Program-made: the position numbers and the translations under genes | In this document: positions 1-64,000 of the stretch, one piece after another | Layout: each line of letters begins with the position of its first letter | Numbering within the stretch: the stretch's first letter is position 1 | Notes under the pieces: model-generated | What the model saw: the letters and a program-made list of their open reading frames with translations, nothing else | Databases searched by the model: none | What the model was told of the DNA's origin: nothing | From: a virus | Taxonomy: Duplodnaviria; Caudoviricetes | Direction: 5' to 3' (one strand) | DNA: 64,000 nucleotides | Virus record (IMG/VR): IMGVR_UViG_3300011008_000034 | Coordinates: 1-64,000 of that record

Positions 1-313
1 ATAAAGTGTATAACTGTCTACATAATTGTTGATATGCTACTCCATCTACTAAATCTTCATTTCTATAAGGAGTCATTACTTTTACAAATTTATCTTTTGT
101 AAATCGTTTATTGTAAAAAAATAATTCCTCTAAAATAGTAGATGTAATAATTTCATTTTTTTTATATGTATATGATATACATATATTTTTGCTGATTAAA
201 TCAGATAAAATATTTTTTTGTTTACGAATATTTATAGCATAATTGATTAATAGTTTTTTGTGATTTTTATTTATCTTTTTAATAACAAACCATTTTGAAA
301 TACTATTACTCAT
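1..313 (-). CDS. hypothetical protein, runs off the left edge of the window
   Basis: ATG at 313 with GGAGGTG RBS; read by hand, the frame is open to position 1 (MSNSISKWFVIKK...). Confidence 0.6.
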   Translation of the reverse strand, partial: MSNSISKWFVIKKINKNHKKLLINYAINIRKQKNILSDLISKNICISYTYKKNEIITSTILEELFFYNKRFTKDKFVKVMTPYRNEDLVDGVAYQQLCRQLYTL

Positions 314-520
314 AGAAATCACCTCCTCTTTTTATATTATACCATATTGTTTAATTATTTTAAACATATTTTTATGTTTTTTATAAATATTCACTACTTG
401 TATGTATATTAAAATTTTAAAAAAACAATTGGTTTTTTATAAGGGTGTTTAACACATTTACTAAAAAAATAAAGTAGATAAATCAGTCATCCTTCTAAAA
501 TATTTTTGGAGGTGAAGGAT

Positions 521-1825
521 ATGAACGTTTATGAAGCATTTCAAGAACGTATGGCATATATTACACAAAACTTCGATATAATCTGCATATCATTTTCTGG
601 TGGTAAAGATTCCGGAGTTTTATTAAATTTAGTTATGAAATATATTGATGACCATCATCTTGATATAAAACCTTTGGTTATGCATCAAGATGTCGAAGCA
701 CAATATACTTTAACTACAGAATATGTAACTAGAACATATAAAAAACTAACAGAGGAGGGACGAATTAAACCCTATTGGTGTTGTCAACCAATTCGTTTAG
801 GTGTGGCTACAAGTGTTCATCAGTTTTCATGGTTTCCATGGAATAACAAAGAAAAGGATAAGTGGGTAAGACCATTACCTGATTTTCCCGTAAAAACCGA
901 AGAAAATTTTAATTTTCCTGGGTTTTACTTTGGTATGGATTATCATGACCATTTTAAAGCATTTGAAGAGTATATTTACAGTCAAAATCCTGGTAAAAAA
1001 ATGATTTGTTTATCAGGTATTCGTACACAAGAATCACTAAATCGTTATCGTGCTGTATATAATAAAGTACATATGCATAATGGAATTCCTTGGACTTGTT
1101 TAATCAATGAAGAGATTCCAGATTTAGTAGAAGCTTATCCAATTTTCGATTTTTCAGTCAATGATATTTGGGTATGTAATTACAAATTTGGATTTGACTA
1201 TAATAAGATTTATGACAAAATGCATTTAGCAGGAGCAACGCCATCACAAATGCGAGTCGCCTCTCCATTTCACGATGCTGCTCAAAAAACATTAGCATTA
1301 TTTCAAATCATTGAACCGAAAATTTGGGACAAGTTAATCAATCGTGTACAAGGCGCAGCCTTCACAGCAAGGTATGCAAATACTAAATTATTTGGCGAAA
1401 AATTAAAAAATCCACCAAACAATTTAAATTGGCGACAATTCACAAGATTTTTGTTAAGAACTTTGCCAGAAAAAACTAGAGACCATTATAAATCAAAATT
1501 TATGACATCTTTGTTATTCTGGCATAAAATTGGTGGAGCTGTTGATAATGAAACCATTAATTTATTAAAGGAAAAAGGCTATAATATCGAGGAAAATGGC
1601 ACCTCGGCGTTTTCCAGACAAGGCAAAACAAAAATCATCTTTAAAGGATTATTACCTGATAATACAGATGATATTCCGAATAAAGACGTTCCTTCATGGA
1701 AACGCATGTGCAAATGTATTTTGAAAAACGATATCGCTTGCCAAACCATGGGATTCGGATTAACAGCTGAACAAACAAAAATAATTAATGCTATTCGTGA
1801 TAGTCATAAAAAAGGTAAAATGTAA
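521..1825 (+). CDS. PAPS-reductase-family / DUF3440 protein (IbrA/YbdN-like)
   Basis: SFSGGKDS PP-loop, GIRTQESLNR, YPIFD, QMRVASPF, C-terminal PSWKRMCKCILKND..C..MGFG; start moved to ATG 521 after the GGAGG RBS. Confidence 0.85.
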   Translation: MNVYEAFQERMAYITQNFDIICISFSGGKDSGVLLNLVMKYIDDHHLDIKPLVMHQDVEAQYTLTTEYVTRTYKKLTEEGRIKPYWCCQPIRLGVATSVHQFSWFPWNNKEKDKWVRPLPDFPVKTEENFNFPGFYFGMDYHDHFKAFEEYIYSQNPGKKMICLSGIRTQESLNRYRAVYNKVHMHNGIPWTCLINEEIPDLVEAYPIFDFSVNDIWVCNYKFGFDYNKIYDKMHLAGATPSQMRVASPFHDAAQKTLALFQIIEPKIWDKLINRVQGAAFTARYANTKLFGEKLKNPPNNLNWRQFTRFLLRTLPEKTRDHYKSKFMTSLLFWHKIGGAVDNETINLLKEKGYNIEENGTSAFSRQGKTKIIFKGLLPDNTDDIPNKDVPSWKRMCKCILKNDIACQTMGFGLTAEQTKIINAIRDSHKKGKM

Positions 1826-2055
1826 AACTCTTCGAAGGCTTTTATGGTTATTAATCCAACGTTCGCTAATTTACATAATCGTTTATATTTTTATATAATG
1901 GTACCTTTAGGCGTGAAATGCTCCAAGCTTGAAGCTCTACAAAGATTTATGTGAATGTCATGGAGACTCATAAGGAATATGCTTTCAGTATCCTTGTGTG
2001 AGGAACTGTTTTGAAATTCAGTGATTTGCAATCATTTAAAAATTTCAATAAGGAG
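1826..2055 (+). ncRNA. putative omegaRNA of IscB copy 1
   Basis: non-coding leader of iscB; core 1901-2048 (GTACCTT..TCCAAGCT..GCTCTACA..CATGGA..AACTGTT..GAAATTCAGTG..AATCATT) is shared with the leader of the second iscB; ends are approximate. Confidence 0.65.
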
Positions 2056-2061
2056 TTTATT

Positions 2062-3582
2062 ATGAAAATAGTAGCTTATGTATTAGATAAAAATGGAAAA
2101 CCATTAATGCCCTGTCATAGTTATGGCAGAGTAAAAAAATGGTTAAAAAAGAAAGAGACTAAAATTGTTAAATATAAGCCTTTTACTATCCAATTTTTTA
2201 GAGAAACAACACATAATGTAGATAAATGTATATTAGGTATTGACCCTGGTCGTACTAACATTGGATTATGTGTTATTAATGAGAAAGGTGAAGAATTATT
2301 TAGCAGTAATGTTGTTACTAGAAACAAACAGATTCCTAATTTAATGGAAGAACGTTTAGGACATAGACAACTTAGAAGAAAATATAGAAGATTAAGAAGA
2401 AAAAGAAGATTTTTAAAATACAATCCTCAATTAAAAAACAATACTATTATTCGACGATTGCCTCATTATAGTGTTGATGTAGAATTTAAATTAATCAAAA
2501 ATAAACAATCGCGTTTTTGTAATCGCAAGCGTAAAGAAGGATGGCTTACTCCTACTGCTACTCAATTACTTCGTACACATGTAAATCTTGTGAAAAAGAT
2601 TCAGAAGTTTTTACCTATTAGTGAGATTACATTGGAATTAAATTCTTTTGATTTTGCTAAAATGGAAAATCCTAATATTAAAAATTGGGAATATCAAAAA
2701 GGTAAATTGTTTGGATTTAAAAATAAAAATGAATATGTTTCTCATCAACAAGATGGTCATTGCTTGTTTTGCAAACATAACATTGAATATTATCATCATG
2801 TAGTATGGTTATCCAAAGGTGGTAGTGATACTGTTGATAATATTGCAGGAGTTTGTTTAAAACATCATGATTTGATTCATAAAGAACAAAAATGGGATGA
2901 TAAATGTGTTCAAAAACATGGTGGATTATTGAAAAAATATGGAGCTTTATCTGTATTAAATCAGATTAAAAACCAACTTGTAGAACAGTTAAGTAATATA
3001 TTCCCTTTAAATTGTACTACTGGATTTGAAACATATCGAATTCGTAATGATTTAATTTTAAATAAAGACCATTATATTGATGCATGGTGTATTGCTGTTT
3101 CTTCATTAAAGCGATATAATGCACCTATTATTGAAAATAAATATGATATTAAACAATTTAGGCGTCATGATAGACAAATTGTTAATAAAAATTTAGATAG
3201 ATATTATAAGCAAAAAACAAAAACTATTTGTCAAAATAGACGCAAACAATTTGGTCAAAAAAATAATTCTTTAAAAGAATTTTTAGAAAAAAATCCTCAA
3301 TTTACAAATATGATAATAGATGTAAATAAAGTTCGTAAAAATAGTTCTTTTTATAGAATGGTTCATTCTAGTAATATGATTTTCATTTATAAAGGAAGTA
3401 AATCATTTGCTAATCGCCATCGTATTATGCCAGGAGTTGAATTTTTATATCAAGGAAAACGTTATATTGCTGACAAACAATCAAAAGGAAAATATTTTTA
3501 TTCAAATAATTTTGGAGAAAAAAGTATTCCAATTAAAGATTGTATTATTTTGAAGCGTAATGTTGGATTAGTTTTTGTCTAA
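2062..3582 (+). CDS. iscB: IscB RNA-guided endonuclease (IS200/IS605 OMEGA), copy 1
   Basis: PLMP motif, RuvC-I GIDPG, Arg-rich bridge helix, RuvC-II E, HNH (HHVV..SKGGSD...N...C..HH), RuvC-III DHYIDA; ATG 2062 after AAGGAG. Confidence 0.92.
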   Translation: MKIVAYVLDKNGKPLMPCHSYGRVKKWLKKKETKIVKYKPFTIQFFRETTHNVDKCILGIDPGRTNIGLCVINEKGEELFSSNVVTRNKQIPNLMEERLGHRQLRRKYRRLRRKRRFLKYNPQLKNNTIIRRLPHYSVDVEFKLIKNKQSRFCNRKRKEGWLTPTATQLLRTHVNLVKKIQKFLPISEITLELNSFDFAKMENPNIKNWEYQKGKLFGFKNKNEYVSHQQDGHCLFCKHNIEYYHHVVWLSKGGSDTVDNIAGVCLKHHDLIHKEQKWDDKCVQKHGGLLKKYGALSVLNQIKNQLVEQLSNIFPLNCTTGFETYRIRNDLILNKDHYIDAWCIAVSSLKRYNAPIIENKYDIKQFRRHDRQIVNKNLDRYYKQKTKTICQNRRKQFGQKNNSLKEFLEKNPQFTNMIIDVNKVRKNSSFYRMVHSSNMIFIYKGSKSFANRHRIMPGVEFLYQGKRYIADKQSKGKYFYSNNFGEKSIPIKDCIILKRNVGLVFV

Positions 3583-3593
3583 AGGAGTTTATC

Positions 3594-3884
3594 ATGAATA
3601 AGTCTGAAATGATTCAGTCAATAGATATTGAATTAGAAAATATTCAAAATGAAGTTTATCTTCGTATTAAACGTAAAATCATGGAGCGCATGTTAAAAAA
3701 CAAAATTCGTGATCATGATATTAATGAAATTCATATTGATATTTTTGATGAAAACATTTTTCTTTTATATACGGGAAGTTCAGAAAATATTGATTGGGTA
3801 AAAGATAGATTAATTGCTGATGGATTTGATATTGAATTAAAAGATTTTTTTACTTGTAAAGCTAAAATTGTTATTAAATGGTAA
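3594..3884 (+). CDS. hypothetical protein
   Basis: ORF with AAGGAG RBS, followed by a terminator. Confidence 0.7.
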   Translation: MNKSEMIQSIDIELENIQNEVYLRIKRKIMERMLKNKIRDHDINEIHIDIFDENIFLLYTGSSENIDWVKDRLIADGFDIELKDFFTCKAKIVIKW

Positions 3885-3885
3885 A

Positions 3886-3919
3886 AAAATAAAGTGGAGA
3901 TAAATCTCCACCTTATTTT
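3886..3919. terminator. bidirectional intrinsic terminator
   Basis: imperfect GTGGAGAT/ATCTCCAC hairpin between convergent genes. Confidence 0.65.
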
Positions 3920-3929
3920 ACAAATATGC

Positions 3930-4367
3930 TTATTTTACAATACGTAATCTATTTATTGATTTTGATCGAATTTTTGACCCATCAAAATATTTTAAAGCCC
4001 AGTTTTTAAATTCACCTTGAATTTGATAATAATCACTTTTCTCTTTACTATGACAAATAATAATATTAATTTGTTTTTTTGACATCATTTGAGATTTATC
4101 TATAAGAATATCTGTTTTATCTTGTATTTTATGAGAAAAATGAATATAATAATTAATTGTATTTTTATCAAAATATTTATCTACATCTATTAATCTTTTA
4201 GGTATGATTTTTGCTTTCTTTTTATTCATACTTTCAAAAAATCCCGAAAAATGTTTCATATGCATAAATCCGTCATTACTAACACACAAAATCAAATCTT
4301 TATCTGATAATTTATCTAATAATTTCTCAAGAGAAATTATTTTCAAAATTAACTTATCATTATACAT
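3930..4367 (-). CDS. module gene B, family B1 (unknown function)
   Basis: close paralog of 6615..7049, more distant paralog of 23109 and 42706; start set at ATG 4367 after AAGGAAGGAG. Confidence 0.8.
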   Translation of the reverse strand: MYNDKLILKIISLEKLLDKLSDKDLILCVSNDGFMHMKHFSGFFESMNKKKAKIIPKRLIDVDKYFDKNTINYYIHFSHKIQDKTDILIDKSQMMSKKQINIIICHSKEKSDYYQIQGEFKNWALKYFDGSKIRSKSINRLRIVK

Positions 4368-4372
4368 ATGAA

Positions 4373-4433
4373 ACAACTCCTTCCTTATTATGATTATATT
4401 ATACCACAAAAGGAAGGAATTGTAAATAGTTTT
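4373..4433 (-). promoter_or_regulatory. sigma-A-type promoter inside an RBS-sequestering inverted repeat
   Basis: AAAACTA-TTTACA(4426-4421)-17bp-TATAAT(4403-4398); arms 4410-4423 and 4373-4386 pair and cover the RBS. Confidence 0.8.
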
Positions 4434-4965
4434 ATTTAAGTTTATCTATATTAGTACGTTTGTTTTTTAATTCAACTTGATTTACAGCATATTTTTTCAT
4501 AGATTCTAAATCATCATATGCTCTATCTCCAGGAGAAAAAATATATTTATCTACTTTAATCCCTGCATCATTTATTATATTTGTACAAACACTATTTGCT
4601 TGGCAATTAAATTCTTTTGATTCTAGCATTCCGCCATCTTTATTTCCTTTTCTATCAAGTTTATAAAATGAAGCTAAAGTTACTACATCATCATAACCGT
4701 ATTTCCTAAATTCACAACATTCACATAAACCATATATGATATCAGTAACACCAAGAGGCGGTTCCTCATACATGTAAAAGTAGGTTTCATCTGTTTGAAT
4801 CCACCATTCCTGGTCTTCTGGATAAATTTTAGGGTCTTGACCAGATGGAGTATTGTCTTTTATTTCCTGAAGATGTTTTTTAGCATCATCCTCGGTAATA
4901 AAATAACGTTGATAATCTTTAATGGTTTTTAAATCTTTTAAATTTGCCTTTATTAATTTTGACAT
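4432..4965 (-). CDS. module gene A, family A1 (basic leader MSKLIKA)
   Basis: near-duplicate of 7112..7648; homologous to 23676 and 42031. Confidence 0.8.
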   Translation of the reverse strand: MSKLIKANLKDLKTIKDYQRYFITEDDAKKHLQEIKDNTPSGQDPKIYPEDQEWWIQTDETYFYMYEEPPLGVTDIIYGLCECCEFRKYGYDDVVTLASFYKLDRKGNKDGGMLESKEFNCQANSVCTNIINDAGIKVDKYIFSPGDRAYDDLESMKKYAVNQVELKNKRTNIDKLK

Positions 4966-5131
4966 ATTTTTCACTTCCTTAAATAATTTATATAAATAAA
5001 ATACAAATGCAAGGAAAAAATCTTACATTTGTATTAATAAATTATTTAGGAAATAAAACTTTATAAAAAAATAAATGAGATTATATATTACTATAATAGT
5101 ATCAATGAAAATTTTGAAAGGGGTTTTTATT

Positions 5132-5980
5132 ATGGAAGAATTAATGGTTGAATTTGAAGGATATTATTTATCTCCTCTAGGATTGGTTTTTGATATAGAG
5201 AAAAAAAATACTATTCCTCAGTATTTAAAAAATGATGAATTCTATGTAAAACTTAATGACAAAGAATATAAAGTAGATGAACTAATAGCTAAAAATTTAG
5301 TATTTAATCCAGAAAATCTTCCTTTATTAATCCATAAAAATGGTAATATCTTAGATAATCGTATTGCTAATTTACAATGGGTAAATAAAAATTATCAAAC
5401 AGAACAAGTCAAAAAAGAAGGAGACTTTGAATCTCCAGCTTATCATGTATTAAAAGTTCCTATCAATAAAATCATTTCAAACACATATAATCCTAATGCT
5501 GTTGGCGGACCAGAAACTCAACTGTTATATACATCAATTTTAGAAGATGGATATACAATGCCTATTGTTTGTTACTACAATAAAGAAGATGATATTTATG
5601 TTATAGTGGATGGATTCCATAGATATCAAACTATGATGAACCACAAGGACATCATGAAGCGTGAAGGTGGATATTTACCGGTTACTATAATTGACAAACC
5701 TTTAACTGACCGTATGGCTTCTACTATTAGACACAATAGAGCACGTGGTCAACATGATGTAACTTTAATGAGTAATATTGTAGCGACTATTCATAAACTT
5801 GGTCGAAGTGATGCTTGGATTAGCAAGCACATTGGGATGGATAAAGATGAGATTTTACGTTTGAAACAATTTAGTGGATTGGCTGAATTATTTAAAAATC
5901 AAGATTTTGATGAATGTGATTCGGCAATGCATAAGATTGTAATGAAAAACGGAAGAGCTCATGTAGTAAAGGATGAGTAA
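5132..5980 (+). CDS. ParB/Srx-like protein (IbrB/YbdM-like) with an N-terminal degenerate HNH-like segment
   Basis: NTYNPN, GYTMPIV, IVDGFHR, MASTIRHNRARG; N-terminal HKNGNILDNRIANLQWV; start uncertain (5075/5132). Confidence 0.85.
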   Translation: MEELMVEFEGYYLSPLGLVFDIEKKNTIPQYLKNDEFYVKLNDKEYKVDELIAKNLVFNPENLPLLIHKNGNILDNRIANLQWVNKNYQTEQVKKEGDFESPAYHVLKVPINKIISNTYNPNAVGGPETQLLYTSILEDGYTMPIVCYYNKEDDIYVIVDGFHRYQTMMNHKDIMKREGGYLPVTIIDKPLTDRMASTIRHNRARGQHDVTLMSNIVATIHKLGRSDAWISKHIGMDKDEILRLKQFSGLAELFKNQDFDECDSAMHKIVMKNGRAHVVKDE

Positions 5981-6169
5981 ATGTCAAACTATTTTAAATT
6001 TAATGCAAGCCAACCAAAAAAATTATATGGGAAAATGCAAATGAATGATACAGATTTGATTTTTTTAATTATAATTTATGATATCTTAGCAATGCATAAT
6101 TTAGATTATGTTTACAATTTAGATACGGAATTAATGAAAAGATACATAAATTTTTTTGGAGGGATTTAA
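5981..6169 (+). CDS. small hypothetical protein
   Basis: ORF abutting the upstream gene. Confidence 0.45.
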   Translation: MSNYFKFNASQPKKLYGKMQMNDTDLIFLIIIYDILAMHNLDYVYNLDTELMKRYINFFGGI

Positions 6170-6341
6170 GTTAATGAAGGAAAAAGAATGCTAACAATTA
6201 TGTCAATTTGTATATTCGTTCTTTTAACTGCGATTATGTTTTTTAAATAGGAATTACTTAAATAGTTATCTTGTTGTCTATTATTATGGAAAATAAAGAG
6301 GATTTATTCCTCTTTATTTTTAAATGAAAGGGTGATGGAAA

Positions 6342-6605
6342 ATGATTATACTTATATATTTAGTATTATTTTTTGTTATCATTGTTATGATGATTAATGA
6401 ATATGTATCACACTATCGCACAAAAACAGAATTAGAACAAATTCGTCACGAACTAAATGTAGAATATACAAAAAATCGTCATTTACAATTAAATGTAAAT
6501 CGTTATCAAAGAATTTGTGATGATAAGACAGAAACAATTAAAAAACTTTATCAAGAAAATCAAGATTTACAAGAAAAAATTTTCAATATAAAAAAGAGGA
6601 CATAA
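6342..6605 (+). CDS. membrane-anchored coiled-coil protein
   Basis: N-terminal hydrophobic helix, RBS present. Confidence 0.65.
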   Translation: MIILIYLVLFFVIIVMMINEYVSHYRTKTELEQIRHELNVEYTKNRHLQLNVNRYQRICDDKTETIKKLYQENQDLQEKIFNIKKRT

Positions 6606-6614
6606 TCCTCTTCT

Positions 6615-7049
6615 TTATTTTACGATATGTAATCTTTTTACTGTTTTTTCATGAATTTTTGACCCATCAAAATATTTCATTACCCATTTACTAAATTCCG
6701 ATTGAATTTGATGATAACTTGCATTATCTGAATAACAAATAACTATATTTATTTGTTTATTTGATATCATTTGAGATTTATCAATTATAATATCTGTTTG
6801 ATTTTGAATTTTATGGCTAATGTTAATATAATAATGAATTATACTTTTATCAAAAAATTTATTTGCATCAACAAATCGTTTGGGAATAATTTTTGCTTTC
6901 TTTTTATGTAAATTCTCAAATAATCCTGAAAAATTTTTCATATGTATATGATTATCATGTGTAATGCATAAAATCAAATCTTTATCAAATAATTTGTTTA
7001 AAAATTTTTCAAGTATATTTATTTTTGTCATAATAATATTATTATACAT
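6615..7049 (-). CDS. module gene B, family B1
   Basis: paralog of 3930..4367. Confidence 0.8.
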   Translation of the reverse strand: MYNNIIMTKINILEKFLNKLFDKDLILCITHDNHIHMKNFSGLFENLHKKKAKIIPKRFVDANKFFDKSIIHYYINISHKIQNQTDIIIDKSQMISNKQINIVICYSDNASYHQIQSEFSKWVMKYFDGSKIHEKTVKRLHIVK

Positions 7050-7054
7050 ATAAA

Positions 7055-7113
7055 ACAACTCCTTCCTCTATGATTATATTATACCATAGCAAGAAGGAAT
7101 TGTAAATAGTTTT
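7055..7113 (-). promoter_or_regulatory. sigma-A-type promoter inside an RBS-sequestering hairpin
   Basis: TTTACA(7106-7101)-17-TATAAT(7083-7078); arms pair with G-U on the minus strand. Confidence 0.8.
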
Positions 7114-7648
7114 ATTTAATTTTATCTATGCCTGTACGTTTATTTTTTAATTCAACTTCATTTGTTGCATATTCTTTCATTTCTTCCCATGTTTCATATG
7201 GAGAACCTTTCCCTGAAGAAAATATATATTTATCTACAGAAATTCCACCATCATTTTCTATGTTTTTGCAAACACTATTTAATTGACAATCAAATTCTTT
7301 TGATTCTAACATTCTACCATCTTTATTCCCTTTCCTATCAAGTTTATAGAATGATGCTAATGTTACTACATCATCATAACCGTATTTCCTAAATTCACAA
7401 CATTCACATAAACCATATATGATATCAATAACACCAAGAGGTGGTTCTTCATACATATAAAAATATGTTTCACCGGTTTGTACCCACCATTCTTGGTCTT
7501 CTGGATAAATTTTAGAGTCTTGTCCAGATGGAGTATTATTTTTTATTTCTTGAAAATGTTTTTTAGCATCTTCTTCAGTAACAAAATAACGTTGATAATC
7601 TTTAATCGTTTTTAAATCTTTTAAATTTGCTTTTATTAATTTTGACAT
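7112..7648 (-). CDS. module gene A, family A1
   Basis: paralog of 4432..4965; ATG 7648 after AAGGAGG. Confidence 0.8.
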   Translation of the reverse strand: MSKLIKANLKDLKTIKDYQRYFVTEEDAKKHFQEIKNNTPSGQDSKIYPEDQEWWVQTGETYFYMYEEPPLGVIDIIYGLCECCEFRKYGYDDVVTLASFYKLDRKGNKDGRMLESKEFDCQLNSVCKNIENDGGISVDKYIFSSGKGSPYETWEEMKEYATNEVELKNKRTGIDKIK

Positions 7649-7783
7649 ATTTTTCCTCCTTAACAAAATCGTTTATAATAAAATACAAGATGCTGATTAT
7701 TTTATTTGCATCTTGTATTAATGATAATTTTGTTAAGGAATTTATATAAAAAATATATGAAAAAAGAGGATTTATTTCTCTTT

Positions 7784-8074
7784 TTATTTTACATCAATAC
7801 TTTTTCTAATGCTTTGAGATAATTTATCAATTTTTCCAATATAAGACCTTAATGTATTTGTAAGTGCATAAAAATTAGCCTCAATATTAGGATTATTATA
7901 TTTTGTCATGGTACCAAAATAAGATTTTGGCAAATTATCCAATGTATCAGATTCTTCTAAAATTGCTTTTGAAGCAGCCCATAAATTTTTTACTTCTTCA
8001 TCAACTTTATCTAAGTGAGATAAATAATCTGTTTCATCAATTTCTACATCAGCTTTGCGTATTAATCTTTTCAT
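7784..8074 (-). CDS. hypothetical protein with MKRLIRKA leader
   Basis: ATG 8074 after GAGAGGG; the longer ORF-track start overlaps the upstream gene. Confidence 0.65.
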   Translation of the reverse strand: MKRLIRKADVEIDETDYLSHLDKVDEEVKNLWAASKAILEESDTLDNLPKSYFGTMTKYNNPNIEANFYALTNTLRSYIGKIDKLSQSIRKSIDVK

Positions 8075-8261
8075 CTTTTTCCCTCTCTTTTTTAGTAGAA
8101 GTAGTAGCAACGCCACCTATATATCCGAAAAATCCTGTCGCTAAAGACATCGATAATTCGTTCATACCATATACAATTGCCATAATTAAAGCAATACTCA
8201 AAGCAATTATAGCCAATGTATCAGTTACATCAATTTTATTAAATTGAAACATAGTGTTCAC
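8049..8261 (-). CDS. small two-TM membrane protein, possible holin
   Basis: two hydrophobic segments, charged C-terminal tail, AAGGAG RBS. Confidence 0.55.
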   Translation of the reverse strand: MNTMFQFNKIDVTDTLAIIALSIALIMAIVYGMNELSMSLATGFFGYIGGVATTSTKKEREKDEKINTQS

Positions 8262-8532
8262 TCCTTTTAAAACAAAATAAAAAAAGACTTTTTATTTATC
8301 TTCCTTTATGATTTTTTCAAATAAAAAGAGGAGATTTACTCCTCTTTATTAGTATGTAAAAATTATTTTATTTTTTCAAGTTCATGATGAAAAGTATATG
8401 ATTTTTCAGGAAGTACTATGTTATCATCAATAATAGGTAATTGTATTTTATCTACTTTCTCAACCAATTCTTTAAAATCATCCATAGACATTTTTTCAAA
8501 ATGATTTATAGTATTTTCCCACCATTCTTTTG

Positions 8533-9501
8533 TCATAATTTTTCTTCTCCTATAATGGGTGAAATTTTTCCAATAGTATGCCCAATTAAATATGTTGTAA
8601 TGTCATTATCCATTTTTCCACCTGCAGCAGCTGGATGTCCGCCACCATTAAAATATGTTTTCATAATTTGAGATAAATCAATATCTTTTGTAGTTCTTGC
8701 ATTAATTGTATTTGTATTTAAATTAATCATTATAGCAAAATCTACATCGTATTTATTACATATTGCATGTCCTAAAGTTGATAAATCTCCCGAAGCATAT
8801 GTAAATCCAATTTTATATTTTTCTGTTTGAATAATTTTAATATTTTCTAATGCTTTTTTCAGAGACACTTCTTTTTTATAAAATTCATATTCTAATATAT
8901 CACGTTCATAAGCATTAAAAATATTTAATTCATTAACATCTGATTTTTTCAATCTCTCTAAATAGGTTTGTACAAAATAGCTATGTCCTTTTGCATATAA
9001 TAATGTAGACAAATACTCAGGAATACGAGAATTTTGTTTTTTCCATTCCCAAGTATCATATAACCGAACCAATTCAACGAAAAAAGGACGTGGATTAATA
9101 TAACCTTTTCTTAATAAATATTCATACCATAATTCCGTTCCACATGTTGGCCTGTCATGTAATGTAGGAACAACAATAGCCCAAGAACAATTTTTAAATG
9201 GTTCTACTGCGGAAGCATGATGATCAAATAATTTTATTTGACTTTTTAATTTTGGCATTTCATGAGACTTTTTCATATCAAATGAACAATCGGTAATATA
9301 AATTAATTGATATTTTTTCCATTCTCCGGTAGTTTTTAAGTCAATTAATTTATTAGTAACTTCCTGAGGATTATTTACTAGACAAACTTCTATATCATTT
9401 CCAAAAGCCATTTTAGCCAAAATTTCGCAAGCCACGCCATCTAAATCGTTATGCGTAATTAATAAATAATTCACAAAACCTTTTCTTTTATACATTTTCA
9501 T
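8533..9501 (-). CDS. DHH-family phosphoesterase (NrnB/oligoribonuclease-like)
   Basis: THNDLDG, ITD, FDHH, GGGHPAAAG motifs. Confidence 0.9.
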   Translation of the reverse strand: MKMYKRKGFVNYLLITHNDLDGVACEILAKMAFGNDIEVCLVNNPQEVTNKLIDLKTTGEWKKYQLIYITDCSFDMKKSHEMPKLKSQIKLFDHHASAVEPFKNCSWAIVVPTLHDRPTCGTELWYEYLLRKGYINPRPFFVELVRLYDTWEWKKQNSRIPEYLSTLLYAKGHSYFVQTYLERLKKSDVNELNIFNAYERDILEYEFYKKEVSLKKALENIKIIQTEKYKIGFTYASGDLSTLGHAICNKYDVDFAIMINLNTNTINARTTKDIDLSQIMKTYFNGGGHPAAAGGKMDNDITTYLIGHTIGKISPIIGEEKL

Positions 9502-9507
9502 CTCTCC

Positions 9508-9951
9508 TTATTCACTAATTTTTACATCTTTTATGTTTGTATTAGGTACTGATATGATATAGTGAATGATATAATGAACTTCTTCAGGATGTTTATTATG
9601 AGGATAAGGAATAAATTCATGTCCCCAATATGCATGTTCATCCTGATGAATAATGATATTTTTTCTTAAAATTAATTCTGGATTTACATGATTTCCAGTT
9701 TTCTTATTAATAATGTAAAAAACATCATCGCCAACTTGTAATTGTTTGATATATACATTATCTTCAAAAGGGACTAATTCATTATCAATATGATAATCTT
9801 TATCATATACTTTTACAGAATTCTCGTAAAACCATGCAAGATATGATTTTTTATCTTGATAATCACGATAGTATATATATCCAACTGCAAACGCCAACAT
9901 TAACATTACGAATATCATAATGATTGTGTATAATTTTTGTATTTTTGTCAT
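9508..9951 (-). CDS. membrane-anchored hypothetical protein
   Basis: N-terminal TM helix. Confidence 0.7.
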   Translation of the reverse strand: MTKIQKLYTIIMIFVMLMLAFAVGYIYYRDYQDKKSYLAWFYENSVKVYDKDYHIDNELVPFEDNVYIKQLQVGDDVFYIINKKTGNHVNPELILRKNIIIHQDEHAYWGHEFIPYPHNKHPEEVHYIIHYIISVPNTNIKDVKISE

Positions 9952-10562
9952 TGTATTCTCCTTATTAAATTGTGAATAAAATCAAATTCATATACATTTT
10001 GTTTAAAAAATTTTTTCCAGTTTACTCCATCATTTTTTTCAATAATGATTTTATCACCAATTTTGTCACCAAATAGTATTGGTTTATTTTTTATTCCCAA
10101 TATATTTTCCATATTTCGAACATTATTCGATAAAACTTCTACATTTGAAAAATTTTTTTCTAATAATTCTTTATGTGAATTACATCCTTGTAATAATTGA
10201 TTGTCATATATGATAACTGGACAATCTCTATAAGGAGCATCTACACTAAAATTCAAGTCTGTTTTATACCAAACATCTTTTTTGCATTTATTTAAATCAT
10301 CAATTGTATAAATATCACATTGATTATGAACATGTTGTTCTCTAGCATATATATAGTACAAACTTTGCACCGTAAAATAAATGTATTTAAATGCATTATC
10401 TGGTAATTCATATTTTTTTAATATCGATTTTACATGTCGTAGTTTTAGTTTTGTACAATGCATTCCTCGATTATACATCTTCTCCAAAAGAAAATCGATA
10501 TCAAATTCGATATCGCTATTTTGATAAATGTATTGCCAATTTTGAAATGTCATATTTATCAC
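9948..10562 (-). CDS. hypothetical protein, paralog of the adjacent 10559..11374
   Basis: shared C-terminal domain F.VD.P.RD...SH.E...PI.FGD.IG. Confidence 0.75.
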   Translation of the reverse strand: MINMTFQNWQYIYQNSDIEFDIDFLLEKMYNRGMHCTKLKLRHVKSILKKYELPDNAFKYIYFTVQSLYYIYAREQHVHNQCDIYTIDDLNKCKKDVWYKTDLNFSVDAPYRDCPVIIYDNQLLQGCNSHKELLEKNFSNVEVLSNNVRNMENILGIKNKPILFGDKIGDKIIIEKNDGVNWKKFFKQNVYEFDFIHNLIRRIQ

Positions 10563-11374
10563 ACTTTCTTTGCTAATCTTTTTACTTTATTTTCTGTTTG
10601 ATGATATTGATAAACTTTTTTAAATTTCTTTTTTACGATATTAACTGCTTCGGATTCGGAAATATTTTGATAACTTTCTATAAATCCTAAATTCCCAATT
10701 CCATCTCCAAAAATAATAGGAGCATTTAGATCTGCATTTTCTACATTTTCTATATCTCTAAGATTAATAGATTTTGCACTATTATCACCAAAAATATGAT
10801 TAATAATTTCTGTATGAGAATTACAATTTAATTCATCACCCATATACCATTTTCCATTATAAACCACAAAACAATAATCTCTAACAGGAACATCAATTGT
10901 AAATTTTTTTCCTACATTATGTTCATCGCCAATTTCATCTTTAATAGTATTTAATTCATCACATTCTTCTATATCTACATCTTCATTTTGATTTTTTTCT
11001 GATATGATGAATCGATACCAATCCTGAATATACTCATAAATAAACTTGAAAAAATCTTTTTGTTTAATGTAATCTTTTAATTCATTTTCAGAATCAAAAT
11101 CAATTTTTTCTCTATTATTAATAAATTTAATAATTTCTTCGTAATCTGATTCGTTATACAAATCATTACACATATCTTGTTTGATTTCAGTGGAACGAAG
11201 ATTTTTCTTATATGCTCGTTCACATATATCGTCTATTAAATCTTCAAATTTATAACTTCCTTGAATAATATAAGCAAATAATCGTTCGTCAGGGTTTTCT
11301 CCTTTTTCCTTCCAAGTTTTAAACAATTCACTTAAATTTAGACTTGCTTTTTTTAATCGTTTCAAATTAATCAC
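10559..11374 (-). CDS. acidic hypothetical protein with KRLKKA leader
   Basis: ORF with GAGGTG RBS; promoter TTTACA(11435-11430)-17-TATAAT(11412-11407). Confidence 0.75.
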   Translation of the reverse strand: MINLKRLKKASLNLSELFKTWKEKGENPDERLFAYIIQGSYKFEDLIDDICERAYKKNLRSTEIKQDMCNDLYNESDYEEIIKFINNREKIDFDSENELKDYIKQKDFFKFIYEYIQDWYRFIISEKNQNEDVDIEECDELNTIKDEIGDEHNVGKKFTIDVPVRDYCFVVYNGKWYMGDELNCNSHTEIINHIFGDNSAKSINLRDIENVENADLNAPIIFGDGIGNLGFIESYQNISESEAVNIVKKKFKKVYQYHQTENKVKRLAKKV

Positions 11375-11469
11375 CTCTTATTTCAGAATAAAAGGTTCCT
11401 AAATTTATTATAACATAAATTACAACTATTGTAAATAGTTTATTTAAATAAAAAGGGAGGTGTGTAATT

Positions 11470-12120
11470 GTGATTATTGAACACGCTGAACGGCACATTA
11501 AGGATATTATCATTGCATTTCTAAGATTATATTTTCGAAATCCTAAAAATTATCGTCATAAATTACCTCGTCAGATTCCTGAAGACCGGTTTCAAGATGC
11601 TGTTTTTTATGATTGCGAACCTGAAAAACTAAGAAAATTCCCGACTGTAATTGTGACTACATTTGGTGGGACAATGGTCACTATGGGATTATCAGATTTT
11701 TGTCAGTCAATTCATGACCCTAGAGATGGACATACTATAGCTTGGAGATATCAGGGAGCTTATGAATTTACTACTCAGATAGATATTGGATGTAAAACGA
11801 CATTAGAAAGAGAAGTATTTGCAGATTTACTTTCAAAAGCCCTCAGATTCTCTCTAAGAAGGTTTATTCAAAATCAGGGAATAATTATTAAAAATGTTTC
11901 TTATGCAGGAGATTCATCAATTGAATATAATTCTGATAAGATTTATATAGCTTCTATAAAAATAGATACATGGTCATCGTGGATAGAAGATGTGGAAATG
12001 CTCGATCCAAACGAATTTTCTATCAAAGGTGTCATGTCTCTTACAAACGATTCAGAACCAGGAAAATCATTTACTCAGAGTAAAGACAATGATTATAAAA
12101 CAAATGGCGAAAATGAATAA
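11470..12120 (+). CDS. probable virion neck/tail-completion protein
   Basis: strong RBS; FP.VIV and beta-rich pattern reminiscent of tail terminator proteins (weak evidence). Confidence 0.45.
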   Translation: MIIEHAERHIKDIIIAFLRLYFRNPKNYRHKLPRQIPEDRFQDAVFYDCEPEKLRKFPTVIVTTFGGTMVTMGLSDFCQSIHDPRDGHTIAWRYQGAYEFTTQIDIGCKTTLEREVFADLLSKALRFSLRRFIQNQGIIIKNVSYAGDSSIEYNSDKIYIASIKIDTWSSWIEDVEMLDPNEFSIKGVMSLTNDSEPGKSFTQSKDNDYKTNGENE

Positions 12121-12123
12121 TAG

Positions 12124-12408
12124 GTGGTTTTTATGCTATCTTATATTTTTATCGTAATTTTACTTAGTATAATTTTATGTTTTACTATTACCAAAAATGA
12201 ATGTGATAAATATAGAAGAAAATTAAATGAAGCATATAAAACAATAAATCGATTAAGGGGTGATTTTATGTTACAAAAAGATGATGTAGTTACCGATGGA
12301 AATGCAAAATTTAAAGTAGTAAAAAACGCTACTAGTGATGACATCGATAAATTACAAGAACAAATTGATAGATTAATAGAAGAAATCGAACGACTAAAAG
12401 CAGAGTAA
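12124..12408 (+). CDS. membrane-anchored coiled-coil protein
   Basis: N-terminal TM helix. Confidence 0.6.
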   Translation: MVFMLSYIFIVILLSIILCFTITKNECDKYRRKLNEAYKTINRLRGDFMLQKDDVVTDGNAKFKVVKNATSDDIDKLQEQIDRLIEEIERLKAE

Positions 12409-12425
12409 AAATTTTACTCTGCTTT
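12397..12425. terminator. palindromic bidirectional terminator
   Basis: AAAGCAGAGTAAAA-A-TTTTACTCTGCTTT between convergent genes. Confidence 0.7.
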
Positions 12426-12430
12426 CTTAA

Positions 12431-12571
12431 TTACTTCTTCTTCTTTTTTGCTTCGTCAATCTTATCTTGTTCCTCAAGAATTTTGGTACGTTTATAATCA
12501 ACACAAGACTTATTCTGACAACGACCTTTTTCGTCTAACTTCTTTTTGCAAAATACACAACGTTGTACCAT
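12431..12571 (-). CDS. 46-aa Cys-rich protein (CxxC...C....C), missing from the ORF track
   Basis: manual translation MVQRCVFCKKKLDEKGRCQNKSCVDYKRTK...; GGAGG RBS in the end of the upstream gene. Confidence 0.7.
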   Translation of the reverse strand: MVQRCVFCKKKLDEKGRCQNKSCVDYKRTKILEEQDKIDEAKKKKK

Positions 12572-12572
12572 A

Positions 12573-13034
12573 TCATTCAGCCTCCAATTCTTCTAATTTC
12601 CACTGATATTCATCTAACAGAGCCTGCTTTTCCTGTTTTAATTCTTCAATTAATTCAATATCTCCTTCAGCCTGAGCAAGAACAATTTCATTATCAAGCT
12701 CTTTAATTTTCCCCTGATATTCGGAAGCCAAACTAGATGCTTTCTGAGCTTTTGTAATTACAATTGGAGGAGCAGAAACTGGCTTTTTGGTTGTATTATC
12801 ACGAACGTAACCCGTGCCATTATCGCCAGCACCCATATTTCCTACATAATAATTCCAGTCTTCTGAAGTAATCTTCTCATAACCTTCAGCAATTTTAGCC
12901 TGAACATCTGCATTTGTCATTGTGGCATCAATAGGAATACTAGCAGTACGCTTAGAATAATTAGTATCTTCAACCGGTTCAAATTTACTTAAATAAAATT
13001 TAGGTTCAAACATGTTTTTATTACCTCTTTTCAA
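12573..13034 (-). CDS. putative tail-fibre assembly/chaperone-like protein
   Basis: context and composition (GYEKIT.EDW.YY, C-terminal coiled coil); likely start 13013. Confidence 0.5.
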   Translation of the reverse strand: MKRGNKNMFEPKFYLSKFEPVEDTNYSKRTASIPIDATMTNADVQAKIAEGYEKITSEDWNYYVGNMGAGDNGTGYVRDNTTKKPVSAPPIVITKAQKASSLASEYQGKIKELDNEIVLAQAEGDIELIEELKQEKQALLDEYQWKLEELEAE

Positions 13035-13075
13035 ATATTTTTTTTACTAATACAATATACATTAAAGATGTTCAC

Positions 13076-13357
13076 TTAATTTTCTTGACTTCTGTCAATA
13101 ACATCTGTATAATTAATAACCAATCCAGTATCTTCTTGATAGACTAATTCTTTATTTTCAGTAACCATAGTAATTAATGGTCCAAATAGACTGCAAAATT
13201 TTTCAATAAATTCGCTGCCATCATTAGTCATATTTTTAATTACTAATTTCGTAGCAATATTTTCATCATTTATTGATTCTGATTGGTCTATTTCTATCTG
13301 AAATGTCTTATTCATTTCTTTTAAGACATCATTTAGCTTATTTTCTAATTCTTCCAA
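13076..13357 (-). CDS. hypothetical protein
   Basis: ORF coupled to the large structural gene. Confidence 0.6.
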   Translation of the reverse strand: MEELENKLNDVLKEMNKTFQIEIDQSESINDENIATKLVIKNMTNDGSEFIEKFCSLFGPLITMVTENKELVYQEDTGLVINYTDVIDRSQEN

Positions 13358-13359
13358 AA

Positions 13360-16300
13360 TTATTCCTCCCAGTTTAATTTTGTACGTGTTGTTATATCAA
13401 AATCAATAACATCATCATTAATATAAATCTTTAAAATTAAATCTTCTAATTCTATTTTAGTAATTTCAACTAATTTTGGATTATTTGCAATCTTAGTAAT
13501 ATCACTAACTAAATCATTAATCTGCAGACAAATCTTAGGATAATTGAAAACATCTCCATCTGTCCAGACAGTAAATGAATATTCTCCATCAGTCAAAGTA
13601 TTAACATTACTAATCCATGTATCATCTATATAATTGTTTTTATCTTTAATATCTTGATAATTGACTTTATTTGTTTGGAATTCACCATTTTTAAATGATA
13701 TAGCATATACATACTGGTCATCGTAATAAAAATCTGGTGTATCAATAATATCAGAATTATATAAATAATCTGTGAATGTATCTTTTATTGCACTATATTT
13801 AGATGTACAAAACTTATTGTCATTATACATTGCACAAATTAATTCTTGCTTAGGAATCATTTGCATCTTATCTGCAATAAAATACTGCATCTGCAGGTCT
13901 CCATCTAATTTAAAAATATACATATAATTTTCATTTAAAGGACATGTAATACGTGGGGTATCTAAATTATCACTTTCTATATAAATGTTTTTATTAGAAA
14001 AACTTACATTTTCTACTGGAATAACATCAATCTGATAATTACGTCCTTTATATAATTCTGATTCCATTTGGTTATAATTAATCTGTTCAATTAAATAACA
14101 ATTATTAACGCCAGTCAGAATAATATATAATCCATTAAATCCTCTATCACTAGGATTTTTTAAAGTCATATCCATAACACCATATTTTCCAGAAGTCAAT
14201 GTATTAAATGTTATTGTATCAGAAATAGTACCGTAAATAACATCACTATAACTTCCAAAATTTTCTTGATATAAGATATGTTTAGTTCCTTCATTATCAC
14301 ATTTTATAATTGGATAACAAAATTCATTTGCTAAAACATTTTCTTTTAATACAAGAGGATTATCTAAATCATTTGATGTTATGTAATACAACATTTTATC
14401 TGCACAGATTAAAATATAGAATTGTTCGTTATCACAAGTAATATAATTATATGTGCGTCTTCCTGGAATATTAAAATCTTTCAAGACAATTTGTTCATCA
14501 TCAGAAACCTTATAGAGAACACCTTTGTCCATGATGTAATAGAATCCATTCAAAACACAAAAAGAACGTTCTCCAGGCATTCTGGTGCCTTTAAGAGGAT
14601 TAAAATTAGTAGAATTTGTAATACTAGTAACTTTATTACTAACGCCATAACATTTTCCATAATTACATGTAAGATAAAAGTAATACTGAGTATTTTGATA
14701 TAAATTTTCTATTGTGAAATTTTGAACAGTAGTAATAGGAATAGTTGTATAATTAACATCATCTATGGAATAATTTAACAACAAATACTGAGATACATTA
14801 TCTTCCGTAATCCTGTCTAAATCACCAAAATGTAACGTTATATCATGAGCATTCGTATTTGTAACTTCTAATGTACTAATATTATCGCCAAGTGTTTGAA
14901 TATTTACTACATTAGAAATATTTCCCCGTTTACTGTTTAATGGTTCTACAGTAACTTCATAAGGAAGGCCTTTATCTAAATGAATATAGAAAGAAATTGT
15001 TCGTCCTACTACTTGACCATTTATAACAATGTCTTCACTAGAATAATCTAATTCAGATAATAGATATGTTATTGTATTTTCTGGTTCGGTAACTGTAATA
15101 TTCACATCACTAAAATCATCAGATATAGTAAATGATAATTTTGCAGTTAATCCGGTTAATGATTCTAATTTTAAATCATCAATTGGTTTTTTTAATGTCC
15201 TTATTTTTATGACATTAGAATATTTTCCTGCATATCGTTTTGGATAACAAATCCTAATATAATAATCTTGATCATAATCTAAATTGGTTATAGCAGACGA
15301 ATTATTAGTAATTGAATATAATTTTTGATTCCATGATGTTCCATGATCTGTAGAATATTCAAATATCTTTGTTTCATTTTCAATCATATCACACCAATGA
15401 ATAGTAATATAATTATATCCAATCCCAGTACAAACAACATTATTAATAAAATTAACAACATTTGTATACATTTCATTATCATTATAGATATATTTTATAC
15501 GATAATAATATGATACGTTTGGAGAAGTAGAAATAGTACATTGCGTAGAAATTGGAGATATAATCTGGTCTGGAATGGATTTAAACCATGAAATTCCGTC
15601 TAGACTTTCTTGAACTTCTAATTCTGTAGCATTAGGAATTATCCATGTAAGAATAATCTTATCATCATAATCAATATTCAGCGGTGCTACTTCGTTAGAA
15701 ATTCCTTCGCCTAATCCTCCAATAACATTTAAACGAAATCTTGTTATATATGTATAATCAAACGTACATTCTTCTGATATATTAGAAATTTCTAAATTTG
15801 TATCAGACCATGTTTCTATAGTATAAAAAATACTTTGTTTGACCATATCATCTTCTAATTCCCAAGTCAATTCAAATTCATTAGTGTCTATATATGTAGA
15901 TGGTAAGATAATTTTGTTATATACATCTCCAGTACTAGTTACCCATCTCAACTGAAATTTATAAATTCCTGAAGTTAAATTAACTACTTTCGTCCAATTT
16001 TCATCTACTTCTAAATCTTTTATTAAAGTAGCTTCTTTATAATTATCTAAATCCAACTGCTCTAATTTTATAATTTCAGCATTTCTTGGTTTTGACCATT
16101 TAAATGAAATTTGTGAACTATTTATATCAGTAATTTGAAAATCAGTTACTGGTGTAATTTTTTCATTAATACTTGTATCTATTCTGACAAAATAAATTTC
16201 GCCTAATTGTTCTGCAAGACAAAAAATGTTTTTATTATAACACCAACCAGAAATCATACTATGATTATTCATGGTCAAATCATCAATCTGTTTCCATTCT

Positions 16301-17295
16301 AAGCTATTATATGCTTTCATCATATAATAAATGGACATATCAGTATAAGTATCTGTGGCTAAAGCTTGACCCAAGCCTACAGGAACATAATTGTAAAGAA
16401 TATATAAATTATCATTTTCATCAACAATAATACAAGGATATTTATTATTTTTTGATGTTTCATTCAATGTAATAATATCACCCTGAATATTATTAATGAT
16501 ATTTGTATATTCTATAAAACAAGTATCATAATTATCTTTTGTTACTAACCAAGAAACATTTATTCCTGAAGAACTATCTTGAACAAAACTCGGATGATAA
16601 TAACTATAATAATCATTGTTTGATAATTGTGATGAATTTATATACGTTAAATTAATAATATCAAATTCACTATATTGAATTGTTCCCTTTTTGTATTGAT
16701 TTAATTGTTCAAATACAAATGCAATATTCCCATTATATAGCTCAATTAATTTTGCACCATGCTGTTCAAATGTTTGAGAATCTGAAATAGCATTATTATA
16801 AACAATTTCATTAGTATCAATATTATAAATTGCAAAATAAACGCCGTATAATCCCGTGGTTTTCATTTTATCATATGTAATATAGATACGGGTTCTTTCA
16901 CGATTTACTTTAACATCTGTGATACGCGCATCAAATACATATCCATCAAATAAATCCTGCCAATCATCGTCCCAAGCATATACATCGTCTTGATAAATAG
17001 CATATTTTATCATTCTGATAGTATCAACATTATATTCATTTCTTCCATGAGCAAATACATATTTAGCATCACCAATTGCTATCATTTTAGCATCATCAAG
17101 ATGATAAATATCAGGTGGTAAATAGGAATCCAATATCCATGTTTCACCATTATCATATGATAAATATAAATCTATCCACTGTAAATCTTCACTATAACAA
17201 GTTACTAATACATGAAGAACTCCATCTTGTTCATATAAGTATGGATTTGTTCCTAGATTAGTAATTAAATTTTTATAAACAAGTTGATTCATCAA
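13360..17295 (-). CDS. large virion protein with beta-propeller-like (Asp-box) and fibronectin-III-like repeats
   Basis: SYDNGETW, SLDGISW, STDHGTSW Asp-boxes; repeated FN3-like W...NL....Y...SN segments. Confidence 0.7.
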   Translation of the reverse strand: MMNQLVYKNLITNLGTNPYLYEQDGVLHVLVTCYSEDLQWIDLYLSYDNGETWILDSYLPPDIYHLDDAKMIAIGDAKYVFAHGRNEYNVDTIRMIKYAIYQDDVYAWDDDWQDLFDGYVFDARITDVKVNRERTRIYITYDKMKTTGLYGVYFAIYNIDTNEIVYNNAISDSQTFEQHGAKLIELYNGNIAFVFEQLNQYKKGTIQYSEFDIINLTYINSSQLSNNDYYSYYHPSFVQDSSSGINVSWLVTKDNYDTCFIEYTNIINNIQGDIITLNETSKNNKYPCIIVDENDNLYILYNYVPVGLGQALATDTYTDMSIYYMMKAYNSLEWKQIDDLTMNNHSMISGWCYNKNIFCLAEQLGEIYFVRIDTSINEKITPVTDFQITDINSSQISFKWSKPRNAEIIKLEQLDLDNYKEATLIKDLEVDENWTKVVNLTSGIYKFQLRWVTSTGDVYNKIILPSTYIDTNEFELTWELEDDMVKQSIFYTIETWSDTNLEISNISEECTFDYTYITRFRLNVIGGLGEGISNEVAPLNIDYDDKIILTWIIPNATELEVQESLDGISWFKSIPDQIISPISTQCTISTSPNVSYYYRIKYIYNDNEMYTNVVNFINNVVCTGIGYNYITIHWCDMIENETKIFEYSTDHGTSWNQKLYSITNNSSAITNLDYDQDYYIRICYPKRYAGKYSNVIKIRTLKKPIDDLKLESLTGLTAKLSFTISDDFSDVNITVTEPENTITYLLSELDYSSEDIVINGQVVGRTISFYIHLDKGLPYEVTVEPLNSKRGNISNVVNIQTLGDNISTLEVTNTNAHDITLHFGDLDRITEDNVSQYLLLNYSIDDVNYTTIPITTVQNFTIENLYQNTQYYFYLTCNYGKCYGVSNKVTSITNSTNFNPLKGTRMPGERSFCVLNGFYYIMDKGVLYKVSDDEQIVLKDFNIPGRRTYNYITCDNEQFYILICADKMLYYITSNDLDNPLVLKENVLANEFCYPIIKCDNEGTKHILYQENFGSYSDVIYGTISDTITFNTLTSGKYGVMDMTLKNPSDRGFNGLYIILTGVNNCYLIEQINYNQMESELYKGRNYQIDVIPVENVSFSNKNIYIESDNLDTPRITCPLNENYMYIFKLDGDLQMQYFIADKMQMIPKQELICAMYNDNKFCTSKYSAIKDTFTDYLYNSDIIDTPDFYYDDQYVYAISFKNGEFQTNKVNYQDIKDKNNYIDDTWISNVNTLTDGEYSFTVWTDGDVFNYPKICLQINDLVSDITKIANNPKLVEITKIELEDLILKIYINDDVIDFDITTRTKLNWEE

Positions 17296-17296
17296 A

Positions 17297-17773
17297 TCAA
17301 TCCCTTATGTACTTATATATTGTATAATTTAAATCATTTGAGGTTCCCTGTTTAATAACCTCTTTTTTATAATTTAATTCATCTAAGTTGGGAAAAAATT
17401 TATTTCCGTCTTTAATAGCATCTACTTTAGTAACATAAATTTCATCACAACATTTATAAAACTGTTTATAGATGCTTTCTCCGCCTATTAAAAAAATATT
17501 ATTAGAAGGAATAATTGATAAAACTTGTTCAATATTTTGAATGGAAATTGCATTTTGATATGTTTTATCTGATTTAGTTAAAACAAAATTAAGCCGAAAG
17601 GGAAGTGCTCCTTTTGGAAGAGATTCAAATGTTTTTCTTCCCATAATAATTCCATATCCCCAAGTCGTTTCTTTAAAAAATTTCATATCATCTTTTAAAT
17701 GAAACAATAAATTATCATCTTTACCAATACACCAATTTTTATCTACACATACAATTGCTTTCATAATTTTCAT
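17297..17773 (-). CDS. folA: dihydrofolate reductase
   Basis: IG..N.L, D..FF...T, IMGRKTFESLP, LP.R.N.VL, IGGESIY. Confidence 0.95.
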   Translation of the reverse strand: MKIMKAIVCVDKNWCIGKDDNLLFHLKDDMKFFKETTWGYGIIMGRKTFESLPKGALPFRLNFVLTKSDKTYQNAISIQNIEQVLSIIPSNNIFLIGGESIYKQFYKCCDEIYVTKVDAIKDGNKFFPNLDELNYKKEVIKQGTSNDLNYTIYKYIRD

Positions 17774-17808
17774 CCTTTCGTATAAAAAATAGCAGCATAA
17801 CTGCTATT

Positions 17809-18258
17809 TTAACTGATTCTTAAATTTGCATTAGACGGAAGAAGATGCACATAGTAAACATTATTATTATCACGTTGAAATTCATGCGTCTCAATGAAAT
17901 CTCCCCACCCATTATAGTAATTAAGCTTTACGTAATTTAAAACTTTATTCTTTGTTTCGTTAGAAAAACGTTTATTACATATGATGTTTAAATTAGATTT
18001 TTCCGTTCCCAAAACGAAATTTACATTAGTAACTATTTCATCTTTCTGACACATTCCTTGAATATCATTTTTAAAAGCATCTTTTACTTTCTCAAATTCT
18101 GATTCAACAAATTCAATCATTTTCATGAAAAGATCATCATCTAATTCTTCTGGGGATATTACTTTTTCATCACTTGAATTTAAACTATAAACAGCGACTT
18201 TATAATTTCCAACAATACTAAAGTTATAAATTGTGTCTGCTTTTTTTAATCTTTTCAA
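17809..18258 (-). CDS. hypothetical protein with MKRLKKA leader, paralog of 18269..18772
   Basis: shared FSI.GN, CNK.FS.ETK, Y..GWG...E.H.F. Confidence 0.75.
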   Translation of the reverse strand: MKRLKKADTIYNFSIVGNYKVAVYSLNSSDEKVISPEELDDDLFMKMIEFVESEFEKVKDAFKNDIQGMCQKDEIVTNVNFVLGTEKSNLNIICNKRFSNETKNKVLNYVKLNYYNGWGDFIETHEFQRDNNNVYYVHLLPSNANLRIS

Positions 18259-18268
18259 TCATATCACC

Positions 18269-18772
18269 TTAACCAATATGTAAATCTACATTATCTGGAG
18301 AAAGTTGAACACATAATTCTTCAGTCGCTCCATAATAATCTTCACTTTCTCCAGAACTAAATGGATGTTGTTCTAAACCTTCTCCCCATCCATCACTGTA
18401 TTGTCCACTAATAACATCCATAATGGCTTCTTTTGTTTCTTGAGAAAATGGTTTATTACAATAAACATGCATATAACTATGTTTATCATCACAATCAAAT
18501 TGAAGGTCTACTACTACTTCACCTTCCTGACATTTTTCTTGGCACTGCTCTTTAATGATTTCTTTCGTTTCATCATCAAAATCATTAATAGCATATTCTG
18601 CACCTTCTTCGTTTACGCCAAGATAACTAATTTCTTCATCAACAAATTCATATTCGCCATCATCATTTTGCGAATCGCCTGTAACCCAGCCATATGTTCC
18701 TACATTTCCAATTATAGAAAAACTATCATTCCATTCCGCAGCTTTCTTTAAACGTTTTGCAATTACATTCAT
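18269..18772 (-). CDS. acidic hypothetical protein with KRLKKA leader
   Basis: GQYSDGWGEGLEQ motif; paralog of the neighbouring gene. Confidence 0.75.
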   Translation of the reverse strand: MNVIAKRLKKAAEWNDSFSIIGNVGTYGWVTGDSQNDDGEYEFVDEEISYLGVNEEGAEYAINDFDDETKEIIKEQCQEKCQEGEVVVDLQFDCDDKHSYMHVYCNKPFSQETKEAIMDVISGQYSDGWGEGLEQHPFSSGESEDYYGATEELCVQLSPDNVDLHIG

Positions 18773-18786
18773 ATTTTTAACCTCAC

Positions 18787-19734
18787 TTATATTGCAACTT
18801 CAATTTTTATTTGATTACCTTTTTGATAATTAATTAATTTAAAATCTTCTACAATATAATCATAAAAATTATCATGATGATTTATAACCAATTCTGGTAC
18901 ATCATATTCTGGTCTTTCCAATAATTCTTTTACTTGTGGAATATGCCGGTCATAAATATGTGCATCTACGATAACATGAACTAATTCACCTGGTTCTAAT
19001 CCTGATACATGTGCAAACATATATACTAAACAACTATACTGAAAAACATTCCAAGCATTAGCAGTTAAAATATCTTGGCTACGCTGATTTAAAATAGCAT
19101 TTAATTTATTTCCTTGTACATTAAATGTCATAGAATAAGCACAAGGATAAAGTGCCATTTCATACAATTCATCAAAATTATACATAGATGTCAAAATTCT
19201 TCTGCTATTGGGATTTACTCTCAAGTCATAAATAACTTTATTAACTTGGTCCATTTCCCAATAATTATTATCTTTTCTATGATAAGCTACATAATTTCCA
19301 TTTATATATGCATAATCATGGTCTCCAATTCCCCTATCTAAAGGAATATTTCCAAAAGCTTGATTCAATCCTTCTTTAGTGACATCTTTATAGACATTTA
19401 ATTTACTTAACTGATAACCATATGCTTTTCCTATTGTTCCATTTTCCATTTCCCAAGCATCCCAGATATGTGACTTTAAATCTGCTATTTTATTAGATTT
19501 TTTTTGCCATATCCAAAGAAGTTCTTGAATACATGACTTTATTGGTACTGGACGCAAAGTCATAATTGGAGGTTCTTTAGATAAATCATAGCGATTTACT
19601 ACACATGATTTTTTAATTGTATGTGCCGGTGTTCCATCACTCCAATGAGCTCGTGTATCATCACTCTCATTATAATAACCATTTTCTAATATATCTTTAC
19701 ACATTGACTTAAAAATCTTATCAAACTGAGACAT
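18787..19734 (-). CDS. thyA: thymidylate synthase
   Basis: ELLW, IWD.W, YGYQ, SRR, MALYPC, QRSQD..ANAWN (dUMP-specifying Asn), HIYDRH. Confidence 0.95.
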   Translation of the reverse strand: MSQFDKIFKSMCKDILENGYYNESDDTRAHWSDGTPAHTIKKSCVVNRYDLSKEPPIMTLRPVPIKSCIQELLWIWQKKSNKIADLKSHIWDAWEMENGTIGKAYGYQLSKLNVYKDVTKEGLNQAFGNIPLDRGIGDHDYAYINGNYVAYHRKDNNYWEMDQVNKVIYDLRVNPNSRRILTSMYNFDELYEMALYPCAYSMTFNVQGNKLNAILNQRSQDILTANAWNVFQYSCLVYMFAHVSGLEPGELVHVIVDAHIYDRHIPQVKELLERPEYDVPELVINHHDNFYDYIVEDFKLINYQKGNQIKIEVAI

Positions 19735-19847
19735 TTTCTATCACCTCTAATTTTATTTTAAAAAATGGAGAAAAAATAAAACTTATTTTTTTAATAAATG
19801 CAAAATAAAAGAGAAGATAGAATGAATCTATCTTCCCTTTTAATCTA

Positions 19848-20618
19848 TTAATTAAAATCGTCCCAACTCGTATCGCTCATCTTGTTTTCACTGCCTGTAA
19901 AATTATTTTGAGGCATTGCCGGAGCGAGATTGGAAGTCATAGAAGCTTGATTTTTCCACTTACTATTACGACCATGATAAACCAATTTTTTATCTTTTGG
20001 GTCCTCATAACTCTTCATAGAAAGTTCTTCAAACGTAGGAGGCTTTCTTAAAAGAGTTTCAGGTTCCGGAAATTCCTCAATTGCTTTTAATTCAATAGCA
20101 GAAAGTGGAGCATTTTTCGTACTGGGATAAACGGTATATTTTGTATTAATACCTTTACCAGTTTTTTCAATAATAAAGTCTTGGTCAATAACAGAATTGC
20201 CATCGCTTACTACTGAAAAAATCGTATCAGATACGCCAACAGGAATTGCTACAAACTTTACAGCTACATCCTCAACAGAATCAAAATCTCCTTCAGGATG
20301 TTTTGTTTTATTAATACCTACGAAACGATATTTAAATCCTGCTTTTAAACCGGCTTGACAAATCGGGCAGGAACGTTTTCCTGGACAAGGAACAAAATGA
20401 TTCTGGTCATCATCAAAATCTCTTACATAATGCTGACGTTCAGGATAACCAGCGGAAACAAAACGCCAACGACTTTTTCCATCAGGAAGACCACAAAATA
20501 CACTGGGACCATTATTGGTCTTTTGACTTTGAAATAACTTCTGAAATTCATCATTTACTTTTGAAATATCCATGCTATTCTTCTCCTTTGCTATATTGCT
20601 AATAAATTTGCTTTTCAT
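19848..20618 (-). CDS. single-stranded DNA-binding protein (gp32-like)
   Basis: H...CPG...CPIC zinc site, D..I.KTGKG..TKY.V.P, acidic aromatic tail WDDFN. Confidence 0.7.
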   Translation of the reverse strand: MKSKFISNIAKEKNSMDISKVNDEFQKLFQSQKTNNGPSVFCGLPDGKSRWRFVSAGYPERQHYVRDFDDDQNHFVPCPGKRSCPICQAGLKAGFKYRFVGINKTKHPEGDFDSVEDVAVKFVAIPVGVSDTIFSVVSDGNSVIDQDFIIEKTGKGINTKYTVYPSTKNAPLSAIELKAIEEFPEPETLLRKPPTFEELSMKSYEDPKDKKLVYHGRNSKWKNQASMTSNLAPAMPQNNFTGSENKMSDTSWDDFN

Positions 20619-20714
20619 TGCTTTTTTGCTAAAATTTTATGTTTTCATTTACTTTTTTCCTTTCTTTTATAAAAAAAGTTACCTCTATTAAATAATAGAA
20701 GTAACTTTCGCTTT

Positions 20715-21290
20715 TTATTTATTATTTTTTTCGATTTCTGTTTTCGCTAATTCAATATAAGCAATCGGATCTTCATTGGAAATTAAATCAAATTCAGACT
20801 CATTTTCAATAAATTTCCATCGTTGATAGGAACCATAAAACATCTTTTTAAATTTAAAGATATATATTGCTGGCGTTCTTTGGAATTTATTTCGTATAGA
20901 TTTATCATGCTTATCAAATAAACTTATAACAGAAGTAGGAAGTTCACCCAAGAACAATCCCAAATGAACTTCTTCATCATAATTTTCTAAATTTAATTTG
21001 ATTATCACATATCTACCTACATTCTTTTGTTCATTATAATAATCAAAAGCATTATCTGTTGTAATACTCTCTACTATTATTGGATATTGAATAAACATTG
21101 ATTCATAATCATCGCAAATATGATATAAAGCTAATACCAATCCTGCATATTCATTATCATCTTTTTCTACTATTTTTAAAAAATCTTCGCATATTTGTCT
21201 TTTTCTACATGTAGCACAAGCTTTTTGTTTCGGTTTTATTATTCCATTTTCATCTAATTCCGGTTCTATTTCTTTAATCATCATTATCAC
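20715..21290 (-). CDS. hypothetical protein with Cys cluster
   Basis: CATC....IC...C. Confidence 0.65.
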   Translation of the reverse strand: MIMMIKEIEPELDENGIIKPKQKACATCRKRQICEDFLKIVEKDDNEYAGLVLALYHICDDYESMFIQYPIIVESITTDNAFDYYNEQKNVGRYVIIKLNLENYDEEVHLGLFLGELPTSVISLFDKHDKSIRNKFQRTPAIYIFKFKKMFYGSYQRWKFIENESEFDLISNEDPIAYIELAKTEIEKNNK

Positions 21291-22266
21291 CCATTAATTT
21301 ATCATATAACCGTTTTCTTTTCTCTAATTCATCATGAATTTGTTCGTATTCTTTATCATATTGATGAGGCAATGAAGTAGGAATTGTAATCCATTCATTT
21401 TGATAATCAAATTGAATTAAATTTGTATATGCATATTTAACTTCACGATATTCACTCGTTTCAAATTTTATGTCTAATTCAATATCTTCATCTTTCTGTT
21501 TAATCTGTTTTTGCCCTTCATGACACAATAAACAATATTCCTTTAATGTTTCAGGAATATATTTGTCAGTTCCCTTTGCAAAGAAAAAATCATTATTATC
21601 TAAATACAAAACAATATTTTTATAATTAAATTTCCAATAAATATCTATATCATTTAATTTTGCTATTGGTTTATAATTAAAAAATTGTTTATCGCTTTTC
21701 AAATATTGTTCTTCATTTTGATTGACAAAATCAAATAAATCGAGAATTTCATGCGTATAAACATCATCTAATTCAAATTCATCAAAATTAATTTTATCTA
21801 AAATAATCTTAAAATCTTCCAATTCAATATGTCCAATTTTCATGTATACATCATAATCGCGACTTACAAGCATTGATACACCTTTAGTATAATTGGAATT
21901 ATCTATTCTAAAAATTAATGAAATAATAAAACCATTATATTTTTTTGTGTATGTATATCTCTTTAAATCATTTATTACATTTCGTTCAATGGTCTTTTTT
22001 GTTCCTTTTAAATTTTCACACATAAAATTATAATACACAAAATTTGTGGGATATGAATCTATATTCACACGATATTCATTTTTCAAAATTTGATTTTTTA
22101 TTAAAATATATTTTTCATCATTTCCATAATAAGAATAAGGGTCATAAAAATAATTTGATTCATTATCAAAATAATTATTCAAATTTATATCTTTTTGTAA
22201 AAAATCAGGAAGATAATAACTAACTTGTGATTCAAACATATTAGAATACAAAGAATTAAAATGCAT
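21274..22266 (-). CDS. hypothetical protein
   Basis: long ORF with RBS. Confidence 0.7.
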   Translation of the reverse strand: MHFNSLYSNMFESQVSYYLPDFLQKDINLNNYFDNESNYFYDPYSYYGNDEKYILIKNQILKNEYRVNIDSYPTNFVYYNFMCENLKGTKKTIERNVINDLKRYTYTKKYNGFIISLIFRIDNSNYTKGVSMLVSRDYDVYMKIGHIELEDFKIILDKINFDEFELDDVYTHEILDLFDFVNQNEEQYLKSDKQFFNYKPIAKLNDIDIYWKFNYKNIVLYLDNNDFFFAKGTDKYIPETLKEYCLLCHEGQKQIKQKDEDIELDIKFETSEYREVKYAYTNLIQFDYQNEWITIPTSLPHQYDKEYEQIHDELEKRKRLYDKLMGDNDD

Positions 22267-22287
22267 AAAAATTCTCCTATTTAAATA

Positions 22288-23007
22288 TCATAAAAATATA
22301 AATCGGTCACATTCAATTTCTTTCTGGTTATTTAATCCAAACACATTATAATACTTAATGATATCATTAATAATAGCATTACTATGAATATCGTTATATG
22401 GAATACTTTCTTTTATATAAGAAAAATTTTGGCCAAATTTATTTTTTATATTTTGATACAATTGATCGAGATAAAAAATATAATGGTCTTTTCCATAAGT
22501 TAATGCCTTTTTCCTCTGATTTAATTTATTAATCTGAGCTTTATACATACTTACTTTTTTATTCATTGCATACTGTTCTTTAATGAAATCCTCTTCATTT
22601 AAATAACAAACATGAAATGATTTTAAATTTTTCAAAAAATATTGTTTTCTTCCTTCATAAATTCCAGAAGATTCAATTTTAGCTATCTCATTTTCACAAT
22701 CACTAATATGCATATCGCATCTGGAAATTTCTTGATGAATTAAACGTTCTAATGGCTTTTTATAATAACAGACTTCAAACTTATCAAAATCTACCATGCA
22801 GAAATCTACGTTGGAATTGCTGGCTGGTGAAATATAATACAACATTGATGAAATTTGACCACAACATGTAGGATTTGGTAATTTTTCTATTACATCTTTC
22901 ATATATAGTTGCGATTTATTAGACAATTTTTTAATAACATCTTTTTGTTGTTTTGTAAGATTATTGTTTTCTTGTTGAAGTTTTTGTATTTCTTCTAAAT
23001 AAGACAA
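22288..23007 (-). CDS. hypothetical protein
   Basis: long ORF with RBS. Confidence 0.7.
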   Translation of the reverse strand: MSYLEEIQKLQQENNNLTKQQKDVIKKLSNKSQLYMKDVIEKLPNPTCCGQISSMLYYISPASNSNVDFCMVDFDKFEVCYYKKPLERLIHQEISRCDMHISDCENEIAKIESSGIYEGRKQYFLKNLKSFHVCYLNEEDFIKEQYAMNKKVSMYKAQINKLNQRKKALTYGKDHYIFYLDQLYQNIKNKFGQNFSYIKESIPYNDIHSNAIINDIIKYYNVFGLNNQKEIECDRFIFL

Positions 23008-23108
23008 AATGCATCATTCCTTTCCTTTTACTATTTTATTTACTATTTTATCAAAAAAAAGACTAAATTAACATCTTTTTTTGCAAATAGAAATGATGCA
23101 TTTATTAT

Positions 23109-23612
23109 TTAATTTCTTTGATTATATTCATACCAATAACGTTTCATTAATTCTTTATAGTTCGGGTCTGATTTTTCTGGTGGCTGAAGCATATAACCAG
23201 ATTCATCTTTATGTGTTTTTTTCCATTCTTTAATAGACTGTTTGAATTGTTTACCAAATGGTTGAATAATGTTAATTGTTATATTATCAAGCAAATTTTT
23301 AGAACAATGAAAATTAAATCTTACAATTTTTTTCGTAAAAATTTCACTTGAATCAAATTCAACTTTATTATCATTTGATTCATAATGATTTAACTCAATG
23401 TTATAGTCACACATTTCATCAAATTTCATTAATCCGGAAAATTTTACCTTAACAGTTGGTTTTAACATACCAAAAATATATGTATCGTAGTAACGAAGAA
23501 TACTATAACAATCTATATTTGAATACATTGCAACCTTAATGTTTTTATTCATAATTAATTTTATAAAATTCAAATATCTGTCTAAACCTTTAATCATATA
23601 TTGCTTATTCAT
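23109..23612 (-). CDS. module gene B, family B1
   Basis: homologous to 42706..43239 (NIE...YESN, PP...SDPNYK..MK); start set to ATG 23612. Confidence 0.78.
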   Translation of the reverse strand: MNKQYMIKGLDRYLNFIKLIMNKNIKVAMYSNIDCYSILRYYDTYIFGMLKPTVKVKFSGLMKFDEMCDYNIELNHYESNDNKVEFDSSEIFTKKIVRFNFHCSKNLLDNITINIIQPFGKQFKQSIKEWKKTHKDESGYMLQPPEKSDPNYKELMKRYWYEYNQRN

Positions 23613-23614
23613 AA

Positions 23615-23676
23615 TACAACCACCTCCATTCATGATTTAATTATACCATAAATAGAGGCGGTTGTAAATAGTTTTT
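23615..23676 (-). promoter_or_regulatory. sigma-A-type promoter inside an RBS-sequestering hairpin
   Basis: TTTACA(23668-23663)-17-TATAAT(23645-23640); 16-bp arms 23651-23666 / 23615-23630 with two G-U pairs. Confidence 0.8.
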
Positions 23677-24167
23677 TATTGTTGTATTAAATTTTCGTTC
23701 TTATTTTTTATTTGTTGTTCGGCATAATCTTTTATTTCATTAAAATTTTTATAAAATTTATCTCCAACAAAAAATAATTTTCCATAACCTTTTATTCCAT
23801 TGTTTTTAATTTTATCTCTTAGTTCAGATAATGGTCCTTCCATTTTATCGTAACCAATTAATGTCCCTATAATCTCGCCATTATCGTCTACACGATACAC
23901 GCCAGCTAATGAAATTGGGTCATCATAGCCTTTTCTTCTCATGCAAACACATTGACACATTCCAAAAATAGGATTTTCTGTTCCTAAAGATGGGTCTTGA
24001 TAAACATAAAATTCATCATATGTTTCTTCTTTATAAAAATTTTGTTTATCTTCGTCTTCAGTCATAAAGTATTTTTTAAATTGATTAAACTTTTTTAAAT
24101 CTTCTTGCAACGAAGCAATAATCAATTTTCTTCTTAACCGTTTTTTTATACAATTCAATTGTATCAC
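23676..24167 (-). CDS. module gene A, family A1
   Basis: DLKK....KYF.T.ED, E.Y....P..G, G.C......GYDD...LA..Y..D..G. Confidence 0.78.
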   Translation of the reverse strand: MIQLNCIKKRLRRKLIIASLQEDLKKFNQFKKYFMTEDEDKQNFYKEETYDEFYVYQDPSLGTENPIFGMCQCVCMRRKGYDDPISLAGVYRVDDNGEIIGTLIGYDKMEGPLSELRDKIKNNGIKGYGKLFFVGDKFYKNFNEIKDYAEQQIKNKNENLIQQ

Positions 24168-24239
24168 CTTTTTATTTTTTAAATAAAAAGTAATATATGA
24201 ATTATACTAAAAAAGACCACTTTAAGTGGTCTTTTGCTA

Positions 24240-24629
24240 TTAAAGATGTTTTGAACTAGCTTTAATCTGTTTTAGTTGTTTTTCAATTTCTTGATACAAA
24301 CGCTTTTCTAATTGCAATTCTGCTTTTTCGTATCTATCTTTTAAATCTTGTCTTGCTAATTTAATTCCCGTTTGCCGGTCATATTCATCACCATCATGAA
24401 GTTTTGCAATACCTACAAGTTTCCGGTCTTCAAGTACTTCATAAACTAAGTCATAAATTTTACTATCCATCAAAATAAATTTGCAGTTATCAATCAAATT
24501 AAAAGCATGATGAATCAAACATTTTTCCCAAATTGAACGAATATCAGATCCTTCCTCTACAAATTTTGCAATAGTAACTTTTTTGCCTTTTGAATCTTCT
24601 ACAAAATCACAACGAATCATAACTCTCAT
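24240..24629 (-). CDS. conserved phage hypothetical protein
   Basis: GIAKLH..DEYD...G..LA motif. Confidence 0.7.
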   Translation of the reverse strand: MRVMIRCDFVEDSKGKKVTIAKFVEEGSDIRSIWEKCLIHHAFNLIDNCKFILMDSKIYDLVYEVLEDRKLVGIAKLHDGDEYDRQTGIKLARQDLKDRYEKAELQLEKRLYQEIEKQLKQIKASSKHL

Positions 24630-25282
24630 CCTTTCAATGTTTCTCCCCAGTCAACGCTGGAAACACCTGATTTATAATCATATTCAGAATCCTCTCTAGC
24701 CATAGCAATATCCAAAGAATTTTTCTTTTTATATTCACCAAGAGAAATCTGAAAACCAATTATAGAAGCTTGTCTGGAAACCACATCACCTATAGCTTTA
24801 AGATTATTCATCGTACTCATAGCAAGTGTTCTTAAACTTTCAATAGCAGTTTTTTTCAGATATAAAGTCGGATAACGCATCATTGCTTCTCCATTACGTT
24901 TATCTGCAGATTTTTGAATACTAGCTACATTATTAGCTCCTTCTAATAATTCTAATGTCGTTTTCCGAACAGAATATTCTTGTTCAATATCATTCATAAT
25001 TTCGCTTAATCTATTTTTATATTGCTGTACTTGGTCTAATGCCTCTAATAACTGAAATGTAGTGGGATTTTCATATGTATGAATAACCATTTCAGACATT
25101 TCTAATTCATATGCACCATAATCCAAATGTGGTAAAGACTGTAGGATATCTATGCAAATATCCTCAATGTCTTTAAATGAATTATCTGTTTTTTCAATAT
25201 CTGGCTTTTTTCCTAAATCATCATAATATTGTTTGAAATTAGGACGTTCTTGAATCTCCATTTCTTTTCCCCTTTCATTCAT
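24626..25282 (-). CDS. helical hypothetical protein in the recombination operon
   Basis: ORF downstream of sbcC; likely start 25261. Confidence 0.7.
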   Translation of the reverse strand: MNERGKEMEIQERPNFKQYYDDLGKKPDIEKTDNSFKDIEDICIDILQSLPHLDYGAYELEMSEMVIHTYENPTTFQLLEALDQVQQYKNRLSEIMNDIEQEYSVRKTTLELLEGANNVASIQKSADKRNGEAMMRYPTLYLKKTAIESLRTLAMSTMNNLKAIGDVVSRQASIIGFQISLGEYKKKNSLDIAMAREDSEYDYKSGVSSVDWGETLKG

Positions 25283-25414
25283 TACAGAAAAATATTATGA
25301 ATAAGCAAAACAATACTCCAGTAAAACAATTTTTGCAATCAACTCAAAAACACATAGCAACGGCAAAAATAAGTTCTGTAAGACAAAGAGTATATGTAAT
25401 AATAGAACTAATTC

Positions 25415-27454
25415 TCATAACATCACTACTTTCGAACCTTCTAAATTATCTTTTTCGATTAATATCTTAGAATTAAAAGAATCTTGCAATTCAGAAATAT
25501 GAGTAATGCACATTACTTGTTTGAAAATACTACTAATTCTATGTAGCATTTCAATAAACTTCTGACGAGCAAAACTATCTTGAGAACCTAATCCTTCGTC
25601 TATAACGAAAAATTCAATATTCGCTCCAACACGATTTGTTAAAAATCTTGCTAAACCAATATGACAAGCAAAGTCTAATCTAAACCGTTCCCCACCCGAA
25701 TACGTGTCGTAGCTTCTCGAAGCATTTCCATCATTTACAATAATATCAAATGTTTCCATGACAGTTTTTTTATTTTGCTTATTTGTAATAAATTCTATTG
25801 ACATACCATTATCACTAATAATAGACAATACATCATTGATATTTTTCTCTAATAATGGTAAATCATTCTTAATTATACTTTTTTGGATTCCGTTTTTTCC
25901 AAATGCAGTTACTACTTCACTATAATCATTGTATAAAATCTCTTGTGCATTTAACTGTTTTTTCAAATCATCTAATTTTTCTTGTTCTTGTTTTGCTTTA
26001 TTAATCTCAAATTGTTTTACAGATATAATATTATCATTGGAAGCAATCTTCCTTTGATAATTATCACATTTATATTTTAAATCGCTAATATTAAATTTTT
26101 TATCTTCTAATGGGGTAATTACAATATGCAAATTTTCTTCGTATTGTTTTTGAATAATTTCATATTGTTCATTATATGTTAATAATTGTTGTTTTAATGT
26201 TTGCATTTGTTTTTTATTATCTTCATTTATTCGATACTGTTTTTTAATATCATCTCGTTCCTGAGATTTTTCTTTACCTGTTCTTGAAATAACTTGACCT
26301 TGAGATTTCAATTGATTCAGTTTTTCGTTATTTATATCAATCTTTTTCATGATATCATCATATTGATTTTTTAATTCATTTAAATGATATGCTTTATGTT
26401 CTAATGTAATAGCATTTCCACAAAATTCACAAGTACTTTCATTATATTTATCTAGCCGGTCATATTTGATTTTAATCTTGTTTAATTCATTCTTATAAAA
26501 ATCATTCTCAGTATTTAATTGTGTCATGTCATTTTTTATAGAAAAGATTTGTTCTCTACAATCTTCAATTTCTTTATCTAATTCAGATAATTTATATTCA
26601 TAATCAATATCTTCAATAATAATATTTGCTAACAGATTTTCTATAGATACTTTATTTTGATTAATATTTCTAAGATTACGTTCAAACTGACTTCTATGAC
26701 TTAAGATTAATGTATTCTTTTCTTTAATAGCATCATATTCTTGTTTTTGTTTTACTAATTCATCATATTCCTTTTGACAATCATCTAGATCACTTCTAAG
26801 AGTGTTGTTTTGTTTATTAAGGTAATTTATTTCATCTTCTAAAGAAATCACATCTGGAAGGCGTGATGTGATAAAACTAATTTCATCATTTAATTTTTCT
26901 ATTAATACATTAATATTTTTTCGTTTTTCTTTAGCTAATTTTTCATATTGCTCATATCGTTTTAAGTCTAAAATCTGTGCTAACGTTTCTTTTCGTTCAT
27001 TCGGAGTTTTATTCATAAAATGAGCACTATTACCTTGTCCAATACAAATTGTATCTAAAAAAACATCATAATCAAGTTTAATAGTATCTAATATTTTTTT
27101 CTGAGTCTCTACTACTTTTTCTGTTTGAGAAATTTTATCAATAAAGAATTCTAATTCTCTAGACTTTTCTCTCTTTTTCTTTGTCTTAATCAAATACTCA
27201 TGACCAGACATTTCAAAACAAAATTCTAATTCAAAGTAATCACATGAACTATTTATTAAATCATCTAATGTCGTATTTGTTCCTTCTAAACTAGGACTTT
27301 TATTATACAATGCAGTAGTAATCATATCAATAATTGAACTCTTTCCTGCACCATTTTCGCCTACTATACAAAATAGTTTTCCAAACTGATCAAAATGAAT
27401 AACTTCATCTATATAAGACCGATAGCCATGTATCTTTAAGTATTTAGGTAACAT
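25415..27454 (-). CDS. sbcC: SbcC/Rad50-like (gp46-like) ATPase
   Basis: GENGAGKSS, CEFCG zinc hook, YSGGE signature, IDEG, ITH. Confidence 0.93.
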   Translation of the reverse strand: MLPKYLKIHGYRSYIDEVIHFDQFGKLFCIVGENGAGKSSIIDMITTALYNKSPSLEGTNTTLDDLINSSCDYFELEFCFEMSGHEYLIKTKKKREKSRELEFFIDKISQTEKVVETQKKILDTIKLDYDVFLDTICIGQGNSAHFMNKTPNERKETLAQILDLKRYEQYEKLAKEKRKNINVLIEKLNDEISFITSRLPDVISLEDEINYLNKQNNTLRSDLDDCQKEYDELVKQKQEYDAIKEKNTLILSHRSQFERNLRNINQNKVSIENLLANIIIEDIDYEYKLSELDKEIEDCREQIFSIKNDMTQLNTENDFYKNELNKIKIKYDRLDKYNESTCEFCGNAITLEHKAYHLNELKNQYDDIMKKIDINNEKLNQLKSQGQVISRTGKEKSQERDDIKKQYRINEDNKKQMQTLKQQLLTYNEQYEIIQKQYEENLHIVITPLEDKKFNISDLKYKCDNYQRKIASNDNIISVKQFEINKAKQEQEKLDDLKKQLNAQEILYNDYSEVVTAFGKNGIQKSIIKNDLPLLEKNINDVLSIISDNGMSIEFITNKQNKKTVMETFDIIVNDGNASRSYDTYSGGERFRLDFACHIGLARFLTNRVGANIEFFVIDEGLGSQDSFARQKFIEMLHRISSIFKQVMCITHISELQDSFNSKILIEKDNLEGSKVVML

Positions 27455-27465
27455 ATCTTAATCTC

Positions 27466-27855
27466 CTAATCTTTATTCTTGTCAAAATTGAATACCAGGT
27501 AATAGTCTGCAATATTAAAAAATCCTAATGCATGCAATTTTTGTTTTACTTCAAATTCTTGTTCTGAGGATAATTTCATTTCGAAAGGTACATTATTTTC
27601 ATCACAGAATTTCAAACCCTCACTAGTATTTAGATTCATATAATCGAAAGCATATTTAGCATAAATTTCTTTGCCAATAACAAATCTGCTTCCACGCTTA
27701 CTATTTCCCATACATTTATAATCTAATTTATTACTGTAAATAAATAAATACATATCTTTGCTATCATGACGTTTCATAATGGTTTGTAATTCTCCGTCAG
27801 AAACAATAATACCATAATAGATAAATAAGTTAATTGATATTGGCTGCATTAACAT
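27466..27855 (-). CDS. hypothetical protein between sbcD and sbcC
   Basis: ORF overlapping the sbcD stop. Confidence 0.65.
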   Translation of the reverse strand: MLMQPISINLFIYYGIIVSDGELQTIMKRHDSKDMYLFIYSNKLDYKCMGNSKRGSRFVIGKEIYAKYAFDYMNLNTSEGLKFCDENNVPFEMKLSSEQEFEVKQKLHALGFFNIADYYLVFNFDKNKD

Positions 27856-28970
27856 TCTTCCACCTCCTTAATGATATTATAAGCTATCTCACTACATTCC
27901 TTTTCTCTAGGCTTTCCTTTAAAATACTGCTTTACTACATCTTGTATTGGTAAGAAATTATTAATCACAATATCATTTTGTACATTAGGAATATCATATT
28001 GAATCTTTAATAGATACTGGACTTTTTTATCATAAGCATACTGAATAATATCCTTTTCATCTATCTTCATTTTATTACTTAGCTTTACTTTGATTCTAAG
28101 AATAGCATCCTTTAAGCCACGTTTTGGTAATTTACTAATAATCATATCTCTAACTTCATTTGATTCTGATTCATTACTACAATCTACTTTTACAGTAATA
28201 AATTTCTGAACATTTAATTTTCGATATTCAAATACATCTATTTTATCAGAGATTTCCATATAAATATATCCTTTATCTTGTTTTTCTTCAGAAAAGTCTA
28301 TCCGGTCACAACTTCCACAATAAAATACTTTTGGTTGTTCAGATAACACTTGATATTTATGTAAATGTCCTAATACTACGACAAGAATTTGTTTTTGATT
28401 AAAAACATCCAAATCAATACAATCATCATCTGATATGATATTCCAGTCATTTAAGAATGCATTCTTAATCGTTAAATGTCCTATTACTATAGTTGGATAA
28501 TCTTTAGAAATATGCTGCATGCAATTAATAATATCTTCTTTTTTATGATGAGTAGGTAAGAATACAAACTGATAAGTAATTCCTTGAAATGTCTTCAATA
28601 CCACTTTAAAAAATCTTGTCTGAATAATATTAGATACTTGTAGCGATTCAAACTGATGTAATCCCGAACAAAAACTATCTTGTTTACTAACATCATGATT
28701 CCCATCTAATACTAAAGTATAAACATTATGTTGTGATAATCGAATAAAAGCTTCATTGACTTTATCAATTAAAGTTGGATTAGGAAGATTATTCTTAAAC
28801 ATATCACCAGCAAATATACATACATCAACTTGTTCATTAATACATGTGTCCACTATCTGATTTAGTATATTTATAGCATTTTTTTCTCTCTGATATAAAC
28901 CTGTAACAGGGTCTACTTTACAGTAATTCTTTTGTCCAATATGTAAATCTGAAAAACATACTACCTTCAT
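27849..28970 (-). CDS. sbcD: SbcD/Mre11-like (gp47-like) nuclease
   Basis: SDLHIG, AGDMF, GNHD, GH, LGHLH. Confidence 0.93.
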   Translation of the reverse strand: MKVVCFSDLHIGQKNYCKVDPVTGLYQREKNAINILNQIVDTCINEQVDVCIFAGDMFKNNLPNPTLIDKVNEAFIRLSQHNVYTLVLDGNHDVSKQDSFCSGLHQFESLQVSNIIQTRFFKVVLKTFQGITYQFVFLPTHHKKEDIINCMQHISKDYPTIVIGHLTIKNAFLNDWNIISDDDCIDLDVFNQKQILVVVLGHLHKYQVLSEQPKVFYCGSCDRIDFSEEKQDKGYIYMEISDKIDVFEYRKLNVQKFITVKVDCSNESESNEVRDMIISKLPKRGLKDAILRIKVKLSNKMKIDEKDIIQYAYDKKVQYLLKIQYDIPNVQNDIVINNFLPIQDVVKQYFKGKPREKECSEIAYNIIKEVEEC

Positions 28971-29506
28971 TTCTTTTTCCTCTTTTCTATAGGTTTTCCA
29001 TCCATTAATATATATGTAACACAGGCAGATATGGAATCTGTTATATCGTTATTTTCTATTCTATCTTGAATTTGGAATAATTCATGTATCTTATCAGATA
29101 CTTCTTTTTTCATTTCATCTCCAGTTTTCTTAGTACCATTTGGCTTTTTAGCTTTAATTCCACCTAATACTTTACTCTTTAAAGTCATAACACTATAGTA
29201 AGTAATCTTTAAATGATGCTTTTCAGCTAGTAATATCATTACACCATGAAACATACTCAATCTTTGTATTGTTTGTCTATTACTACCTACAAATGGAGCT
29301 TCAGCTGAAATTTCAGTCGGTTTGTATAAAGAAATAATCTGTTCTAATTCTTGTTCAAAAAAAACTAACATCTCTCCTATTGTCATTTTCTTTCTAGTAA
29401 TTGTTCCATAGGCTATCAAGTTTTGATTCTGATTCTGATATTGTACAATACTCCATCCTGTAGATTTGGTGGATATATCTAATCCTAAAATAATACAATC
29501 AGTCAT
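28967..29506 (-). CDS. ruvC: RuvC-like Holliday junction resolvase
   Basis: ILGLDIS..STGW, EAPF, K, NDITDS. Confidence 0.85.
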   Translation of the reverse strand: MTDCIILGLDISTKSTGWSIVQYQNQNQNLIAYGTITRKKMTIGEMLVFFEQELEQIISLYKPTEISAEAPFVGSNRQTIQRLSMFHGVMILLAEKHHLKITYYSVMTLKSKVLGGIKAKKPNGTKKTGDEMKKEVSDKIHELFQIQDRIENNDITDSISACVTYILMDGKPIEKRKKK

Positions 29507-29537
29507 GATATCATTCCTCCTAGTTAATTATAGAAAA

Positions 29538-29565
29538 TTGAACTAAAAAGGTTTTCCTTTAAACT
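29538..29565 (+). promoter_or_regulatory. candidate promoter reading into the giant palindrome
   Basis: TTGAAC-16bp-TAAACT; the predicted +1 (~29571) coincides with the start of the left arm. Confidence 0.4.
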
Positions 29566-29569
29566 GTGC

Positions 29570-31129
29570 TCGGCAGTTCCATTCAGGAAGTAGCCGCACA
29601 GCTAAAGCTGATGTGCCTACGTTCCTTCATTCCACTACCTCACCTTTTCACAGTCCTCCATTCCACTACAGCATTCCGCTGAAGCGTAAGTGCTTCCGTT
29701 CCATTCCAGACTGTTCAAACATTTGAAACAATAGAACAAATGAATTATTTTTTATGACATTCAGAGAGCGTTCTATAGCTTACTAATTTTCTTAAGACTA
29801 CTAAAGTTAATCTAGTTCTTAAAACCCTTAGTAAAACTAAAGGAATTAAGTTCTCTACTTAAAATAAATTTTCTACTTAAAATAAATTCTCTTAGTTCAC
29901 TGAGGCAAAACGCCTTCCATTTTCCTTTTCATTATCCAGATTAATAAGACTGACTGTTTAAATTTTGTTGCTGATGGTGCGTACTGACCAACATCAATCC
30001 TTACCAACAAAGGAACGATGATATGTTTTTGATGTATGAAACCGAGGAAAAAACCTTAAAAAATAAATTTTAGAATATTCTTTTAAATGAAAATTCAAAA
30101 TATTCTTTATAATTACATTAAACTATTCAATATTTTATCCGAAAAATCGTCTTGACTCAGCAATCATAAGGAATGTACACATCATGACTATCATTATGCC
30201 TTTACGGATAAGGATTGATGATGTGTAAATGATGTATGATAGGTGTGTTCTTTCATGAAAGCATGTTTTAAATGACTAAATAGATATTTGTTTGTAAAAC
30301 ACATGTAATGAAATAAGAAAAAAGCTTTTCAAATGTTATTGGCAATGAATTCTAAGGCATAATACATAAAAAAGAAGCAAATCATATTCCTGGAATTATA
30401 GAACGTATAATGCATAAAAATTGCGGCTTATAAAAAGCAATCAAATAAGAACATACACACAATATCTGTCATGGAACCTTATTGGTAAAGGTATCATAAC
30501 ATTTTTTTATGTAAGATGTATGTGCTTTCTGAGTCAAGACACTTTTTTGTCATTAAAAATGGATTGTAAATCAAAGTTATTAGAATATTTTTAATAGTAA
30601 GATTCTTAATTTTCTTAAACTTTCATTTTTAGGACTTTTTCCTTTGTCATTTACATTAAAAAATCATTGTCAGTCCTTTACGGATAAGGAACGATGAAGG
30701 TGACGTTGGAGAGCTAGAAATAAAATTTAAACAGTCAGTCTTATTAGTCTGGATGATGAAAGGAAAAACATTAAGGCGCTTGGCTACAGTAAACTTACTT
30801 TAAGTAGATAACTAGTTTTCTGTAGAGAACTTAGTTTAAGTAGAGAACTAAGAAAACTTAGTTCCTTTAGTTTTAAAGTAGATTTAGTAGTCTTAAGAAA
30901 TTTAGCAAGCTATAGAGCGTTCCCTGAATGTCATAAAAAATAATTCATTTGTTTTTCGTTCTAATTCTTTGAACAGACTGAAATTCCACTGAAGGATGTC
31001 TGTGTTTCGTTACTTGTAACGGACACAGCATACTGAAGAGGAATTGAAGGATGTGAAAAGTGAAGCAATGGAATGAAAGGATGTCTGCACTTCGTTTACG
31101 AATGCAGCAGACTGGAATGGAATTGCTGA
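29570..31129. repeat. ~1.56 kb non-coding imperfect inverted repeat centred at ~30345 (candidate rod-like ncRNA or cruciform/origin)
   Basis: 29741-29805 vs 30883-30947 (60/65 WC pairs); 29927-29966 vs 30722-30761 (38/40); 30149-30160 vs 30529-30540 (12/12); outer CGGCAGTTCCATTC vs GAATGGAATTGCTG. Confidence 0.92.
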
Positions 31130-31138
31130 ACATAATAG

Positions 31139-31174
31139 AAAAGAGACTAACTGATAAAAAGCTAGTCTCTTTTT
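31139..31174. terminator. bidirectional intrinsic terminator at the right edge of the palindrome
   Basis: AAAAGAGACTA...TAGTCTCTTTTT. Confidence 0.7.
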
Positions 31175-31177
31175 GTA

Positions 31178-32002
31178 TTAGAAAGTCATTTTACAGATTA
31201 AAGATTTGTCAGGAGAATAAATTGAAGCTGAGAAGTCAAATGATAAAGTATGATAATCTATCATTTTAGGATATACAGTATCTACTTCTTCTAAGTGTTC
31301 TCCTTGAGATAATAACATAATAATAGGAAGTATTCCTATAGATTCTCCAGGATAAGTTTCTTGAGGAGTAAATACTTGATTTTTATCAAAATCCACTTTA
31401 ATTGTATAGTAATCAATATCTTCAGTTTGTTGTACTTCTCCTAGATTAGTAAGATTAAAGCAGATTGTTTTTACTAATCCTTTTTCTGGTACTGTAATTT
31501 CATATAGATTATCAATATTAGACAAAGTAATATCGCAATCACTAAGATACGTTAAGCCGGGTTTGTGGTGCCATTTAATGTGACTTGAAGTATCTTCAAT
31601 TAGATTTTTTATTTTTTCTTCTATAGATTTAGCATATTCATGTAAGTCTATATTTCTAGAATAATCAATTAATTGTTGAGATAATCCATCTAATACAGTT
31701 GGTAAGAAAGATACTAATTCTTTCCGGCATATAATGCCCTCTCCTTGTAATGGGGACAGGTCATGGTCTGCAGTAATGGTAATTATATCATCACCAAGTA
31801 GAGAGGTATTAGACACCACATAAGGAGCTATTTCTTCATTTCCATAAATATCATTACTATTAATAAACACTACATCATTTACAGCAATATCACTCATAGT
31901 ATAATGAAGATATCCATCAAAGAATGTAATCTTAATATTAAATGATTGAGGAGAATTTTGTGTTACTGATAATACTTGAATTTTACCATTAAATAATTTC
32001 AT
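31178..32002 (-). CDS. probable structural (tail-associated) protein
   Basis: follows the tail-fibre-like gene, GGAGG RBS, acidic and beta-rich. Confidence 0.55.
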   Translation of the reverse strand: MKLFNGKIQVLSVTQNSPQSFNIKITFFDGYLHYTMSDIAVNDVVFINSNDIYGNEEIAPYVVSNTSLLGDDIITITADHDLSPLQGEGIICRKELVSFLPTVLDGLSQQLIDYSRNIDLHEYAKSIEEKIKNLIEDTSSHIKWHHKPGLTYLSDCDITLSNIDNLYEITVPEKGLVKTICFNLTNLGEVQQTEDIDYYTIKVDFDKNQVFTPQETYPGESIGILPIIMLLSQGEHLEEVDTVYPKMIDYHTLSFDFSASIYSPDKSLICKMTF

Positions 32003-32015
32003 ATGTTACACCTCC

Positions 32016-34481
32016 TCAATAAACAATTTTTACAACAATAGGACCCTGATTGCCAAATGGTGCAGCTAATTCACAGTAATGGGGATTGGACATGTCAGTA
32101 TAGAATACATTATTAGATACTTTAGTAGCTCCTTGAGAACCCATTACTTGAATAAAGCTTACATCAGCAAGATTATAACTTAAGAAATCTGCTGGTAAAT
32201 TGGTATCATCGTAATCAATTTTTACTCTTGAACTAGAATCTACATCTGCAGCATCAAAATGAAATGTTAATGAATGAATAAAACCATTCTTTACAATTCT
32301 TACAGTTCCAGCGGTTTTTGAAAATACTAGAGCATCTTCTTTATACGCATAATATTTACAATTTCCTGTTGGGTCTGTAAATTCTTGTAATTTATGTCCT
32401 GCATTTTCAATTAAGCTGTCTACAGTTGTTTTATCATAAACATCTACTGTATCTGCTTTGTTTGCTAATAAGTTATTTGTTTCGGTTTTATTATAGATAT
32501 CAGATTTTGTATAAACGTCTACAGAATCTGTTTTATTAGCGAGTAAGTTGTTAATTTCAGTTTGATTGTATGTTTCAGTTTTTAGATATACTAAATCTTT
32601 TTGGATATAATTATTTAAATCTGGTTTATTAGTAATGTCATCCCAGTTTAAAGTAGTTGTATGATTAGTAGAAGATTCTAATTGGAATCCATTATTATTG
32701 TAAACGTAAGTAGCAGAACCAGACCGTACACGAGAATCACCAGAAGCATCCTGAACAAAATATTCTTGACCGTCCTTTAGATTCATAAAGGGAATGGCAA
32801 GTAAGTCTTCATATGTAGCTATAGTAGTGATTTCTTTATCTTCTAATACGCTATCTGGTAAGAATTGTTCAGGAATCTTTCCATTATTATCAAGTGGAAC
32901 ATATCCATTAGCTACACCACGATTTGCGGAATTTTCAGGAGTATATCCGAGAGCATCTTGTTTTGCATTCCAAGCATTAATTTGAGATTCACTAACAAAT
33001 CTATGTACACTGTCTTCAATAATTTCAGCAGAAGAATGATTATGATTAACTAACGCTCTTTGGTCAAGTAAATCATTTACTTGTTGTTTTTGATAGAATA
33101 AATCTTTTGAATTAGTTAATGCATTATCAAATTTATTATCTACTTCAGACTTAGTATAAGTATCTAATTTATCAGCTTTTAAATCTAATTCAGAATGGAT
33201 TTGTGTATAATCTGCTTTTTTGGATAATTCTGAGTCAATATAATTTCTGGTATAAGTATTAGTAACTACGTTTTGTAATAATGTATCTACTTCTACTTTT
33301 TTATAGTAATCATCAAAATGAAGATTAGAGATAGCATCCCAATCTACTTGATTGAATTTATCATCTACATCAGTTTTCGTATAATAATCATTTAATAATG
33401 TATTAACTTCGTCTTTCGTATAAGTTTGAGAAGCATTGGCTTTTACTGATAAGAAGGAATCAATTTGAGACCGAGTATATGTATCAAGGATGCGATTATC
33501 TAATTCTGACTTGGTTACAAATATTGCGTTAATATCATCTTTGGAATAAGCAGATTCTACATCTAGTTTTAAGTCTAATTGGTTTTTTAGACTTTCATTT
33601 GTAACATACTTATTAGATAATTCTGTTTTGCTTACTTTTTCATTAATGGATAAATATAATGGGTCTGTAATTGAAACAGCTACTGGCGAATTTGGGTCAG
33701 TGGGTTCCTCACTTAACATAACATTGCCAAGCGAAGTGGCCGTAGCAATATTAGTTCGAGCATCATTATCAAAAGAATTCCAATTGCTACCGTCATTTGA
33801 ATATACCCATTTATCTAAATCTTCATTATACTTTATTCCTACTCTAGGCATTGAGCCACGATTAACGTAAATGCCGCAGTGTTCTACTGGAGTTCCAGTA
33901 TCTTCAGCATTTAATGTAAATGAAGCAGAATCCGTTCCAATGGAATTTGCTTTTGTAGCAATTAATGTTTTAGCTTCATCTAATGATAATTTATCATCTA
34001 AGATTGACTGTAAATCTGTGATTGCTTCAATTGTGTGACTGTTTTCTTTATTTCTATTTTGAAGTTCGTTATGATTTAATGGATATCCTCCAGCAGCATA
34101 TACTGGACGTGCATCATAAATCATATCATTTGTAATTACTTTTGTGGAAGATTTAATATACACAAAAGCAATTGGAAGTATATTCTGTCCAATATTTGGT
34201 ACTGAAGGATTATTATTGGATGGAACGCCATTTAATAATACAATCTTTCCTGCTTTATTTAATGCTACTAATACCCATTTTGCGCCTGAAGTAGGAGCGG
34301 TGATAACTGGGCTTTTTCCTCCAGCATATTCTATAAATTGAGAGTTGTTTATCCAAAACGAACCTTGTTTTATATTAATCGTCATATCAGGCGTGTTGTT
34401 CGCAGAAGGTTGGAACATTAATAACGCATAACTATCACGACGATATTCGTCTCCTTTTGGTGGACGGTTCATATGTTTCAC
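32016..34481 (-). CDS. tail-fibre-like protein with YTKxEVD repeats
   Basis: many Y(T/N)K.E(V/I)(D/N) coiled repeats, NGYVPLD..GKIP..LP, W..ITNKP motifs typical of phage fibres. Confidence 0.75.
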   Translation of the reverse strand: MKHMNRPPKGDEYRRDSYALLMFQPSANNTPDMTINIKQGSFWINNSQFIEYAGGKSPVITAPTSGAKWVLVALNKAGKIVLLNGVPSNNNPSVPNIGQNILPIAFVYIKSSTKVITNDMIYDARPVYAAGGYPLNHNELQNRNKENSHTIEAITDLQSILDDKLSLDEAKTLIATKANSIGTDSASFTLNAEDTGTPVEHCGIYVNRGSMPRVGIKYNEDLDKWVYSNDGSNWNSFDNDARTNIATATSLGNVMLSEEPTDPNSPVAVSITDPLYLSINEKVSKTELSNKYVTNESLKNQLDLKLDVESAYSKDDINAIFVTKSELDNRILDTYTRSQIDSFLSVKANASQTYTKDEVNTLLNDYYTKTDVDDKFNQVDWDAISNLHFDDYYKKVEVDTLLQNVVTNTYTRNYIDSELSKKADYTQIHSELDLKADKLDTYTKSEVDNKFDNALTNSKDLFYQKQQVNDLLDQRALVNHNHSSAEIIEDSVHRFVSESQINAWNAKQDALGYTPENSANRGVANGYVPLDNNGKIPEQFLPDSVLEDKEITTIATYEDLLAIPFMNLKDGQEYFVQDASGDSRVRSGSATYVYNNNGFQLESSTNHTTTLNWDDITNKPDLNNYIQKDLVYLKTETYNQTEINNLLANKTDSVDVYTKSDIYNKTETNNLLANKADTVDVYDKTTVDSLIENAGHKLQEFTDPTGNCKYYAYKEDALVFSKTAGTVRIVKNGFIHSLTFHFDAADVDSSSRVKIDYDDTNLPADFLSYNLADVSFIQVMGSQGATKVSNNVFYTDMSNPHYCELAAPFGNQGPIVVKIVY

Positions 34482-34811
34482 CTCATTTCATATTTAGTAT
34501 TTTTGCAAAAATAATAAATTAAATTTTTCTTCTAAAAATAAAATAAAAAATAAGTTTTGTTCTTATCTGAAAAAGGATGATAGATGTGTTTTTACAAAAC
34601 CTAGGATCAAGATTATTTCCTATTCATGTTGAGATTTTTCATAACATGCATTTAATTCAACATAATACATTGAATACTACTATTTTTACATTTTTTGCAT
34701 TTAATGAACGAAAAGGACAATATGATATTTTTTCATATAAAGGACAATGTTTTTCAGAATACAAAAAGCATTGCTTACGAGCTTGTATTTTTTTATAGGA
34801 GGGTGATGAAC

Positions 34812-35273
34812 ATGAAGATTAGAAATGATTTTGTGACGAATTCAAGTTCTAGTAGTTATATCATTACAACTAAATTAGATTTAGTTCCTAGGCCATTTTT
34901 AAAGTTAGATGATGTAAGCACCGAAGAAAACTTTATTAATTCTTTGTATAAAGTTGCATGTGTAGAATGCGGAAAACCATCTAATATATATGATAGCATA
35001 TTTGAAAAACATGGATTTAATGATATTCAGAAAAAAATTGCTTTATTATTAAGTGACGAATTCACAAATCGTAATTTTAATAGCGACAGTTACGGAACAA
35101 ATGAATATGCAAACATATTAGCAAACATGAATAATATATTAGGAGATTTAAGTGAAGAAGAAAAACACCGTCCTTTATATTTTACAGAAACTGTAGAGAA
35201 TTATGCTTTAGATAGAGTTCAATACATATTAGATGATAAATCTACGCGCATTATCTATAATTATAATCTGTAA
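34812..35273 (+). CDS. hypothetical protein of the MKIRxDFVTNSSSSS family
   Basis: recognisable N-terminal motif; RBS GGAGGG. Confidence 0.75.
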   Translation: MKIRNDFVTNSSSSSYIITTKLDLVPRPFLKLDDVSTEENFINSLYKVACVECGKPSNIYDSIFEKHGFNDIQKKIALLLSDEFTNRNFNSDSYGTNEYANILANMNNILGDLSEEEKHRPLYFTETVENYALDRVQYILDDKSTRIIYNYNL

Positions 35274-35340
35274 TTTATTACCTTAATTTTTTTAACAATT
35301 ACTGCCTTTTTATTTTAAAAAGATATTTTTTATTTAAAAG

Positions 35341-35541
35341 GTGGTGATTTTTATGAAGAAGGTGATTAGATATTTCCCAGGTATTCAACTGGAATTAAAT
35401 GAACAACAATTTATTATTAAAAAATATAATGAGGTTGATTGTTGGGATTTAAAAGATAATTTATTTTGTACTGTAATCGCCTCGAGTATTTTTGGAAAAA
35501 TTTTTGAATCTATGGTGAAAGAGATGTGTGAATGTGATTAG
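35341..35541 (+). CDS. small hypothetical protein
   Basis: ORF with RBS, overlaps the nrdG start. Confidence 0.55.
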   Translation: MVIFMKKVIRYFPGIQLELNEQQFIIKKYNEVDCWDLKDNLFCTVIASSIFGKIFESMVKEMCECD

Positions 35542-36013
35542 ATTTGCTGGTATAGAAGAAGAATCAACTGTTGATGGTGAGGGAATTCGTTTTGTATTAT
35601 TTTGTCAAGGATGCCCTCACCATTGTAAAGGATGCCATAATCCATCTACTTGGAGTTATGATAAAGGTGACTTTATATCTCCGGAAGAAATTTTATATAA
35701 AATGAAACAAAATGAATTATTAGACGGAATTACTTTGTCAGGTGGAGAACCTTTTGAGCAAGTTGATGAATTGTTACCATTACTAAAATTAATAACTCCT
35801 GAATATAATGTTTGGTCTTACTCAGGATATATATATGAAGATTTAATACAAGATACTAATAAAAAGAAATTATTGCAATACATTGATTATTTGATTGATG
35901 GTCCTTATATAGAAGATTTAAGAGATTTGACGTTACAATTTCGTGGGTCATTAAATCAAAGAATTATAAATGTACAAGAATCATTAAAACAAAATAAAGT
36001 CATGTTAAAATAG
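35528..36013 (+). CDS. nrdG: anaerobic ribonucleotide reductase activating protein (radical SAM)
   Basis: VDGEGIR, CPHHCKGCHN, TLSGGEPF, DG.Y, FRGS.NQR. Confidence 0.93.
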   Translation: MNVIRFAGIEEESTVDGEGIRFVLFCQGCPHHCKGCHNPSTWSYDKGDFISPEEILYKMKQNELLDGITLSGGEPFEQVDELLPLLKLITPEYNVWSYSGYIYEDLIQDTNKKKLLQYIDYLIDGPYIEDLRDLTLQFRGSLNQRIINVQESLKQNKVMLK

Positions 36014-36040
36014 ACCGAGAATATTCTCGGTCTATTTTTT
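36008..36040. terminator. bidirectional terminator
   Basis: AAATAGACCGAGAATATTCTCGGTCTATTT perfect palindrome. Confidence 0.75.
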
Positions 36041-36293
36041 ACCTTAATGTAATTGCTATTCCATTTTTATCTTGGACGATTAGATATTCTTTTCCCTTAT
36101 TACAATCTCTTAAGATTGTAACTTGAATATCATCATATGTTTCTGCTTTTTCTAAAATAATTTCATCTGTAGAAAATTTTTGAGAATGTACTTTTTTCTC
36201 TCCAATATTTAATAGCAGAGTAATGATAAAAATAGGGATTAAGAAACACTATATTCCTATTAAGATATTTAAGTTGTCCTTTACTTTTTTCAT
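36039..36293 (-). pseudogene. small membrane protein gene with one in-frame TAG (codon 15)
   Basis: ATGA-coupled to the dnaE stop; reads MKKVKDNLNILIGI*CFLIPIFIITLLL...ILRDCNKGKEYLIV. Confidence 0.5.
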
Positions 36294-37832
36294 TCATCTT
36301 CCCCCTCAAAATTTTTTTCATCAAATGGTTCTATTTCTAAATCTTTAGCAGAAATTCCACCAAATGATTTAGTACCAATAATCTTTAAAAGGCTTCCTTC
36401 TTCAAACAATGATAAATATTTTCCATTTCTATGACCTTCGTTATCAGCATACATATTTTTCCAAGCATAGATTTTTATTGTACCAAATTTTGTCAAGAAC
36501 CAAATATTGTACATAAAACTTTTTCCATTTTTAGTCGGTTTCTTAGTAATTTCATTTACTATTCCAATATAAGATAATCTTTGCCCATCAAAAGCTTCTT
36601 CTATAGGAATTTCTCCACTAGTACTATGACTTAATGCTGGATGAGGAATAAAAGAAATTTCAAACCGATTAATGTCTTTAATATATGCTTTGTATAAGGG
36701 TTCCACTTCATATGCAATTTCTCCAAAATGACCAAAAAATGCTTCTGTAAAATGATTAACTTGCCCCTGTTTTTGTTCTATTAATACACCAGTAGGCTTG
36801 ACTTTTACAGGATAAATATATTTGGATTCAAGTGTTAGATTAAATAATCCTAATTGACTTTCTTTTACAACAATATAATGTTCAAGAGATTTTTTGAATT
36901 TTAATTCAAATTGCTTATGCATGGTTTTATATGTTTTTAATTTGTCTTTTAATGATTTGATTTTTTCTTTTAACTTATCCAAATGAAGCTTTTCATTTTT
37001 TAATTTTGCATTACGTTTAGATAAAAATTTTCGAGTTTCTTCAGCATTGGATAAAATTTTACTTGCATTAGAATTAATATAATTAGCTGCAGTAATTTGT
37101 TCTTCTGTTTCTGGAACATATTTATCTTTACTAATAGCTCGAATCATTTCATCAAAAGCATTTCCTTTGTCAAATTTGATATTGAAATCATCTCTTTGCT
37201 GTTGAGTAATGTAATTAATATCTATAGCATAATTCTTTTCTGGTTTTTTATCAATAGATTCAATATAATATTTAAACCAGATTTCTTGTTTAGACCTGTC
37301 CATGAATATGTAATAATTTGATTCATCTTCAGTTTTTCTTAATTTATTATGATGTTTATATGAATTTGTTTTTAATGGTTTGATTCTTTCTAAAACCTTG
37401 AGCATGTCATCGTTTACTTCTTCTTTAGGAATCTCCAATGGAATTCCTTCAAAAGCCCCAATAGCAATACAAGCTTCTACATTCTTTTTATTTTTTCCTC
37501 CGCCTTCTACTCTATTATAAAAATCTTGAATGGATTTAAATGGTCCATCACTTTGAGCTTTTATAATTTCATCTACAGAAGTTTCTCCAACACCTTTTAC
37601 ACAATTTAATCCCATACGAACAGAATTAGTATCAATATTTTCAATTGTTGCAATAAATTTAGATTTAGAAATATTAGGTGGAAGAATGTTAATTTTAAAC
37701 CGTTCTGAAGTTGCTTCTTTAAAACAAATAGATAAATTACTAATCGCTTCAGCATTAAATAAATGAGTAAAAAAAACTAATGGATAATTAATTTTTATCC
37801 AGGCAGACCAAAATGATATATACGAATAACAT
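36290..37832 (-). CDS. dnaE: DNA polymerase III alpha, C-terminal exon (exon 2 of the dnaE-C gene)
   Basis: open frame from 37831: CYSYISFWSAWIKINYP...LPPNISKS...RMGLNCVKGVG (HhH)...OB-fold-like end. Confidence 0.9.
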
Positions 37833-38135
37833 CACTTAAAAAGTGGACTATCCCATCACCTAAACGGTGCCGATATTATAGTCTCTGAACGTCTAATCAA
37901 AATAATAGATTCATTATTTTGATTATTTCGATGCTGATTGGTTGTTGTTTATGATACTTAGCATTTTCAGCTTATATCCAAAATTTAATTTTTTCTGTCT
38001 TTCGACTGCGATTCACACTTATTTTTACAAATTATGTTGTAGCTTAAATTTTGTTCAACGTTCCCAGCAGTTTAATCGGTTTTTCATCCTATCTTTCGAT
38101 ATGAAGCCACATGTTTATACGAAACGTATACGTCT
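37833..38135 (-). ncRNA. group I self-splicing intron (303 nt, no ORF) in dnaE
   Basis: P AACUGCUGGGAA, Q AAUCAGCAUC, R GUUCAGAGACUAUA, S GGAUAGUCC; 5' exon ends in U (CCAU pairs with GUGG, U-G wobble); intron ends in G; P10 AACAU/AUGUU; splicing restores FNKSH-SICY. Confidence 0.92.
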
Positions 38136-39460
38136 ATGGAATGTGATTTATTAAAGAGATATGCACTATTGTCAATAATCGCTTTTGTTACTTTTTGACA
38201 TGCTTCTTTTGGAATTCCATTTTCTAATCCAATTCGTTCAGCATTATCATAAAAGTACTGAGCTCTATCTTTATTTTTCTTTTTATCTGGTTTTTCCAAA
38301 GCACGACGATAAATATCACTTTCACCAAAAGAAATATTAAACAGAATTGATATTAGAGACATTACCTGTTCTTGATATACTATACCTCCCATTGTAGGAG
38401 CTAAAACATCATCAAAAGGTTTATATCCCATTAATCTGATTTTTTCAGGGTCTTTTTTTCCTTCTACATATTCATCTAATCCTGAAGTACCAGGACGAAT
38501 AAATGCATTTACAGCAGATAAAGATTCCATGTCTTGTGGCTGGATTTTTTTAATTACAGGCTGTGCTGCTGCGCCATCCATCTGAAAAATACCTTTTAAA
38601 TATGCAGCTTCACAAATAAAATCCCATGTTTTTTTATCATTTAATGGAATGGACATTTGTGTATAATTTTTATTGTAATATTGATTAATCATCTTTAATT
38701 CTTCGACAATAATATCAATATTCTTTAAACGCAATATATCGTATTTTATTCCACCTAATAAATCGACTTCTTCTTTACAATATTGAGAACAATCCCAAGT
38801 ATTCCCTGTATCAGTTGGTTTAGAAGATTTAACAGGAATAATATCTGTAACACTTAATTCATTTGGTAATACAACAATTCCTGCAGGATGCTGAGAAACA
38901 GACCGAGGTAAATTTGCAAATACTTTACTATATTTTAGAATGTCTGGATAACGATCAAAAAATTCTTTAATTTCAGGAATAACCAAAATATCATCAAACG
39001 TTTTCATATCATTTGTGATTAATTTAGTAATATTATTTGCTTCTTGCGGTTCAATTTCATATACTCTAGCTACATCCTTAATAACTGCTTTTATCTTTAA
39101 ATTTTGAAATGTAGCAATATTACAACAGTGCTCTCGTCCCCAACGTTGATTACAAAAATCATAAATTTCGTCAGACCGTTTATCAGAGAAGTCGTTGTCT
39201 ATATCTGGAATTACGAGGTGAGTTTCTCCCTGGTCGTCTTTATATGTTCTGGCAGGATTTAAAAATCTTTCAAACAAAAGCTGATATTCGATGGGATCAA
39301 CTTGAGTAATATCTAATGCATAATTCAATAATGACCCTGCACCTGAATTATGTACGATTAGTTTATCTACATTATAAGAATGTTGGTCTCGTACTTCTAA
39401 ATCATATATATCTCCTTTATAGTGAAAAATTTCTTTCTTTTTTATTCGCCTAAATTTCAC
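38136..39460 (-). CDS. dnaE: split-intein C part (38 aa) fused to the DNA polymerase III alpha catalytic core (exon 1 of dnaE-C)
   Basis: YDLEV...HSY....LIVHN|SGAGSL; LLFERFLNPAR, PDIDND, HPAG, KYDIL, GIFQ, YQEQ, FNKSH; IntC = 39347-39460. Confidence 0.93.
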
Positions 39461-39533
39461 GAGATATCCCTCCTTTTAATTTTATTTTAGAAAAAAAGAC
39501 TAAGATTTAATTTCTTAGTCTTAGATAAATGCA

Positions 39534-41018
39534 TTATTTACTTTTCAAATAAAAACCATTAAATGATTGGTTTGTATTAACAATTTTTTTATATGTTTTA
39601 TAAACAATTCCAAATAATGGATAAAGTAATTTTATGCAATTAAATTCTATTATGTATTCTCCATTTGTTAAAAATAAATCTATTGGCTTTACATTTTTTC
39701 GTATTTTACATTCAAATCGAAGATAAGTAAAATTTTCAAATCCTTTCAATTTATATGTATTTAAATCAAAATCATGAAATAAATCATCGTTATACAAATA
39801 TGTACAAATAAGATTGTTTTGTTTATCAAAGACTTTTGTTACTGTTTTATTTCTTTTTACATTTGCTAATTCTCTATATATACGATTACTTTTTAAAAAA
39901 TTTAATGTTTTTTGGGGAATGTTTTTTTCAGTACATTTTTTTACAACATTTATTCGTTCATCATGATTTAAATTTAATAAATTTATCTGTTTATTAAAAA
40001 TTACAACGTTAAATAAATCATAAAATTGTTGTTGACCAGCTGTTTTACATACAGAAAAGTTATTAAAATTCCGATAAAAAACAAGTTGAATTATTTTTGG
40101 AATATATAAATCTTGAGAAACATAGTTATCATTAAAAATGTGTTTATATTCATAATAAAATTTTATAAGATTAAAAAAAGAATTAAAACAATAAAGTATT
40201 TCTATATGATGATATTTATCATCACATAATTGTTTATGAACATTTCCCCATTGATAATGAACATGTGTTTTATTGTTTTTCAAATCAACGCACTTGTAAA
40301 TAAACCCTAAATAATCATTCGTCTTTTTTATATGTTTTGTTAATGGAACATTAAAAAAAATAACATCATTAAGAAAATTTTGATAAAAATTAATGCTATT
40401 TAAATCAAAAGGAATTAAATTTAATAAAATTTCCTCATTAATAAAACAAAATACCATGTTATGTTTTTTACAAAAAATTTGTGCCGCTTTTTTCTTTTTA
40501 TCAGAACTTGTACTTTCTTTTCCTTTAATTTCAAAAATTGTATTATTAATGATAAAGTCTGGATGAAAAGTTTTATTTTCATAAGAGATGTTTATGTCAC
40601 AACGTTTAACATTTAACTTGTTTTGATAACAAGAATATAAAAATGCTAACTCATAACTACTTTCAAATTTAATTCCATGATAAAATCCAGTTAAATTATT
40701 TTGATGGATATAACATTCTTGACAAACTTGTTCAAATTTTTTATGTTTTCTCTGCGTTAAAAAAGATACTGTTACATATTTTTCTTTATGACAATATTGA
40801 CATGTTATTTGTACTTTAATGCTTGAATTTTTTTTAAATTCATTCCTATAAGTTAAAAACATATCATAAATAATAAATCCATTTTTATCATAAAAAATAA
40901 AAATAAATTCTGGAATTTTATCTTTATAGTGGTTATTAAAAGTACTCATATTATCACCTCTTATTTTTTTATAAGAAAAAAGACTAAGTTTCGTTCTTAG
41001 TCTTATCGGTAAATGCAT
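39534..41018 (-). CDS. free-standing putative homing endonuclease (PD-(D/E)xK type with zinc finger)
   Basis: CQYC...CQEC, GFYHGIKFESSYEL, HPDFII...EIKG; likely start 40949. Confidence 0.6.
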   Translation of the reverse strand: MHLPIRLRTKLSLFSYKKIRGDNMSTFNNHYKDKIPEFIFIFYDKNGFIIYDMFLTYRNEFKKNSSIKVQITCQYCHKEKYVTVSFLTQRKHKKFEQVCQECYIHQNNLTGFYHGIKFESSYELAFLYSCYQNKLNVKRCDINISYENKTFHPDFIINNTIFEIKGKESTSSDKKKKAAQIFCKKHNMVFCFINEEILLNLIPFDLNSINFYQNFLNDVIFFNVPLTKHIKKTNDYLGFIYKCVDLKNNKTHVHYQWGNVHKQLCDDKYHHIEILYCFNSFFNLIKFYYEYKHIFNDNYVSQDLYIPKIIQLVFYRNFNNFSVCKTAGQQQFYDLFNVVIFNKQINLLNLNHDERINVVKKCTEKNIPQKTLNFLKSNRIYRELANVKRNKTVTKVFDKQNNLICTYLYNDDLFHDFDLNTYKLKGFENFTYLRFECKIRKNVKPIDLFLTNGEYIIEFNCIKLLYPLFGIVYKTYKKIVNTNQSFNGFYLKSK

Positions 41019-41320
41019 TATTCTTCTTTATAATTATAAGCTTCGCTTGCTCCTTCAATATCTCCAGAATAATCAAGTAATTTATTTGAAATGGATAATA
41101 CATCTCTTACTGTTTCTTCTACATTTTCAGCCATAGAACCAAGATTATCATACCAACCTTGAAGTTGTTCATCACATTCTTGACCCATTTTATAAACAGG
41201 TCCACCTTTTTTTACTAAATCGTAAATATCTTCTAATTGATAAGCAATTTCTTCTAATTTTTGAGTATATTGAGGAAAATTATTTGCAGCTACTTTTTTT
41301 AATTTTGCCAATTTTATCAC
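41018..41320 (-). CDS. acidic helical protein with AKLKKVA leader
   Basis: AAGGAG RBS, late-type motif upstream. Confidence 0.7.
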   Translation of the reverse strand: MIKLAKLKKVAANNFPQYTQKLEEIAYQLEDIYDLVKKGGPVYKMGQECDEQLQGWYDNLGSMAENVEETVRDVLSISNKLLDYSGDIEGASEAYNYKEE

Positions 41321-41395
41321 TCCTTTTATTTTTCTAAAATAAAATAGCTTATTTATGCAAAAACTATTTTATTTAAAAGAAAGGAGGCGAGAAAA

Positions 41396-41935
41396 ATGCC
41401 AAAAATTTTTATTAACCCTGGACATTCTCCAGATTTTAATAATGGCGGAGACCCTGGTGCAGTTTCTCCAAGAACTGGATTAAAAGAAGCTGAAGTGGCA
41501 TTAAAAGTTGGAACTTTAGTCAAACAATATCTTGAAGCAGTCGGTTATGAAGTATATTTACTTCAGAGTGATAGTTTAGGATATATTTGCAATGAATCTA
41601 ACAACTGGGATTCTGATTATTTTGTAAGCATCCATTGCAATGCAGCAGCGAATTACTCAGCTCGCGGAGCAGAAACCTGGGTATGTGCTGGTAGTGTAAA
41701 AGGTAGAAGATTAGGAGATGCGATTCAAAAACAAATTATTGATAATATTCCCATTACAGATAGAGGCATTAAAGTTTCCAGTGGATTATATGTATTAAAA
41801 AATACTGATTGTCCAGCGGTATTAGTTGAAATGGGATTTATAACAAATGAAACTGATGAACAGTTGTTGAGTGATAGTCATTATCAAGACGAATTTGCTA
41901 GATGTATAGCACGTGGTATAAGTGACGTACATTAA
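41396..41935 (+). CDS. N-acetylmuramoyl-L-alanine amidase (Amidase_3), endolysin
   Basis: INPGH, DPGAV, E, FVSIHCNA, RG.E, LYVLK.T..PAVLVEMGFI. Confidence 0.92.
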   Translation: MPKIFINPGHSPDFNNGGDPGAVSPRTGLKEAEVALKVGTLVKQYLEAVGYEVYLLQSDSLGYICNESNNWDSDYFVSIHCNAAANYSARGAETWVCAGSVKGRRLGDAIQKQIIDNIPITDRGIKVSSGLYVLKNTDCPAVLVEMGFITNETDEQLLSDSHYQDEFARCIARGISDVH

Positions 41936-42030
41936 AAAGAGAGGATTTATTCCTCTCTTTTGATTAAAAATTAGGAGTATCACTCCCTGTATTTTATTTA
42001 TAAATAACAATATACAAGGAGTGATTTTTT

Positions 42031-42621
42031 ATGAATAAATTTTTAATAAAAAATCTCTATAAAAATAAATCTCCTATCCGGAGTAGAATTATAATAGCAA
42101 ATATATATAAAAAATTTGCAAACTTTTTAGATGATTTAAAAAAATTTAAGAAATTTGAAAAGTACTTTATAACAAAAGAAGATTCTGATAAATTAGTAGA
42201 AGAAAAAAAGAAAAATGAAGAAGGAATTTATGATAATGATTTAGAATGGTGGGAACCAACAGGCAAATTAGAAGAATTTTATATGGCTACTCATCCAGGA
42301 AATGGTGGATTAACGCCTTTATATGCGAAATGTCATATGATAGAATTTATACGTAGAGGAAATAGTTATCCAGCATGTTTAGCAGCATTATATAAATGTG
42401 ATGAAAATGGAAAAGAATCTGGTTCTATGATAGGTTATGAATGTTATGAAGATACTACTATAGCGCAAGGATTAAAAAACATGATAGATAAAGGCATGAA
42501 AGGTTGGGGAAAACAATATCATTGTTATGGAAATATTTATTATGATATAGAAGATTTGAAATTAATAGTAATAAAAGCATATGAACAAATTAATAAAGAT
42601 ATAAAAAAAGAGGAGAAATAA
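42031..42621 (+). CDS. module gene A, family A1
   Basis: DDLKKFK.FEKYFIT.ED, EWW..TG, LA.LYK.D.NG...G.M. Confidence 0.78.
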   Translation: MNKFLIKNLYKNKSPIRSRIIIANIYKKFANFLDDLKKFKKFEKYFITKEDSDKLVEEKKKNEEGIYDNDLEWWEPTGKLEEFYMATHPGNGGLTPLYAKCHMIEFIRRGNSYPACLAALYKCDENGKESGSMIGYECYEDTTIAQGLKNMIDKGMKGWGKQYHCYGNIYYDIEDLKLIVIKAYEQINKDIKKEEK

Positions 42622-42674
42622 ATTCTCCTTTTTTATTAAAAACTATTTACATTGGCAAAGAAATGTGTTATAAT
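42602..42674 (+). promoter_or_regulatory. terminator followed by a sigma-A-type promoter for gene B
   Basis: hairpin 42602-42636; AAAACTA-TTTACA(42646-42651)-17-TATAAT(42669-42674). Confidence 0.78.
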
Positions 42675-42705
42675 ATAATCAGGATAAGGAAAGGAGAAAA
42701 TATCA

Positions 42706-43239
42706 ATGAAAGAATTAACTAAACAGATGAAATCAGTTTTAAAAACTTTTGATATGCTTGACAATAGAGACATGACAATTAACGTTTATACAGATATAAA
42801 AAATGATGTAAAGGGATTTATACATTTCGCATATGTCCATTATGTCGGTAGTGGATTAAAAGATACATATAAAGCAAAACTTAAATCAGAATGTCATTCA
42901 TTTGACAATACTGCAGATTTAAATATTGAATTTTCTTCATATGAATCTAATGAAGATAGAATTGTTATTGATAAAACAAAAATGTTATCGCATCGACTTT
43001 TAAAAATAATTTTTTATATTCATGATCGTCAAAAAATGTATGATGTTTATGACATATTTATAAAATGGGGAAACAATCGTCAAAAACCCATAAAATATGA
43101 AGATACTGAAATGACCATGACTATTCCGCCTGATGATCCTAGCGATCCTAATTACAAAACGTACATGAAACAGTGGTTTAAATTTTGTGAAGAAAATCCC
43201 GAATGGATTCAGAAATTAAAAGAAGATGGAGTTATTTAA
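42706..43239 (+). CDS. module gene B, family B1
   Basis: homologous to 23109..23612. Confidence 0.78.
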   Translation: MKELTKQMKSVLKTFDMLDNRDMTINVYTDIKNDVKGFIHFAYVHYVGSGLKDTYKAKLKSECHSFDNTADLNIEFSSYESNEDRIVIDKTKMLSHRLLKIIFYIHDRQKMYDVYDIFIKWGNNRQKPIKYEDTEMTMTIPPDDPSDPNYKTYMKQWFKFCEENPEWIQKLKEDGVI

Positions 43240-43255
43240 AAAGGAAGTGTGACAA

Positions 43256-43558
43256 ATGAGTGATACATTAGAAAAGTTCTTTGAAAAGTATGGCGACTTT
43301 GGCAAAACAGACAAATATTATGGTGATATGCATCAAGTTTTAGCTGGACAAATTTATGCTGGTGGTGTAGATAACAATCCCGGTAAGAAAACTGCATGGG
43401 GATTTGATAAACAAAAACCGAGTTTTGCAGGACGTAAAGACGTTGAAAAAGCAGCAAGAGAATATGCGGAAAGCAGACCTTGCATAACAAGAAAAGCAAC
43501 GTCTGAAGAACTCGCAGAACTCGATAAGTTATTAGCTAAAAAGCGACGTTATAAATGA
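43256..43558 (+). CDS. hypothetical protein
   Basis: RBS present, clean ORF. Confidence 0.7.
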   Translation: MSDTLEKFFEKYGDFGKTDKYYGDMHQVLAGQIYAGGVDNNPGKKTAWGFDKQKPSFAGRKDVEKAAREYAESRPCITRKATSEELAELDKLLAKKRRYK

Positions 43559-43735
43559 TTGAGCACTTTTGAGAATGAATTGTTTTATCCAATTAGAATA
43601 AAATAAACCCCATAAATCAGACAATAAGCTAATTTATGGGGAAAGGTGTATTGTGCCTTTTTTAGATTACAATTATGCAAAATACAAAATTATATAATAA
43701 AAAGACACGGTGAATAAAATGTTTTTGCATTTTAT

Positions 43736-43993
43736 TCACTTTTCTCTTTTTTGTAGTCTTTTTTTACCTTCGCATCCTCCAAAATCTCCGCCTATACTTA
43801 AATCATAGCCTTGATAAGACCCGCCAGCACTGTCACTAGAACTATCAGTTGCTCCGTAATCATCTCCGCCATAATTTCCTGCATTATCATAATAATCACC
43901 ATAGCCCCAAAGCCAAGGATAACCATAAAAAGCATGATACGGGTACTGATTTGAAGGAGTTTTTTTTACTAATCTTTTCAAACTAATCACCAT
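43736..43993 (-). CDS. Gly/Tyr/Asp-rich low-complexity protein with KRLVKK leader
   Basis: ORF translation. Confidence 0.6.
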   Translation of the reverse strand: MVISLKRLVKKTPSNQYPYHAFYGYPWLWGYGDYYDNAGNYGGDDYGATDSSSDSAGGSYQGYDLSIGGDFGGCEGKKRLQKREK

Positions 43994-44261
43994 ATTTAAA
44001 AATATATTCTGATATGATTTTTTTTCTTATATTCAAAATATCTTGTTTCGCCTTCTCAATGAAATTATTATATGTAGCATTATTATTAATAAAGATATTT
44101 TTCATAAATATCTTTTCTGTTCTTAACATTTCATCTATGATAATATATCGTCCATGCAAATGTTTCTCATTAGAAAAAATAGTTATTTTCAAAGGAATGT
44201 ATTCGCGTCCGATTTCATATGTAACCATAATAGAAAAATGTTTTTTATTAATAATTATCAT
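43983..44261 (-). CDS. hypothetical protein
   Basis: coupled ORF in a minus-strand operon. Confidence 0.55.
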   Translation of the reverse strand: MIIINKKHFSIMVTYEIGREYIPLKITIFSNEKHLHGRYIIIDEMLRTEKIFMKNIFINNNATYNNFIEKAKQDILNIRKKIISEYIFKYGD

Positions 44262-44925
44262 ATAGAGTCATTCCTACTTTATTGACATAATCTCCATATA
44301 TAATAGAAATAGTTTCCATTAACTGTTCAAATTCTTGACATGTATATAAATATTTAATTGGCTGATTATTATAATCAATATTGATTCGATAAAATATATC
44401 TTTTCTTTTAAAAATATCTACCAATGAATATTTATCCATATTTTTTAAAATAGCATTGATGTCAATAAATAATCTATTTCGTTGAGAAGTAAAATTATAA
44501 TCGCAATATGCTAATATAAATGGAAAACAAACTTGTTGAACATATTTTTCTATATCTTTTTGTCTAATCATACATTCATAATGTAAAAAATTATCACTAA
44601 ATAAAATTTCTTTTATTGATACAATTTTGACATCTATTCCAACATTATAGATAGAATTAAAATCAATGCCTGTATATTTATCATTAGTAATACTATAAAT
44701 AGATTTGTCTCCTTTATATGTAAAAAATCTTTTACATAAATTGCTTTCATAAAAATCTATTTCCGCCATACGCCCTTCAATTAATCGTTCTTCAAATTCT
44801 TCTAAAGGTTGGATAGTTTTTTGATATATTGGCATAGTAATATCATTGAATATGGGTGATGTTTGAACTAAATGTTTCATAAAATTTGATTGATATTTAG
44901 CTAATAATTTCTCCTTTAATCTCAT
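44248..44925 (-). CDS. hypothetical protein
   Basis: coupled ORF. Confidence 0.65.
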   Translation of the reverse strand: MRLKEKLLAKYQSNFMKHLVQTSPIFNDITMPIYQKTIQPLEEFEERLIEGRMAEIDFYESNLCKRFFTYKGDKSIYSITNDKYTGIDFNSIYNVGIDVKIVSIKEILFSDNFLHYECMIRQKDIEKYVQQVCFPFILAYCDYNFTSQRNRLFIDINAILKNMDKYSLVDIFKRKDIFYRINIDYNNQPIKYLYTCQEFEQLMETISIIYGDYVNKVGMTLYDNY

Positions 44926-45967
44926 TATATTTTTCCTTTAATATATGATATAAAATAAATTGATTGGATTGAATGATTTTATCATATTCTGTAAAAAACA
45001 TATCATCATTCATATTCTGGAATTGTTTGACACGTTTTTTCTCTCTTAAATAAAACCAGATGTTTTTAAATGCTTCATCTCTATCTGAAATACATTTAAA
45101 TTTATTATATATGGTTTGAAAAATATCATGATTTTTATAATAAAATTTATCTTGTCTCCATGAAACTGGATAATTAAAAATAATTAAATCTTTTTGTGGA
45201 ATAATTTTTATATCATCATTACTTCTAAAATCTGTATAAATATCTTCTTTGAAAATGACTTTATATTTTAAATTATTACGTTTTGCAAGCTGCATTCCGG
45301 CAAAACAACGCTCATTGTAATCTAATGGTTTTGCCGCATACACTTCTATGATTTTTTTATCCATAATAATATTGGGGCGATAATAATAAGTTTCATTTTT
45401 ATATTGATACGAAGTAAATAAAGTACAGTTTTTAGTATTAATATGTTCATATAAAAAATTTAATTCTGTAGTATTAGAAAAAAATACACCTTTATATAAG
45501 CCACATAAAGAATTTTTAATTTTAAATACTTTGCGAATAATATTCTCTTCGTTTGTTTTTGGTTTTTGCAATCTTTTCCTTGGTTTAGGCGGTTTTTTTG
45601 GACGAGATTGATTAATGCGGACTGATATACAAGAATTACAAATTGATTCGTCTTTAAAATGTTGTCTGGCTTTTAATTGCCGAACTTGTTTGATTTCTGT
45701 TGTGTTACATTTTTTGCAAACATATTTAACATATTGTTTTGAAAATTCAGAAAAATATTCCTTATATTTAAAATAAATGTCATAAGAAAGAGGATATTGT
45801 TTATCCCCTTTTATATAAAAAAGTTCTTCTGGAAAATTTTTAGTTTTTAATTGTTTTACAGTACTATAACAACGTCCACATAAATTTTCTTTTAATCCTA
45901 AATTTTTTCTGTCTTGAATTTGGTTGTCATTTAGAGTAATTTCTTTTTTACATCTTTCACAAATCAT
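44897..45967 (-). CDS. degenerate homing-endonuclease-like protein (paralog of 46223..47380)
   Basis: CxxC pairs, GLYKGVFF...EL.FL; the PD..ExK site reads PN...EVY. Confidence 0.6.
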   Translation of the reverse strand: MICERCKKEITLNDNQIQDRKNLGLKENLCGRCYSTVKQLKTKNFPEELFYIKGDKQYPLSYDIYFKYKEYFSEFSKQYVKYVCKKCNTTEIKQVRQLKARQHFKDESICNSCISVRINQSRPKKPPKPRKRLQKPKTNEENIIRKVFKIKNSLCGLYKGVFFSNTTELNFLYEHINTKNCTLFTSYQYKNETYYYRPNIIMDKKIIEVYAAKPLDYNERCFAGMQLAKRNNLKYKVIFKEDIYTDFRSNDDIKIIPQKDLIIFNYPVSWRQDKFYYKNHDIFQTIYNKFKCISDRDEAFKNIWFYLREKKRVKQFQNMNDDMFFTEYDKIIQSNQFILYHILKEKYNEIKGEIIS

Positions 45968-45987
45968 TATTGGTCGGCCTTTCTTAA

Positions 45988-46257
45988 TTACTCAATTTCA
46001 CAAAGTACGTCATCTTCTTCTAATTTTCCGGCTTCTATCCAAATTGGAATTCTTACTCCATTATCGAAGTCTTCTTTTTTTATGGCTAGTATTTTGTGAT
46101 CCTGAGTAATTCCCTCAATTTTTAGATTATTATCCATATACAATTTTACCATATTTTCGTCCACATGGTAAATAAATTTACTATCAACTATATGTAATTG
46201 TTCGTCTTTGGAGTAAACAACATCACACTTTAATTTGTCCATTTTTTGATTGTTCAA
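45988..46257 (-). pseudogene. orphan truncated copy of the dnaE split-intein N part
   Basis: GITQDHKILAIKKEDFDNGVRIPIWIEAGKLEEDDVLCEIE nearly matches the end of 47381..48871; lacks Cys1 and the extein. Confidence 0.8.
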
Positions 46258-47380
46258 AAATATAAAATATGATAAATAACGGAGAATCTAAAACTTTTAA
46301 ATATTCTTCGGTGAATTTACTTATTGACATACGATTAAATTTATTGACCAATTTTTTCTCTTTTAAGAAAAACTGAATATTGTTCATCATTGATTCTCTA
46401 TTTGTATCTTGTTTATATAATGCTAATAAGTCTTGTACCCATTTTTTGTTTTTATAATAATATTTATTATTTTCAGTATCCCATAATTTTGGATAATGAG
46501 TTAAAATTAATTCATCATCTGGAATTTTTTCTAATAATTCAGGCTCATCAAATTTTTCAATAATGCAATTAGCATCATACAAAAGATATTGCATGTTATG
46601 TTCTTTTGCTAATTTTTTTCCAGCATTACATTTGTTTATATAATCATCAAAACAATTTTTTTCATTAGAATCAAAACTACCCTTATTTCCTTTTACTTCA
46701 ACAATATAATTATTCATAATAAAATTAGGAAAGTAATAATGTAATTTTTGGTCTTTTTTACGAATATATTGTGTATATAAATTACAGTTTGAAATTTGCT
46801 TATCTTGATTTTCATATAAAAACGATAATTCAAAACTACTAGCAAAGTAAATCCCTTTATAAAAACCACGTAATGTATTACTTTTTCCAAATGTACGTTT
46901 TATTGCAAAATACGGGTCTGATTTAACTAAAACTTCTATTGAGTCTTTTATCTTATTTTTTACTTCATCTTTACATTGAACTTTTTTCTGAGCTTCACTA
47001 TTTTTTTGTTTCCATTCTGGTAAATTGCAAACATATTCCATAATATGGTTAGGACAGATGTTTAAGTCTTTTGTATATGTTTTACGTTTTAATCCGCGTG
47101 GTTGATTTATAAATTCTTTACCACATACTAAACAATTAAATTTTACATATTCATGATTATGCATTGTGAATAAATCTTTATATTTTACATACAAATCCCA
47201 AGGAATAGGATTTAATTTTGTTCCTAAATACCATAATTCCTGAGGACGATTTTTCTTAATATATGATTTTACAACTCTAAAACATCGAGGACATGTATCT
47301 ATATGTATACCTAAATCTTTTCGTTTTTGAATTCCTTTTTCTTTTTGCGGAAATTCCTTTCCACATCTAATACATTTCAT
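46223..47380 (-). CDS. homing-endonuclease-like protein abutting IntN
   Basis: CxxC pairs, GFYKGIYFASSFEL, YFPNFI...EVKG (PD changed to PN). Confidence 0.65.
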   Translation of the reverse strand: MKCIRCGKEFPQKEKGIQKRKDLGIHIDTCPRCFRVVKSYIKKNRPQELWYLGTKLNPIPWDLYVKYKDLFTMHNHEYVKFNCLVCGKEFINQPRGLKRKTYTKDLNICPNHIMEYVCNLPEWKQKNSEAQKKVQCKDEVKNKIKDSIEVLVKSDPYFAIKRTFGKSNTLRGFYKGIYFASSFELSFLYENQDKQISNCNLYTQYIRKKDQKLHYYFPNFIMNNYIVEVKGNKGSFDSNEKNCFDDYINKCNAGKKLAKEHNMQYLLYDANCIIEKFDEPELLEKIPDDELILTHYPKLWDTENNKYYYKNKKWVQDLLALYKQDTNRESMMNNIQFFLKEKKLVNKFNRMSISKFTEEYLKVLDSPLFIIFYIFEQSKNGQIKV

Positions 47381-48871
47381 TTACTCCACCTCGCACAAAA
47401 TATCTCCTTCTTCTAATTTATTTGCTTCAATCCATATGGGAATTCTTATACCATTATCAAAATCTTTCTGCTTTATTGCTAAAACTTTATGGTCTTTTGT
47501 AATTCCCTTAATAATATTATCATTTGTAGATAAAGAAACTAAATCTTCATTGACATTATAAATATATTTATTATCAACAGGATATAATTTTTCATTTTTA
47601 GCAAAAACTAAATTGCCTATTTGAATGTCTTTAATTTGTTTGAATCCATGATTTGTTAAAACGTTACAATCTCCAACCAAGCATCCTCTCCCACTTCCGC
47701 AAGGTATTTTTGCTTTATTTCGCACAAAATCAATAATCTCACGATATAAAATAAAGTATGTTTCAAATCCCATTTCTTCGATTGTTTTTAATTCATGTAA
47801 TGCGCGAATTCGATCACTTTTAGTTAAACACCATTTTTGGACCAATCCATTTAAAAATTCATATTCTAAATATTGGGTTTTGTCTTTTTTATCGGATTTA
47901 ATCTGTTCTTTCCAGTAATTATAAGCTTCATCATCTTGAGGAATTTCTGCAGATGGCAAATAATGATTTAAGGTTTTTAATTCTACATTACATTGACTTG
48001 CAATATCTTCCGTTCGTTCAATAGCATCTAATACTAATTTTTGATTTAAATCTCCATGAAAATCTTGAAATGCTTTTATGATTTCATCTTTAGTCATGAT
48101 ATAATAAGTATTTCCTTCATATGTCCACCTGTCAGGATTGCTCATAACATCTTTTGACTGCATACATAATAATACATCATGAGCTTCTTTAAATGTTTTA
48201 TTAATGTAATGAGCATCAGTTGTAGCCACTGTAGGAATTCCCATTTCTTGACTTAATTGCAATAATACTTCATTGACTATTCCTTGCTGTTTAATTACAG
48301 TAGGCTGGATTTCTAAATAAAAATTATGATTGAATAATTTATCATAATAGGCAATCCATTTTTTAGCTTCTTCTATATCATCTTTTAAAATGCACCTGGG
48401 AATTCTTCCTGCAACACATGCAGATGTAGCTATTAGATGGTCTGTCCCAATTTCTTCTAGCATACTATCATCAATACGTGGACGATAATAAAATCCTTTT
48501 GTAAATCCTAAACTAGATAATTTTGAAATTTGTTTATATCCTTCGTAATCTTTAGCTAAAATAATCATATGTTCATTTGGATGGTCTTTGTAATGTTCTT
48601 TGTCTTTATTCAAAGCATCATCTGTTACATAAAATTCTTCTCCAATAATCTGATGAATATTATAATTTTTACATAAATTATAATGAAACATTGTGGCATA
48701 TAAATTCCCATGATCTGTAATGCAACTATGTATCGTATGATTTTCATTATGTTTTTGATTAAATTCTTCTGTAATTGCTTTATTTCTTACTACTAAATCT
48801 TCCATTCTTAAACAAGAATCTAATAACGAGTATTGGGAATGTACATGTAAATTGACAAACATTTTTGGCAT
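47381..48871 (-). CDS. dnaE: DNA polymerase III alpha N-terminal part (PHP domain) fused to split-intein N part (100 aa, 47384-47683)
   Basis: LHVHSQYSLLD, TDHGN, FYYRPRID, TTDAHY, GSGRG|CLVGD (intein block A), GITKDH (block B), ends L..GD.L. Confidence 0.93.
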   Translation of the reverse strand: MPKMFVNLHVHSQYSLLDSCLRMEDLVVRNKAITEEFNQKHNENHTIHSCITDHGNLYATMFHYNLCKNYNIHQIIGEEFYVTDDALNKDKEHYKDHPNEHMIILAKDYEGYKQISKLSSLGFTKGFYYRPRIDDSMLEEIGTDHLIATSACVAGRIPRCILKDDIEEAKKWIAYYDKLFNHNFYLEIQPTVIKQQGIVNEVLLQLSQEMGIPTVATTDAHYINKTFKEAHDVLLCMQSKDVMSNPDRWTYEGNTYYIMTKDEIIKAFQDFHGDLNQKLVLDAIERTEDIASQCNVELKTLNHYLPSAEIPQDDEAYNYWKEQIKSDKKDKTQYLEYEFLNGLVQKWCLTKSDRIRALHELKTIEEMGFETYFILYREIIDFVRNKAKIPCGSGRGCLVGDCNVLTNHGFKQIKDIQIGNLVFAKNEKLYPVDNKYIYNVNEDLVSLSTNDNIIKGITKDHKVLAIKQKDFDNGIRIPIWIEANKLEEGDILCEVE

Positions 48872-48914
48872 ATCTCTTCACCTCTTATGAAAAAGAGGAG
48901 TATTTTTACTCCCC

Positions 48915-49883
48915 TTATAATTCTCCATATCTGTCTAAAATAAATACTAATTCATTTGTAATAAGTTTCTTAAATTTATCTAATGTCTTTTGGCTATAAT
49001 GCATTTTTCTATAATTATATAATGCTAAGAAAGCTGCATTTGAACGCCAGTATTCTGAGTCAATATCTAATAACATTTTCTCTATGGTTTCTACATCTAT
49101 TAATCCAATCATTTTTCGAGTAGTTTGTTCTACATTTAAAAATGTTTGAATATCATTGGAACTGAATTTTCGTTCAATTTCTAAAGAACCATAGACAATT
49201 TGTTGTTCTTGCATAATATCATTTGCCCAAGATAATTGTTCTTTATATAAATGGAAAGAATCAACTATATGAGTATATATACCGACATTAAGATTTAATT
49301 TATTTGCCATAATTGACTGTAATGTAGAAAAATTAAAAACATCATAGGGATATCCAAACATGATATCATTACTTCTCATAAATACAATCATATTTAATTT
49401 ATTTTCTCTAATAGAAAAACGAATTAAATTGGTACATGGTTTATCTTTTGTTGGCTGATAATCTCTTGTTGGGTCAAATAATACTATGGTAGCTTGTCGT
49501 GAATTTGGGTCTTTTTGCAATTGATGAAAAGCTTCTTCGAATTGATTTATTCCATGATAATCAAAAATTCTCTGGCCATAAGCACCATTTAATGTTACAC
49601 CATCATCAGAATAATTTAACCAATTTTTATTATAATGAGCAATATGATTTGCATCATTACTCTTTTGAAGAATCCATCCTAATTCACCTAACATAAAACC
49701 ATAATTGAGCTTTCTAGAATCACTGAAGATGACATTTTTCAATGGTTCCTTTATGGTTATAGATACTGGCGATATTTCTAACGTATCCATGCCTCTAGGA
49801 GATACTGATTTTCCTTCATTTATTAATGTTCGGATTAAGACAGGATATGAATCAGTAAAAGTTTTAAATTCAAATATTCTCAT
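48915..49883 (-). CDS. thymidylate-synthase-superfamily dCMP hydroxymethylase (T4 gp42-like specificity)
   Basis: YGQR, SRQA, D.PCT, MRSND..FGYPYD; Asp at the position where ThyA has Asn. Confidence 0.8.
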   Translation of the reverse strand: MRIFEFKTFTDSYPVLIRTLINEGKSVSPRGMDTLEISPVSITIKEPLKNVIFSDSRKLNYGFMLGELGWILQKSNDANHIAHYNKNWLNYSDDGVTLNGAYGQRIFDYHGINQFEEAFHQLQKDPNSRQATIVLFDPTRDYQPTKDKPCTNLIRFSIRENKLNMIVFMRSNDIMFGYPYDVFNFSTLQSIMANKLNLNVGIYTHIVDSFHLYKEQLSWANDIMQEQQIVYGSLEIERKFSSNDIQTFLNVEQTTRKMIGLIDVETIEKMLLDIDSEYWRSNAAFLALYNYRKMHYSQKTLDKFKKLITNELVFILDRYGEL

Positions 49884-49894
49884 AATATATTCCC

Positions 49895-50146
49895 TTAAAT
49901 ATTCTCTACTACATTTAATTTATTGACATAAAAAAACAGGTCATTTCCATAATATACATGAACCTTAAAAGAATTTTCTTTCTCTTCAAAAATCTGATCT
50001 TCACTGTAGATTTCTTTGATTTTCTTTAACATTTGTTTAACTGAATTTTCAGTATAGATTTCATTTCCAAAAATCTGAGACTTCTCAACAAACTTCTTGT
50101 TAATAACATCATAAGAATCAAACATAATCAAATACATTTCAATCAC
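49895..50146 (-). CDS. hypothetical protein
   Basis: GAGGTG RBS. Confidence 0.6.
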   Translation of the reverse strand: MIEMYLIMFDSYDVINKKFVEKSQIFGNEIYTENSVKQMLKKIKEIYSEDQIFEEKENSFKVHVYYGNDLFFYVNKLNVVENI

Positions 50147-50217
50147 CTCTTAAATTAATTATATTTAAACACTAAAAAAGCAAGATTCCTAAATTAGAAT
50201 CTTGCTTTATTTGTTAA

Positions 50218-50610
50218 TTAAATTGTGTAATTAAAAATCAATTTGTTAAGATTTTCATATGTAAGAGTATCTTTCGTATAGTATGTTAATTTAATGGTTT
50301 TATTATCAATGAAATTTAATTCAACATCATAATCATTAGAAAATCTAATACAATCAATGATTAAAATTGAATCATATTTATCAATGATATCTTCAATTAC
50401 AGTTGAATCAGAAAAAAACATATGTTTATCATCAAGAAATACATTCCCTAATACTTGTTGTGTATGCAAACAACATAATGGTAAAAAATTATCCTGATAA
50501 TCTTTTGATATACAAAAAATACCTACATCTTTTTTTGTATTAAAGAAATTTATTAATCGAACACCAATTTCATGAACTTTTGAATTTAGTTTTTCATACA
50601 TACAAAACAC
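50218..50610 (-). CDS. module gene B, family B2
   Basis: homologous to 51268, 57190, 60414 (YD.I....G.......D.......K.T.Y). Confidence 0.75.
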   Translation of the reverse strand: MFCMYEKLNSKVHEIGVRLINFFNTKKDVGIFCISKDYQDNFLPLCCLHTQQVLGNVFLDDKHMFFSDSTVIEDIIDKYDSILIIDCIRFSNDYDVELNFIDNKTIKLTYYTKDTLTYENLNKLIFNYTI

Positions 50611-50663
50611 CTCTTTTCTTGAATTTATTATATCACAGAAAAGAGGTGTTGTAAATAGTTTTT
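50606..50663 (-). promoter_or_regulatory. sigma-A-type promoter inside an RBS-sequestering hairpin
   Basis: TTTACA(50655-50650)-17-TATAAT(50632-50627); perfect 14-bp arms 50637-50650 / 50606-50619. Confidence 0.8.
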
Positions 50664-51181
50664 TATATATTTTTCATTGCGACATTAAATGCTTCATCAA
50701 AAGTTTCAAAATTACCTATAGTTGCATATGAATCAATTGTATCACCACTAGTTGCTGAAAATTTATTTTTAACTTGCCCGCCGTATACATCATATCTTTT
50801 TACAAATGGGTCTTTTCTGACTAATTTATCTGGAGTAACATTTTCTTTGGTCGATAACATTTGTCCTTTTGTATCATGTGGCCATGAAATTAAAAATGTT
50901 TCATAACGTCCTGTTTTATTAATTTCTTTAAATGTATAGATTTCATTATAAAAAATAATTGGAAATTTTATAGTTTCCTTTTCTTTATTTGTTAATGCTT
51001 GATAACAATAAAATCCATAAAATCCAATTTCTCGATTAAATGTACCTACTCTTTCATATTTACTTTTATCTAATACATAACCATATCCTTTGTCTTCCAA
51101 AATTTTTAAACAATCTTCATCTGAAAATGGACTATTAGCATTATTTTGTACAGCACTAAAATGTTTCACTAATCGTTTCAT
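50663..51181 (-). CDS. module gene A, family A2 (MKRLVK leader)
   Basis: homologous to the C-half of 57731..58639 (FSDE.C, PIIFYNE.Y.F, ET.L.SW..D..G). Confidence 0.78.
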   Translation of the reverse strand: MKRLVKHFSAVQNNANSPFSDEDCLKILEDKGYGYVLDKSKYERVGTFNREIGFYGFYCYQALTNKEKETIKFPIIFYNEIYTFKEINKTGRYETFLISWPHDTKGQMLSTKENVTPDKLVRKDPFVKRYDVYGGQVKNKFSATSGDTIDSYATIGNFETFDEAFNVAMKNI

Positions 51182-51267
51182 AAAAAATCACCTCTAATTT
51201 TATTATAGAGGTGATTAAATAAAATAGGATTCTTAAATCAGAATTTTGCTTTATTTGTTATTAATTT

Positions 51268-51738
51268 TCACAAAAGATGTTTATATTCCGGCTTTATCTC
51301 TTTATGCCATTTATGAGGCGCATCATCAATATAATTATACATACGGCAATCGAATGATTCTGATAAAACAAATTCCATTTCCCATGTAAATGTTTCACAT
51401 ACAGAATATTCAACAATAACTTCTTTTTCATTTTTTACGAAAAAATGTATATCTGTTTTCTTTTGAAAACGTTTACCTGTAATATGAATAATGAAATCAT
51501 ATTGATTATAAATTTCTTTTAAATCAGTATTTCTATCATCATAAAAATCTACATTAATATCTCTTAATTCCATAAATTGATGTTTATAGCATAATACTGA
51601 AAATAAATCATTATAGTTATTGTGTTCCTTTATATGGCAAAATATACATGCTGATTTTTTGTTTTTTGATATTTTTAGTAATTCAATTCCTACATTTAAA
51701 TTTAACTGTCCAATTCTATCCTGTTCAATCATATCCAT
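51268..51738 (-). CDS. orphan module gene B, family B2
   Basis: homology to B2 genes; same promoter-hairpin; no intact A gene upstream. Confidence 0.75.
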   Translation of the reverse strand: MDMIEQDRIGQLNLNVGIELLKISKNKKSACIFCHIKEHNNYNDLFSVLCYKHQFMELRDINVDFYDDRNTDLKEIYNQYDFIIHITGKRFQKKTDIHFFVKNEKEVIVEYSVCETFTWEMEFVLSESFDCRMYNYIDDAPHKWHKEIKPEYKHLL

Positions 51739-51742
51739 TTCG

Positions 51743-51801
51743 CAACACCTCTTTCTTAATTTTGATTATACTATAAGAAAGAGGTGTTGTAAATAGTTTT
51801 T
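51743..51801 (-). promoter_or_regulatory. sigma-A-type promoter inside an RBS-sequestering hairpin
   Basis: TTTACA(51793-51788)-17-TATAAT(51770-51765); perfect 16-bp arms 51774-51789 / 51743-51758. Confidence 0.8.
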
Positions 51802-51842
51802 TATTTATTTTTCATTAGCTTTGTTAGTGTAAGTGAATGTGA

Positions 51843-52607
51843 TTAAACTTTAATTACTAATGTAATGTCAAACTCTTTCATTAAACAATTATCAAAATGT
51901 TCGACACTACCTACAACTAAGCTTGAACCAAAACATCCACCGGCACCATCGTAAATCGCGATGTATTCATTATTCCCGTAAATTAAAACATCGCCTTCGT
52001 TAATGTTCAATAAGTTGTTGTCAAATGGAACTACGCTATCATTTAAATCCTCCACGATATAATTTATAGAACCATAATTCCGATTTAATTCTCTTTTCAA
52101 ATCTGAACTATAATATGCACCAATTGATAATGCAATCTCAATATAATTTTTAATTTCATTTGCATCTATAATAACTTCTTGAGATTTTCTTCTCATATAT
52201 CCTTTATATACAAGACTTTGAAATGTACTAGTAGAACTGCATAATTCTTGCCATTCAGTCCAGGAATTTAATGAATTACTATATCTGATATATAATTTTC
52301 CATTTTTATTTGCATCAATAACATCATTAAATACCATCATAGTCTGATAGCAGTGTTTATTTGCAGCATAATGAATTAAAACACCTTCTGTACAAAACCA
52401 TTCACTGACATTCATTTGAGGAATAATGCTATATGTAATCGTTCCATTATCAGGCCATAAACCTGGTGAATCTTCTAATACATCAATTGTAATTGGGAAT
52501 TTACTTCTGCTTTCATATAAATTAAATAGGTAATTAACTTTTTGCCCTAATGTATCTTCTAATTCTTTAAACTTATTATATAAATCTGCTAATGATAATT
52601 TAGCCAT
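51843..52607 (-). CDS. probable tail-fibre-related protein (knob-like domain)
   Basis: GVL.......YQT......LYIR......WTEW pattern of fibre knob domains. Confidence 0.5.
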   Translation of the reverse strand: MAKLSLADLYNKFKELEDTLGQKVNYLFNLYESRSKFPITIDVLEDSPGLWPDNGTITYSIIPQMNVSEWFCTEGVLIHYAANKHCYQTMMVFNDVIDANKNGKLYIRYSNSLNSWTEWQELCSSTSTFQSLVYKGYMRRKSQEVIIDANEIKNYIEIALSIGAYYSSDLKRELNRNYGSINYIVEDLNDSVVPFDNNLLNINEGDVLIYGNNEYIAIYDGAGGCFGSSLVVGSVEHFDNCLMKEFDITLVIKV

Positions 52608-52611
52608 TATT

Positions 52612-54261
52612 TCACCTTCTTAAAATATTTAAATAATTCGCGAATTGTTTGAGTTCTTCTGTAATTAAAATATCAACTTGAGTATTTTTCAAAATTTCAT
52701 TAGCTATATCATTATCTATTCCAGCGCTATATTCATCAAAATATACAATACGACTAATACCAGCTGTAACAATTGCTTTTGTACAATTCACACATGGTTT
52801 CGCAGTTACATAAATAGTGGCATCTTTTAAATTCGCTCCATTATTCATTGAATAAACAAGACTATTGATTTCACTATGAACGCCGAAACAATTGTGAACA
52901 ATTACGCAAGAATTATCACCCAAATCGATTGCAAAATTATTTGTTTTTGGAACAGATATATCATATACAGGAAATTTTCCCTCCAATTTCTTTACTTGAA
53001 CAACTTTGTGATTATTTGTCCTTGCATCTTCAAAAGCTTCTTCGAGTGAATCATAATATTTTAAGATTGTTTCGGTCTTTCGAAGTGAAGGAGTTTTATC
53101 TCCTAAACGAGTAGCAATTTTATATTTTTTACGCATCTCTTCATAATTTTCTGGAGTAACCTCTTCACCATTTTGCTTTGCTTTAAAAAATAAATTAGAT
53201 AAAGAAATTCGAATATTTCCCCTTTGACGTGATTTTATTGCTTTAGGGTCTTTATTGGATTTTAAATTTCCTTTTCGCCAATTTTCTCGTCCTCTAATTC
53301 TTGCAGTTTTTGCCCATTCTTCATTTTCCCATAATTTATTCATATTTTTACGTCCTATATCAGAACGCTTCTTTGCAAATTCAGGGTCATTTTTTGCTTT
53401 TTCGCGTTGTGCTTCAATACCTTTTCTACACATTTTCAATAATTTTTCTTTTGGCCACTTCTTCCATCCGCCATGTTTGGAAATATGTTCTCCATGAGTA
53501 AGCATTTCAAGATTCTCTGGACGATTATCTTGTTTATTTTCATTAATATGATGAACATCTCTTACATTTTTCCCAAATGGCTCGTAAAAATTATGAATAT
53601 AACGATAAACCATATGATGAGTTGCTTCATTAGATTGATATAAATAACTATTATTAATTTCCCGTTTCTGTCCATATCGATAACTATTTGAAACATATTC
53701 ATGTCCTTTATTACCTTTTTTATCATAATAAAATTTATAATAAATAGGCATACAACTATCACCATATTGTAAATCTTTTGCTTGTTTGTATGTACAATCT
53801 CTCATCATAATTAAATGGTCACTTGTACATTTAATTGATTTACCATTATCAAATATTACTTCAACAATATCATCTCTATATCCAGAACAATGAATATTTG
53901 TTGCTAATCCAGGAATTATCTTTCCTGTTTTTTCATTAATTGAATATACCCAAACATCTTTTTCATCTTTTGCCAATTCTTTTATTGTTTTATATGTTCC
54001 ATCCAGCAATTTAATAACATTATCGCCAGTTAAACATAATTCTTCATGTTCTCCAGACTTTACATGAAGTTTTTCTCTAATACATCTATTTGGAACATCA
54101 ATACAATTATCAATTCCAGATGGAGCTCCATTATATCCAGCACCAATTTGAATTTTATCTTTTACTATGACACTGCCTACTTTTCGTCTAATACATGTAG
54201 AACGAGTAGCATACATCATAGCAATTTTCATAAAAAAAACATCTAATGACTCACGCATCAT
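52612..54261 (-). CDS. dCMP deaminase containing an intein
   Basis: RSTC.RR.VG..IV, GYNG.P, HSE.N, PC..C; interrupted at EEL|C. Confidence 0.92.
   Translation of the reverse strand: MMRESLDVFFMKIAMMYATRSTCIRRKVGSVIVKDKIQIGAGYNGAPSGIDNCIDVPNRCIREKLHVKSGEHEELCLTGDNVIKLLDGTYKTIKELAKDEKDVWVYSINEKTGKIIPGLATNIHCSGYRDDIVEVIFDNGKSIKCTSDHLIMMRDCTYKQAKDLQYGDSCMPIYYKFYYDKKGNKGHEYVSNSYRYGQKREINNSYLYQSNEATHHMVYRYIHNFYEPFGKNVRDVHHINENKQDNRPENLEMLTHGEHISKHGGWKKWPKEKLLKMCRKGIEAQREKAKNDPEFAKKRSDIGRKNMNKLWENEEWAKTARIRGRENWRKGNLKSNKDPKAIKSRQRGNIRISLSNLFFKAKQNGEEVTPENYEEMRKKYKIATRLGDKTPSLRKTETILKYYDSLEEAFEDARTNNHKVVQVKKLEGKFPVYDISVPKTNNFAIDLGDNSCVIVHNCFGVHSEINSLVYSMNNGANLKDATIYVTAKPCVNCTKAIVTAGISRIVYFDEYSAGIDNDIANEILKNTQVDILITEELKQFANYLNILRR
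52891..54036 (-). mobile_element. intein (382 aa) with HNH homing endonuclease
   Basis: starts CLTGD, block B CTSDH, VHHINENKQDNRPENL, ends VYDISV...NF......VHN|C. Confidence 0.92.
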
Positions 54262-54988
54262 AAATTACCTCGTCTGGTTGGATAATATTAATTTGTTCCT
54301 GTACACATTTATCTTCGGTTATCCATAAATTACCATTTTTAATATCAGGACGAAGAATTAAAGTATCTTTATTAGATACTACACGAAGACGTTGTGCATT
54401 AATATCTCCACGTGGTTTTACTTTCCAGTCTTTTGTTAAATCACAAATTTGTTTCCATTTATTAACAGAATATTTCATAGTATTATAAGCTTGTTTATGA
54501 TTTAAAATTGATGTATTAATCCCACAATAACTTAAATGCTGATTATGCATAAATTTATCAAATAACTGTCGTTCAATTAAAAATTGTTCTGGTTTTATTA
54601 AATCTTCGCCACGATGTTCAGCACGTGCTTTGATATCTTTTAAATCTGCATAAACATAAATATAAAAAGGAATAGAATTCATCTTATAAAAACGTTCTTC
54701 AATTTCATCTAAATATGAAGCTGTGTAATTTCGGATCATTGGTGCATATGTCCACTCACCTTCATGAAAACGGTCTAAAATATAATCTTTATTTTCATCA
54801 TAATTATCTAAAAATGTATAATACTGATTTTTTCCATCTTGTTCATCTTTAGGATTTTCAAAGTGTTGAGTAAAGAAATCATGATTATCTCTCAAGAATT
54901 TTTTGCACAATGAACTTTTTCCGGCACAATTACAGCCTGATACTATGATAAACATATAATTACTCCTTTTAAAAATAGATAATTTCAT
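54251..54988 (-). CDS. deoxynucleoside monophosphate kinase (thymidylate-kinase-like)
   Basis: G...AGKS P-loop, ILDRF...E..Y, R...RG. Confidence 0.75.
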   Translation of the reverse strand: MKLSIFKRSNYMFIIVSGCNCAGKSSLCKKFLRDNHDFFTQHFENPKDEQDGKNQYYTFLDNYDENKDYILDRFHEGEWTYAPMIRNYTASYLDEIEERFYKMNSIPFYIYVYADLKDIKARAEHRGEDLIKPEQFLIERQLFDKFMHNQHLSYCGINTSILNHKQAYNTMKYSVNKWKQICDLTKDWKVKPRGDINAQRLRVVSNKDTLILRPDIKNGNLWITEDKCVQEQINIIQPDEVIYDA

Positions 54989-55850
54989 TATTTGAAACCA
55001 ATACTTTTTCTTCTATATCATAACGAATATAATTTATTTTTTTTAATTTTTTCAAACAAATATTCAAAATTTTCAAGAATTCATCAGCTGATAACAATTT
55101 GTCATGTTTTGAAACAAAACGAATTACTTTCCATCCTTTTGATATAACATGAATGTCTCTATTTGAATCATTTTTATGTGTAGGGTCTTTTCTTGAAAAA
55201 CCACAATGTCCTCCACCATCATATTCAAAGTCAATTTTTTTATCAAGAAAAACTATATCAAGCAATTTCCCAAATATTGGATAATCATTAGCTACATTCG
55301 AAAAATTTTGTTGTATTATTTCATAATAATATTGTTCTTGAACAGATGTATATGCAAAACCATGTTTAGCTCTTGTTTCCATTGACTTTTGAACAACATC
55401 TTCTAATTGAAACGTATAAGGAGTATTATAGTTTGCTAAATTTGTTTGAATCATTTTATTTTTTACATCTTTATTTTTCATTGGATGGTCTGAATTGTAC
55501 TTTTTTTCCCATGTTTTCCGACGCTTTTGTTTACATTCTTCATTTTGCCAATGATGTTTTTTCCCAAATTTTTTCAAACATGTATTTTCTATACGTTTTT
55601 TTGTACAAGGATAATCAGAACAATTATCATAACCATCAAATTTTATTTGTGAAAAACTTTTATAAAAAATTTTTCCGCAAAAATCACATCTAATTGCGAT
55701 TTTTTTTGTATACCATTTTGGTAATTCAATAACTTTTACAATTATTGCATCTCCCAATTTTATATTTGTAAATCCATTCTTTCTCCAATAGTTTATATTC
55801 GATGTCCAAATTTTTACTAATTCATGTTCTTGATAAATCATAATCATCAC
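54969..55850 (-). CDS. free-standing putative homing endonuclease (Vsr/DUF559-like)
   Basis: T...KY(G/N) repeats, S..E, LDI......EYDG..H, RD.....GWKVIR. Confidence 0.7.
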   Translation of the reverse strand: MMIMIYQEHELVKIWTSNINYWRKNGFTNIKLGDAIIVKVIELPKWYTKKIAIRCDFCGKIFYKSFSQIKFDGYDNCSDYPCTKKRIENTCLKKFGKKHHWQNEECKQKRRKTWEKKYNSDHPMKNKDVKNKMIQTNLANYNTPYTFQLEDVVQKSMETRAKHGFAYTSVQEQYYYEIIQQNFSNVANDYPIFGKLLDIVFLDKKIDFEYDGGGHCGFSRKDPTHKNDSNRDIHVISKGWKVIRFVSKHDKLLSADEFLKILNICLKKLKKINYIRYDIEEKVLVSNNEIIYF

Positions 55851-55922
55851 CTCTTTTTTATTTTATTTAAAATACTAAAAAAGCAAGCCTCACATTTTAT
55901 GGCTTGCTTTATCATTTATGTG

Positions 55923-57044
55923 TTATTTTACGATTTTATTAAATGTTTCAAATGCTTGATTAAATTGTTTTAATACAAATGAATATGTAAAAATACATTC
56001 TTCAAAATCAAGCAATGGTCGTCCAAAACGAAACGCACCTTCTTGTTCTTCGTGTTTTACCATAGGAAATTTTGTATAAGAACCAAAAAAATCTTTTCCT
56101 AAACTATAGGGAAGATGAAAAGAAAATGTTCCATAATCATTATCGGCTAATTCTAAATAATACAATGAATAATAGTCTCGTTTTATAGTACATGTACATT
56201 GTTCACATGCTAAAATTTCTTCTTCGTTTCTAAAGAAAAAATCTAAAACATTAGAACACATGTAATACGAGCGTTCTGTTCTAAATTCGTCCATATGATT
56301 ATTGCACAAACAAAAATCATATTTATGCGGTTGTTCTGGTTGATAAAATGATACTTTTGCATATGGAGACCGAAATAATGCAAACATAGCTTGTTTTTTT
56401 AATTCATAACATTCTTTTTTCTTTTCTTCATATTGGGTTTTTTTGCGATACGCTGTATAACTTTTTTCTTGATATGTTTTTGCTAATCTTGATAACCACG
56501 TTGTCCAATATGCTAAATCAAAACTGGCACAAAGAACTCTATCTTTCATTACCCATACAATTTTTTGTTCATTTAATTTAAATATAATTTCTTTTCTTAG
56601 TAAATTACGTTTATTTTTTGTTTCATTCGATTTCTTTATTTGCAGTGTTTTATCTTTTTGCGATTTTTGAAGTTTGTATTCTTCTCTCCATTGATTAATA
56701 AGTTCTTCAGTAATACAAAACCTAATTTGATATCGTGAAAATATTGGAAATTCACCGTATTTAAAAGGAATCTTATCTACAATTTTTAGTTTCCCTTCCT
56801 TTGACCAACGAAGACGTTCTGTTTTTGTACATTGTAAAGCTTCTTCCAATTGGCTTGGATAAATTGCTGTTTCTCTTTCAAAACGTTTTAAAAATTTCTT
56901 TTCTTCCGCTTTATCTTTTATTAATTCTAAAATTTTATTTTGTAAATCAACTTTTTTTAATTTACTTGTATTAGAAATATTTAGATACTCACCTAATTCG
57001 TCTTTCAATATGTCACTAAATAAATGTTCATTATCTATTTCCAT
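55923..57044 (-). CDS. hypothetical protein
   Basis: long ORF; FSFHLPY, FRFGR motifs. Confidence 0.75.
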   Translation of the reverse strand: MEIDNEHLFSDILKDELGEYLNISNTSKLKKVDLQNKILELIKDKAEEKKFLKRFERETAIYPSQLEEALQCTKTERLRWSKEGKLKIVDKIPFKYGEFPIFSRYQIRFCITEELINQWREEYKLQKSQKDKTLQIKKSNETKNKRNLLRKEIIFKLNEQKIVWVMKDRVLCASFDLAYWTTWLSRLAKTYQEKSYTAYRKKTQYEEKKKECYELKKQAMFALFRSPYAKVSFYQPEQPHKYDFCLCNNHMDEFRTERSYYMCSNVLDFFFRNEEEILACEQCTCTIKRDYYSLYYLELADNDYGTFSFHLPYSLGKDFFGSYTKFPMVKHEEQEGAFRFGRPLLDFEECIFTYSFVLKQFNQAFETFNKIVK

Positions 57045-57189
57045 GTGAAATCACTCCTTTATTTTATTGTACCATAAATTTTTATAACTGTACAAATTAA
57101 TAAAAGGAGGAAAATCCCTCATTTTATCTAACTCATTCATTGTTAACATCTCCTTATGAAAAAGAGAGGACATTTTAATCCTCTCTTTT

Positions 57190-57666
57190 TCAAATTAAAT
57201 CTTTAAATTTATTTTTAATTGTCTTTTCTATTTTTTGAGCATTTTCATTTATAATGTACTTTTTATTAAAAATTTCTTTATTAAAATAAACACAATAATT
57301 TTCATTATATTCAAATTTATCTTTTACATAAAAAGTTATTTTTAACGTATTTGTATTAATTATTGACAATCTTATATCATTTTTTTTATGATTTTCAATT
57401 CCTTCGTATAAAATAATTAAATCGTATTTTTTTAATAAAGTATTTTTTTCTTTTATCATTTCTCTATCAAAAAAAACAACATTTTTTTCACCTATACAAT
57501 CTATAGCATTTGTATAAAAATGAAAATACATTTTATCATTATCATTATTTTCTTCATTAAGAAGAGGATATATACAAATATGTTTTTTATGTTTTGCCAT
57601 TTTCATTAATTTTACAATTATTTTATTAGCAATTAATTGCATTCTTTCATTTTCAATATCAAACAT
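57190..57666 (-). CDS. module gene B, family B2
   Basis: close paralog of 60414..60872. Confidence 0.78.
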   Translation of the reverse strand: MFDIENERMQLIANKIIVKLMKMAKHKKHICIYPLLNEENNDNDKMYFHFYTNAIDCIGEKNVVFFDREMIKEKNTLLKKYDLIILYEGIENHKKNDIRLSIINTNTLKITFYVKDKFEYNENYCVYFNKEIFNKKYIINENAQKIEKTIKNKFKDLI

Positions 57667-57693
57667 CGTTCCTTACCTCCTTTTCTTATTTCC

Positions 57694-57731
57694 ATTATAT
57701 CAAAAAAAAAGCTATTTGTAAATAGCTTTTT
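57694..57731 (-). promoter_or_regulatory. sigma-A-type promoter overlapping a terminator hairpin
   Basis: TTTACA(57722-57717)-17-TATAAT(57699-57694); AAAAAGCTATTT/AAATAGCTTTTT hairpin plus U tract. Confidence 0.78.
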
Positions 57732-58639
57732 TATTTTGAGTTTTTCTTAAGATTATTTTTTGCATCATTATAGGCATCATTATATGATGAATATATATCA
57801 CAAATGTTATATCCTGATGAAAGTGTTATTCCATGTGATTTTATTTGATTTTTAATATCTTTAGGATTATTATCAATTTTTGTTATAAATGTATCTCTTA
57901 TTTTTAATTTATCTTTTGTATTATTTTCCATAATGTTACCACTAACATCATACATCCAAGATAATAATATTGTTTCAAAATTCCCGTTAGAATCATTTTT
58001 TGAAAATGGATACATTTCATTATAAAAAATAATTGGATAATCAACATCTAATTCAGAAATTTGTCTAGAAAAAAATCCTTCACAACCTTGATTATTATAA
58101 TATGCACGTTTATATTTATTTTCATCAAGTAAATATGAATATTCTGATTTTCTTATGTAATCAATGCAAGTTTCATCTGAAAAACTAGGTTCTAATATAT
58201 TAGGAACCTTAGATAAGCGCTTCATTCTTTTGAATAATTTAGACTCTTTTAAGTCTGGTCTTCTTTCAGATTCTGAACTAGATGTATCTTTATAGTAATA
58301 ATCAATTTCATCTGGATCATAACTATCAGAAATAGATTTATTAATCAAATCAAGTTCGCTTTTGCTATGAATAGTGTCATCTTTGATTATCTTGTCAAGA
58401 TGCGAATCTAAAGCTAACCGGTCATCATTGTAATTTTGATGAATATTGTTATCATATAAAAAATATTGTAAGATACTTTCGTCCCAATTAGAAAAATGGT
58501 CTCTCATCCATGTCCTAAACATTTTTCCAATTTTATCACATTCAATTACATCATCGTCAAAAATGTCTAAACAGTATTTCATAGTCACTATCACTGACTT
58601 TCTTTTCCTACGAGGCTTAGCAAGTCGTTTCAAAATCAA
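57731..58639 (-). CDS. module gene A, family A2, with an extra N-terminal domain (fusion)
   Basis: leader KRLAK and internal MKRLSK at the start of the A2-homologous half. Confidence 0.75.
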   Translation of the reverse strand: MILKRLAKPRRKRKSVIVTMKYCLDIFDDDVIECDKIGKMFRTWMRDHFSNWDESILQYFLYDNNIHQNYNDDRLALDSHLDKIIKDDTIHSKSELDLINKSISDSYDPDEIDYYYKDTSSSESERRPDLKESKLFKRMKRLSKVPNILEPSFSDETCIDYIRKSEYSYLLDENKYKRAYYNNQGCEGFFSRQISELDVDYPIIFYNEMYPFSKNDSNGNFETILLSWMYDVSGNIMENNTKDKLKIRDTFITKIDNNPKDIKNQIKSHGITLSSGYNICDIYSSYNDAYNDAKNNLKKNSK

Positions 58640-58896
58640 TCACCTCTTTATATATAAAATAAAATTTAATTACATAAATAAATAACTATGCATAAAATTG
58701 TTCCAAAAATCATGCATATCCAAGACAACCCTACTAAAGGCTCGTTAGCCCATGATTTTCTTTTATTTTTTGCAAATCAATTGTTACATATAAAGTCATA
58801 GTGATTAGTATGACAATAAGAATTGAATCAACATTTATATTCATAGTAATTTATCTCCTTATAAAAATCCCCCTCAATTAGAGGAGGATTTTATTC

Positions 58897-60303
58897 TTAC
58901 TTCTTTCTTCTTTTCTTAAAGACTTGGATTTCTTTTTCCTTTTTACCATCAATAATGGAGAAGATATTATTTGCAAATAATTCGCGATATCCCCAAACAA
59001 CTACTTCATCATCATTGTATTTATGGAACAAATCAAGATATTCATCAACAAAATCATCGTCAATTAAATACTTAATCATATCTTCTTCGGACTTGAATTT
59101 ATTATTGTCCTTAGTAGTATTGGCAAACATCTCTAACATCTGAGGACAAATAACATTTGTATCATATTCCATCTGAAGAATTTTATATCCATTTTCTATC
59201 ATTTCTTTTTGATGATTTTCGTCTTTAGCGATTTCCATCATTTCTTCAGCTGTTTCTCTAAGTTTTTCTCTATCACTAACAATCATAAATGGATGTTCAA
59301 GATTATAATCATAATATGTCCGTCCAATAGCATTAATCTTATTATGCTTTGCCCAATGAATATCAAGAACTGGAATTGCTCCACAATTAATAATTTCACA
59401 AGCAGTGTATTCCATTCTATCACCATATTCTTCAGGATGTTTATCTAAATGGAAGAAAGTACATCCAAACATAATCTGTGATAATTCTTCCATAGTTTCA
59501 TCATGAATATATTCTTTATAAACCTCAGCCATTCCCTTTTCGTTTGGTTTTGGACCACGTTTTTTATCAGTCATATCAATAGCATAAGGATTATCGTATA
59601 CGTCGGTTTTCGCTCCCAAAGATCTCTCAATACCTTTTAATACAATTTTAAAATCAGGGTCCAATTCCTTAATGTAAGGTGATAAAAACAAAAGTCTATG
59701 AGGTTCTTTAGTAGATGTCCAACGACCTAAATACATAATTTGCTTTTTCTTATTAGTATTTGTGTTCCTAAATTTTGCTTGGTCTTCTAAATCAAACCAA
59801 AGAGACATCCGTTTTACACGATCTTTTTTAGATGGGAACATTTCCGAACAAGCTTTATTAAAGAAAGTAGTTGGTCCATATCCCATAATTAAATCCATAC
59901 TATTAAAAACCGGAATCATATAAGGGATTTTATCAATATAAGTTTTATGAACTTCATGGATAAAACCTACACGAATTGGATTATTTACTCCATTAATAAT
60001 TTTTTCATAAAAAGCTTTTACATATTCTGGACCAGATTTGATATACGGATATGAAAAGAAAATTACTACATCTTTTTGATTTAAATCTTCTTGCATTTTA
60101 TCTAAATCTTCAATTTTATATGGTGTATATCTAATATTATGAGAATTTGTACGAGACATTTTTTTCCCAGCATACCCATAAATTTGAAGGTCTACACCGT
60201 TTTTGTCGCACCATGTTTGAAGTTGATGTGCACAAAAAGAACATCCACAACCTTCTACACTTCGGCCTAATATTAATGCATATTTTTTGTCTTTGTAACT
60301 CAT
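58897..60303 (-). CDS. DNA alpha-glucosyltransferase-like GT-B glycosyltransferase (T4 AGT homolog)
   Basis: N-terminal ILGRSVEGCG.......W..KNG, HE, Y.GR....K, MEYT..E...CG.IPV match recalled T4 AGT motifs. Confidence 0.78.
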   Translation of the reverse strand: MSYKDKKYALILGRSVEGCGCSFCAHQLQTWCDKNGVDLQIYGYAGKKMSRTNSHNIRYTPYKIEDLDKMQEDLNQKDVVIFFSYPYIKSGPEYVKAFYEKIINGVNNPIRVGFIHEVHKTYIDKIPYMIPVFNSMDLIMGYGPTTFFNKACSEMFPSKKDRVKRMSLWFDLEDQAKFRNTNTNKKKQIMYLGRWTSTKEPHRLLFLSPYIKELDPDFKIVLKGIERSLGAKTDVYDNPYAIDMTDKKRGPKPNEKGMAEVYKEYIHDETMEELSQIMFGCTFFHLDKHPEEYGDRMEYTACEIINCGAIPVLDIHWAKHNKINAIGRTYYDYNLEHPFMIVSDREKLRETAEEMMEIAKDENHQKEMIENGYKILQMEYDTNVICPQMLEMFANTTKDNNKFKSEEDMIKYLIDDDFVDEYLDLFHKYNDDEVVVWGYRELFANNIFSIIDGKKEKEIQVFKKRRKK

Positions 60304-60413
60304 TATATCATTCCTTTCTTATCTTATGAAAATTATAATAATTAATCTCCTTTCCATTTAAAATATAGAAAAAAAATGTATTTTTTATCGCTAACAAATT
60401 TAAAAATGTGTTA

Positions 60414-60872
60414 TTATGTTTTATTTTTTTGAGTTTTCATAGTTTTATATTTTTCATCATTAATTTTTATGCATTTATCATTCGTTACATTTTTATTGAA
60501 ATAAACTTGAAAATTTTTATTATATTCAAATGACGAGGTTATATAAAATGTAATTTTTACAGTATTCACATCAACGATTGTTAATTTTATGTCATTTTTC
60601 TTTGCATATTCAACTCCTTCATATAAAATAACAAAATCATATTTGTTCGTTCCATCATTTAATTTTCTTTTATTAATAAAATGTACTACTTTATCATTAA
60701 TGTAGTCAATTGCATTTGTAAAAAAGAAAAAATACATTTTATCATTATCTTCATTTAAAATTGAATATATACAAATAGAATTTTTATGTTTTGTTAATTT
60801 TAAAAAAGATAACATAATTTTATCAGCAATACTTTGTAATCTCATTTCTTCAATGTTATATATAATAATCAC
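60414..60872 (-). CDS. orphan module gene B, family B2
   Basis: paralog of 57190..57666; iscB occupies the A position. Confidence 0.75.
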   Translation of the reverse strand: MIIIYNIEEMRLQSIADKIMLSFLKLTKHKNSICIYSILNEDNDKMYFFFFTNAIDYINDKVVHFINKRKLNDGTNKYDFVILYEGVEYAKKNDIKLTIVDVNTVKITFYITSSFEYNKNFQVYFNKNVTNDKCIKINDEKYKTMKTQKNKT

Positions 60873-60888
60873 TTCCTTTCACGAATAT

Positions 60889-60926
60889 ATTATACCATAA
60901 AAAAAGTTATTTGTAAATAGCTTTTT
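60889..60926 (-). promoter_or_regulatory. sigma-A-type promoter overlapping a terminator hairpin
   Basis: TTTACA(60917-60912)-17-TATAAT(60894-60889). Confidence 0.75.
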
Positions 60927-61002
60927 ATTTATTTGATTTTGATATATTTAAAATTTTTATAATCAGTTTTTCAATTTTCATTTTTCTTCTAATAAATCTG
61001 GC

Positions 61003-61036
61003 CTTCGTTCTGATTCGGAACTAGATGTGTCTTTTA
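61003..61036. repeat. 34-bp direct repeat flanking iscB copy 2 (downstream copy)
   Basis: 32/34 identical to 62688..62721; related to 58260..58292. Confidence 0.9.
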
Positions 61037-62488
61037 TTCAAAAACTAATCCTTGATTTCTTTTTAAGATTTTACATTCTTTTAGTTTTGCAAATCCTTTT
61101 TCAAAAGATTTACAAATAAGATATTTTTCGTGACTTGTTCCTTCACATATATATCTTTTTTGTTTATGTAAAAATATTGCTCCTGGATATAATCGTTCCA
61201 TTTGTTTATAAATATGTCTTCCTTGAACAACAATCAAATTACTTACATTTTGAGGATATTTTTTTGCATATTCTTCTAAAGAATCTACATTCTGTGCAGT
61301 CTTTTTATGACGATTTTTACACACTATTTTTGTTTTATAATAATATAGTCTATCAATTATTCGATAACACATTTTACGATCATGTCTTCTAAATTGCCTA
61401 ATATTATACTTATTTTCAATAATAGGTTGTTTATATTGATTTAAAGACGAAACAGCAATACACCAAGCATCAATATAGTGATCCTTATTTAATTCTAAAT
61501 CATTTCTAATTTGATAAGTTTCATAACCAGTTGTACAATTCAAGGGTAAGATTTGACTTAATTGTTCTATTAATTGATTTTTAATTTGATTTAATACAGA
61601 TAATGCACCATATTTTTTTAAAAGTCCACCATGTTTTTGAACACATTTTTTATCCCATTTTTTATCTTTATGAATTAAATCATGATGTTTAAAACATACA
61701 CCAGCAATATTATCTACAGTATCATTACCACCACGACTTCTCCAAATAACGTGATGATAATGTTCAATACCATGCTTACAAAATAAGCATTTTCCTTCTT
61801 GTTGATGATAAACATATTCTTCTTTATTTTTAAATCCAAATAACTTACCTTTAGCGTATTCCCAATTTTTAATATTAGGATTTTCCAATTTAGCTATATC
61901 AAATGAATTAATTTCTAATACCAATTCGGATATAGGTAAGAATTTTTGAATCTTTTTTACAAGATTAATATGCGTACGTAATAACTGAGTCGCAGTAGGA
62001 GTTAACCATCCTTCTTTCCGCTTACGATTACAAAAACGTGATTGTTTATTTTTGATTAATTTGAATTTTACATCAACGCTATAATGAGGTAACCGTCTAA
62101 TAATTACTCTATCTTTTTGCAAAGGAAAATATTTTTTAAATCTACGAATACGTTTTTTTCTTCTATAAAAACGTCTCATATATCTACTTGCACGACGATC
62201 GTCCATTAATGTTTTTATTTTTTTATTTCTAGTAGTTACATTACTAGAAAACAATTCATTACTTTTTTCATCAACAACACATAATCCAATATTTGTTCTT
62301 CCAGGATCTATTCCTAAGATACATTTTTGTGTTTTAGTATCAGATGTATCTCTAAGAAATTGAATGGTAAATGGTTTATATTCAACTATTTTTACCTCTT
62401 TTCTTTTTAACCATCTTTTTACTCTGCCATAACTATGACATGGCATTAATGGTTTTCCATTCTTATCTAAAACATAAATGCAATTCAT
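61034..62488 (-). CDS. iscB: IscB RNA-guided endonuclease, copy 2
   Basis: PLMP, GIDPG, bridge helix, HNH, DHYIDA; highly similar to copy 1 except at the C-terminus. Confidence 0.92.
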   Translation of the reverse strand: MNCIYVLDKNGKPLMPCHSYGRVKRWLKRKEVKIVEYKPFTIQFLRDTSDTKTQKCILGIDPGRTNIGLCVVDEKSNELFSSNVTTRNKKIKTLMDDRRASRYMRRFYRRKKRIRRFKKYFPLQKDRVIIRRLPHYSVDVKFKLIKNKQSRFCNRKRKEGWLTPTATQLLRTHINLVKKIQKFLPISELVLEINSFDIAKLENPNIKNWEYAKGKLFGFKNKEEYVYHQQEGKCLFCKHGIEHYHHVIWRSRGGNDTVDNIAGVCFKHHDLIHKDKKWDKKCVQKHGGLLKKYGALSVLNQIKNQLIEQLSQILPLNCTTGYETYQIRNDLELNKDHYIDAWCIAVSSLNQYKQPIIENKYNIRQFRRHDRKMCYRIIDRLYYYKTKIVCKNRHKKTAQNVDSLEEYAKKYPQNVSNLIVVQGRHIYKQMERLYPGAIFLHKQKRYICEGTSHEKYLICKSFEKGFAKLKECKILKRNQGLVFE

Positions 62489-62499
62489 TAATTATTTTC

Positions 62500-62687
62500 C
62501 TTCCTTATAAATAAGTGAAATTTTTAATGATTATAAACCACTGAATTTCTTAACAGTTTTAGTTTCCATGGCATTTATACATATAATCTCTGTAGAGCAT
62601 TCGAGCTTGGAATCACCCCAAGGTACACATGTATTCGACTATATATTTTGCCTAGATAGATACCCCTATTCATTAATCAGATCATTT
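62500..62687 (-). ncRNA. putative omegaRNA scaffold of IscB copy 2
   Basis: core 62516-62627 is conserved with the copy 1 leader; ends are approximate. Confidence 0.65.
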
Positions 62688-62721
62688 CTTCGTTCTGATT
62701 CGGAACTGGATGTATCTTTTA
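62688..62721. repeat. 34-bp direct repeat flanking iscB copy 2 (upstream copy, at the expected guide position)
   Basis: CTTCGTTCTGATTCGGAACTGGATGTATCTTTTA. Confidence 0.9.
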
Positions 62722-62994
62722 AATAAAATAAACTACTTTATCATCTATTTTTATATGGTCGTTAAAAAACGTATAACTTTTTTCTTTTAAATGTATTGTT
62801 TTATGATTTTCCCTAAACTTATTGTGTAATACAATAGGGCGCTTAAATGGTCTTTTAATAATGATTTTATCGCGAATAACATCGTAAAAAATAATTTCGT
62901 CTAGCTTGACAATTTGTTTCTTATTAAATATAGCATGAAAAATTTTTTTAATGTAATTCCAAATAATCATATTTGCACCTCTTGCATATAGCAT
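62719..62994 (-). CDS. hypothetical protein
   Basis: GAGGTG RBS before ATG 62970. Confidence 0.6.
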   Translation of the reverse strand: MLYARGANMIIWNYIKKIFHAIFNKKQIVKLDEIIFYDVIRDKIIIKRPFKRPIVLHNKFRENHKTIHLKEKSYTFFNDHIKIDDKVVYFI

Positions 62995-63165
62995 TTAATA
63001 AAATGTAAAAATTTAATTTTAAAATTTTCTTCCATATTAAAATTATAAATCTTTAGACAATTTTTAACATTCAGTTTTTAGAAAATTTGTTGTTAGCTAT
63101 TTACAATTGGTAATTATTGGTATATAATCAGTTTTGTAAATAGTTAGAGGAAAGGATGAAGCGCT

Positions 63166-63471
63166 ATGAATAATGTTGAGGTGTCCACTGAAAAATTGAT
63201 TGAGGAATCCATTGAGAGAGGCAGGAAATTCATTGAACGATTGAAAAAGTCTAAGCAAAACGTTGTAGATGCCTCGCAATACGTAGTTCCTAGAAATGTT
63301 ACCAAAGAAGAATTCCAAGAAGCAATTGACAGATTCAATATAGCAAATAATCAAGTAATAAATTGTAATATGGAACATTTTGATACGTCATGCATGAAAT
63401 TGACATTGGAAGAAACAGAACTGAACAAATTATTTTTAGCAGCAAAGCTTTACAAACAACAAATTGCATAA
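63166..63471 (+). CDS. small helical protein, possibly DUF2508/YaaL-like
   Basis: RBS, promoter-like TTTACA...TATAAT upstream, terminator downstream; family call is weak. Confidence 0.55.
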   Translation: MNNVEVSTEKLIEESIERGRKFIERLKKSKQNVVDASQYVVPRNVTKEEFQEAIDRFNIANNQVINCNMEHFDTSCMKLTLEETELNKLFLAAKLYKQQIA

Positions 63472-63612
63472 CAAGAATGAGGAGGACAGTAGATTGTCCT
63501 CCTTTTTGAATTTGCGATAACTTTTTTCGTAAAAAACTATTTACAAATATTGTAAAATGTGATACAATAAATTCAGGTAAAAAAAATAAGGTTTATGAAA
63601 GGAAGAAAAATT

Positions 63613-64000
63613 ATGGCGAAAAAAGAAACAATGAACACTGTCAATTATTATTCAATGACTCCTGATGAAATTGTTGAAATGTTCCCTATTATGTATTCAG
63701 GTGAGGATTTTGCAGACCAGCCTACGAAAATGCTTTGGGGGCCTCCGGGTGTGGGAAAATCCCAAGCAGTAAAACAATTTGGTGAACGTCTTGAACAAAT
63801 TACAGGAAAAACTGTAGAAGTTCATGTGGTTTCATTATTGTTAATGTCTCCGATTGATTTGAGAGGTATTCCTTCTAAATCACAAAAGGAAATTTACCTT
63901 AATGATGAAAAAACTACAGTAGATGTAGCAAAATGGCTGCCACCTGATATTTTCCAAATGAATCCGAGCAAAAATCATATTAATATTTTGTTCTTGGATG
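63613..64000 (+). CDS. AAA+ ATPase (MoxR-like), truncated by the window edge
   Basis: MLWGPPGVGKS Walker A, DLRGIP, ILFLD(E) Walker B; promoter AAAACTATTTACA-17-TACAAT at 63533-63569. Confidence 0.85.
   Translation, partial: MAKKETMNTVNYYSMTPDEIVEMFPIMYSGEDFADQPTKMLWGPPGVGKSQAVKQFGERLEQITGKTVEVHVVSLLLMSPIDLRGIPSKSQKEIYLNDEKTTVDVAKWLPPDIFQMNPSKNHINILFLD

Follow-up and report, generated by a model that had tools for sequence, protein, structure and literature searches.

Short terminal peptides in phage head assembly

The scaffolding protein of phage P22 has an acidic body and a basic capsid-binding end, and the core proteins of phage T4 are also acidic. In P22 the element that binds the coat is a helix-turn-helix of about 30 residues at the C-terminus, the end where encapsulin cargo-loading peptides are mostly found as well. 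The T4 capsid-targeting sequence (CTS) is about 10 residues long, is not basic and ends in an (L/I)-x-E cut site; the T4 internal proteins (IPs) are basic. The leader motif of Prp, a host cysteine protease, is (L)N-L-Q-F-F-A↓S and is found only on capsid and scaffold proteins. The CTS of the T4 proteins IPI-III and Alt is reportedly removed by the gp21 prohead protease, as Mullaney and Black are said to have found, and Wall et al. in 2015 are said to have described Prp-cleaved N-terminal leaders on the capsid and scaffold proteins of Staphylococcus phage 80alpha and on ribosomal protein L27.

Leader genes of the contig

The window analysed here is a stretch of 64,000 nucleotides of viral DNA (positions 1 to 64,000 of IMG/VR record IMGVR_UViG_3300011008_000034). 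Its source contig of 177.6 kb, encoding 177 proteins and 36% complete, is a fragment of a phage-G-like giant phage. The earlier note had listed 11 proteins of the window that begin with a short basic leader. All 11 N-termini were found on the minus strand, with several starts re-placed at a likely TTG. The genes are as follows.

4432..4965, minus strand: family A protein, 177 aa, start MSKLIKANL (ATG 4965); weak, non-canonical leader form
7112..7648, minus strand: family A paralogue, 178 aa, start MSKLIKANL (ATG 7648); 82-84% identity to the 4965 protein
7784..8074, minus strand: 96-aa protein, start MKRLIRKAD (ATG 8074); no detectable relatives
10559..11365, minus strand: 268-aa protein, start (TTG)KRLKKAS, end KVKRLAKKV (C-terminal word at 10562-10588)
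17809..18258, minus strand: family B protein, 149 aa, start (TTG)KRLKKAD (TTG 18258); between thymidylate synthase-like and dihydrofolate reductase-like genes
18269..18772, minus strand: family B paralogue, 167 aa, start MNVIAKRLKKAA (ATG 18772)
23676..24158, minus strand: family A protein, 160 aa, start (TTG)NCIKKRLRRKLIIASL, cited word (M)NCIKKRLRRKLIIA (likely TTG 24158)
41018..41311, minus strand: 97-aa protein, start (TTG)AKLKKVAA (likely TTG 41311); weaker leader form, Arg absent
42031..42621, plus strand: family A paralogue with a degenerate leader region (MNKFLIKNL...RSRIIIANI)
43736..43981, minus strand: 81-aa Gly/Tyr/Asp-rich protein, start (TTG)KRLVKK (likely TTG 43981), end KKRLQKREK (C-terminal word at 43739-43765)
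50663..51181, minus strand: family C protein, 172 aa, start MKRLVKH (ATG 51181); orthologues begin M[ST]RLRK
57731..58633, minus strand: 300-aa fusion (likely TTG 58633), N-half with leader (TTG)KRLAKPRRKRK, then a family C domain
71249, 93238, 108564 and 120182: four further leader genes of the same contig, beyond the window

The 15 leader genes make up about one twelfth of the 177 proteins of the contig, and all of their products are small and acidic. The tagged genes sit among genes of replication and nucleotide metabolism (thymidylate synthase-like, dihydrofolate reductase-like, DnaE and SbcCD-like).

The likely start of the 11365 protein is the TTG at 11365, downstream of GAGGTGAT, and not the GTG at 11374. 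The early-type promoter that had been claimed for this gene at 11374 was found upstream of the re-placed gene. It is a consensus host-type promoter, AAACTATTTACA-N17-TGnTATAAT, and it also precedes the tagged gene at 108564, which suggests early expression of both. No late promoter motif was separable from the AT-rich background; only the early-type consensus was recognisable.

Copies of the word away from the N-terminus were confirmed as described before: the internal MKRLSK, KVKRLAKKV at the end of the 11365 protein and KKRLQKREK at the end of the 43981 protein. The internal copy belongs to the leader MKRLSKVP of the 58633 protein (58202-58225; MKRLSK is residues 137-142). The N-half of this protein is a separate 128-aa gene in G001, an uncultured relative, and gene 58633 is a fusion that retains the leader of the second gene internally. 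The next gene (9948-10553), without a leader, is a paralogue of the C-domain of the 11365 protein. The reading of KVKRLAKKV as a relic of a leader of that next gene is not supported, since the word lies upstream of its ribosome-binding site and in another frame.

Enrichment and form of the leader

The consensus of the tag is M-K-[R/H]-L-x-[K/R]-[K/A/Q]-[A/S], eight residues with three to four positive charges, and its canonical form is Met-Lys-Arg-Leu-x-Lys-Lys-Ala. Genome-wide enrichment over shuffled N-termini, which the earlier note had proposed as a check, was borne out: K[KR]L.[KR] lies within the first 12 residues of 12 of the 177 proteins against 0.7-0.8 expected. Shuffling within each N-terminus gave a mean of 0.81 and shuffling of columns 0.66, with no count above 6 in 2000 runs; the rate in internal windows gave an expectation of 0.3. 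The word is exactly N-terminal in 50 of 61 copies, and 3-7 residues precede it in about a sixth. Copies at the C-terminus are enriched as well (11/1142 against 4.0 after shuffling, p about 0.002).

The Arg codons of the leader include AGA, CGA, CGT, CGG and CGC. This variation points to selection and conservation at the level of the protein and not to a DNA repeat; together with the variable third positions, it rules out a nucleotide-level repeat or an RNA element. Slippage on A-runs was dropped because such runs occur in some copies only. Among the 61 aligned leaders, information content drops to background directly past the Ala, and no residue beyond it is conserved, including a Glu of the T4-type L/I-x-E site; a cut site of another kind may exist. 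A secretion signal was rejected, since the hydrophobic region (at least 12 residues) of Sec, lipoprotein or Tat signals is absent from all 15 tagged proteins; within their first 45 aa, Kyte-Doolittle means of 15-residue stretches reach at most 1.06.

Thus, the tag is real, enriched, selected at the protein level, clade-wide, and gained and lost independently of the body. These observations support a shared and portable protein-level tag.

Bodies of the tagged proteins

The earlier description of the carriers as several unrelated families was overstated: about nine body types can be told apart, but the 15 proteins are not 15 separate types. One superfamily accounts for seven of the 15 and a second for two. 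By hhalign (91.5%, E 9e-7), family A (4965, 7648, 24158) is a remote homologue of family C (51181, C-half of 58633, 108564), and the 18258 and 18772 proteins are paralogues (family B). The remaining bodies have no profile similarity to A or C. A short N-terminal peptide common to unrelated bodies, as in T4, is present (12/177; about nine types). Tagged proteins also have paralogues lacking the tag (88668, 10553 and gp18 of phage G). The linkers between tag and body vary, and the bodies, of 60-300 aa, differ in composition.

One of the proposed leaders did not hold. In alignments with relatives, MSKLIKA of the 4965 and 7648 proteins falls on the segment just after their canonical KRL word; judged from this position, it is the own helix of family A and not the canonical tag. 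The 24158 protein has the canonical KRL word and then the family A helix, and its model shows a confident helix over residues 3-21. In the AlphaFold2 model of the 51181 protein, residues 1-15 are disordered (pLDDT below 50) and the body is confidently folded.

The acidity of the bodies, pointed out earlier, was confirmed. Their median pI is 4.86, against 6.10 for the remaining proteins shorter than 320 aa (p = 2e-5); across the contig and three relatives the medians are 4.2-4.9 against 6.1-8.5 (p from about 1e-5 to 7e-9). The tagged proteins thus combine an acidic body with a basic terminal peptide, as in docking of the P22-scaffold or encapsulin type.

By family searches all tagged-protein bodies are ORFans, with no credible match in Pfam or PHROGs. 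The ESM Atlas gave no usable match for the 4965 protein. Foldseek searches of the PDB with two AlphaFold2 models (best E-values 0.19 and 0.14) and a VIA-wide fold search with the family C model (best Z = 5.0) showed no clear relative. Neither the 11365 protein nor the 1310-aa protein of the contig retrieved a related locus, and megablast, together with tblastn using the latter protein, found no close relative of the genome in the phage collection. The strings MKRLIKK, MKRLKKA, MKRLIKA and KRLIKKA were absent from the literature in a text search, and no paper describing an MKRL tag was found. PMC4870245 deals with an unrelated jumbo phage, and the RefSeq annotation of phage G adds nothing on the tag.

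Phage G and uncultured relatives

The contig was compared with phage G, with the uncultured relatives G001 (complete, 504 kb, 714 proteins), G003 and G004, and with the complete genome G002. In phage G the leader is found on gp17 (MKRLIKKS), gp38 and gp53, with a variant on gp20 (MSKKISRLKKTA); the DNA pattern of the tag occurs 24 times against 3 for the control. Three relatives carry the tag in 20/714, 7/157 and 7/88 proteins against 0.1-1.1 expected, and the count for G001 rises to 36/714 with the His variant included. Orthologues at 55-67% identity retain R-L-x-K. A G001 protein starts with MNIIAKRLRKKVANEW, resembling the start of the 18772 protein; no homology was detected between their bodies.

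In phage G, G001, G003 and G004, the gp17-like and gp20-like families flank the gene of the prohead protease (gp19), between the portal and the major capsid protein (MCP). Other tagged genes adjoin TerL and the MCP. Phage G gp19 is called a head maturation protease in PMC12484599, and its homologues are found in the same four genomes. The 36%-complete contig has no head genes, prohead protease and MCP included, so all 15 tagged genes lie outside head regions.

The MCP and portal of phage G lack the tag word; the MCP (gp27) has an acidic N-arm, MSQLSNQEKEYLISKALETEEGR. The prohead protease lacks the MKRL tag and ends in a conserved tail of another kind (..KLNNLPWS), which makes it unlikely to use the tag itself. 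The word ..LVKTAAK.. in its N-region was considered as leader-like and set aside as too weak a match. The particle proteome in PMC12484599 includes many replication proteins and therefore would not discriminate. In G001 the tagged genes are dispersed genome-wide and show no significant clustering near head genes (9/36 against 111/714, p = 0.09).

Proposed docking in the assembling head

The earlier note had taken the leader for a capsid-targeting and processing signal. The part that stands is a portable protein-level tag, indirectly linked to the head by gene neighbourhood in the relatives; the processing part lacks a conserved cut site. Capsid targeting is the best reading, and we give about even chances to a docking tag by which the tagged proteins are built into the assembling head. 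The link of the tag to the head is supported indirectly, on comparative grounds. In favour of docking are the gp17 and gp20 families flanking the gene of the head protease, the character of the tag as a disordered add-on that is gained and lost, and the acidic bodies. The C-terminal copies fit docking but speak against a cleaved N-terminal propeptide. Against capsid targeting are the absence of head genes, and with them of any local link to the head, from this contig, the lack of significant clustering with head genes in G001, the two early-type promoters and the family A region lying in a confident helix. The tagging of about 5% of the proteome would also make a large cargo set, which speaks against capsid targeting.

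From this pattern we infer a receptor in the head and the packaging, cleavage and ejection of the tagged proteins, as follows. The basic tag would bind an acidic surface inside the assembling procapsid, for which the acidic N-arm of the MCP, the scaffold core or the portal are candidates. The tagged proteins would be built into the head beside the tagged proteins of the head module (gp17-like and gp20-like). Afterwards they might leave the head or be broken down, as scaffold is, or else stay inside until ejection with the DNA. A phage protease might also trim the tag, which is a weaker part of this model.

A broader form of the proposal is put forward tentatively and is rather doubtful. One eight-residue basic terminal peptide, at either end, would serve as a general cargo-loading tag. 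In the manner of encapsulins, it would dock about 5% of the proteome, all of them small proteins of acidic character, to the acidic interior surface of an HK97-fold procapsid. The cargo would be a swappable set delivered with the DNA, or a disposable scaffold, and its release may use the M16 'presequence' peptidase or the ClpX of the phage itself.

Other explanations

The tag might dock to a partner unrelated to the capsid: phage or host DNA, a membrane surface, a replication or transcription hub, or the acidic body itself as an intramolecular mask. The opposite charges of tag and body, the early-type promoters of some tagged genes, their location among replication and nucleotide-metabolism genes on the contig and their dispersal in G001 agree with this. 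However, eight residues with three or four positive charges are short for binding a membrane or DNA alone, and conservation of the Leu and Ala suggests that a specific pocket on a protein is bound. The presence of conserved tagged families within the head module would also have to be put down to coincidence. We consider such a partner improbable.

Slightly less probable still, the tag could be read by a protease or unfoldase as a signal for recognition or tethering. Candidates are the phage-encoded ClpX with host ClpP (in phage G its own) and the M16 peptidase, and the signal would time the removal of tagged proteins or the cutting of a presequence. The contig encodes a full ClpX with its zinc-binding domain (82101-83261), and G001 also has ClpX. 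ClpX recognises short signals of basic and hydrophobic residues at the N- or C-terminus of its substrates, such as the SspB tail LRVVK, the MuA C-terminus RRKKAI and the N-termini of Dps and lambda O. The occurrence of the tag at both protein ends would match such signals by analogy. M16B enzymes cut basic amphipathic N-terminal presequences, and phage G (gp2), G001, G003 and G004 all have an M16 (mitochondrial-processing-peptidase-type) zinc peptidase next to TerL. Phage G encodes both ClpX and ClpP (PMC12484599). On the other side, ClpP is missing from the complete genomes G001 and G002, the contig has no M16 gene, and the consistent acidity of the bodies is left unexplained. Complex prediction for a dimer of the ClpX zinc domain (residues 1-52) with zinc and residues 1-40 of the 93238 protein gave no verdict (score 0.00, in a run without controls) and counts neither for nor against binding.

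Common descent alone, with the N-terminus inherited in one old, fast-diverging paralogous family, is very unlikely. The remote homology of A and C, the placing of nine of the 15 tagged proteins in two groups and the ORFan status of all bodies would suit it. However, the other bodies lack profile similarity to A or C and differ in length (60-300 aa) and composition, paralogues differ in the presence of the tag (88668, 10553, gp18), and the linkers are variable.

The least probable reading is that the word merely favours translation initiation, through an unstructured, A-rich 5' coding region or a favourable nascent peptide, and does nothing once the protein is complete. It would account for the 50 of 61 exactly N-terminal copies, the A/T-rich codons, several with A-runs, and Lys as the commonest residue at position 2 genome-wide. 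Against it are the column shuffles that keep position-specific composition (0.66 against 12 observed), the retention of Arg, Leu and Ala through synonymous changes, the absence of the word from the abundant MCP and portal, the 3-7 preceding residues in about a sixth of copies, the C-terminal copies and the tie to acidic bodies, which it leaves unexplained.

Significance of the tag

Should the tag prove to direct proteins into the head, it would mark dozens of ORFans in each genome as virion cargo or parts of the scaffold. A first clue to function would then exist for about 5% of the genes in the only cultivated megaphage clade, and foreign proteins could be loaded into very large capsids with a tag of eight residues. 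The proposal is directly testable because phage G is cultivable and bears the tag on gp17, gp20, gp38, gp53 and some 20 further genes. A signal for ClpX or M16 would, for its part, amount to a phage-private degradation or processing code, likewise undescribed.

Comparison with known systems

The 80alpha system is similar in that head proteins of a Firmicute phage begin with a short common leader whose last residue is Ala, with Ser or Asp next. It differs in that QFFA is absent here and the MCP carries no tag.

The likeness to the T4 CTS consists in a short N-terminal peptide on unrelated, dispersed and non-essential-looking proteins, a flexible tail and, in phage G and three relatives, a phage-encoded prohead protease. 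Unlike the CTS, the MKRLxKKA word is basic and nothing is conserved past its Ala. Furthermore, the system described here has C-terminal copies, acidic bodies and far more candidate clients (about 5% of genes).

With the P22 scaffold and the encapsulins, the tagged proteins share an acidic body and a short basic or amphipathic terminal peptide, possible at either end, and docking would likewise take place on the interior of an HK97-fold shell. In contrast to both, the tag has only eight residues, is mostly N-terminal and is found on dozens of different proteins, for which docking is proposed by analogy with these systems.

The basic leader on the contig

The earlier note proposed that a short basic N-terminal word is a capsid-targeting or processing signal marking ejected head proteins. 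The eleven N-terminal words cited for it are all found in the sequence, as are the internal MKRLSK and both cited C-terminal words. Six leader genes probably begin at a TTG that lies a few codons within the coordinate first assigned and 4-5 bases behind GGTGAT, so that K-R-L immediately follows the initiator Met. Four more leader genes start beyond the window at 71249, 93238, 108564 and 120182 of the same contig, G000. The start of the 60-aa gene at 120182 (coordinates 120182 / 123808) forms an ATGA overlap with the stop codon of the 1209-aa ORFan ahead of it, which suggests translational coupling.

The word is enriched over shuffled N-termini. Of the 177 G000 proteins, 12 have K[KR]L.[KR] within their first 12 residues, against a mean of 0.81 after shuffling within each N-terminus and 0.66 after a column shuffle, which preserves the Lys-rich position bias; all of 2000 shuffle runs gave 6 or fewer, and 0.3 is expected from the internal-window rate. 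The leader Arg codons (AGA, CGA, CGT, CGG, CGC) as well as those for Lys and Leu vary; conservation is thus at the protein level, and a DNA repeat is ruled out as the source. A secretion signal is ruled out too, since the word is not followed by a hydrophobic stretch in any of the 15 leader proteins.

Occurrence in phage-G-like genomes

A scan of 2.9 million viral contigs with a degenerate DNA pattern (ribosome-binding site followed by MKRLxK) gave only 37 places. The few matches with real ORFs lie on contigs of 504, 416, 110 and 68 kb. Three of these four (the uncultured genomes G001, G003 and G004) are phage-G-like, with identities to Bacillus phage G of 52-75% for the large terminase, TerL (full-length 58-61% in G001 and G003), and of 76-86% for the major capsid protein, MCP (G001 and G003).

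Tagged proteins in phage-G-like genomes
G001 (complete, 504 kb): 20 of 714, or 36 of 714 with M-K-H-L-I-K-K-A counted; expected 1.1
G003: 7 of 157; expected 0.13
G004: 7 of 88; expected 0.18
Phage G (DNA pattern): 24 sites; reversed control 3

In phage G itself, gp17, gp38 and gp53 begin with MKRL[IV]K and gp20 with MSKKISRLKKTA. Further candidate tagged proteins of phage G start at 73330, 81748, 147654, 207449, 244460, 254652, 255160, 258975, 348405, 388147, 401815, 446709, 450010 and 482110 of JN638751. Alignment of 61 leaders gives the consensus M-K-[RH]-L-[IKR]-[KR]-[KAQ]-[AS], with Met directly ahead of Lys in 50 and information content at background level immediately beyond the Ala. In the orthologues of 51181 (55-67% identity), M-[ST]-R-L-R-K is preserved ahead of variable-length linkers. 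The word is also found at C-termini, in 11 of 1142 across four genomes, against 4.0 in shuffled ones (p ~0.002) and 2.3 predicted by the internal rate. Two such ends, ...KKTKHLIKKA-stop and ...KKKRLIKRS-stop, each have a terminator-like hairpin (G+C-rich inverted repeat, then a T-run) behind them on our own reading of the downstream sequence.

Proteins behind the leader

The tagged proteins had been assigned to several unrelated families, and they prove less unrelated than that. BLASTP joins 4965, 7648 and 24158 with the plus-strand gene 42031 (family A, 23 metagenomic representatives), 18258 with 18772 (family B), and 51181 with the C-half of 58633 and 88668 (family C), to which phmmer and profile comparison add 108564. 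Families A and C are in turn linked by profile comparison (hhalign 91.5%, E 9e-7, 114 columns). The remaining six leader proteins show no similarity to families A or C, nor to any Pfam or PHROG family. These groupings give about nine body types among the 15 leader proteins. Together, A and C make up a single expanded superfamily of alpha/beta fold with confident AlphaFold2 models; no clear match to the fold was found in the PDB.

Members of the A/C superfamily in the window
4432-4965
7112-7648
23676-24158
42031-42621
50663-51181
57731-58225

Within family A, the helix located after the canonical KRL word in 24158 (residues 3-21 of its protein are confidently helical, pLDDT 83-92, AlphaFold2) is the segment to which MSKLIKANLKDLK of 4965 and 7648 aligns. 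The same helix aligns in metagenomic homologues having the KRL word, e.g. MNLIRKRLIKKS...DDLK. The starts of 4965 and 7648 are therefore look-alikes and not clean tags.

The remark that the bodies are often very acidic holds well: median pI is 4.86 on G000, against 6.10 for its other small proteins. Across the four genomes, G000 first, the tagged bodies have medians of 4.86, 4.85, 4.70 and 4.16, and the other small proteins 6.10, 6.33, 8.47 and 6.33 (p between 1e-5 and 7e-9).

The tag is predicted to be detachable from the body: in the model for family C (mean pLDDT 78, pTM 0.76), residues 1-15 are unstructured (pLDDT <50) and the body is confident. Gain and loss of the tag are independent of the body, being illustrated by 88668 of family C, 10553 (a paralogue of 11365) and phage G gp18 (a paralogue of gp17), all of which lack it. 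Gene 58633 is a fusion. Its N-half is in G001 a separate 128-aa protein, MKRLGKPRRKRK..., that stops exactly where 58633 continues into MKRLSK and the family C domain, which accounts for the internal leader copy.

Gene surroundings and promoters

G000 (177,647 bp, 28% G+C, one virus contig), whose first 64 kb are the window, has strong Firmicute-type ribosome-binding sites (GGAGGTGAT). Its closest cultured relative is phage G, with 34% identity of the DnaE-like polymerase over 99% of its length. Replication and nucleotide metabolism genes are present, and the stretch at 137-177 kb encodes tail and baseplate; terminase, portal, protease and capsid genes were not found on this contig, rated 36% complete by CheckV. 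The DnaE-like polymerase is apparently split into several ORFs (window 36290-41018 and 44897-48871), between which lie intein- or homing-endonuclease-like pieces, e.g. VKFRRIKKKEIFHYKGDIYD at 39460 (G001 counterpart at 264945). Large paralogous ORFs at 2062-3582 (plus strand) and 61034-62488 (minus strand) have the common N-terminus VLDKNGKPLMPCHSYGRVK(K/R)WLK.

A highly conserved host-type, sigma-A-type promoter, AAACTATTTACA-N17-TG(G/T)TATAAT, occurs in about 18 copies and probably represents the phage's early promoter class.

Promoter copies
In the window: 4398, 7078, 11407, 23640, 42674, 50627, 51765, 57694, 60889, 63128
Beyond the window: about 8 more

Five copies directly precede small genes (starts 4367, 7049, 23612, 57666 and 60872) that follow leader genes or share their modules. 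Leader genes 11365 and 108564 lie directly behind AAACTATTTACA-N17-TGnTATAAT, which counts against a link with the head; for the first of them, under 11374, the earlier note had itself entered an early-type promoter as a caveat.

Relation to head genes

The best support for the head idea is gene order in the relatives, not in G000. Phage G, G001, G003 and G004 have the order portal (gp14 in phage G), gp15, gp16, a tagged gp17-like gene and the prohead protease gp19. A tagged gp20-like gene comes a few genes or fewer after gp19 in phage G, G003 and G004 (the sole gp20-like match of G001 is located elsewhere). The decoration protein and MCP are located downstream, and additional tagged genes adjoin TerL and MCP of the relatives. 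The gp19 protein is annotated as head maturation protease (PMC12484599); the phage G particle proteome in that paper contains many replication proteins and would therefore not discriminate.

Other findings count against the link. The surroundings of all 15 G000 leader genes are replication and metabolism genes. In G001, 9 of 36 tagged genes are near head genes against 111 of 714, a weak and non-significant difference (p = 0.09). The MKRL tag is absent from MCP, portal and the prohead protease, the latter having a different conserved C-terminal tail, ..KLNNLPWS, instead. No Pfam match was obtained for gp19 and its homologues (L078:902-1822, L069:3795-4754). Conserved in the group are a His motif (FVDHxNxNVExARG) and a Ser motif (DxSMGC). 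The C-terminal tail ..DKLxxLPW(S/T) is invariant and may serve the protease as a capsid-docking peptide of its own.

Possible readers of the tag

We give loading of the tagged proteins into the head about an even chance; cleavage after the Ala of the tag seems unlikely. A tether or degradation signal for ClpX is a serious alternative, since ClpX recognises short basic-hydrophobic words at either protein terminus. A complete ClpX gene, C4 zinc-binding domain included, lies on G000 at 82101-83261 (minus strand; L005:18101-19261); G001 also encodes ClpX, and phage G encodes both ClpX (gp258) and ClpP. Phage G alone has ClpP among these: it was found neither on G000 nor in G001 or G002, both of them complete relatives. 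The clade of the G000 protein consists of ClpX genes on jumbo-phage contigs (48-77% identity).

Trimming of the tag as a basic presequence could be done by an M16 peptidase, M16 being the family to which the mitochondrial presequence peptidase belongs. An enzyme of this family is conserved beside TerL in four relatives.

M16 (insulinase/MPP-type) zinc peptidases
G003: 44615-46757 (L077:4615-6757)
Phage G: gp2
G001: 367584
G004: 36510

In G003, an S8 subtilase adjoins the M16 peptidase; such enzymes are unusual head-module content. A translation-start effect is unlikely given 12 of 177 observed against 0.66 with position bias kept and varying leader codons, and so is pure common descent, six bodies having no profile similarity to families A or C.

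On the leading explanation, the tag would be a short, basic peptide by which acidic proteins dock, and an acidic surface inside the procapsid would be its most economical reader. In phage G the N-arm of the MCP, gp27, is acidic. Docking, unlike N-terminal propeptide processing, would also accommodate the C-terminal copies. In a literature search, the motif strings of the tag turned up in no paper. The design proposed for the tagged proteins is also seen in the P22 scaffolding protein, whose body is acidic and whose shell-binding end is basic; T4 core proteins are acidic as well, and encapsulins, which have the same HK97 fold, load their cargo via terminal peptides.

Follow-up and report, generated by a model that had tools for sequence, protein, structure and literature searches.

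Baculovirus hrs are dispersed, non-coding imperfect-palindrome repeats that occur several times in a large viral genome, with units of ~70 bp and a 30-bp palindrome bound by IE-1. For half-megabase phages, nothing is known to our knowledge about where replication starts or how the non-coding DNA is organised. Iteron origins, including those of plasmids P1, F, RK2 and pSC101, phage T4 oriE and the PLE satellite, place 17-22-bp repeats beside an AT-rich tract and carry DnaA-box-like sites. The T4 origins rely on R-loops and on a promoter with an AT-rich unwinding element, and iterons are present at oriE (PMC3016281); the PLE origin lies within a 2.7-kb repeat-rich non-coding region (10.1101/639039). 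Other non-coding repeats are better known for moving genes or themselves, such as the PeSLs of T4-type phages, which are short cassettes of a promoter and a stem-loop terminator that flank small ORFan genes and mediate their shuffling (PMC2839356), and the Pithovirus M1 and M2 repeats, putative MITEs of ~140 nt that are palindromic, numerous and possibly flanked by target-site duplications, and that have colonised a very large viral genome (PMC10664404).

The locus analysed here, E1, is an imperfect palindrome of 1.6 kb (29568-31136, centre ~30345) in the 64,000-nucleotide stretch under study (the window). It belongs to a phage-G-like megaphage contig of 177.6 kb and 27% GC, which also carries a second palindrome, E2, and covers 36% of the genome. 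The surrounding gene-free tract (29507-31177, 1671 nt) lies in a ruvC-mre11-rad50-dnaE neighbourhood, with a gene for a 274-aa protein on one side and ruvC-mre11-rad50 on the other. The tract has no ORF of at least 80 aa (the largest are 57, 62 and 69 aa), and the small ORFs of the arms were dismissed as non-coding because their frames are not conserved between copies and their indels are not multiples of three. An earlier, sequence-only reading of this DNA had described a gene-free palindrome turning about ~30345, and the inverted self-BLAST match confirms it (E = 1e-48), with paired blocks of 80 nt at 89%, 53 nt at 89% and 25 nt at 92%. Of the 735 columns in a global alignment of the arms, 530 (72%) are Watson-Crick pairs, whose coordinates sum to 60687-60707. 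That reading had also argued against an assembly artefact, and the argument holds, because the arms are diverged (~70% alike), an independent metagenome contig (L132) matches the right arm and its flank at 93%, and the assembly of a relative (L134) runs through a complete palindrome. Searched at the DNA level against the GenBank phage collection, E1 gave zero matches, tblastn against phages and a related-locus scan found nothing for the 274-aa neighbour, and a related-locus scan found nothing for the Mre11-like protein. The same scan with RuvC returned a single distant locus (L005), which has no palindrome.

E1 consists of two diverged copies, placed head to head, of a dispersed modular non-coding repeat, and is no single folded molecule. 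The family was recovered with a 20-mer probe from its best-conserved block (block B, below), which led to ten metagenome contigs with copies 70-93% identical. In these relatives units are also found as direct repeats, as well as upstream of small ordinary genes with TTTACA-17-TATAAT promoters of their own. Pairwise identity among copies is 59-80%, save for two pairs, the right arm of E1 with its ortholog in L132 (91.5%) and L131 with L126 (90.3%). Head-to-head pairing recurs, with arms that fall in two different clades in E1 and with sister arms in L134. An nhmmer search of 177 kb with a 12-copy profile found no unit beyond the two E1 arms, and E2 scored only E = 0.23. The element is absent from its site in relatives with 65% and 50% RuvC identity, L007 (54 nt between the genes) and phage G (no gap). 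Wider scans did not extend the family: an IMG/VR pattern scan with the block B 20-mer was unproductive, one with a CTCTTAGT..CA.TG motif gave 7 chance matches in phages of 53-55% GC, one with an iteron pair gave more than 105 chance matches, none of them related, and a GTDB genome scan with the 20-mer gave one chance match, in a MAG of 61% GC.

Each arm is ~500 nt long and is composed, from the outside in, of a GGA/TCC-rich domain, block A, 18-nt iterons, block B, a CCTT-N7-AAGG hairpin and an AT-rich tract (Table 1). Tandem Repeats Finder (TRF) places 2.6 iteron copies at 89% in the left array (29847-29892), and the right array has gained or lost one 18-nt unit relative to L132. The core motif of the iterons was found only in E1 and E2. 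The left outer domain, like the right, forms two long local hairpins, with a folding z of -3.6 to -3.7. The central region holds no ORF and no strong promoter; its counterpart is deleted in L134 and is a small gene cassette in L126.

Table 1. Features of E1 and its borders, in window coordinates.
Feature	Position	Strand	Remarks
TATAAT -10 box just upstream of the ruvC ribosome-binding site	29527-29532	-	read from sequence
Candidate promoter TTGAAC-16-TAAACT	29538-29565	+	weak, 8/12 consensus positions
Left outer domain	29565-29725		45-49% GC, plus strand C-rich, 10 TCC (GGA on minus)
Block A, left	29733-29815		contains ACATTCAGAGAGCGTTCTATAGCTTACTAA; 89% complementary to 30874-30953
Left iteron array	29816-29900		18-nt period, core TCTACTTAAA
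Small GC hairpin, then T-rich run	29902-29916	+	weakly terminator-like, poorly conserved among copies
Block B, left	29927-29966		40-nt box TTTCATYATCCAGAYTAATAAGACTGACTGTTTAAATTTT
Side hairpin H1 (CATC..CCTT-N7-AAGG..GATG)	29989-30023		
Left AT-rich tract	30050-30149		15% GC
Side hairpin H2	30189-30223		
Central region	30224-30464		poorly paired, innermost block 35/69
Side hairpin H3	30465-30499		
Right AT-rich tract	30550-30649		20% GC
Side hairpin H4	30663-30697		
Block B, right, inverted	30722-30761		
Right iteron array	30792-30849		18-nt period, 3.2 copies
Block A, right, inverted	30874-30955		
Right outer domain	30965-31138		plus strand G-rich, 8 GGA, two long local hairpins
Intrinsic terminator of the 274-aa gene	31139-31173	-	274-aa gene at 31178-32002, minus

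The modules differ in how strictly they are kept. Block B shows no or almost no differences across the 12 aligned copies, and its right copy region matches the L132 ortholog at 53 of 53 positions, including 33 of 33 outside the probe 20-mer. Against L132, the adjacent gene is 89.4% identical at third codon positions; the right outer domain reaches 95.6%, while the AT-rich tract, iterons and block A, at 89-91%, evolve at about the neutral rate. On these comparisons block B and the outer domain are under purifying selection. Two outer-domain hairpins keep their pairing between copies whose stem sequences are wholly different: hairpin A2 is 89% paired with 13 double-changed pairs (0 of 500 shuffles), and A3 is 86% paired with 9 (2 of 500 shuffles). 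The purine-rich internal loops of the domain (GGA/GGA, GA/GA) are conserved as well, and GGA triplets are denser in it (46-62 per kb) than genome-wide (8-13 per kb). In the H hairpins it is the sequence that is kept, with no covariation; their loops have the consensus TTATC[CA][AG]CA and are exact DnaA boxes in two relatives, with two to three mismatches in E1.

The sequence-only reading had proposed one ~1.6-kb plus-strand transcript, largely double-stranded, that would serve as a decoy, scaffold or packaged RNA. A long rod can be folded from E1 (345 of the 558 predicted pairs are long-range), with a weak promoter-like site at its left end and a terminator at its right end, and at ~1-1.6 kb this predicted rod resembles viroids, HDV and Obelisks. 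Those, however, are circular RNA replicons with conserved pairing, whereas E1 is phage DNA that has neither strand bias nor compensation between the arms. The reported excess of G-T mismatches on the plus strand disappears in the full count (46 G-T versus 43 A-C; 4 versus 2 in blocks of at least 80% identity, 9 versus 12 in the homologous L134 palindrome), and folding gives no strand preference either, the minus strand being slightly better (-546.9 against -538.1 kcal/mol). Comparison of E1 with L134 gives 12 compensated columns against 117 altered on one side alone, with both arms altered in 42 columns where chance predicts 34, so inter-arm pairing is not under selection. The promoter invoked for the transcript matches only 8 of 12 consensus positions, its TTGAAC -35 is not conserved in the other repeat copies, and the E1 region has 7 promoter-like sites against 10.2 +/- 3.0 in shuffles. 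The terminator invoked for it is real but not dedicated to a plus-strand RNA: it is called on the minus strand, it begins 5 nt past the stop codon of the 274-aa gene, and the L007 orthologue of that gene has its own hairpin terminator at the equivalent place. It thus belongs to the neighbouring gene and requires no plus-strand RNA to explain it, although an A-run and a T-run on either side suggest that it may be bidirectional. Furthermore, repeat units elsewhere stand alone, outside any palindrome, and in the outer 160 nt the rod competes with the covarying local hairpins. Because there is no strand bias and no credible promoter, the arms belong to different clades, units occur outside palindromes and the pairing is uncompensated, a single rod RNA is unsupported, and we rate it the least probable of the explanations. 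The symmetry of E1 could instead act in DNA, if a cruciform or snap-back hairpin were the place where RuvC and Mre11-Rad50 load or find their substrate, for example in starting recombination-dependent replication; genes directly adjoining E1 encode a Holliday-junction resolvase and an SbcCD-like nuclease. Extrusion is unlikely at 72% complementarity with many bulges, however, the pairing between arms is not maintained, relatives have the same nuclease genes without a palindrome, and E2 adjoins different genes, all of which leaves this a very improbable account.

Two further readings, both rather unlikely, take the arms as separate units. Each arm might encode a structured RNA built around the ~160-nt GGA-rich twin-hairpin domain on the G-rich strand, the left one running on the minus strand into ruvC as a leader and the right one on the plus strand up to the 31139-31173 terminator. 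Such RNAs would be putative protein sponges or regulatory leaders, and the palindrome a by-product of their inverted arrangement. The retained pairing, the GGA enrichment with its conserved purine-rich loops, the above-neutral conservation and the strong terminator after the right-arm domain are all consistent with this, and the G-rich strand of the domain folds equally well or better in 7 of 7 copies (mean z -4.6 versus -3.3). Against it, covariation backs both strands equally, no promoter is conserved in either direction in the repeat units and promoter-like sites are not enriched, and a hairpin with a T-run follows the domain in only 3 of 7 copies, in two of which it is the terminator of the convergent gene. 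The domain is also optional, since L134 and L019 lack it but keep the remainder of the unit, and the iterons and invariant block B are left unexplained. The sequence-only reading was correct that no known RNA family matches: Rfam gave nothing across the whole window, and a search to E = 5 gave only two noise matches (17 bits, where gathering scores are 48-53). A doubtful alternative of another kind is that the units are dispersed regulatory or selfish repeats, mobile cassettes of a PeSL- or MITE-like sort that shuffle small genes, and that E1 is a recombination by-product with no function as a palindrome, the remnant of a head-to-head fusion of two units in which the intervening genes were lost. 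For this there are the precedents of PeSLs (PMC2839356) and Pithovirus repeats (PMC10664404), as well as direct-orientation units that flank small ORFan cassettes (L130; L133 and L128), a promoter-ORF-terminator cassette in L126 with a 30-nt direct repeat on both sides, modules variously truncated or lost among copies, a site upstream of ruvC that differs in every relative examined, and a near-neutral rate in the AT-rich tract, iterons and block A. Pfam scans of the flanking ORFs in related contigs returned only ORFans. Yet E1 has no sharp ends, no target-site duplication and no direct repeat of at least 5 nt at its ends (those of L134 show only low-complexity TTAAAA), and the few copies differ by 20-40%, so they have not spread recently and are unlike both M1/M2 and the many near-identical copies of a MITE or foldback transposon. 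Compared with a PeSL, E1 is ten times larger and lacks the strong sigma-70 promoter that, with a stem-loop terminator, defines each such repeat; PeSL-like promoter repeats adjoin the units in L130 and L126, where the TTTACA-17-TATAAT module has no E1 counterpart. The purifying selection seen in block B and the outer domain, together with the oddity of 1.6 kb of useless DNA in a phage genome, also speaks against this reading.

The preferred reading is that E1 functions as an iteron-type, origin-like or hr-like DNA element, to which we give a probability of about 0.38. The sequence-only reading had kept a structured origin or single-stranded DNA structure as its fallback, and that option is now favoured because of the iterons, the invariant box, the DnaA-box-like hairpin loops, the tracts of 15-20% GC and the covarying local hairpins. 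Tandem direct repeats of the 17-22-bp class are present in both palindromes, with an 18-nt period in E1 and a 19-nt period (4.4 copies, with the same core) in E2, and both arms of E1 have an adjacent AT-rich tract. E2 is a 1.25-kb palindrome, distantly related to E1, that lies within 128.5-129.8 kb of the contig, upstream of genes for an NAD-ligase and a DEAH helicase; Pfam did not bear out an AEP-like gene beside it. The lack of strand asymmetry in the mismatch counts (46/43 in E1, 9/12 in L134), with equal folding of the two strands, fits an element that would work as duplex DNA. In the most likely mechanism, the iterons, block B and the hairpins would be binding sites for phage or host proteins, the AT-rich tracts would melt, and replication would start at E1. 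The symmetric arms could let two forks leave in opposite directions, or alternatively could supply two outward G-rich primer transcripts, as at T4 oriF and oriG; the covarying outer hairpins would act when single-stranded, in unwound DNA or in a transcript. Several points count against an origin. No Rep- or initiator-like family was recognised among the neighbours of E1 and E2, although several of these match nothing and one could be a new initiator, and GC skew shows no inflection at either palindrome, the cumulative skew over 177 kb following gene direction. The likeness to DnaA boxes is weak in E1, and L134 and L019 lack the outer domain. E1 is not a conserved core origin, because it is absent at the same site in L007 and phage G, and the units upstream of ordinary small genes fit a regulatory or recombinational repeat equally well.

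As an origin-like element, E1 would resemble iteron origins and that of PLE in its long gene-free region near replication genes, but it has no recognised initiator gene, its two modules face each other over 1.6 kb, it adds a covarying hairpin domain and a 40-nt invariant box, and several family members occur per phage lineage. Its phage shares with T4 a set of T4-like recombination genes and has AT-rich unwinding tracts in E1, and the outward-reading G-rich strands could give stable RNA-DNA hybrids of the kind considered for oriF and oriG (PMC3016281). Minimal T4 origins, however, are ~100 bp with a defined MotA promoter, and no promoter was found in E1. The hr-like side of the comparison is that E1 and the distantly related E2 occur within 36% of the genome, with further units in related contigs; compared with hrs the units are far larger at ~500 nt, modular, far more diverged and without sequence relation. 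There is a limited chance that the family is an undescribed class of large modular non-coding element in megaphages of the phage-G lineage, which might be a symmetric, bidirectional iteron and R-loop origin fired by outward G-rich structured transcripts, or that the GGA-rich twin-hairpin domain is a new class of phage-encoded structured RNA, such as one that sequesters a GGA-binding host regulator. The idea of a giant RNA is replaced by a testable anatomy of an invariant 40-nt box, iteron arrays and a covarying hairpin domain. If E1-type elements are origins or enhancer-like platforms, they would offer an entry to replication control in uncultured megaphages, and the 40-nt box could also be used to search metagenomes for the lineage. 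A transcribed outer domain would be a new structured RNA, and if the elements are neither origins nor RNAs the family is still evidence that repeats mediate gene shuffling in huge phages.

Block B was also considered as a sigma-70 promoter and rejected: the left copy reads TAAACA-18-GATAAT on the minus strand (9/12), and most copies have GATGAT, a worse match. The TATAAT box upstream of ruvC has the same arrangement in two relatives, L019 and L006.

The tract between ruvC and a 274-aa gene folds back on itself, as the sequence-only reading had noticed; it lacks any ORF of at least 80 aa and holds an imperfect palindrome (E1) that is centred near 30345 and recovered by inverted self-BLAST (E = 1e-48). 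Paired blocks include ones of 80 nt (89%), 53 nt (89%) and 25 nt (92%), and Watson-Crick pairs occupy 530 of the 735 columns of the arm alignment. An assembly artefact was rejected because the arms are only ~70% alike, and was also ruled out by one contig (L132) that is 93% identical to the right arm plus adjoining sequence and by another (L134) that spans a homologous complete palindrome. The impression that no known RNA family is involved held up as well, with no match in an Rfam search even at E = 5. The window covers the opening 64 kb of an IMG/VR virus record (G000) of 177,647 bp, which has 27% GC and a completeness of 36% (CheckV). Relatives of its RuvC sit on contigs of 420-560 kb, Bacillus phage G (50% identity) among them, which makes the virus a phage-G-like megaphage. 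Genes for an Mre11-like phosphoesterase and a Rad50-like ATPase lie downstream of ruvC, and a DnaE fragment is close by.

Coordinates of the features discussed, by the sequence on which they lie
Feature	Sequence	Position	Strand	Remark
ruvC	window	28967-29506	minus	one flank of E1
Gene-free tract	window	29507-31177		
E1	window	29568-31136		
Iteron segment with additional unit	window	30769-30873		right arm
Terminator	window	31139-31173		
274-aa gene	window	31178-32002	minus	other flank of E1
Radical-SAM activase-like gene	window	35528-36013		
Perfect palindrome	window	36007-36038		32 nt
IscB paralogs	window	2011-3582; 61034-62488		
Gap with palindrome	G000 (L011)	93239-94236; 94077-94130		998 nt; 54 nt
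Second large gene-free gap	G000	128464-130069		1606 nt
E2	G000	128545-129792		L004 881-2128
Self-inverse stretch	G000 (L010)	176909-177443		566 nt
Cassette	L126	268-1075		
IscB-like fragment	L129	6-200		flank
Short repeat	L130	450-4420		
ruvC leader	L019	1-339		
ruvC leader	L006	1950-2336		

Each E1 arm carries one copy of a modular non-coding repeat unit of ~500 nt. The 20-mer AATAAGACTGACTGTTTAAA is the same in both arms, and as a probe it retrieved ten metagenome contigs (L126-L135) with 70-93% identity to portions of E1; these contigs are short, and many end within the element. The module order common to 12 aligned arm copies (alignment A1) is outer domain, block A, iterons, small GC hairpin, block B, H hairpin and AT-rich tract. 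Block B (40 nt, TTTCATYATCCAGAYTAATAAGACTGACTGTTTAAATTTT) is identical or nearly so in all 12. The probe makes up half of these 40 nt, so the conservation is in part ascertainment, but the other 20 nt are conserved to the same degree. The E1 arms are 69.6% identical to each other; the left is 78-80% identical to L127, L130 and L133, and the right 91.5% to L132 and 75.5% to L131. In a maximum-likelihood tree the left arm clusters with L127 and L130 (support 95/98), the right arm with L132 in a clade supported at 93/97, and the two L134 arms are sisters (100/99). By these comparisons the E1 arms are separate members of the repeat family. Because they fall in separate clades and the L134 arms are sisters, head-to-head pairs have arisen or been kept in two different ways. 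A search of the 177 kb with the unit profile found no match beyond the two E1 arms.

The proposal that E1 encodes a single rod-shaped plus-strand RNA of ~1.6 kb fared poorly, and we consider it scarcely credible. The plus-strand excess of G-T mismatches vanished in the full count (46 G-T versus 43 A-C overall, 4 versus 2 in high-identity blocks), and the L134 palindrome has 9 versus 12. Folding gave -538.1 kcal/mol for the plus and -546.9 for the minus strand. The supposed promoter, TTGAAC-16-TAAACT, agrees with the consensus at only 8 of the 12 positions, with no enrichment of promoter-like sites (7 found, 10.2 +/- 3.0 in shuffles). The terminator is indeed present, but it takes no plus-strand RNA to account for it: it begins 5 nt past the stop codon of the minus-strand 274-aa gene, whose ortholog in the related locus L007 has its own terminator at the same place. 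Across the 319 columns common to E1 and L134, compensated inter-arm changes number 12 and one-sided changes 117, with both arms changed in 42 columns where 34 are expected by chance; the inter-arm pairing is not under selection.

Constraint on single modules was gauged by comparing the right arm with its ortholog L132, taking third codon positions of the adjacent gene (89.4% identity) as a near-neutral yardstick. Identity to L132 is 89.1% for the AT-rich tract plus H4, 90.2% for block A, 90.8% for the iterons and 95.6% for the outer domain, and block B agrees at 53 of 53 positions. Furthermore, E1 has exactly one 18-nt iteron unit more than this 93%-identical ortholog; slippage by one unit has changed the copy number. 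In each arm the outer ~160 nt form two long local hairpins whose stem sequences are wholly different between copies, with pairing kept. In the outer-domain alignment (A2) 89.2% of cells pair, with 13 pairs changed on both sides (0/500 shuffles as high; slid controls, 31-48%), and the opposite-strand alignment (A3) gives 86.4%, nine double-changed pairs and 2/500 shuffles, all from six sequences in two or three clades and hence few independent events. Folding z-scores of the G-rich strand are equal or better in 7/7 copies (mean -4.6 versus -3.3); its internal loops include symmetric GGA/GGA and GA/GA ones, and in the outer domain GGA occurs 46-62 times per kb versus 8-13 in the genome. The H hairpins are conserved in sequence and do not covary; their loop consensus, TTATC[CA][AG]CA, matches the DnaA box exactly in two relatives and with 2-3 mismatches in E1.

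The only other gene-free gap of like size in the record holds E2, a 1.25-kb non-coding imperfect palindrome. Its outermost arms, 21 nt long, are fully complementary, and it contains 4.4 tandem copies of a 19-nt iteron, five CATGC hairpins, an internal duplication of 242 nt and two kinds of palindromic site, TTATCCGGATAA / TTATCCAGATAA. The motifs TCTACTTAAA, ATAGAGCG and AGTTCACTG are common to E1 and E2 and absent from the rest of the 177 kb. Downstream of E2 comes a gene for an NAD-dependent ligase; a DEAH helicase is encoded two genes beyond it.

Units also occur outside palindromes. L130 has two partial units in direct orientation 1175 nt apart, one reduced to the block B core and H hairpin; downstream of each come a TTTACA-17-TATAAT promoter, a ribosome-binding site and a gene. 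In L126 a unit precedes the same promoter module, ORFs of 37 and 72 aa and a terminator; this cassette is bracketed by a ~30-nt direct repeat (GAAAACATAAGAGTCATACATCATC...) that overlaps a hairpin of the H type, so insertion or recombination may have taken place there. L133 and L128 are 94% identical where they overlap, and this merger of contigs from two samples implies two direct units that enclose three small genes at a distance of ~1.9 kb. A separate ~85-140-nt repeat, also containing TTTACA-17-TATAAT, occurs in five or six copies upstream of small ORFan genes in L130, with further copies in L126, L127, L131 and L135; in this it is like the PeSLs, regulatory cassettes known from T4-type phages. 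About 1 kb from the L129 unit copy lies an IscB-like N-terminal ORF fragment matching the window's IscB paralogs.

The invariant box, the iteron arrays with their change in copy number and the lack of palindrome-wide strand asymmetry point to a duplex-DNA element that has meltable tracts and putative protein-binding modules, as iteron-type origins do. E1 is tentatively read as such an origin-like element (probability about 0.38). Baculovirus hrs are dispersed viral repeat regions, which the E1 family resembles. E1 is also like the non-coding origin region of PLE (10.1101/639039). In T4, which has a recombination toolkit in common with the E1 phage, several origins combine a promoter with an AT-rich unwinding element and R-loop primers, and oriE has iterons (PMC3016281). 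No initiator gene was recognised near E1 or E2.

Covariation in the outer hairpins indicates that a portion of each unit works single-stranded, as transcript or unwound DNA. G-rich strands point outwards on both E1 arms, an arrangement compatible with divergent primer transcripts at an origin; the equal or better folding of these strands would fit a pair of ncRNA genes, an unlikely reading that leaves the invariant block B and the iterons unexplained. We give the same odds to a function-less product of repeat-mediated shuffling, comparable to PeSLs (PMC2839356) or pithovirus repeats (PMC10664404), which the bracketed cassette would fit and the purifying selection on block B and the outer domain would not. 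A cruciform serving as substrate for the adjacent nucleases is highly improbable: genes for such nucleases do lie beside E1, but its inter-arm pairing is not under selection.

The position of E1 is lineage-specific. In L007 (RuvC 65% identical), orthologs of an 821-aa and the 274-aa gene are followed by ruvC after 54 nt only, and no gap upstream of ruvC was found in L008 or phage G. L006 (RuvC 82%) and L019 (80%) have shorter repeat-rich non-coding leaders there, which have TTTACTTAAAR and CTTAAG/CTTAG repeats in common with E1; that of L006 includes three ~20-nt direct repeats (CAAGAACATGGYGAAT...), and the L019 contig breaks off within its repeats. Elsewhere in the record, a perfect palindrome overlapping the 3' end of the radical-SAM activase-like gene is probably a terminator, a self-inverse stretch (66%) at the contig end overlaps two minus-strand ORFs, and a further gap without an ORF of at least 80 aa contains a palindrome.

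Follow-up and report, generated by a model that had tools for sequence, protein, structure and literature searches.

The replicative polymerase of a giant uncultured phage is encoded in two pieces, which probably yield a single DnaE through self-splicing of an intron and trans-splicing of a split intein, the split having most likely arisen from a contiguous intein invaded by endonuclease genes. The window is the whole 64,000-nt stretch of DNA that was analysed, and its source record is a metagenomic contig estimated to be 36% complete. The DnaE-type Pol III alpha is the only recognisable replicative polymerase of this phage. Two relatives with complete genomes, G001 and G002, were searched for PolA and PolB; none was found, and each of the two possesses one DnaE.

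Organization of the two DnaE genes

The features of the locus are as follows.

47684..48871 (-), DnaE N-extein, 396 aa; comprises the PHP domain and the beginning of the palm; ends ..GSGRG
47384..47683 (-), N-intein (IntN), 100 aa; Cys1 in CLVGDC, TKDH as block B, C-terminal part acidic
46223..47380 (-), HEG1, 385 aa, endonuclease-like; starts directly after the IntN stop
45988..46257 (-), orphan IntN' fragment, corresponding to IntN residues 24-100; TQDH kept, Cys1 and N-extein absent
44897..45967 (-), HEG2, 356 aa, endonuclease-like; paralogue of HEG1, 34% identical
41396..41935 (+), N-acetylmuramoyl-L-alanine amidase (endolysin-like), in the gap on the opposite strand; Pfam Amidase_3, E 5.7e-44
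39534..40949 (-), HEG3, 471 aa with the ATG at 40949 as start; 73 nt lie between its end and IntC
39496..39522 (-), hairpin and T-run, followed by AAAGGAGGG and the GTG start of IntC-DnaE-C
39347..39460 (-), C-intein (IntC), 38 aa; basic N-terminus, block F YDLEV..H, block G LIVHN
38136..39346 (-), DnaE C-extein exon 1, from Ser+1 (SGAGS) through FNKSHS and the first 2 nt of the following codon
37833..38135 (-), group I intron, 303 nt, without ORF; interrupts FNKSHS/I
36290..37832 (-), DnaE C-extein exon 2, 513 codons and 1 nt, encoding the HhH and C-terminal domains; Pfam HHH_6, E 1e-12

The DnaE-N ORF (47381..48871, minus strand, 496 aa) reads ..IPCGSGRG and then continues into a 100-aa segment from CLVGDC, with the stop codon at 47381..47383. 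It matches the Pfam families PHP (E 2.7e-34) and DNA_pol3_alpha, of which it holds the start (E 6.3e-08), and the N-extein is alignable with Taq and E. coli Pol III alpha as far as GPGRG. From its stop to the start of IntC-DnaE-C the gap is 7,920 nt. The DnaE-C ORF (38084..39460, minus strand) begins with 38 aa ending in ..DKLIVHN, followed by SGAGSLLNYALDIT, and matches DNA_pol3_alpha (E 5.8e-45) and the finger domain (E 1.1e-32). The alignment of C-extein exon 1 covers E. coli DnaE 363-769. The Pol III alpha domains detected by Pfam are all retained in the two halves. Both halves and the distance between them agree with the original prediction.

Alignment to solved Pol III alpha structures placed the extein junction between E. 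coli DnaE G363 and S364. As had been predicted, ligation would restore the GRG-S motif: GPGRG closes the N-extein, and the first C-extein residue corresponds to E. coli S364. The junction sequence of intein-free homologues is GPGRGS(A/S)(A/C)GS, and no solved Pol III alpha structure has the motif interrupted.

IntC-DnaE-C possesses its own strong Shine-Dalgarno sequence (AAAGGAGGG) and GTG start. A terminator-like hairpin lies 36 nt upstream of the IntC start; it belongs to a unit of ~70 nt with a second copy at 40980..41004, upstream of HEG3. No promoter was identified.

Anatomy of the split intein

The block A of class 1 inteins is found at the junction, with Cys1 directly after the N-extein (GSGRG/CLVGDC). 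IntC ends in IYDLEVRDQHSYNVDKLIVHN and is followed by serine, so that the block F Asp and His, the penultimate His, the terminal Asn and Ser+1 are all present. The Pfam matches of the two halves, PT-HINT for IntN (E 0.0011) and Intein_splicing for IntC (E 0.0018), are both below the curated cut-off. In the PDB, the IntN profile matched a bacterial intein-like (BIL) domain, 2lwy (E 1.3e-4), and more weakly gp41-1 and PI-SceI (E 0.5-1, with gp41-1 at 0.5). PDB searches gave no significant sequence match to characterised split inteins, and the proposal of a candidate new orthogonal split intein is fair at this sequence level.

The orphan IntN' is 60% identical to IntN in BLASTP (E 7e-32), with a 132-nt DNA repeat of 73% identity, and the IntN of each close relative is roughly as distant from it as that of any other. 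If expressed, it could compete for IntC. It keeps the split-adjacent part of IntN and has no Cys1; more speculatively, it might, if expressed, act as a decoy capturing IntC-DnaE-C.

Group I intron in the second gene

The predicted 303-nt intron was confirmed at 38135..37833, interrupting the gene at FNKSHS. A search of 1.1 kb matched the full RF00028 model (1-253) with 27 bits and E 1.4e-4, which falls short of the gathering score (50), and there was no match at gathering stringency. The core GUUCAGAGACUAUA ... GGGAUAGUCC was aligned to the RF00028 core (P3-P8, P7) at high posterior probability. U is the last base of the 5' exon and G that of the intron (..AAGUG). In P1, CCAU/A pairs with UGUGG and places a U.G wobble at the 5' splice site, while in P10 the AUGUU of exon 2 pairs with AACAU adjoining the guide sequence. 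The MFE fold recovered P1 and P7 (z -3.2). The intron has an insertion of ~100 nt in the P5 region. Its core motif is present in 43 phage contigs; no close intron homologue was found for covariation, and the P7 core alone matched other phage introns. A second group I intron is found elsewhere in the same genome (78 bits).

Removal of the intron gives a single open frame of 955 codons. The exons joined in silico read CAT TCC ATA TGT TAT, exactly the junction predicted originally, and the predicted RNA junction is CAUUCCAU/AUGUUAU. Compared with the intron-less homologue L003, the spliced DnaE-C gave a BLASTP alignment continuous over the junction (residues 1-658 against 4-631, 54.7% identity). 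At this position L003 reads FNKSHSVCYSYIAYW and the spliced window reads FNKSHSICYSYISFW.

Genes between the two halves

The gap contains ~12 ORFs, four of them on the opposite strand, which bears out the predicted dozen or so genes including an opposite-strand endolysin. G001 has a homologue of the amidase at the corresponding place and with the same orientation.

The endonuclease genes adjoining both DnaE halves are TnsA-like PD-(D/E)xK nucleases. The invariants of the family are a 4-Cys ribbon and E..PD..ExK; among its relatives, 24 of 50 match the Pfam family Tn7_TnsA-like_N, and matches to Phage_endo_I and PDDEXK_3 were also found. HEG3 has the Zn-ribbon and E..PD..ExK motif intact, and its start is supported by P0241 (471 aa, 96% identical). 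Its AlphaFold model has pLDDT >90 over residues 10-180 and matched TnsA (1f1z) in Foldseek with probability 1.00 and rmsd 2.5 over 129 columns (E 0.11). HEG1, which is 30% identical to the gene at the same position in G001, has the invariant Asp replaced by Asn (PNF..EVKG), and HEG2 has lost both the invariant Asp and Lys (PNI..EVYA); both appear eroded. A Vsr-like or GIY-YIG type was ruled out by the 4-Cys ribbon, the E..PD..ExK motif and the TnsA-like Pfam and fold matches.

Conservation of the split in related phages

Among the 120 best DnaE-N homologues, 55 metagenomic sequences were split-type N-halves, identified by the pattern GRG/C followed by 92-108 aa. T.[DE]H is kept in all 55, as is Cys1, which was part of the selection pattern. 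In a set of 28 aligned homologues, C397 (the intein Cys1) is invariant. Among the C-halves starting with IntC, HN and Ser+1 are found in 22/22 and the block F Asp (Y[DE][LFI]) in 21/22. The homologues also share the charge distribution, with a mean of -8.6 for the acidic IntN and of +3.2 for the basic stretch formed by the first 15 residues of IntC. Where a homologue has a contiguous intein, PF14890 and PF13403 are among the precomputed matches.

Split DnaE was also found in six relatives, with gaps from 4.85 to 22.7 kb, and G001 is syntenic with the window across the gap. Independent assemblies show the two-gene layout again, its frames intact, and two of these records are rated 99-100% complete. 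Ser+1 at GRG/S and a multi-gene gap had been taken as unusual; in fact they are common to dozens of metagenomic huge phages, with gaps of 4.8 to 22.7 kb. Nor is the insertion site itself unusual, as the cultured Bacillus phage G has a contiguous intein there.

Comparison with known systems

In phage G, gp329 (JN638751) contains the intein at the identical site (GPGRG/C...HN/SAAGS). It shares with the window the Ser+1, a huge phage as host genome and a related DnaE (34% identity), but its intein is contiguous, ~300 aa long and cis-splicing, while that of the window is split. Introns in the polymerase gene of phage G have been noted (PMC7824862). In addition, this gene has a downstream break, adjoined by a homing endonuclease gene and located at a position different from that seen here.

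The insertion site of the cyanobacterial DnaE intein adjoins FNKSH. That intein (Ssp, Npu; PolIII-alpha insertion point a, PMC4760082) resembles the present one in its host protein, uncoupled genes, trans-splicing (predicted here) and division (IntN ~100 aa, cyanobacterial IntC ~36 aa). It has Cys+1 instead of Ser+1 at GRG/S, and its halves lie hundreds of kb apart without adjoining endonuclease genes, in contrast to 7.9 kb and adjoining endonuclease genes here. A 'different integration point' was already noted between the cyanobacterial intein and the phage fractured DnaE (PMC2677866). Membership of the cyanobacterial family was rejected on the GRG/S site, Ser+1 and the PDB searches, in which Npu/Ssp chains were absent from the matches even at E up to 10.

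Among split inteins with Ser+1, gp41-1, NrdJ-1 and IMPDH-1, which come from the fractured-gene set, are already in use. They share phage origin, Cys1 and Ser+1 chemistry and a small IntC with the present intein, but reside in other host proteins and show no significant sequence similarity to it; they have been characterised experimentally, whereas this one is known from sequence.

Fractured phage genes with split inteins were known before, as the original prediction acknowledged; Dassa et al. 2009 (PMC2677866) reported them for DnaE at three loci of environmental phages. As in those loci, a phage-type DnaE forms two ORFs, each with a split-intein half adjoined by free-standing homing endonuclease genes, and an origin by endonuclease invasion also fits. 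The published loci differ in having the endonuclease gene alone between the halves, and in its Vsr-like or GIY-YIG type as against the TnsA-like PD-(D/E)xK genes here. The window falls outside the strict fractured-gene definition of Dassa et al. 2009, with ~12 ORFs (7,920 nt) between the halves, though endonuclease genes abut both. According to PMC4760082, which cites Lazarevic 2001, the SPbeta genes bnrdE/bnrdF combine an intein with group I introns. RNA and protein splicing are likewise united there in one essential DNA-metabolism gene, as they seem to be here, with the difference that the intein is contiguous and the host gene encodes ribonucleotide reductase.

Proposed mechanism and alternatives

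Trans-splicing together with self-splicing is the best-supported reading of how one DnaE would be made. This part of the original prediction is supported by the conservation of the catalytic residues, by intron pairings that are intact and by a homologue lacking the intron, from which we infer both reactions. Against it speak the Pfam and Rfam scores below the curated thresholds, the lack of a close intron homologue for covariation, the terminator-like hairpin before IntC with no promoter identified, and the competition for IntC that an expressed IntN' could exert. The polymerase would be encoded by two separately transcribed genes. The product of the first would be DnaE(1-396) fused to the 100-aa N-intein. 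The transcript of the second would lose the 303-nt group I intron by self-splicing before translation, giving the other 917 residues of DnaE preceded by the 38-aa C-intein. The acidic IntN and the basic start of IntC may then dock into a class 1 Hint domain, and Cys1, TxxH, the terminal His-Asn and Ser+1 would ligate the exteins, recreating the GRG-S nucleotide-binding motif in a polymerase of 1,313 aa. Most likely, a contiguous intein like that of phage G was split through invasion by free-standing homing endonuclease genes of the TnsA-like PD-(D/E)xK type, and other genes would have accumulated between the DnaE halves later.

The two pieces could instead work as a non-covalent heterodimer in which the intein halves dock without splicing, like an intein clasp, and two-piece phage enzymes held by mobile-element remnants are described (PMC3045599). 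This heterodimer is unlikely, since the break falls inside the GRG-S motif and the splicing residues are intact in the window and in all sampled homologues (Cys1/TxxH 55/55; HN/Ser+1 22/22), which implies selection on the chemistry and not on docking alone. It is also very improbable that the intron is a decayed group I relic, leaving DnaE-C truncated at FNKSHS plus 16 aa, or that its splicing needs a protein cofactor. The Rfam score of 27 bits against 50, the P5-region insertion and the lack of covariation support speak for such a relic. Yet P1 with its U.G, P10, P7 and the terminal G are intact and placed exactly as the reading frame requires, and exon 2 is still an open frame of 513 codons with an HhH domain. 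Moreover, the intron allele persists, because P0136, a close relative from other assemblies (15 member sequences), has an identical read-through tail. Decay or mis-assembly of the whole dnaE locus, with the phage depending on a host polymerase, might be suspected in an incomplete metagenomic contig with eroded-looking HEG1 and HEG2. It is extremely improbable in view of the recurrence of the intact layout in independent assemblies, near-complete records among them, and of the Pol III alpha domains retained by both halves.

Another idea, rather unlikely in our judgement, is that the space between the intein halves serves as a cargo bay guarded by the homing endonucleases, the accessory genes in this space being exchanged as a block between co-infecting huge phages. 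The DnaE halves, being essential, would be inherited together, and endonuclease breaks at both borders would drive recombination, with the endolysin-like amidase and the small ORFs as the exchanged genes. Such exchange would explain why the size and content of the gap vary while the intein halves stay intact.

Significance of the locus

The locus adds a new and well-conserved case to a known arrangement and is not a new kind of system, as introns in phage polymerase genes and split-intein fractured phage DnaE were both known. Its relatives make up a large natural family of a Cys1/Ser+1 split intein (100 + 38 aa) that is uncharacterised and represented by dozens of diverged alleles. Being unrelated in sequence to the inteins currently used in protein ligation, the family could reasonably be drawn on for new tools, which may prove orthogonal. 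The locus also represents an intermediate stage of the published gene-breaking model, in which endonuclease genes still flank the halves and many unrelated genes lie between them, and this stage is stable throughout a clade of huge phages related to phage G. A single replicative polymerase gene is thereby seen heavily colonised by selfish elements, with inteins at at least two sites, introns and three endonuclease genes, two of them apparently eroded.

The DnaE halves and their junction

[quoted passage not shown] The original prediction of a split DnaE with intein halves and an added intron was borne out in full by the ORFs, their domains, the structure-aligned junction and the open joined frame. 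The features of the region are as follows.

35528-36013 (+), radical-SAM activase of anaerobic ribonucleotide reductase type (Fer4_12, E 3.8e-40), flanking the polymerase region
36290-37832 (-), exon 2 of DnaE-C
38135..37833 (-), group I intron of DnaE-C, 303 nt
38084..39460 (-), IntC-DnaE-C ORF; GTG start preceded by AAAGGAGGG
39534..40949 (-), HEG3, endonuclease-like gene
44897..45967 (-), HEG2, endonuclease-like gene
45988-46257 (-), ORF of the orphan IntN fragment (IntN'), 89 aa, 60% identical to IntN residues 24-100, between HEG1 and HEG2
46223..47380 (-), HEG1, endonuclease-like gene
47381..48871 (-), DnaE-N ORF, 496 aa; Pfam detects a PHP domain (E 2.7e-34) and the beginning of the catalytic domain of Pol III alpha
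48915-49883 (-), thymidylate synthase (E 5.9e-31), flanking the polymerase region

The polymerase locus is thus situated in a nucleotide-metabolism neighbourhood. The window covers the initial 64 kb of an IMG/VR record of 177,647 bp rated ~36% complete, and the GC content is ~27%. None of the named phages is close: when 50,697 phage records were searched with the 12.6-kb region by megablast, zero matches were obtained, and the top protein matches among named phages showed ~33% identity. The results agree with an uncultured giant phage that is related to Bacillus phage G.

DnaE-N ends in ..IPCGSGRG followed by 100 residues which begin with CLVGDC and contain TKDH. The C-half ORF, 7,920 nt away, opens with the 38 residues MKFRRIKKKEIFHYKGDIYDLEVRDQHSYNVDKLIVHN, followed by SGAGSLLNYALDIT and then by the remaining catalytic and finger domains (Pfam, E 5.8e-45 and 1.1e-32). 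In the alignment to solved structures, the N-piece ends at GPGRG and the C-piece restarts at G363/S364 of E. coli DnaE. The insertion point is therefore G363|S364, and GRG-S is restored once the insert is removed.

Evidence for the intein

The residues of a class 1 intein are complete, comprising Cys1, the block B TxxH, the block F Asp and His, the terminal His-Asn and the Ser +1 nucleophile. Curated models support the intein identity weakly, as the Pfam matches to PT-HINT (E 0.0011) and Intein_splicing (E 0.0018) are both below cut-offs. Search of the PDB with the single IntN sequence gave no significant intein match. A profile of seven IntN sequences matched the bacterial intein-like structure 2lwy (E 1.3e-4) and, lower down, the gp41-1 and PI-SceI/VMA inteins.

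Comparative conservation is the strongest argument for an intein. Among the 120 best N-piece homologues, 55 carry an IntN of 92-108 residues after GRG|C, and T.[DE]H is present in all 55. Similarly, His-Asn and Ser+1 are kept in 22/22 homologous C-pieces which open with IntC. This conservation persists with extein identity down to ~35%. IntN carries a mean net charge of -8.6 and is acidic, while the N-terminal 15 residues of IntC are basic (mean +3.2). Electrostatic pairing of the halves is known from other split inteins, and these charges match it.

Bacillus phage G gp329, annotated only as 'DNA polymerase III; DnaE-like', was found to possess a contiguous intein (~300 aa) inserted at exactly this site (GPGRG|CFVPG...LAVHN|SAAGS). 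PDB search with gp329 gave only polymerase chains among the matches listed. The polymerase gene of phage G is described to have self-splicing introns (Iyer et al. 2021, PMC7824862).

The group I intron of DnaE-C

Exon 1 runs to ..AYLFNKSHS and then reads through 16 unrelated residues to a stop. Rfam at gathering stringency gave no match in the whole window, and a relaxed local search aligned 37824..38139(-) to the entire group I model (RF00028) with 27 bits and E 1.4e-4. The aligned region contains the core GUUCAGAGACUAUA...GGGAUAGUCC and an insertion of ~100 nt, and no ORF is present inside the intron. At the splice sites (38136|38135 and 37833|37832), the last 5' exon base is U and the last intron base is G. 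P1, with a U.G wobble, is formed by CCAU|A paired to UGUGG, while in P10 the AUGUU of exon 2 is paired to AACAU beside the guide sequence. P1 and P7 were recovered in an unconstrained fold (z = -3.2). The predicted ligated exon junction is CAUUCCAU|AUGUUAU, and the joined exons form a single open frame of 955 codons reading FNKSHS-ICYSYISFWSAWIKINYP. The intron-less C-half gene of the relative G001 reads FNKSHS-VCYSYIAYWCAWVKANYP, and the BLASTP alignment is unbroken over the junction.

An identical read-through tail was found in P0136, a close relative from other assemblies with 15 member sequences; the allele with the intron thus recurs. Viral contigs were scanned by core motif for homologous introns, which gave 43 loci; among these, BLASTN and nhmmer found similarity only in the P7-P9 core. 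Beyond the core, these phage introns had nothing in common with that of DnaE-C and so gave no covariation evidence. The split DnaE intein of cyanobacteria is inserted just before the FNKSH motif. The intron is situated in the codon after FNKSHS, and intron and intein, two kinds of selfish element, have thus independently targeted one conserved stretch (38136-38160, minus strand).

Two further features were observed. Residues ~659-750 of the spliced C-precursor, encoded in exon 2, form an extra Lys/Glu-rich stretch of ~90 aa, predicted to be helical, which is not found in the G001 homologue. Beyond the window, the genome possesses a second group I intron (G000:C1:150753-151084(-), L006; 78 bits against RF00028).

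Endonuclease genes and other features of the gap

Three paralogous ORFs adjoin the intein halves. HEG1 begins one base past the IntN stop, HEG2 comes after the orphan fragment and HEG3 stops 73 nt before IntC. Direct Pfam search of the three gave no match, and a word-based homologue search with HEG3 found one near-identical protein only. Exhaustive profile search of the family revealed 2,187 relatives, and in an alignment of 50 sequences four Cys and E...PD...ExK were invariant. Tn7_TnsA-like_N (Pfam) was detected in 24/50 of these relatives, and Phage_endo_I, PDDEXK_3 and NUMOD modules in others. Confidence in the AlphaFold model of HEG3 was high for residues 10-180. The top interpretable structures in the Foldseek search were TnsA (probability 1.00, rmsd 2.5 over 129 columns), Bax1 and further nucleases of the restriction fold, although their E values reached only 0.01-0.1. 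On the basis of the invariant motifs and the Pfam and fold matches, the HEG genes are therefore canonical PD-(D/E)xK nucleases. The invariant Asp is replaced by Asn in HEG1 and HEG2, and in HEG2 the invariant Lys is also replaced by Tyr; both are probably inactive, judging from these substitutions. The family-invariant residues of HEG3 are intact.

IntN' keeps block B (TQDH) and is without Cys1 and without an extein. A recent tandem duplication as the origin of the IntN'-HEG2 unit was ruled out, as the identity of HEG1 to HEG2 is only 34% and IntN' matches each close IntN, including the neighbouring one, at ~60%; the unit is therefore old or imported. The first ATG of IntN' overlaps the HEG1 stop, so the fragment could be translated and, if made, might compete for IntC.

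Two copies of a direct repeat of ~70 nt bracket HEG3 (40980-41004 before HEG3 and 39496-39522 before IntC, minus strand, ~30 nt each side). The unit consists of a stop codon, ATAATGCATTTA, a hairpin AAGACTAAG..CTTAGTCTT, a T-run and a Shine-Dalgarno sequence, and it resembles either an intergenic control element that was duplicated or the two ends of the endonuclease cassette. The region is rich in terminator-like sites (11 observed against 2.8 expected), several of them on the minus strand between the halves. Together with the four plus-strand genes of the gap, these sites mean that each half is a transcription unit of its own. For the C-half, no promoter was identified. Back-to-back terminator-like hairpins with stems of 12-14 pairs are positioned at 43608-43740, where the plus-strand block meets the minus-strand genes.

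The split across relatives

The split is clade-wide. In G001 (416 kb, rated 99% complete), both DnaE genes are present, 13.7 kb apart, and the gene order is shared with the window: thymidylate synthase, DnaE-N-IntN, an endonuclease gene, the homologue of a 225-aa ORF, an opposite-strand amidase, endonuclease genes and IntC-DnaE-C. Genome searches of IMG/VR records gave the gap sizes of five further relatives.

Gap between the DnaE halves in relatives
G002 (504 kb, rated 100% complete), ~22.7 kb
G003, ~9.0 kb
G005, ~7.3 kb
G006, ~5.5 kb
G004, ~4.85 kb

The long, gene-filled gap was predicted to be unusual, which did not hold; with such gaps in G001 and five further relatives, it is normal for the group. 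The two complete relatives, G001 and G002, possess one DnaE each and no polymerase of family A or B; the label 'replicative polymerase' is therefore reasonable.

Other inserts and breaks were also observed in the DnaE genes of relatives. Some (proteins P0007 and P0039; loci L012-L015 and L017) carry a second, contiguous DnaE-N intein at ..SSAC|F...HN|CLAGRIP, a site without insert in the window (SACVAGRIP). Further breaks elsewhere in the C-half were found in G004, G005 and G006 (L089-L095), P0125, P0129, P0144-P0180 and phage G gp339, with fragments beginning at DIDSDF or DIPLDD..TWD.

Comparison with known fractured genes

Of the 26 fractured loci in Dassa et al. (2009), three are in DnaE, at three insertion points all unlike the cyanobacterial one. 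In the model proposed there, loss of the endonuclease leads to genomic uncoupling of the halves (PMC2677866). The present locus fits this model as an intermediate, with endonuclease genes remaining at both borders and the halves uncoupled by many genes. One of the three published DnaE insertion points may be GRG|S. The endonucleases of published fractured genes are of the Vsr-like and GIY-YIG families (PMC2677866), whereas the HEGs of the window belong to neither. No published description of a GRG|S split intein was found in the incomplete literature searched. Genes requiring both RNA and protein splicing are described for the SPbeta ribonucleotide reductase (Lazarevic 2001, as cited in PMC4760082).

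We consider it likely, as the best-supported reading of the sequence, that the C-half transcript would first undergo RNA self-splicing and the protein halves would be trans-spliced thereafter. The arrangement is of a known kind, and the locus is a well-populated new example of it that could be of some practical use for obtaining split inteins.

Follow-up and report, generated by a model that had tools for sequence, protein, structure and literature searches.

A tnpA-less omegaRNA-iscB cassette in the remnants of a phage A gene and its possible spread by RNA-guided homing

Described IscB systems and phage homing genes

IscB-omegaRNA (OMEGA) elements of the IS200/IS605 family were reportedly described by Altae-Tran in 2021. 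A role as homing endonucleases between co-infecting phages or plasmids has been proposed for OMEGA nucleases, and there are few natural cases in which an occupied and an empty allele both occur. In IS200/IS605 logic, the guide is the flank located 5' of the scaffold (Meers et al. 2023). T4-like phages carry free-standing homing endonuclease genes (Seg, Mob), whose intronless homing and localized marker exclusion have been reviewed elsewhere (PMC13565253).

Here we analyzed a 64,000-nucleotide stretch (the window) of a 177.6-kb phage record, in which an iscB gene, designated copy 2, resembles IS200/IS605 IscB-omegaRNA elements in several respects. Its product belongs to the guided_IscB equivalog; the N-terminus is of the RRXRR type, and an HNH domain is inserted in the split RuvC. 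A structured RNA with the core motifs and the covarying pseudoknot known from canonical omegaRNAs lies directly 5' of the ORF. The cassette is oriented as the upstream gene, and no tnpA is found nearby, as in ~98% of iscB loci. However, the P1 domain is cut to a single hairpin without a match to Rfam HEARO, and the cassette is located in a large AT-rich phage, where it replaces a phage gene. It also has no recognisable LE and no TnpA-type ends, a fragment of gene A follows the iscB stop directly, and a 34-bp duplication is present, whereas IS200/IS605 transposition makes none. A gene for Y1 transposase was not seen within the window. The locus does not fit the definition of an IS200/IS605 transposon (LE and RE ends that carry subterminal hairpins, TnpA Y1 in cis or trans, no target duplication). 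It does show one mark of a homing cassette, namely occupied and empty alleles with breakpoints at the cassette.

Like Seg and Mob genes, this nuclease gene is found between conserved phage genes and is missing in close relatives, mosaic sequence occurs nearby (the 3' 400 nt of iscB), and its spread would proceed by cutting of the naive allele and repair from the donor. It differs from them in that an RNA guide, not the protein, would recognise the target, and in that the insertion deletes gene A instead of sitting between genes.

The iscB gene, its repeats and the remains of gene A

All genes in the region are on the minus strand. The features that define the locus are as follows.

61034-62488, minus strand: iscB copy 2, intact, 484 aa (Pfam, PHROG and NCBIfam matches)
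62719-62994, minus strand: o91, a hypothetical gene of 91 aa (ORF; homologs P0121 and P0122)
63113-63140, minus strand: sigma-70-like promoter upstream of o91, TTTACA-16-AATAAT (10/12, consensus match alone)
62688-62721, minus strand: R, the upstream copy of the 34-bp repeat, a duplicate of an A-gene linker segment (repeat and pattern search)
60981-61036, minus strand: R', the downstream copy, with 8 further A-like codons (KDTSSSESERRPDLLEEK and stop), an in-situ remnant of the A linker (tblastn to A2 aa 112-134, 74%)
58260-58292, minus strand: third copy, encoding the inter-domain linker of A2, whose gene spans 57731-58639 (repeat and pattern search)
60889-60963, minus strand: what is left of the 3' end of A and of the A-B intergenic region, including the B2 promoter at 60917-60889 (11/12; repeat family D1)
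60414-60872, minus strand: orphan B2 gene, a paralog of B1 at 57190-57666 (tblastn, 53% identity)

The product of iscB copy 2 scored 235.9 bits with NCBIfam guided_IscB NF040563 (cutoff 175) and matched Pfam RRXRR PF14239 at 3.3e-49 with its RRXRR/PLMP N-terminus. Its HNH domain had PHROG matches, and the residues of the split RuvC with HNH insert are intact; D61, E192, H245/H246, N260, H269, H337 and D340 were invariant across 20 homologs (alignment A5). Differences at codon positions 1/2/3 numbered 12/13/47 against the related locus L008 and 71/39/138 against L009, and IscB is thus under purifying selection. Together with the low divergence of the omegaRNA core, which is about half or less of that in adjacent non-coding DNA, this suggests that the IscB-omegaRNA system looks active, as far as sequence comparison can tell. 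The 3' 400 nt of iscB are near-identical between strains that differ by 5-17% over the rest of the gene. A, B and o91 proteins had no family in Pfam, PHROG, NCBIfam or PADLOC. Elsewhere in the window, the ORF of iscB copy 1 lies between two copies (2050-2066 and 3582-3598) of an RBS/start repeat, AAGGAGTTTATYATGAA, that match at 16/17 positions. The phage is of the hydroxymethylcytosine type, and it encodes a glucosyltransferase (phrog_2888, 9e-79).

The first-pass annotation had noted a 34-bp repeat bracketing omegaRNA and iscB, with a third copy in A2 altered by synonymous changes, and both observations held. On the minus strand, R reads TAA AAGATACATCCAGTTCCGAATCAGAACGAAG (62721 to 62688), its TAA being the stop of o91, and R' reads TAA AAGACACATCTAGTTCCGAATCAGAACGAAG (61036 to 61003), its TAA being the stop of iscB. 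The two are identical at 32 of 34 positions, including all of the final 21 nt, and enclose the cassette between them. The repeat search reported them as family D3. A pattern search allowing up to 3 mismatches found three sites and none in 100 shuffles, and the whole record had just the same three. The A2 copy (58292 to 58260) has 4-6 differing positions by sequence reading and tblastn, each synonymous in the A2 frame (KDTSSSESERR). The length of 34 bp applies to R, which is limited to ~31-34 nt of A similarity ending at 62688, ~200 nt 5' of the iscB ATG. It does not apply to R', whose likeness to A2 extends over 69 nt (61049-60981; 23 aa, 74% identity by tblastn). Read in this way, R' is the inter-domain linker of the resident A gene and R is a 31-34-bp duplicate of R'. 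R and R' were also considered as LE/RE-type TnpA hairpins, and this was dropped, as the repeat contains just a 4-bp GTTC/GAAC stem.

The A remnants are colinear with A2: the 69 nt of linker are followed by 60889-60963, which is 73% identical to 57694-57768 downstream of A2, and then by B2. The C-domain of A2 is homologous to A1 and P0123, both of which are without the inter-domain linker. The search of related phages for empty sites, which the first-pass annotation had suggested, yielded two. In L011 and L012, the o91 homologs (P0121 and P0122) lead directly, through TAAAAGA/GGTGATT, to the RBS and start (MKRLAKPRRKRKSVIV-like) of an intact A, and the similarity to the window stops exactly after TAAAAGA. 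With scraps of A and an orphan B2 in the window, the earlier view that iscB had replaced gene A of this module is supported. The occupied alleles are the window, L067 (the same strain, 100% identical), L008, L009 and L010, and the R' junction was also present in the last three of these. In the closest divergent lineage (L008, L010 and P0141), 316 nt separate iscB from the upstream ORF, vs 230 nt in the window. Relatives were found neither in the INPHARED phage collection nor, by protein or three DNA patterns, in IMG/VR.

AAAGA is found at each of the three junctions and also at the RBS of A2 itself; it occurs at the A-gene RBS (TAAAGA/GGTG) and again where the linker begins (TATAAAGA/TACATC). 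The repeat can thus be understood as a scar of insertion or replacement by short-homology recombination at AAAGA motifs, and a recombination scar, offered earlier as an alternative, fits the junctions. The similar bracketing of the iscB copy 1 ORF by its RBS/start repeat agrees with recombination of this kind, as does an omegaRNA of L057 that has no iscB behind it. The scar model leaves two patterns without explanation, the 2/34 differences between R and R' and the 7/36 differences between R' of the window and R' of L008, mostly at codon third positions.

The latter pattern would be accounted for by continued translation of the downstream A fragment, possible forms being a C-terminal extension of IscB and a micro-ORF: of the 9 positions at which the fragment differs between the window and L008, 7 are third codon positions in the DTSSSESERR frame (binomial estimate, p ~0.008). 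However, this frame is blocked by a TGA just 5' of it, and it contains no start codon (ATG, GTG or TTG). A -1 slip on the U-run ends on the same TGA, and 2 nt of the fragment are deleted in L009. The fragment is also not clearly constrained, because its divergence (19%) is close to that of adjacent non-coding DNA (~14%). Continued translation is therefore very improbable, and frameshift or read-through translation of the fragment was dropped from consideration.

The omegaRNA, its first hairpin and the candidate guides

Two structural features are located between R and the iscB start.

62489-62657, minus strand: conserved omegaRNA core with pseudoknot strands GGCA (62652-62649) and TGCC (62573-62570) (alignments with copy 1, L008, L009 and L057)
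62658-62717, minus strand: P1-like hairpin of 20 bp, in which R supplies the 5' arm and the loop, and the 30 nt that follow it supply the 3' arm (dG -18.2 kcal/mol)

The core aligns with canonical omegaRNAs, and GGCA/TGCC occupies the position of a pseudoknot that covaries in 8 relatives. Rfam detected no family at gathering score in the window and none at E<=10 for the two omegaRNA regions. Over the 177-kb record, nhmmer with the subfamily core detected copies 1 and 2 alone. P1 and the pseudoknot were checked directly in the canonical relatives, and a covariance model was dropped because MAFFT aligned the P1 domain poorly. In these 8 relatives, the scaffold begins with nucleotides that pair with those just 5' of GCAG (8/8 in four, 3-6/8 in the other four), and the next 4 nt form the covarying pseudoknot, with 4/4 pairs in all eight and 5 different pair sets. 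The guide of canonical relatives is located immediately 5' of P1. In L061 and L063, which carry the same omegaRNA at different sites, similarity begins exactly at the P1 5' strand, which in L063 directly follows the stop codon of the upstream gene.

The hairpin of the window (62717 to 62658) had z-scores of -3.4 and -3.55 (an equally good fold in 1 and 0 of 200 shuffles, respectively), whereas the R' and A2 contexts had no comparable fold (z 0.2 and -0.3). It ends 5 nt 5' of the pseudoknot strand GGCA, where canonical IscB omegaRNAs carry P1. In L057, where an omegaRNA of the same subfamily lies directly behind another iscB and has no iscB of its own after it, an unrelated 11-bp hairpin (z -3.0) ends 4 nt before GGCA. 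The distance from the upstream stop to the ATG is 230 nt in copy 2, 236 nt in copy 1 and 221 nt in L057, and canonical scaffolds measure 221-265 nt. Based on the predicted fold and its position, R probably forms the first hairpin, a P1-like stem, of a shortened omegaRNA rather than its guide.

Some points count against a P1 reading. There is no explanation for an omegaRNA stem whose 5' arm copies an A-gene segment. In copy 1, no P1-like hairpin reached significance (z 0.5). Copy 1, copy 2 and L057 also showed no sequence similarity over their 5' 45-65 nt (p 0.3-0.7). Subfamily conservation begins ~35 nt downstream of R, and no homolog was found for the 36 nt after R. By the usual criterion, the 5' 45-65 nt would be flank and guide and not scaffold, because conservation drops off there.

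The first-pass annotation had placed the repeat at the guide position, with A alleles of related phages as possible targets and A2 spared through synonymous changes and possibly cytosine modification. Spelled out, this model has the cassette inserted in the A linker, the scaffold starting from 62687, and the 3' end of R (..CCGAAUCAGAACGAAG) as guide. If R is plain flanking sequence that remained when the cassette entered the A linker, it is the guide by the IS200/IS605 logic of Meers et al. The end of A-gene similarity at 62688 is consistent with this, as are the three mismatches of A2 within the last 16 nt, the glucosyltransferase of the phage, and the 35 nt from 62687 to the pseudoknot strand, which is near the 32 nt of P1 and linker in L057. 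The closer match between the window copies (2/34) than between orthologous R' copies (7/36) could also reflect guide-target matching. However, of the final 20 nt of this candidate guide, 11 are base-paired within the hairpin, and no credible P1 is present in the 35 nt left over, where a 4-bp ATAG/CTAT stem was seen by eye alone. R' matches 21/21 and is followed by GCCAGAT, A2 by ACCAGAC, and an R-derived guide would thus self-target or spare A alleles too; escape would need a TAM rule on the first base (G vs A) or a modification, which would protect the whole genome equally. A metagenome pattern scan for the repeat returned L010 as the sole match, again an iscB-flanking copy, and no naive A allele with the target. 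With R mostly base-paired at the place of P1, canonical guides 5' of P1 and conservation starting past R, it is unlikely that R serves as the guide.

It is also possible, with a still smaller likelihood, that the locus carries a fossil guide. Here, P1 was lost, the scaffold runs from ~GGCA (62652), and the guide is the 16-20 nt upstream (..GAAUAGGGGUAUCUAUCUA), brought from an earlier location by illegitimate recombination, so that the repeat is a scar and the hairpin fortuitous. The similarity of copy 2, copy 1 and L057 from ~AGGCAA onward, the lack of a P1-like hairpin in copy 1, and the short repeats at the cassette bounds, typical of illegitimate recombination, all agree with this scenario. 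But the hairpin is significant (0-1 of 200 shuffles) and placed like canonical P1, as is the unrelated hairpin of L057, the candidate guide is unmatched elsewhere in the genome or in the retrieved loci, and a scaffold of ~165 nt is much below the 221-265 nt of relatives.

Finally, the locus might be a natural intermediate between omegaRNA and the CRISPR repeat:anti-repeat, the 5' end of the core serving as an "anti-repeat" with which the 34-bp "repeat" pairs. Transcripts bearing the repeat, of which the iscB mRNA 3' end with R' and possibly the A2 mRNA would be candidates, would then pair in trans and supply their own upstream sequence as guide. As with Cas9 crRNA repeat and tracrRNA anti-repeat, a duplex of ~20 bp is located immediately 3' of the guide position, and one arm is a direct repeat present twice and, at 34 bp, in the size range of CRISPR repeats. 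In contrast to CRISPR, there are just two copies, 1.7 kb apart, there are no spacers and no cas1 or cas2, and the repeat clearly comes from a protein-coding gene. This interpretation has a very small chance of being correct; if true, it would mean a modular, multi-guide IscB.

A tentative model of RNA-guided homing

The explanation we favor, tentatively and with a little less than even confidence, is that of a TnpA-less omegaRNA-iscB cassette located in the wreck of the A gene, in which R is both a recombination scar and an arm of a P1-like stem, and the 3' end of o91 provides the guide. R and R' would have been produced by short-homology recombination at AAAGA motifs, and in the RNA, base pairing between R and the 30 nt after it would create the first, P1-like stem of the shortened omegaRNA. 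Because the hairpin sits at the place of P1 and canonical guides are immediately 5' of P1, the o91 3' end is the likelier guide. The guide would comprise the last 16-20 nt of o91, with a predicted RNA 5' end at ~62733-62737. It would be transcribed by read-through from the o91 promoter, which is the likely source of a transcript over o91, omegaRNA and iscB; no terminator-like site was found in 60300-63200. The nuclease may then cut the o91/A junction in related phages that have no iscB, and L011 contains a candidate protospacer for such a guide, with one TAM-distal mismatch. Repair from the iscB-bearing genome would spread the cassette, which would amount to RNA-guided intronless homing replacing A.

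The locus supplies an intact IscB, a conserved shortened omegaRNA, empty alleles in relatives and a few concrete guide candidates, and RNA-guided homing in a hydroxymethylcytosine-type phage is thus directly testable. Our analysis also suggests that phage iscB cassettes can be moved and trimmed by short-homology recombination instead of TnpA, and that such moves leave target duplications which could be taken for guides by mistake.

The iscB copy 2 locus and its repeat

The window covers the first 64 kb of a 177.6-kb record. The record is 27% G+C, its completeness by CheckV is 36%, and it contains three iscB genes. All genes around the repeat locus are on the minus strand. No known family was matched by o91 (a 91-aa hypothetical gene) or by the paralogous phage genes A1/A2 and B1/B2.

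iscB genes of the record and genes of the repeat locus (the latter in minus-strand order)
2062-3582, plus strand: iscB copy 1
62994-62719, minus strand: o91, followed by the omegaRNA
61034-62488, minus strand: iscB copy 2, 68% identical to copy 1
60872-60414, minus strand: B2
60303-58897, minus strand: alpha-glucosyltransferase (phrog_2888), followed by a small membrane ORF
58639-57731, minus strand: A2
57666-57190, minus strand: B1
about 86-87.5 kb of the record: third iscB, canonical and G+C-rich

The omegaRNA of the third iscB (about 85987-87740 of the record) is G+C-rich and fully canonical inside this 27% G+C phage, with P1 TCAACAAC/GTTGTTGA and a GCAG-AGAC pseudoknot; this iscB was apparently acquired recently from a bacterium.

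The first-pass annotation described a 34-bp repeat on both sides of iscB copy 2 (62688-62721 upstream, 61003-61036 downstream) and in A2 (58260-58292), and this observation was borne out, the similarity being well above chance. The two flanking copies are identical at 32/34 positions, including the last 21 nt, and each begins with a TAA stop, that of o91 upstream and that of iscB downstream. That they differ at only 2/34 positions within the window suggests either a younger duplication or homogenization of the copies. The A2 copy is in frame (KDTSSSESERR) and shows only synonymous differences. Its DTSSSESERR segment is a linker that joins the A2 N-domain to a C-domain common to A1 (50663-51181) and the homologous protein P0123, both of which lack the linker, and A2 looks like two ORFs fused through it. 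The A-family proteins (window 57731-58639 and 50663-51181; contig L059) have a common C-domain of ~170 aa starting with MKRLxK, and their N-domains are unrelated or missing.

Replacement of an A gene

Homologs of o91 (P0121, 89% identity; P0122, 74%) were found on contigs L011 and L012, which represent alleles without iscB. Here, reading on from the o91 stop, one finds TAAAAGA, then GGTGATT... and an A-type start, MKRLAKPRRKRKSVIV..., and similarity between the window and L011 stops exactly after TAAAAGA. Downstream of iscB in the window, 69 nt are colinear with A2 codons 112-134, and beyond a gap 75 nt match the 3' end of A2 plus the intergenic region between A and B, including its promoter, with B2 next. 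Thus, an A paralog once stood at this locus, which supports the earlier proposal that iscB replaced an A gene. The linker of the lost paralog survives in situ as the downstream repeat copy, and the remainder has given way to iscB.

The same junction of iscB and A fragment occurs in L008 and L010 (IscB 95% identical) and in L009 (82%), and therefore the event is old; L067 and the window represent a single strain. In L010 (430-636, minus strand), B2 (first ~17 codons) has been fused by a deletion with the alpha-glucosyltransferase (last ~50 codons), so this close relative lacks both genes.

Differences in iscB copy 2 at the three codon positions (12/13/47 versus L008, 71/39/138 versus L009) indicate purifying selection. 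Its last ~400 nt (61034-61440) are nearly identical among the window, L008 and L009 (5 differences from L008; elsewhere 7-15 per 150 nt), while the remaining iscB sequence differs by 5-17%, and conservation changes sharply at the stop codon. A recent conversion tract in the region of the TAM-interaction domain could account for the conserved 3' end, as could a swap of that domain; copies 1 and 2 are just 41% identical in this 3' end. Between the A fragments of the window and L008 there are differences at 7/36 positions, mainly codon third positions, approximately the divergence of the adjoining non-coding DNA.

Probable short-homology recombination

At each of the three sites, the repeat comes directly after AAAGA (TTTAAAAGA followed by TACATCC, GAATAAAAGA by CACATCT and CTATAAAGA by TACATCT), and this motif is also part of the A-gene RBS context (TATAAAGA, then GGTGATT), in favor of the alternative, raised previously, that the repeat is a recombination scar. 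Recombination between the AAAGA of the RBS and that of the linker would remove the A N-domain exactly as seen; every order of events that we tried requires one duplication of 31-34 nt. The copy 1 ORF is flanked by a 16/17 direct repeat, AAGGAGTTTATYATGAA (2050-2066 and 3582-3598), which comprises the RBS and start of iscB copy 1 and, on recurring, those of the following gene (3594-3884). Through recombination between these copies the ORF could be lost or gained, with the omegaRNA then joined to the gene that follows. In the related metagenomic contig L057 (976-1196), an iscB (67% identical) ends directly before a complete omegaRNA of the copy 2 subfamily, after which comes an unrelated membrane-protein-like gene and not an iscB; this RNA would be an orphan or else a second guide RNA. 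Together, the AAAGA junctions, the copy 1 repeat and the L057 arrangement argue that the cassettes were reshuffled by short-homology recombination and not by TnpA. Because the iscB copy 2 stop codon adjoins the A fragment, there is no LE at this locus.

Guide position of the copy 2 omegaRNA

In eight canonical omegaRNAs, the scaffold opens with nucleotides whose pairing partners end just before GCAG; pairing is 8/8 in four of these RNAs and 3-6/8 in the rest. The 4 nt that come next make a pseudoknot with the 4 nt preceding (U)AUGG, with 4/4 pairs in all eight and five different pair combinations. Canonical relatives have their guide adjoining P1 on the 5' side: one and the same omegaRNA occurs at different sites in L061 and L063, and the two loci become similar exactly at the P1 5' strand, which in L063 directly follows the upstream gene's stop codon. 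Copy 2 has the canonical pseudoknot (GGCA 62652-62649 with TGCC 62573-62570), and a 20-bp hairpin (62717 to 62658; -18.2 kcal/mol, z -3.4 to -3.55, 0-1/200 shuffles folding as well) closes 5 nt before it, with the upstream repeat copy as its 5' arm and loop. No such hairpin was found on folding the downstream copy or the A2 context. The hairpin of L057 is unrelated (11 bp, z -3.0) and closes 4 nt before the GGCA of that RNA. Since both hairpins close just before the pseudoknot strand, the copy 2 geometry matches P1.

A P1 that starts at 62717 would give a scaffold of 229 nt, compared with 221-265 nt for canonical relatives, and the predicted guide would be the 3' end of o91, to which we give about an even chance. 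However, no significant P1 is seen in copy 1, and copy 1, copy 2 and L057 share no sequence in their 5' 45-65 nt, a pattern usually taken as a sign of flank and not of scaffold; nor does this reading account for a P1 arm that is a copy of an A-gene segment. The first-pass annotation placed the guide in the upstream repeat copy itself, possibly directed against A-gene alleles of related phages. This is doubtful and rather unlikely, as more than half of such a guide is paired in the hairpin and the downstream copy would match it at 21/21 positions, in a 3' context nearly that of A2. A fossil guide just 5' of GGCA is slightly less probable still, and the remaining probability falls to a non-functional RNA or something else.

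With regard to the o91 guide, the candidate o91-3'-end protospacer is present in L011 with a single, distal mismatch, and AGAGGTG comes next where the window has the scaffold. This candidate protospacer without scaffold has the same layout as the classical design of a homing nuclease. RNA-guided homing from phage to phage thus has a good natural candidate in this locus.
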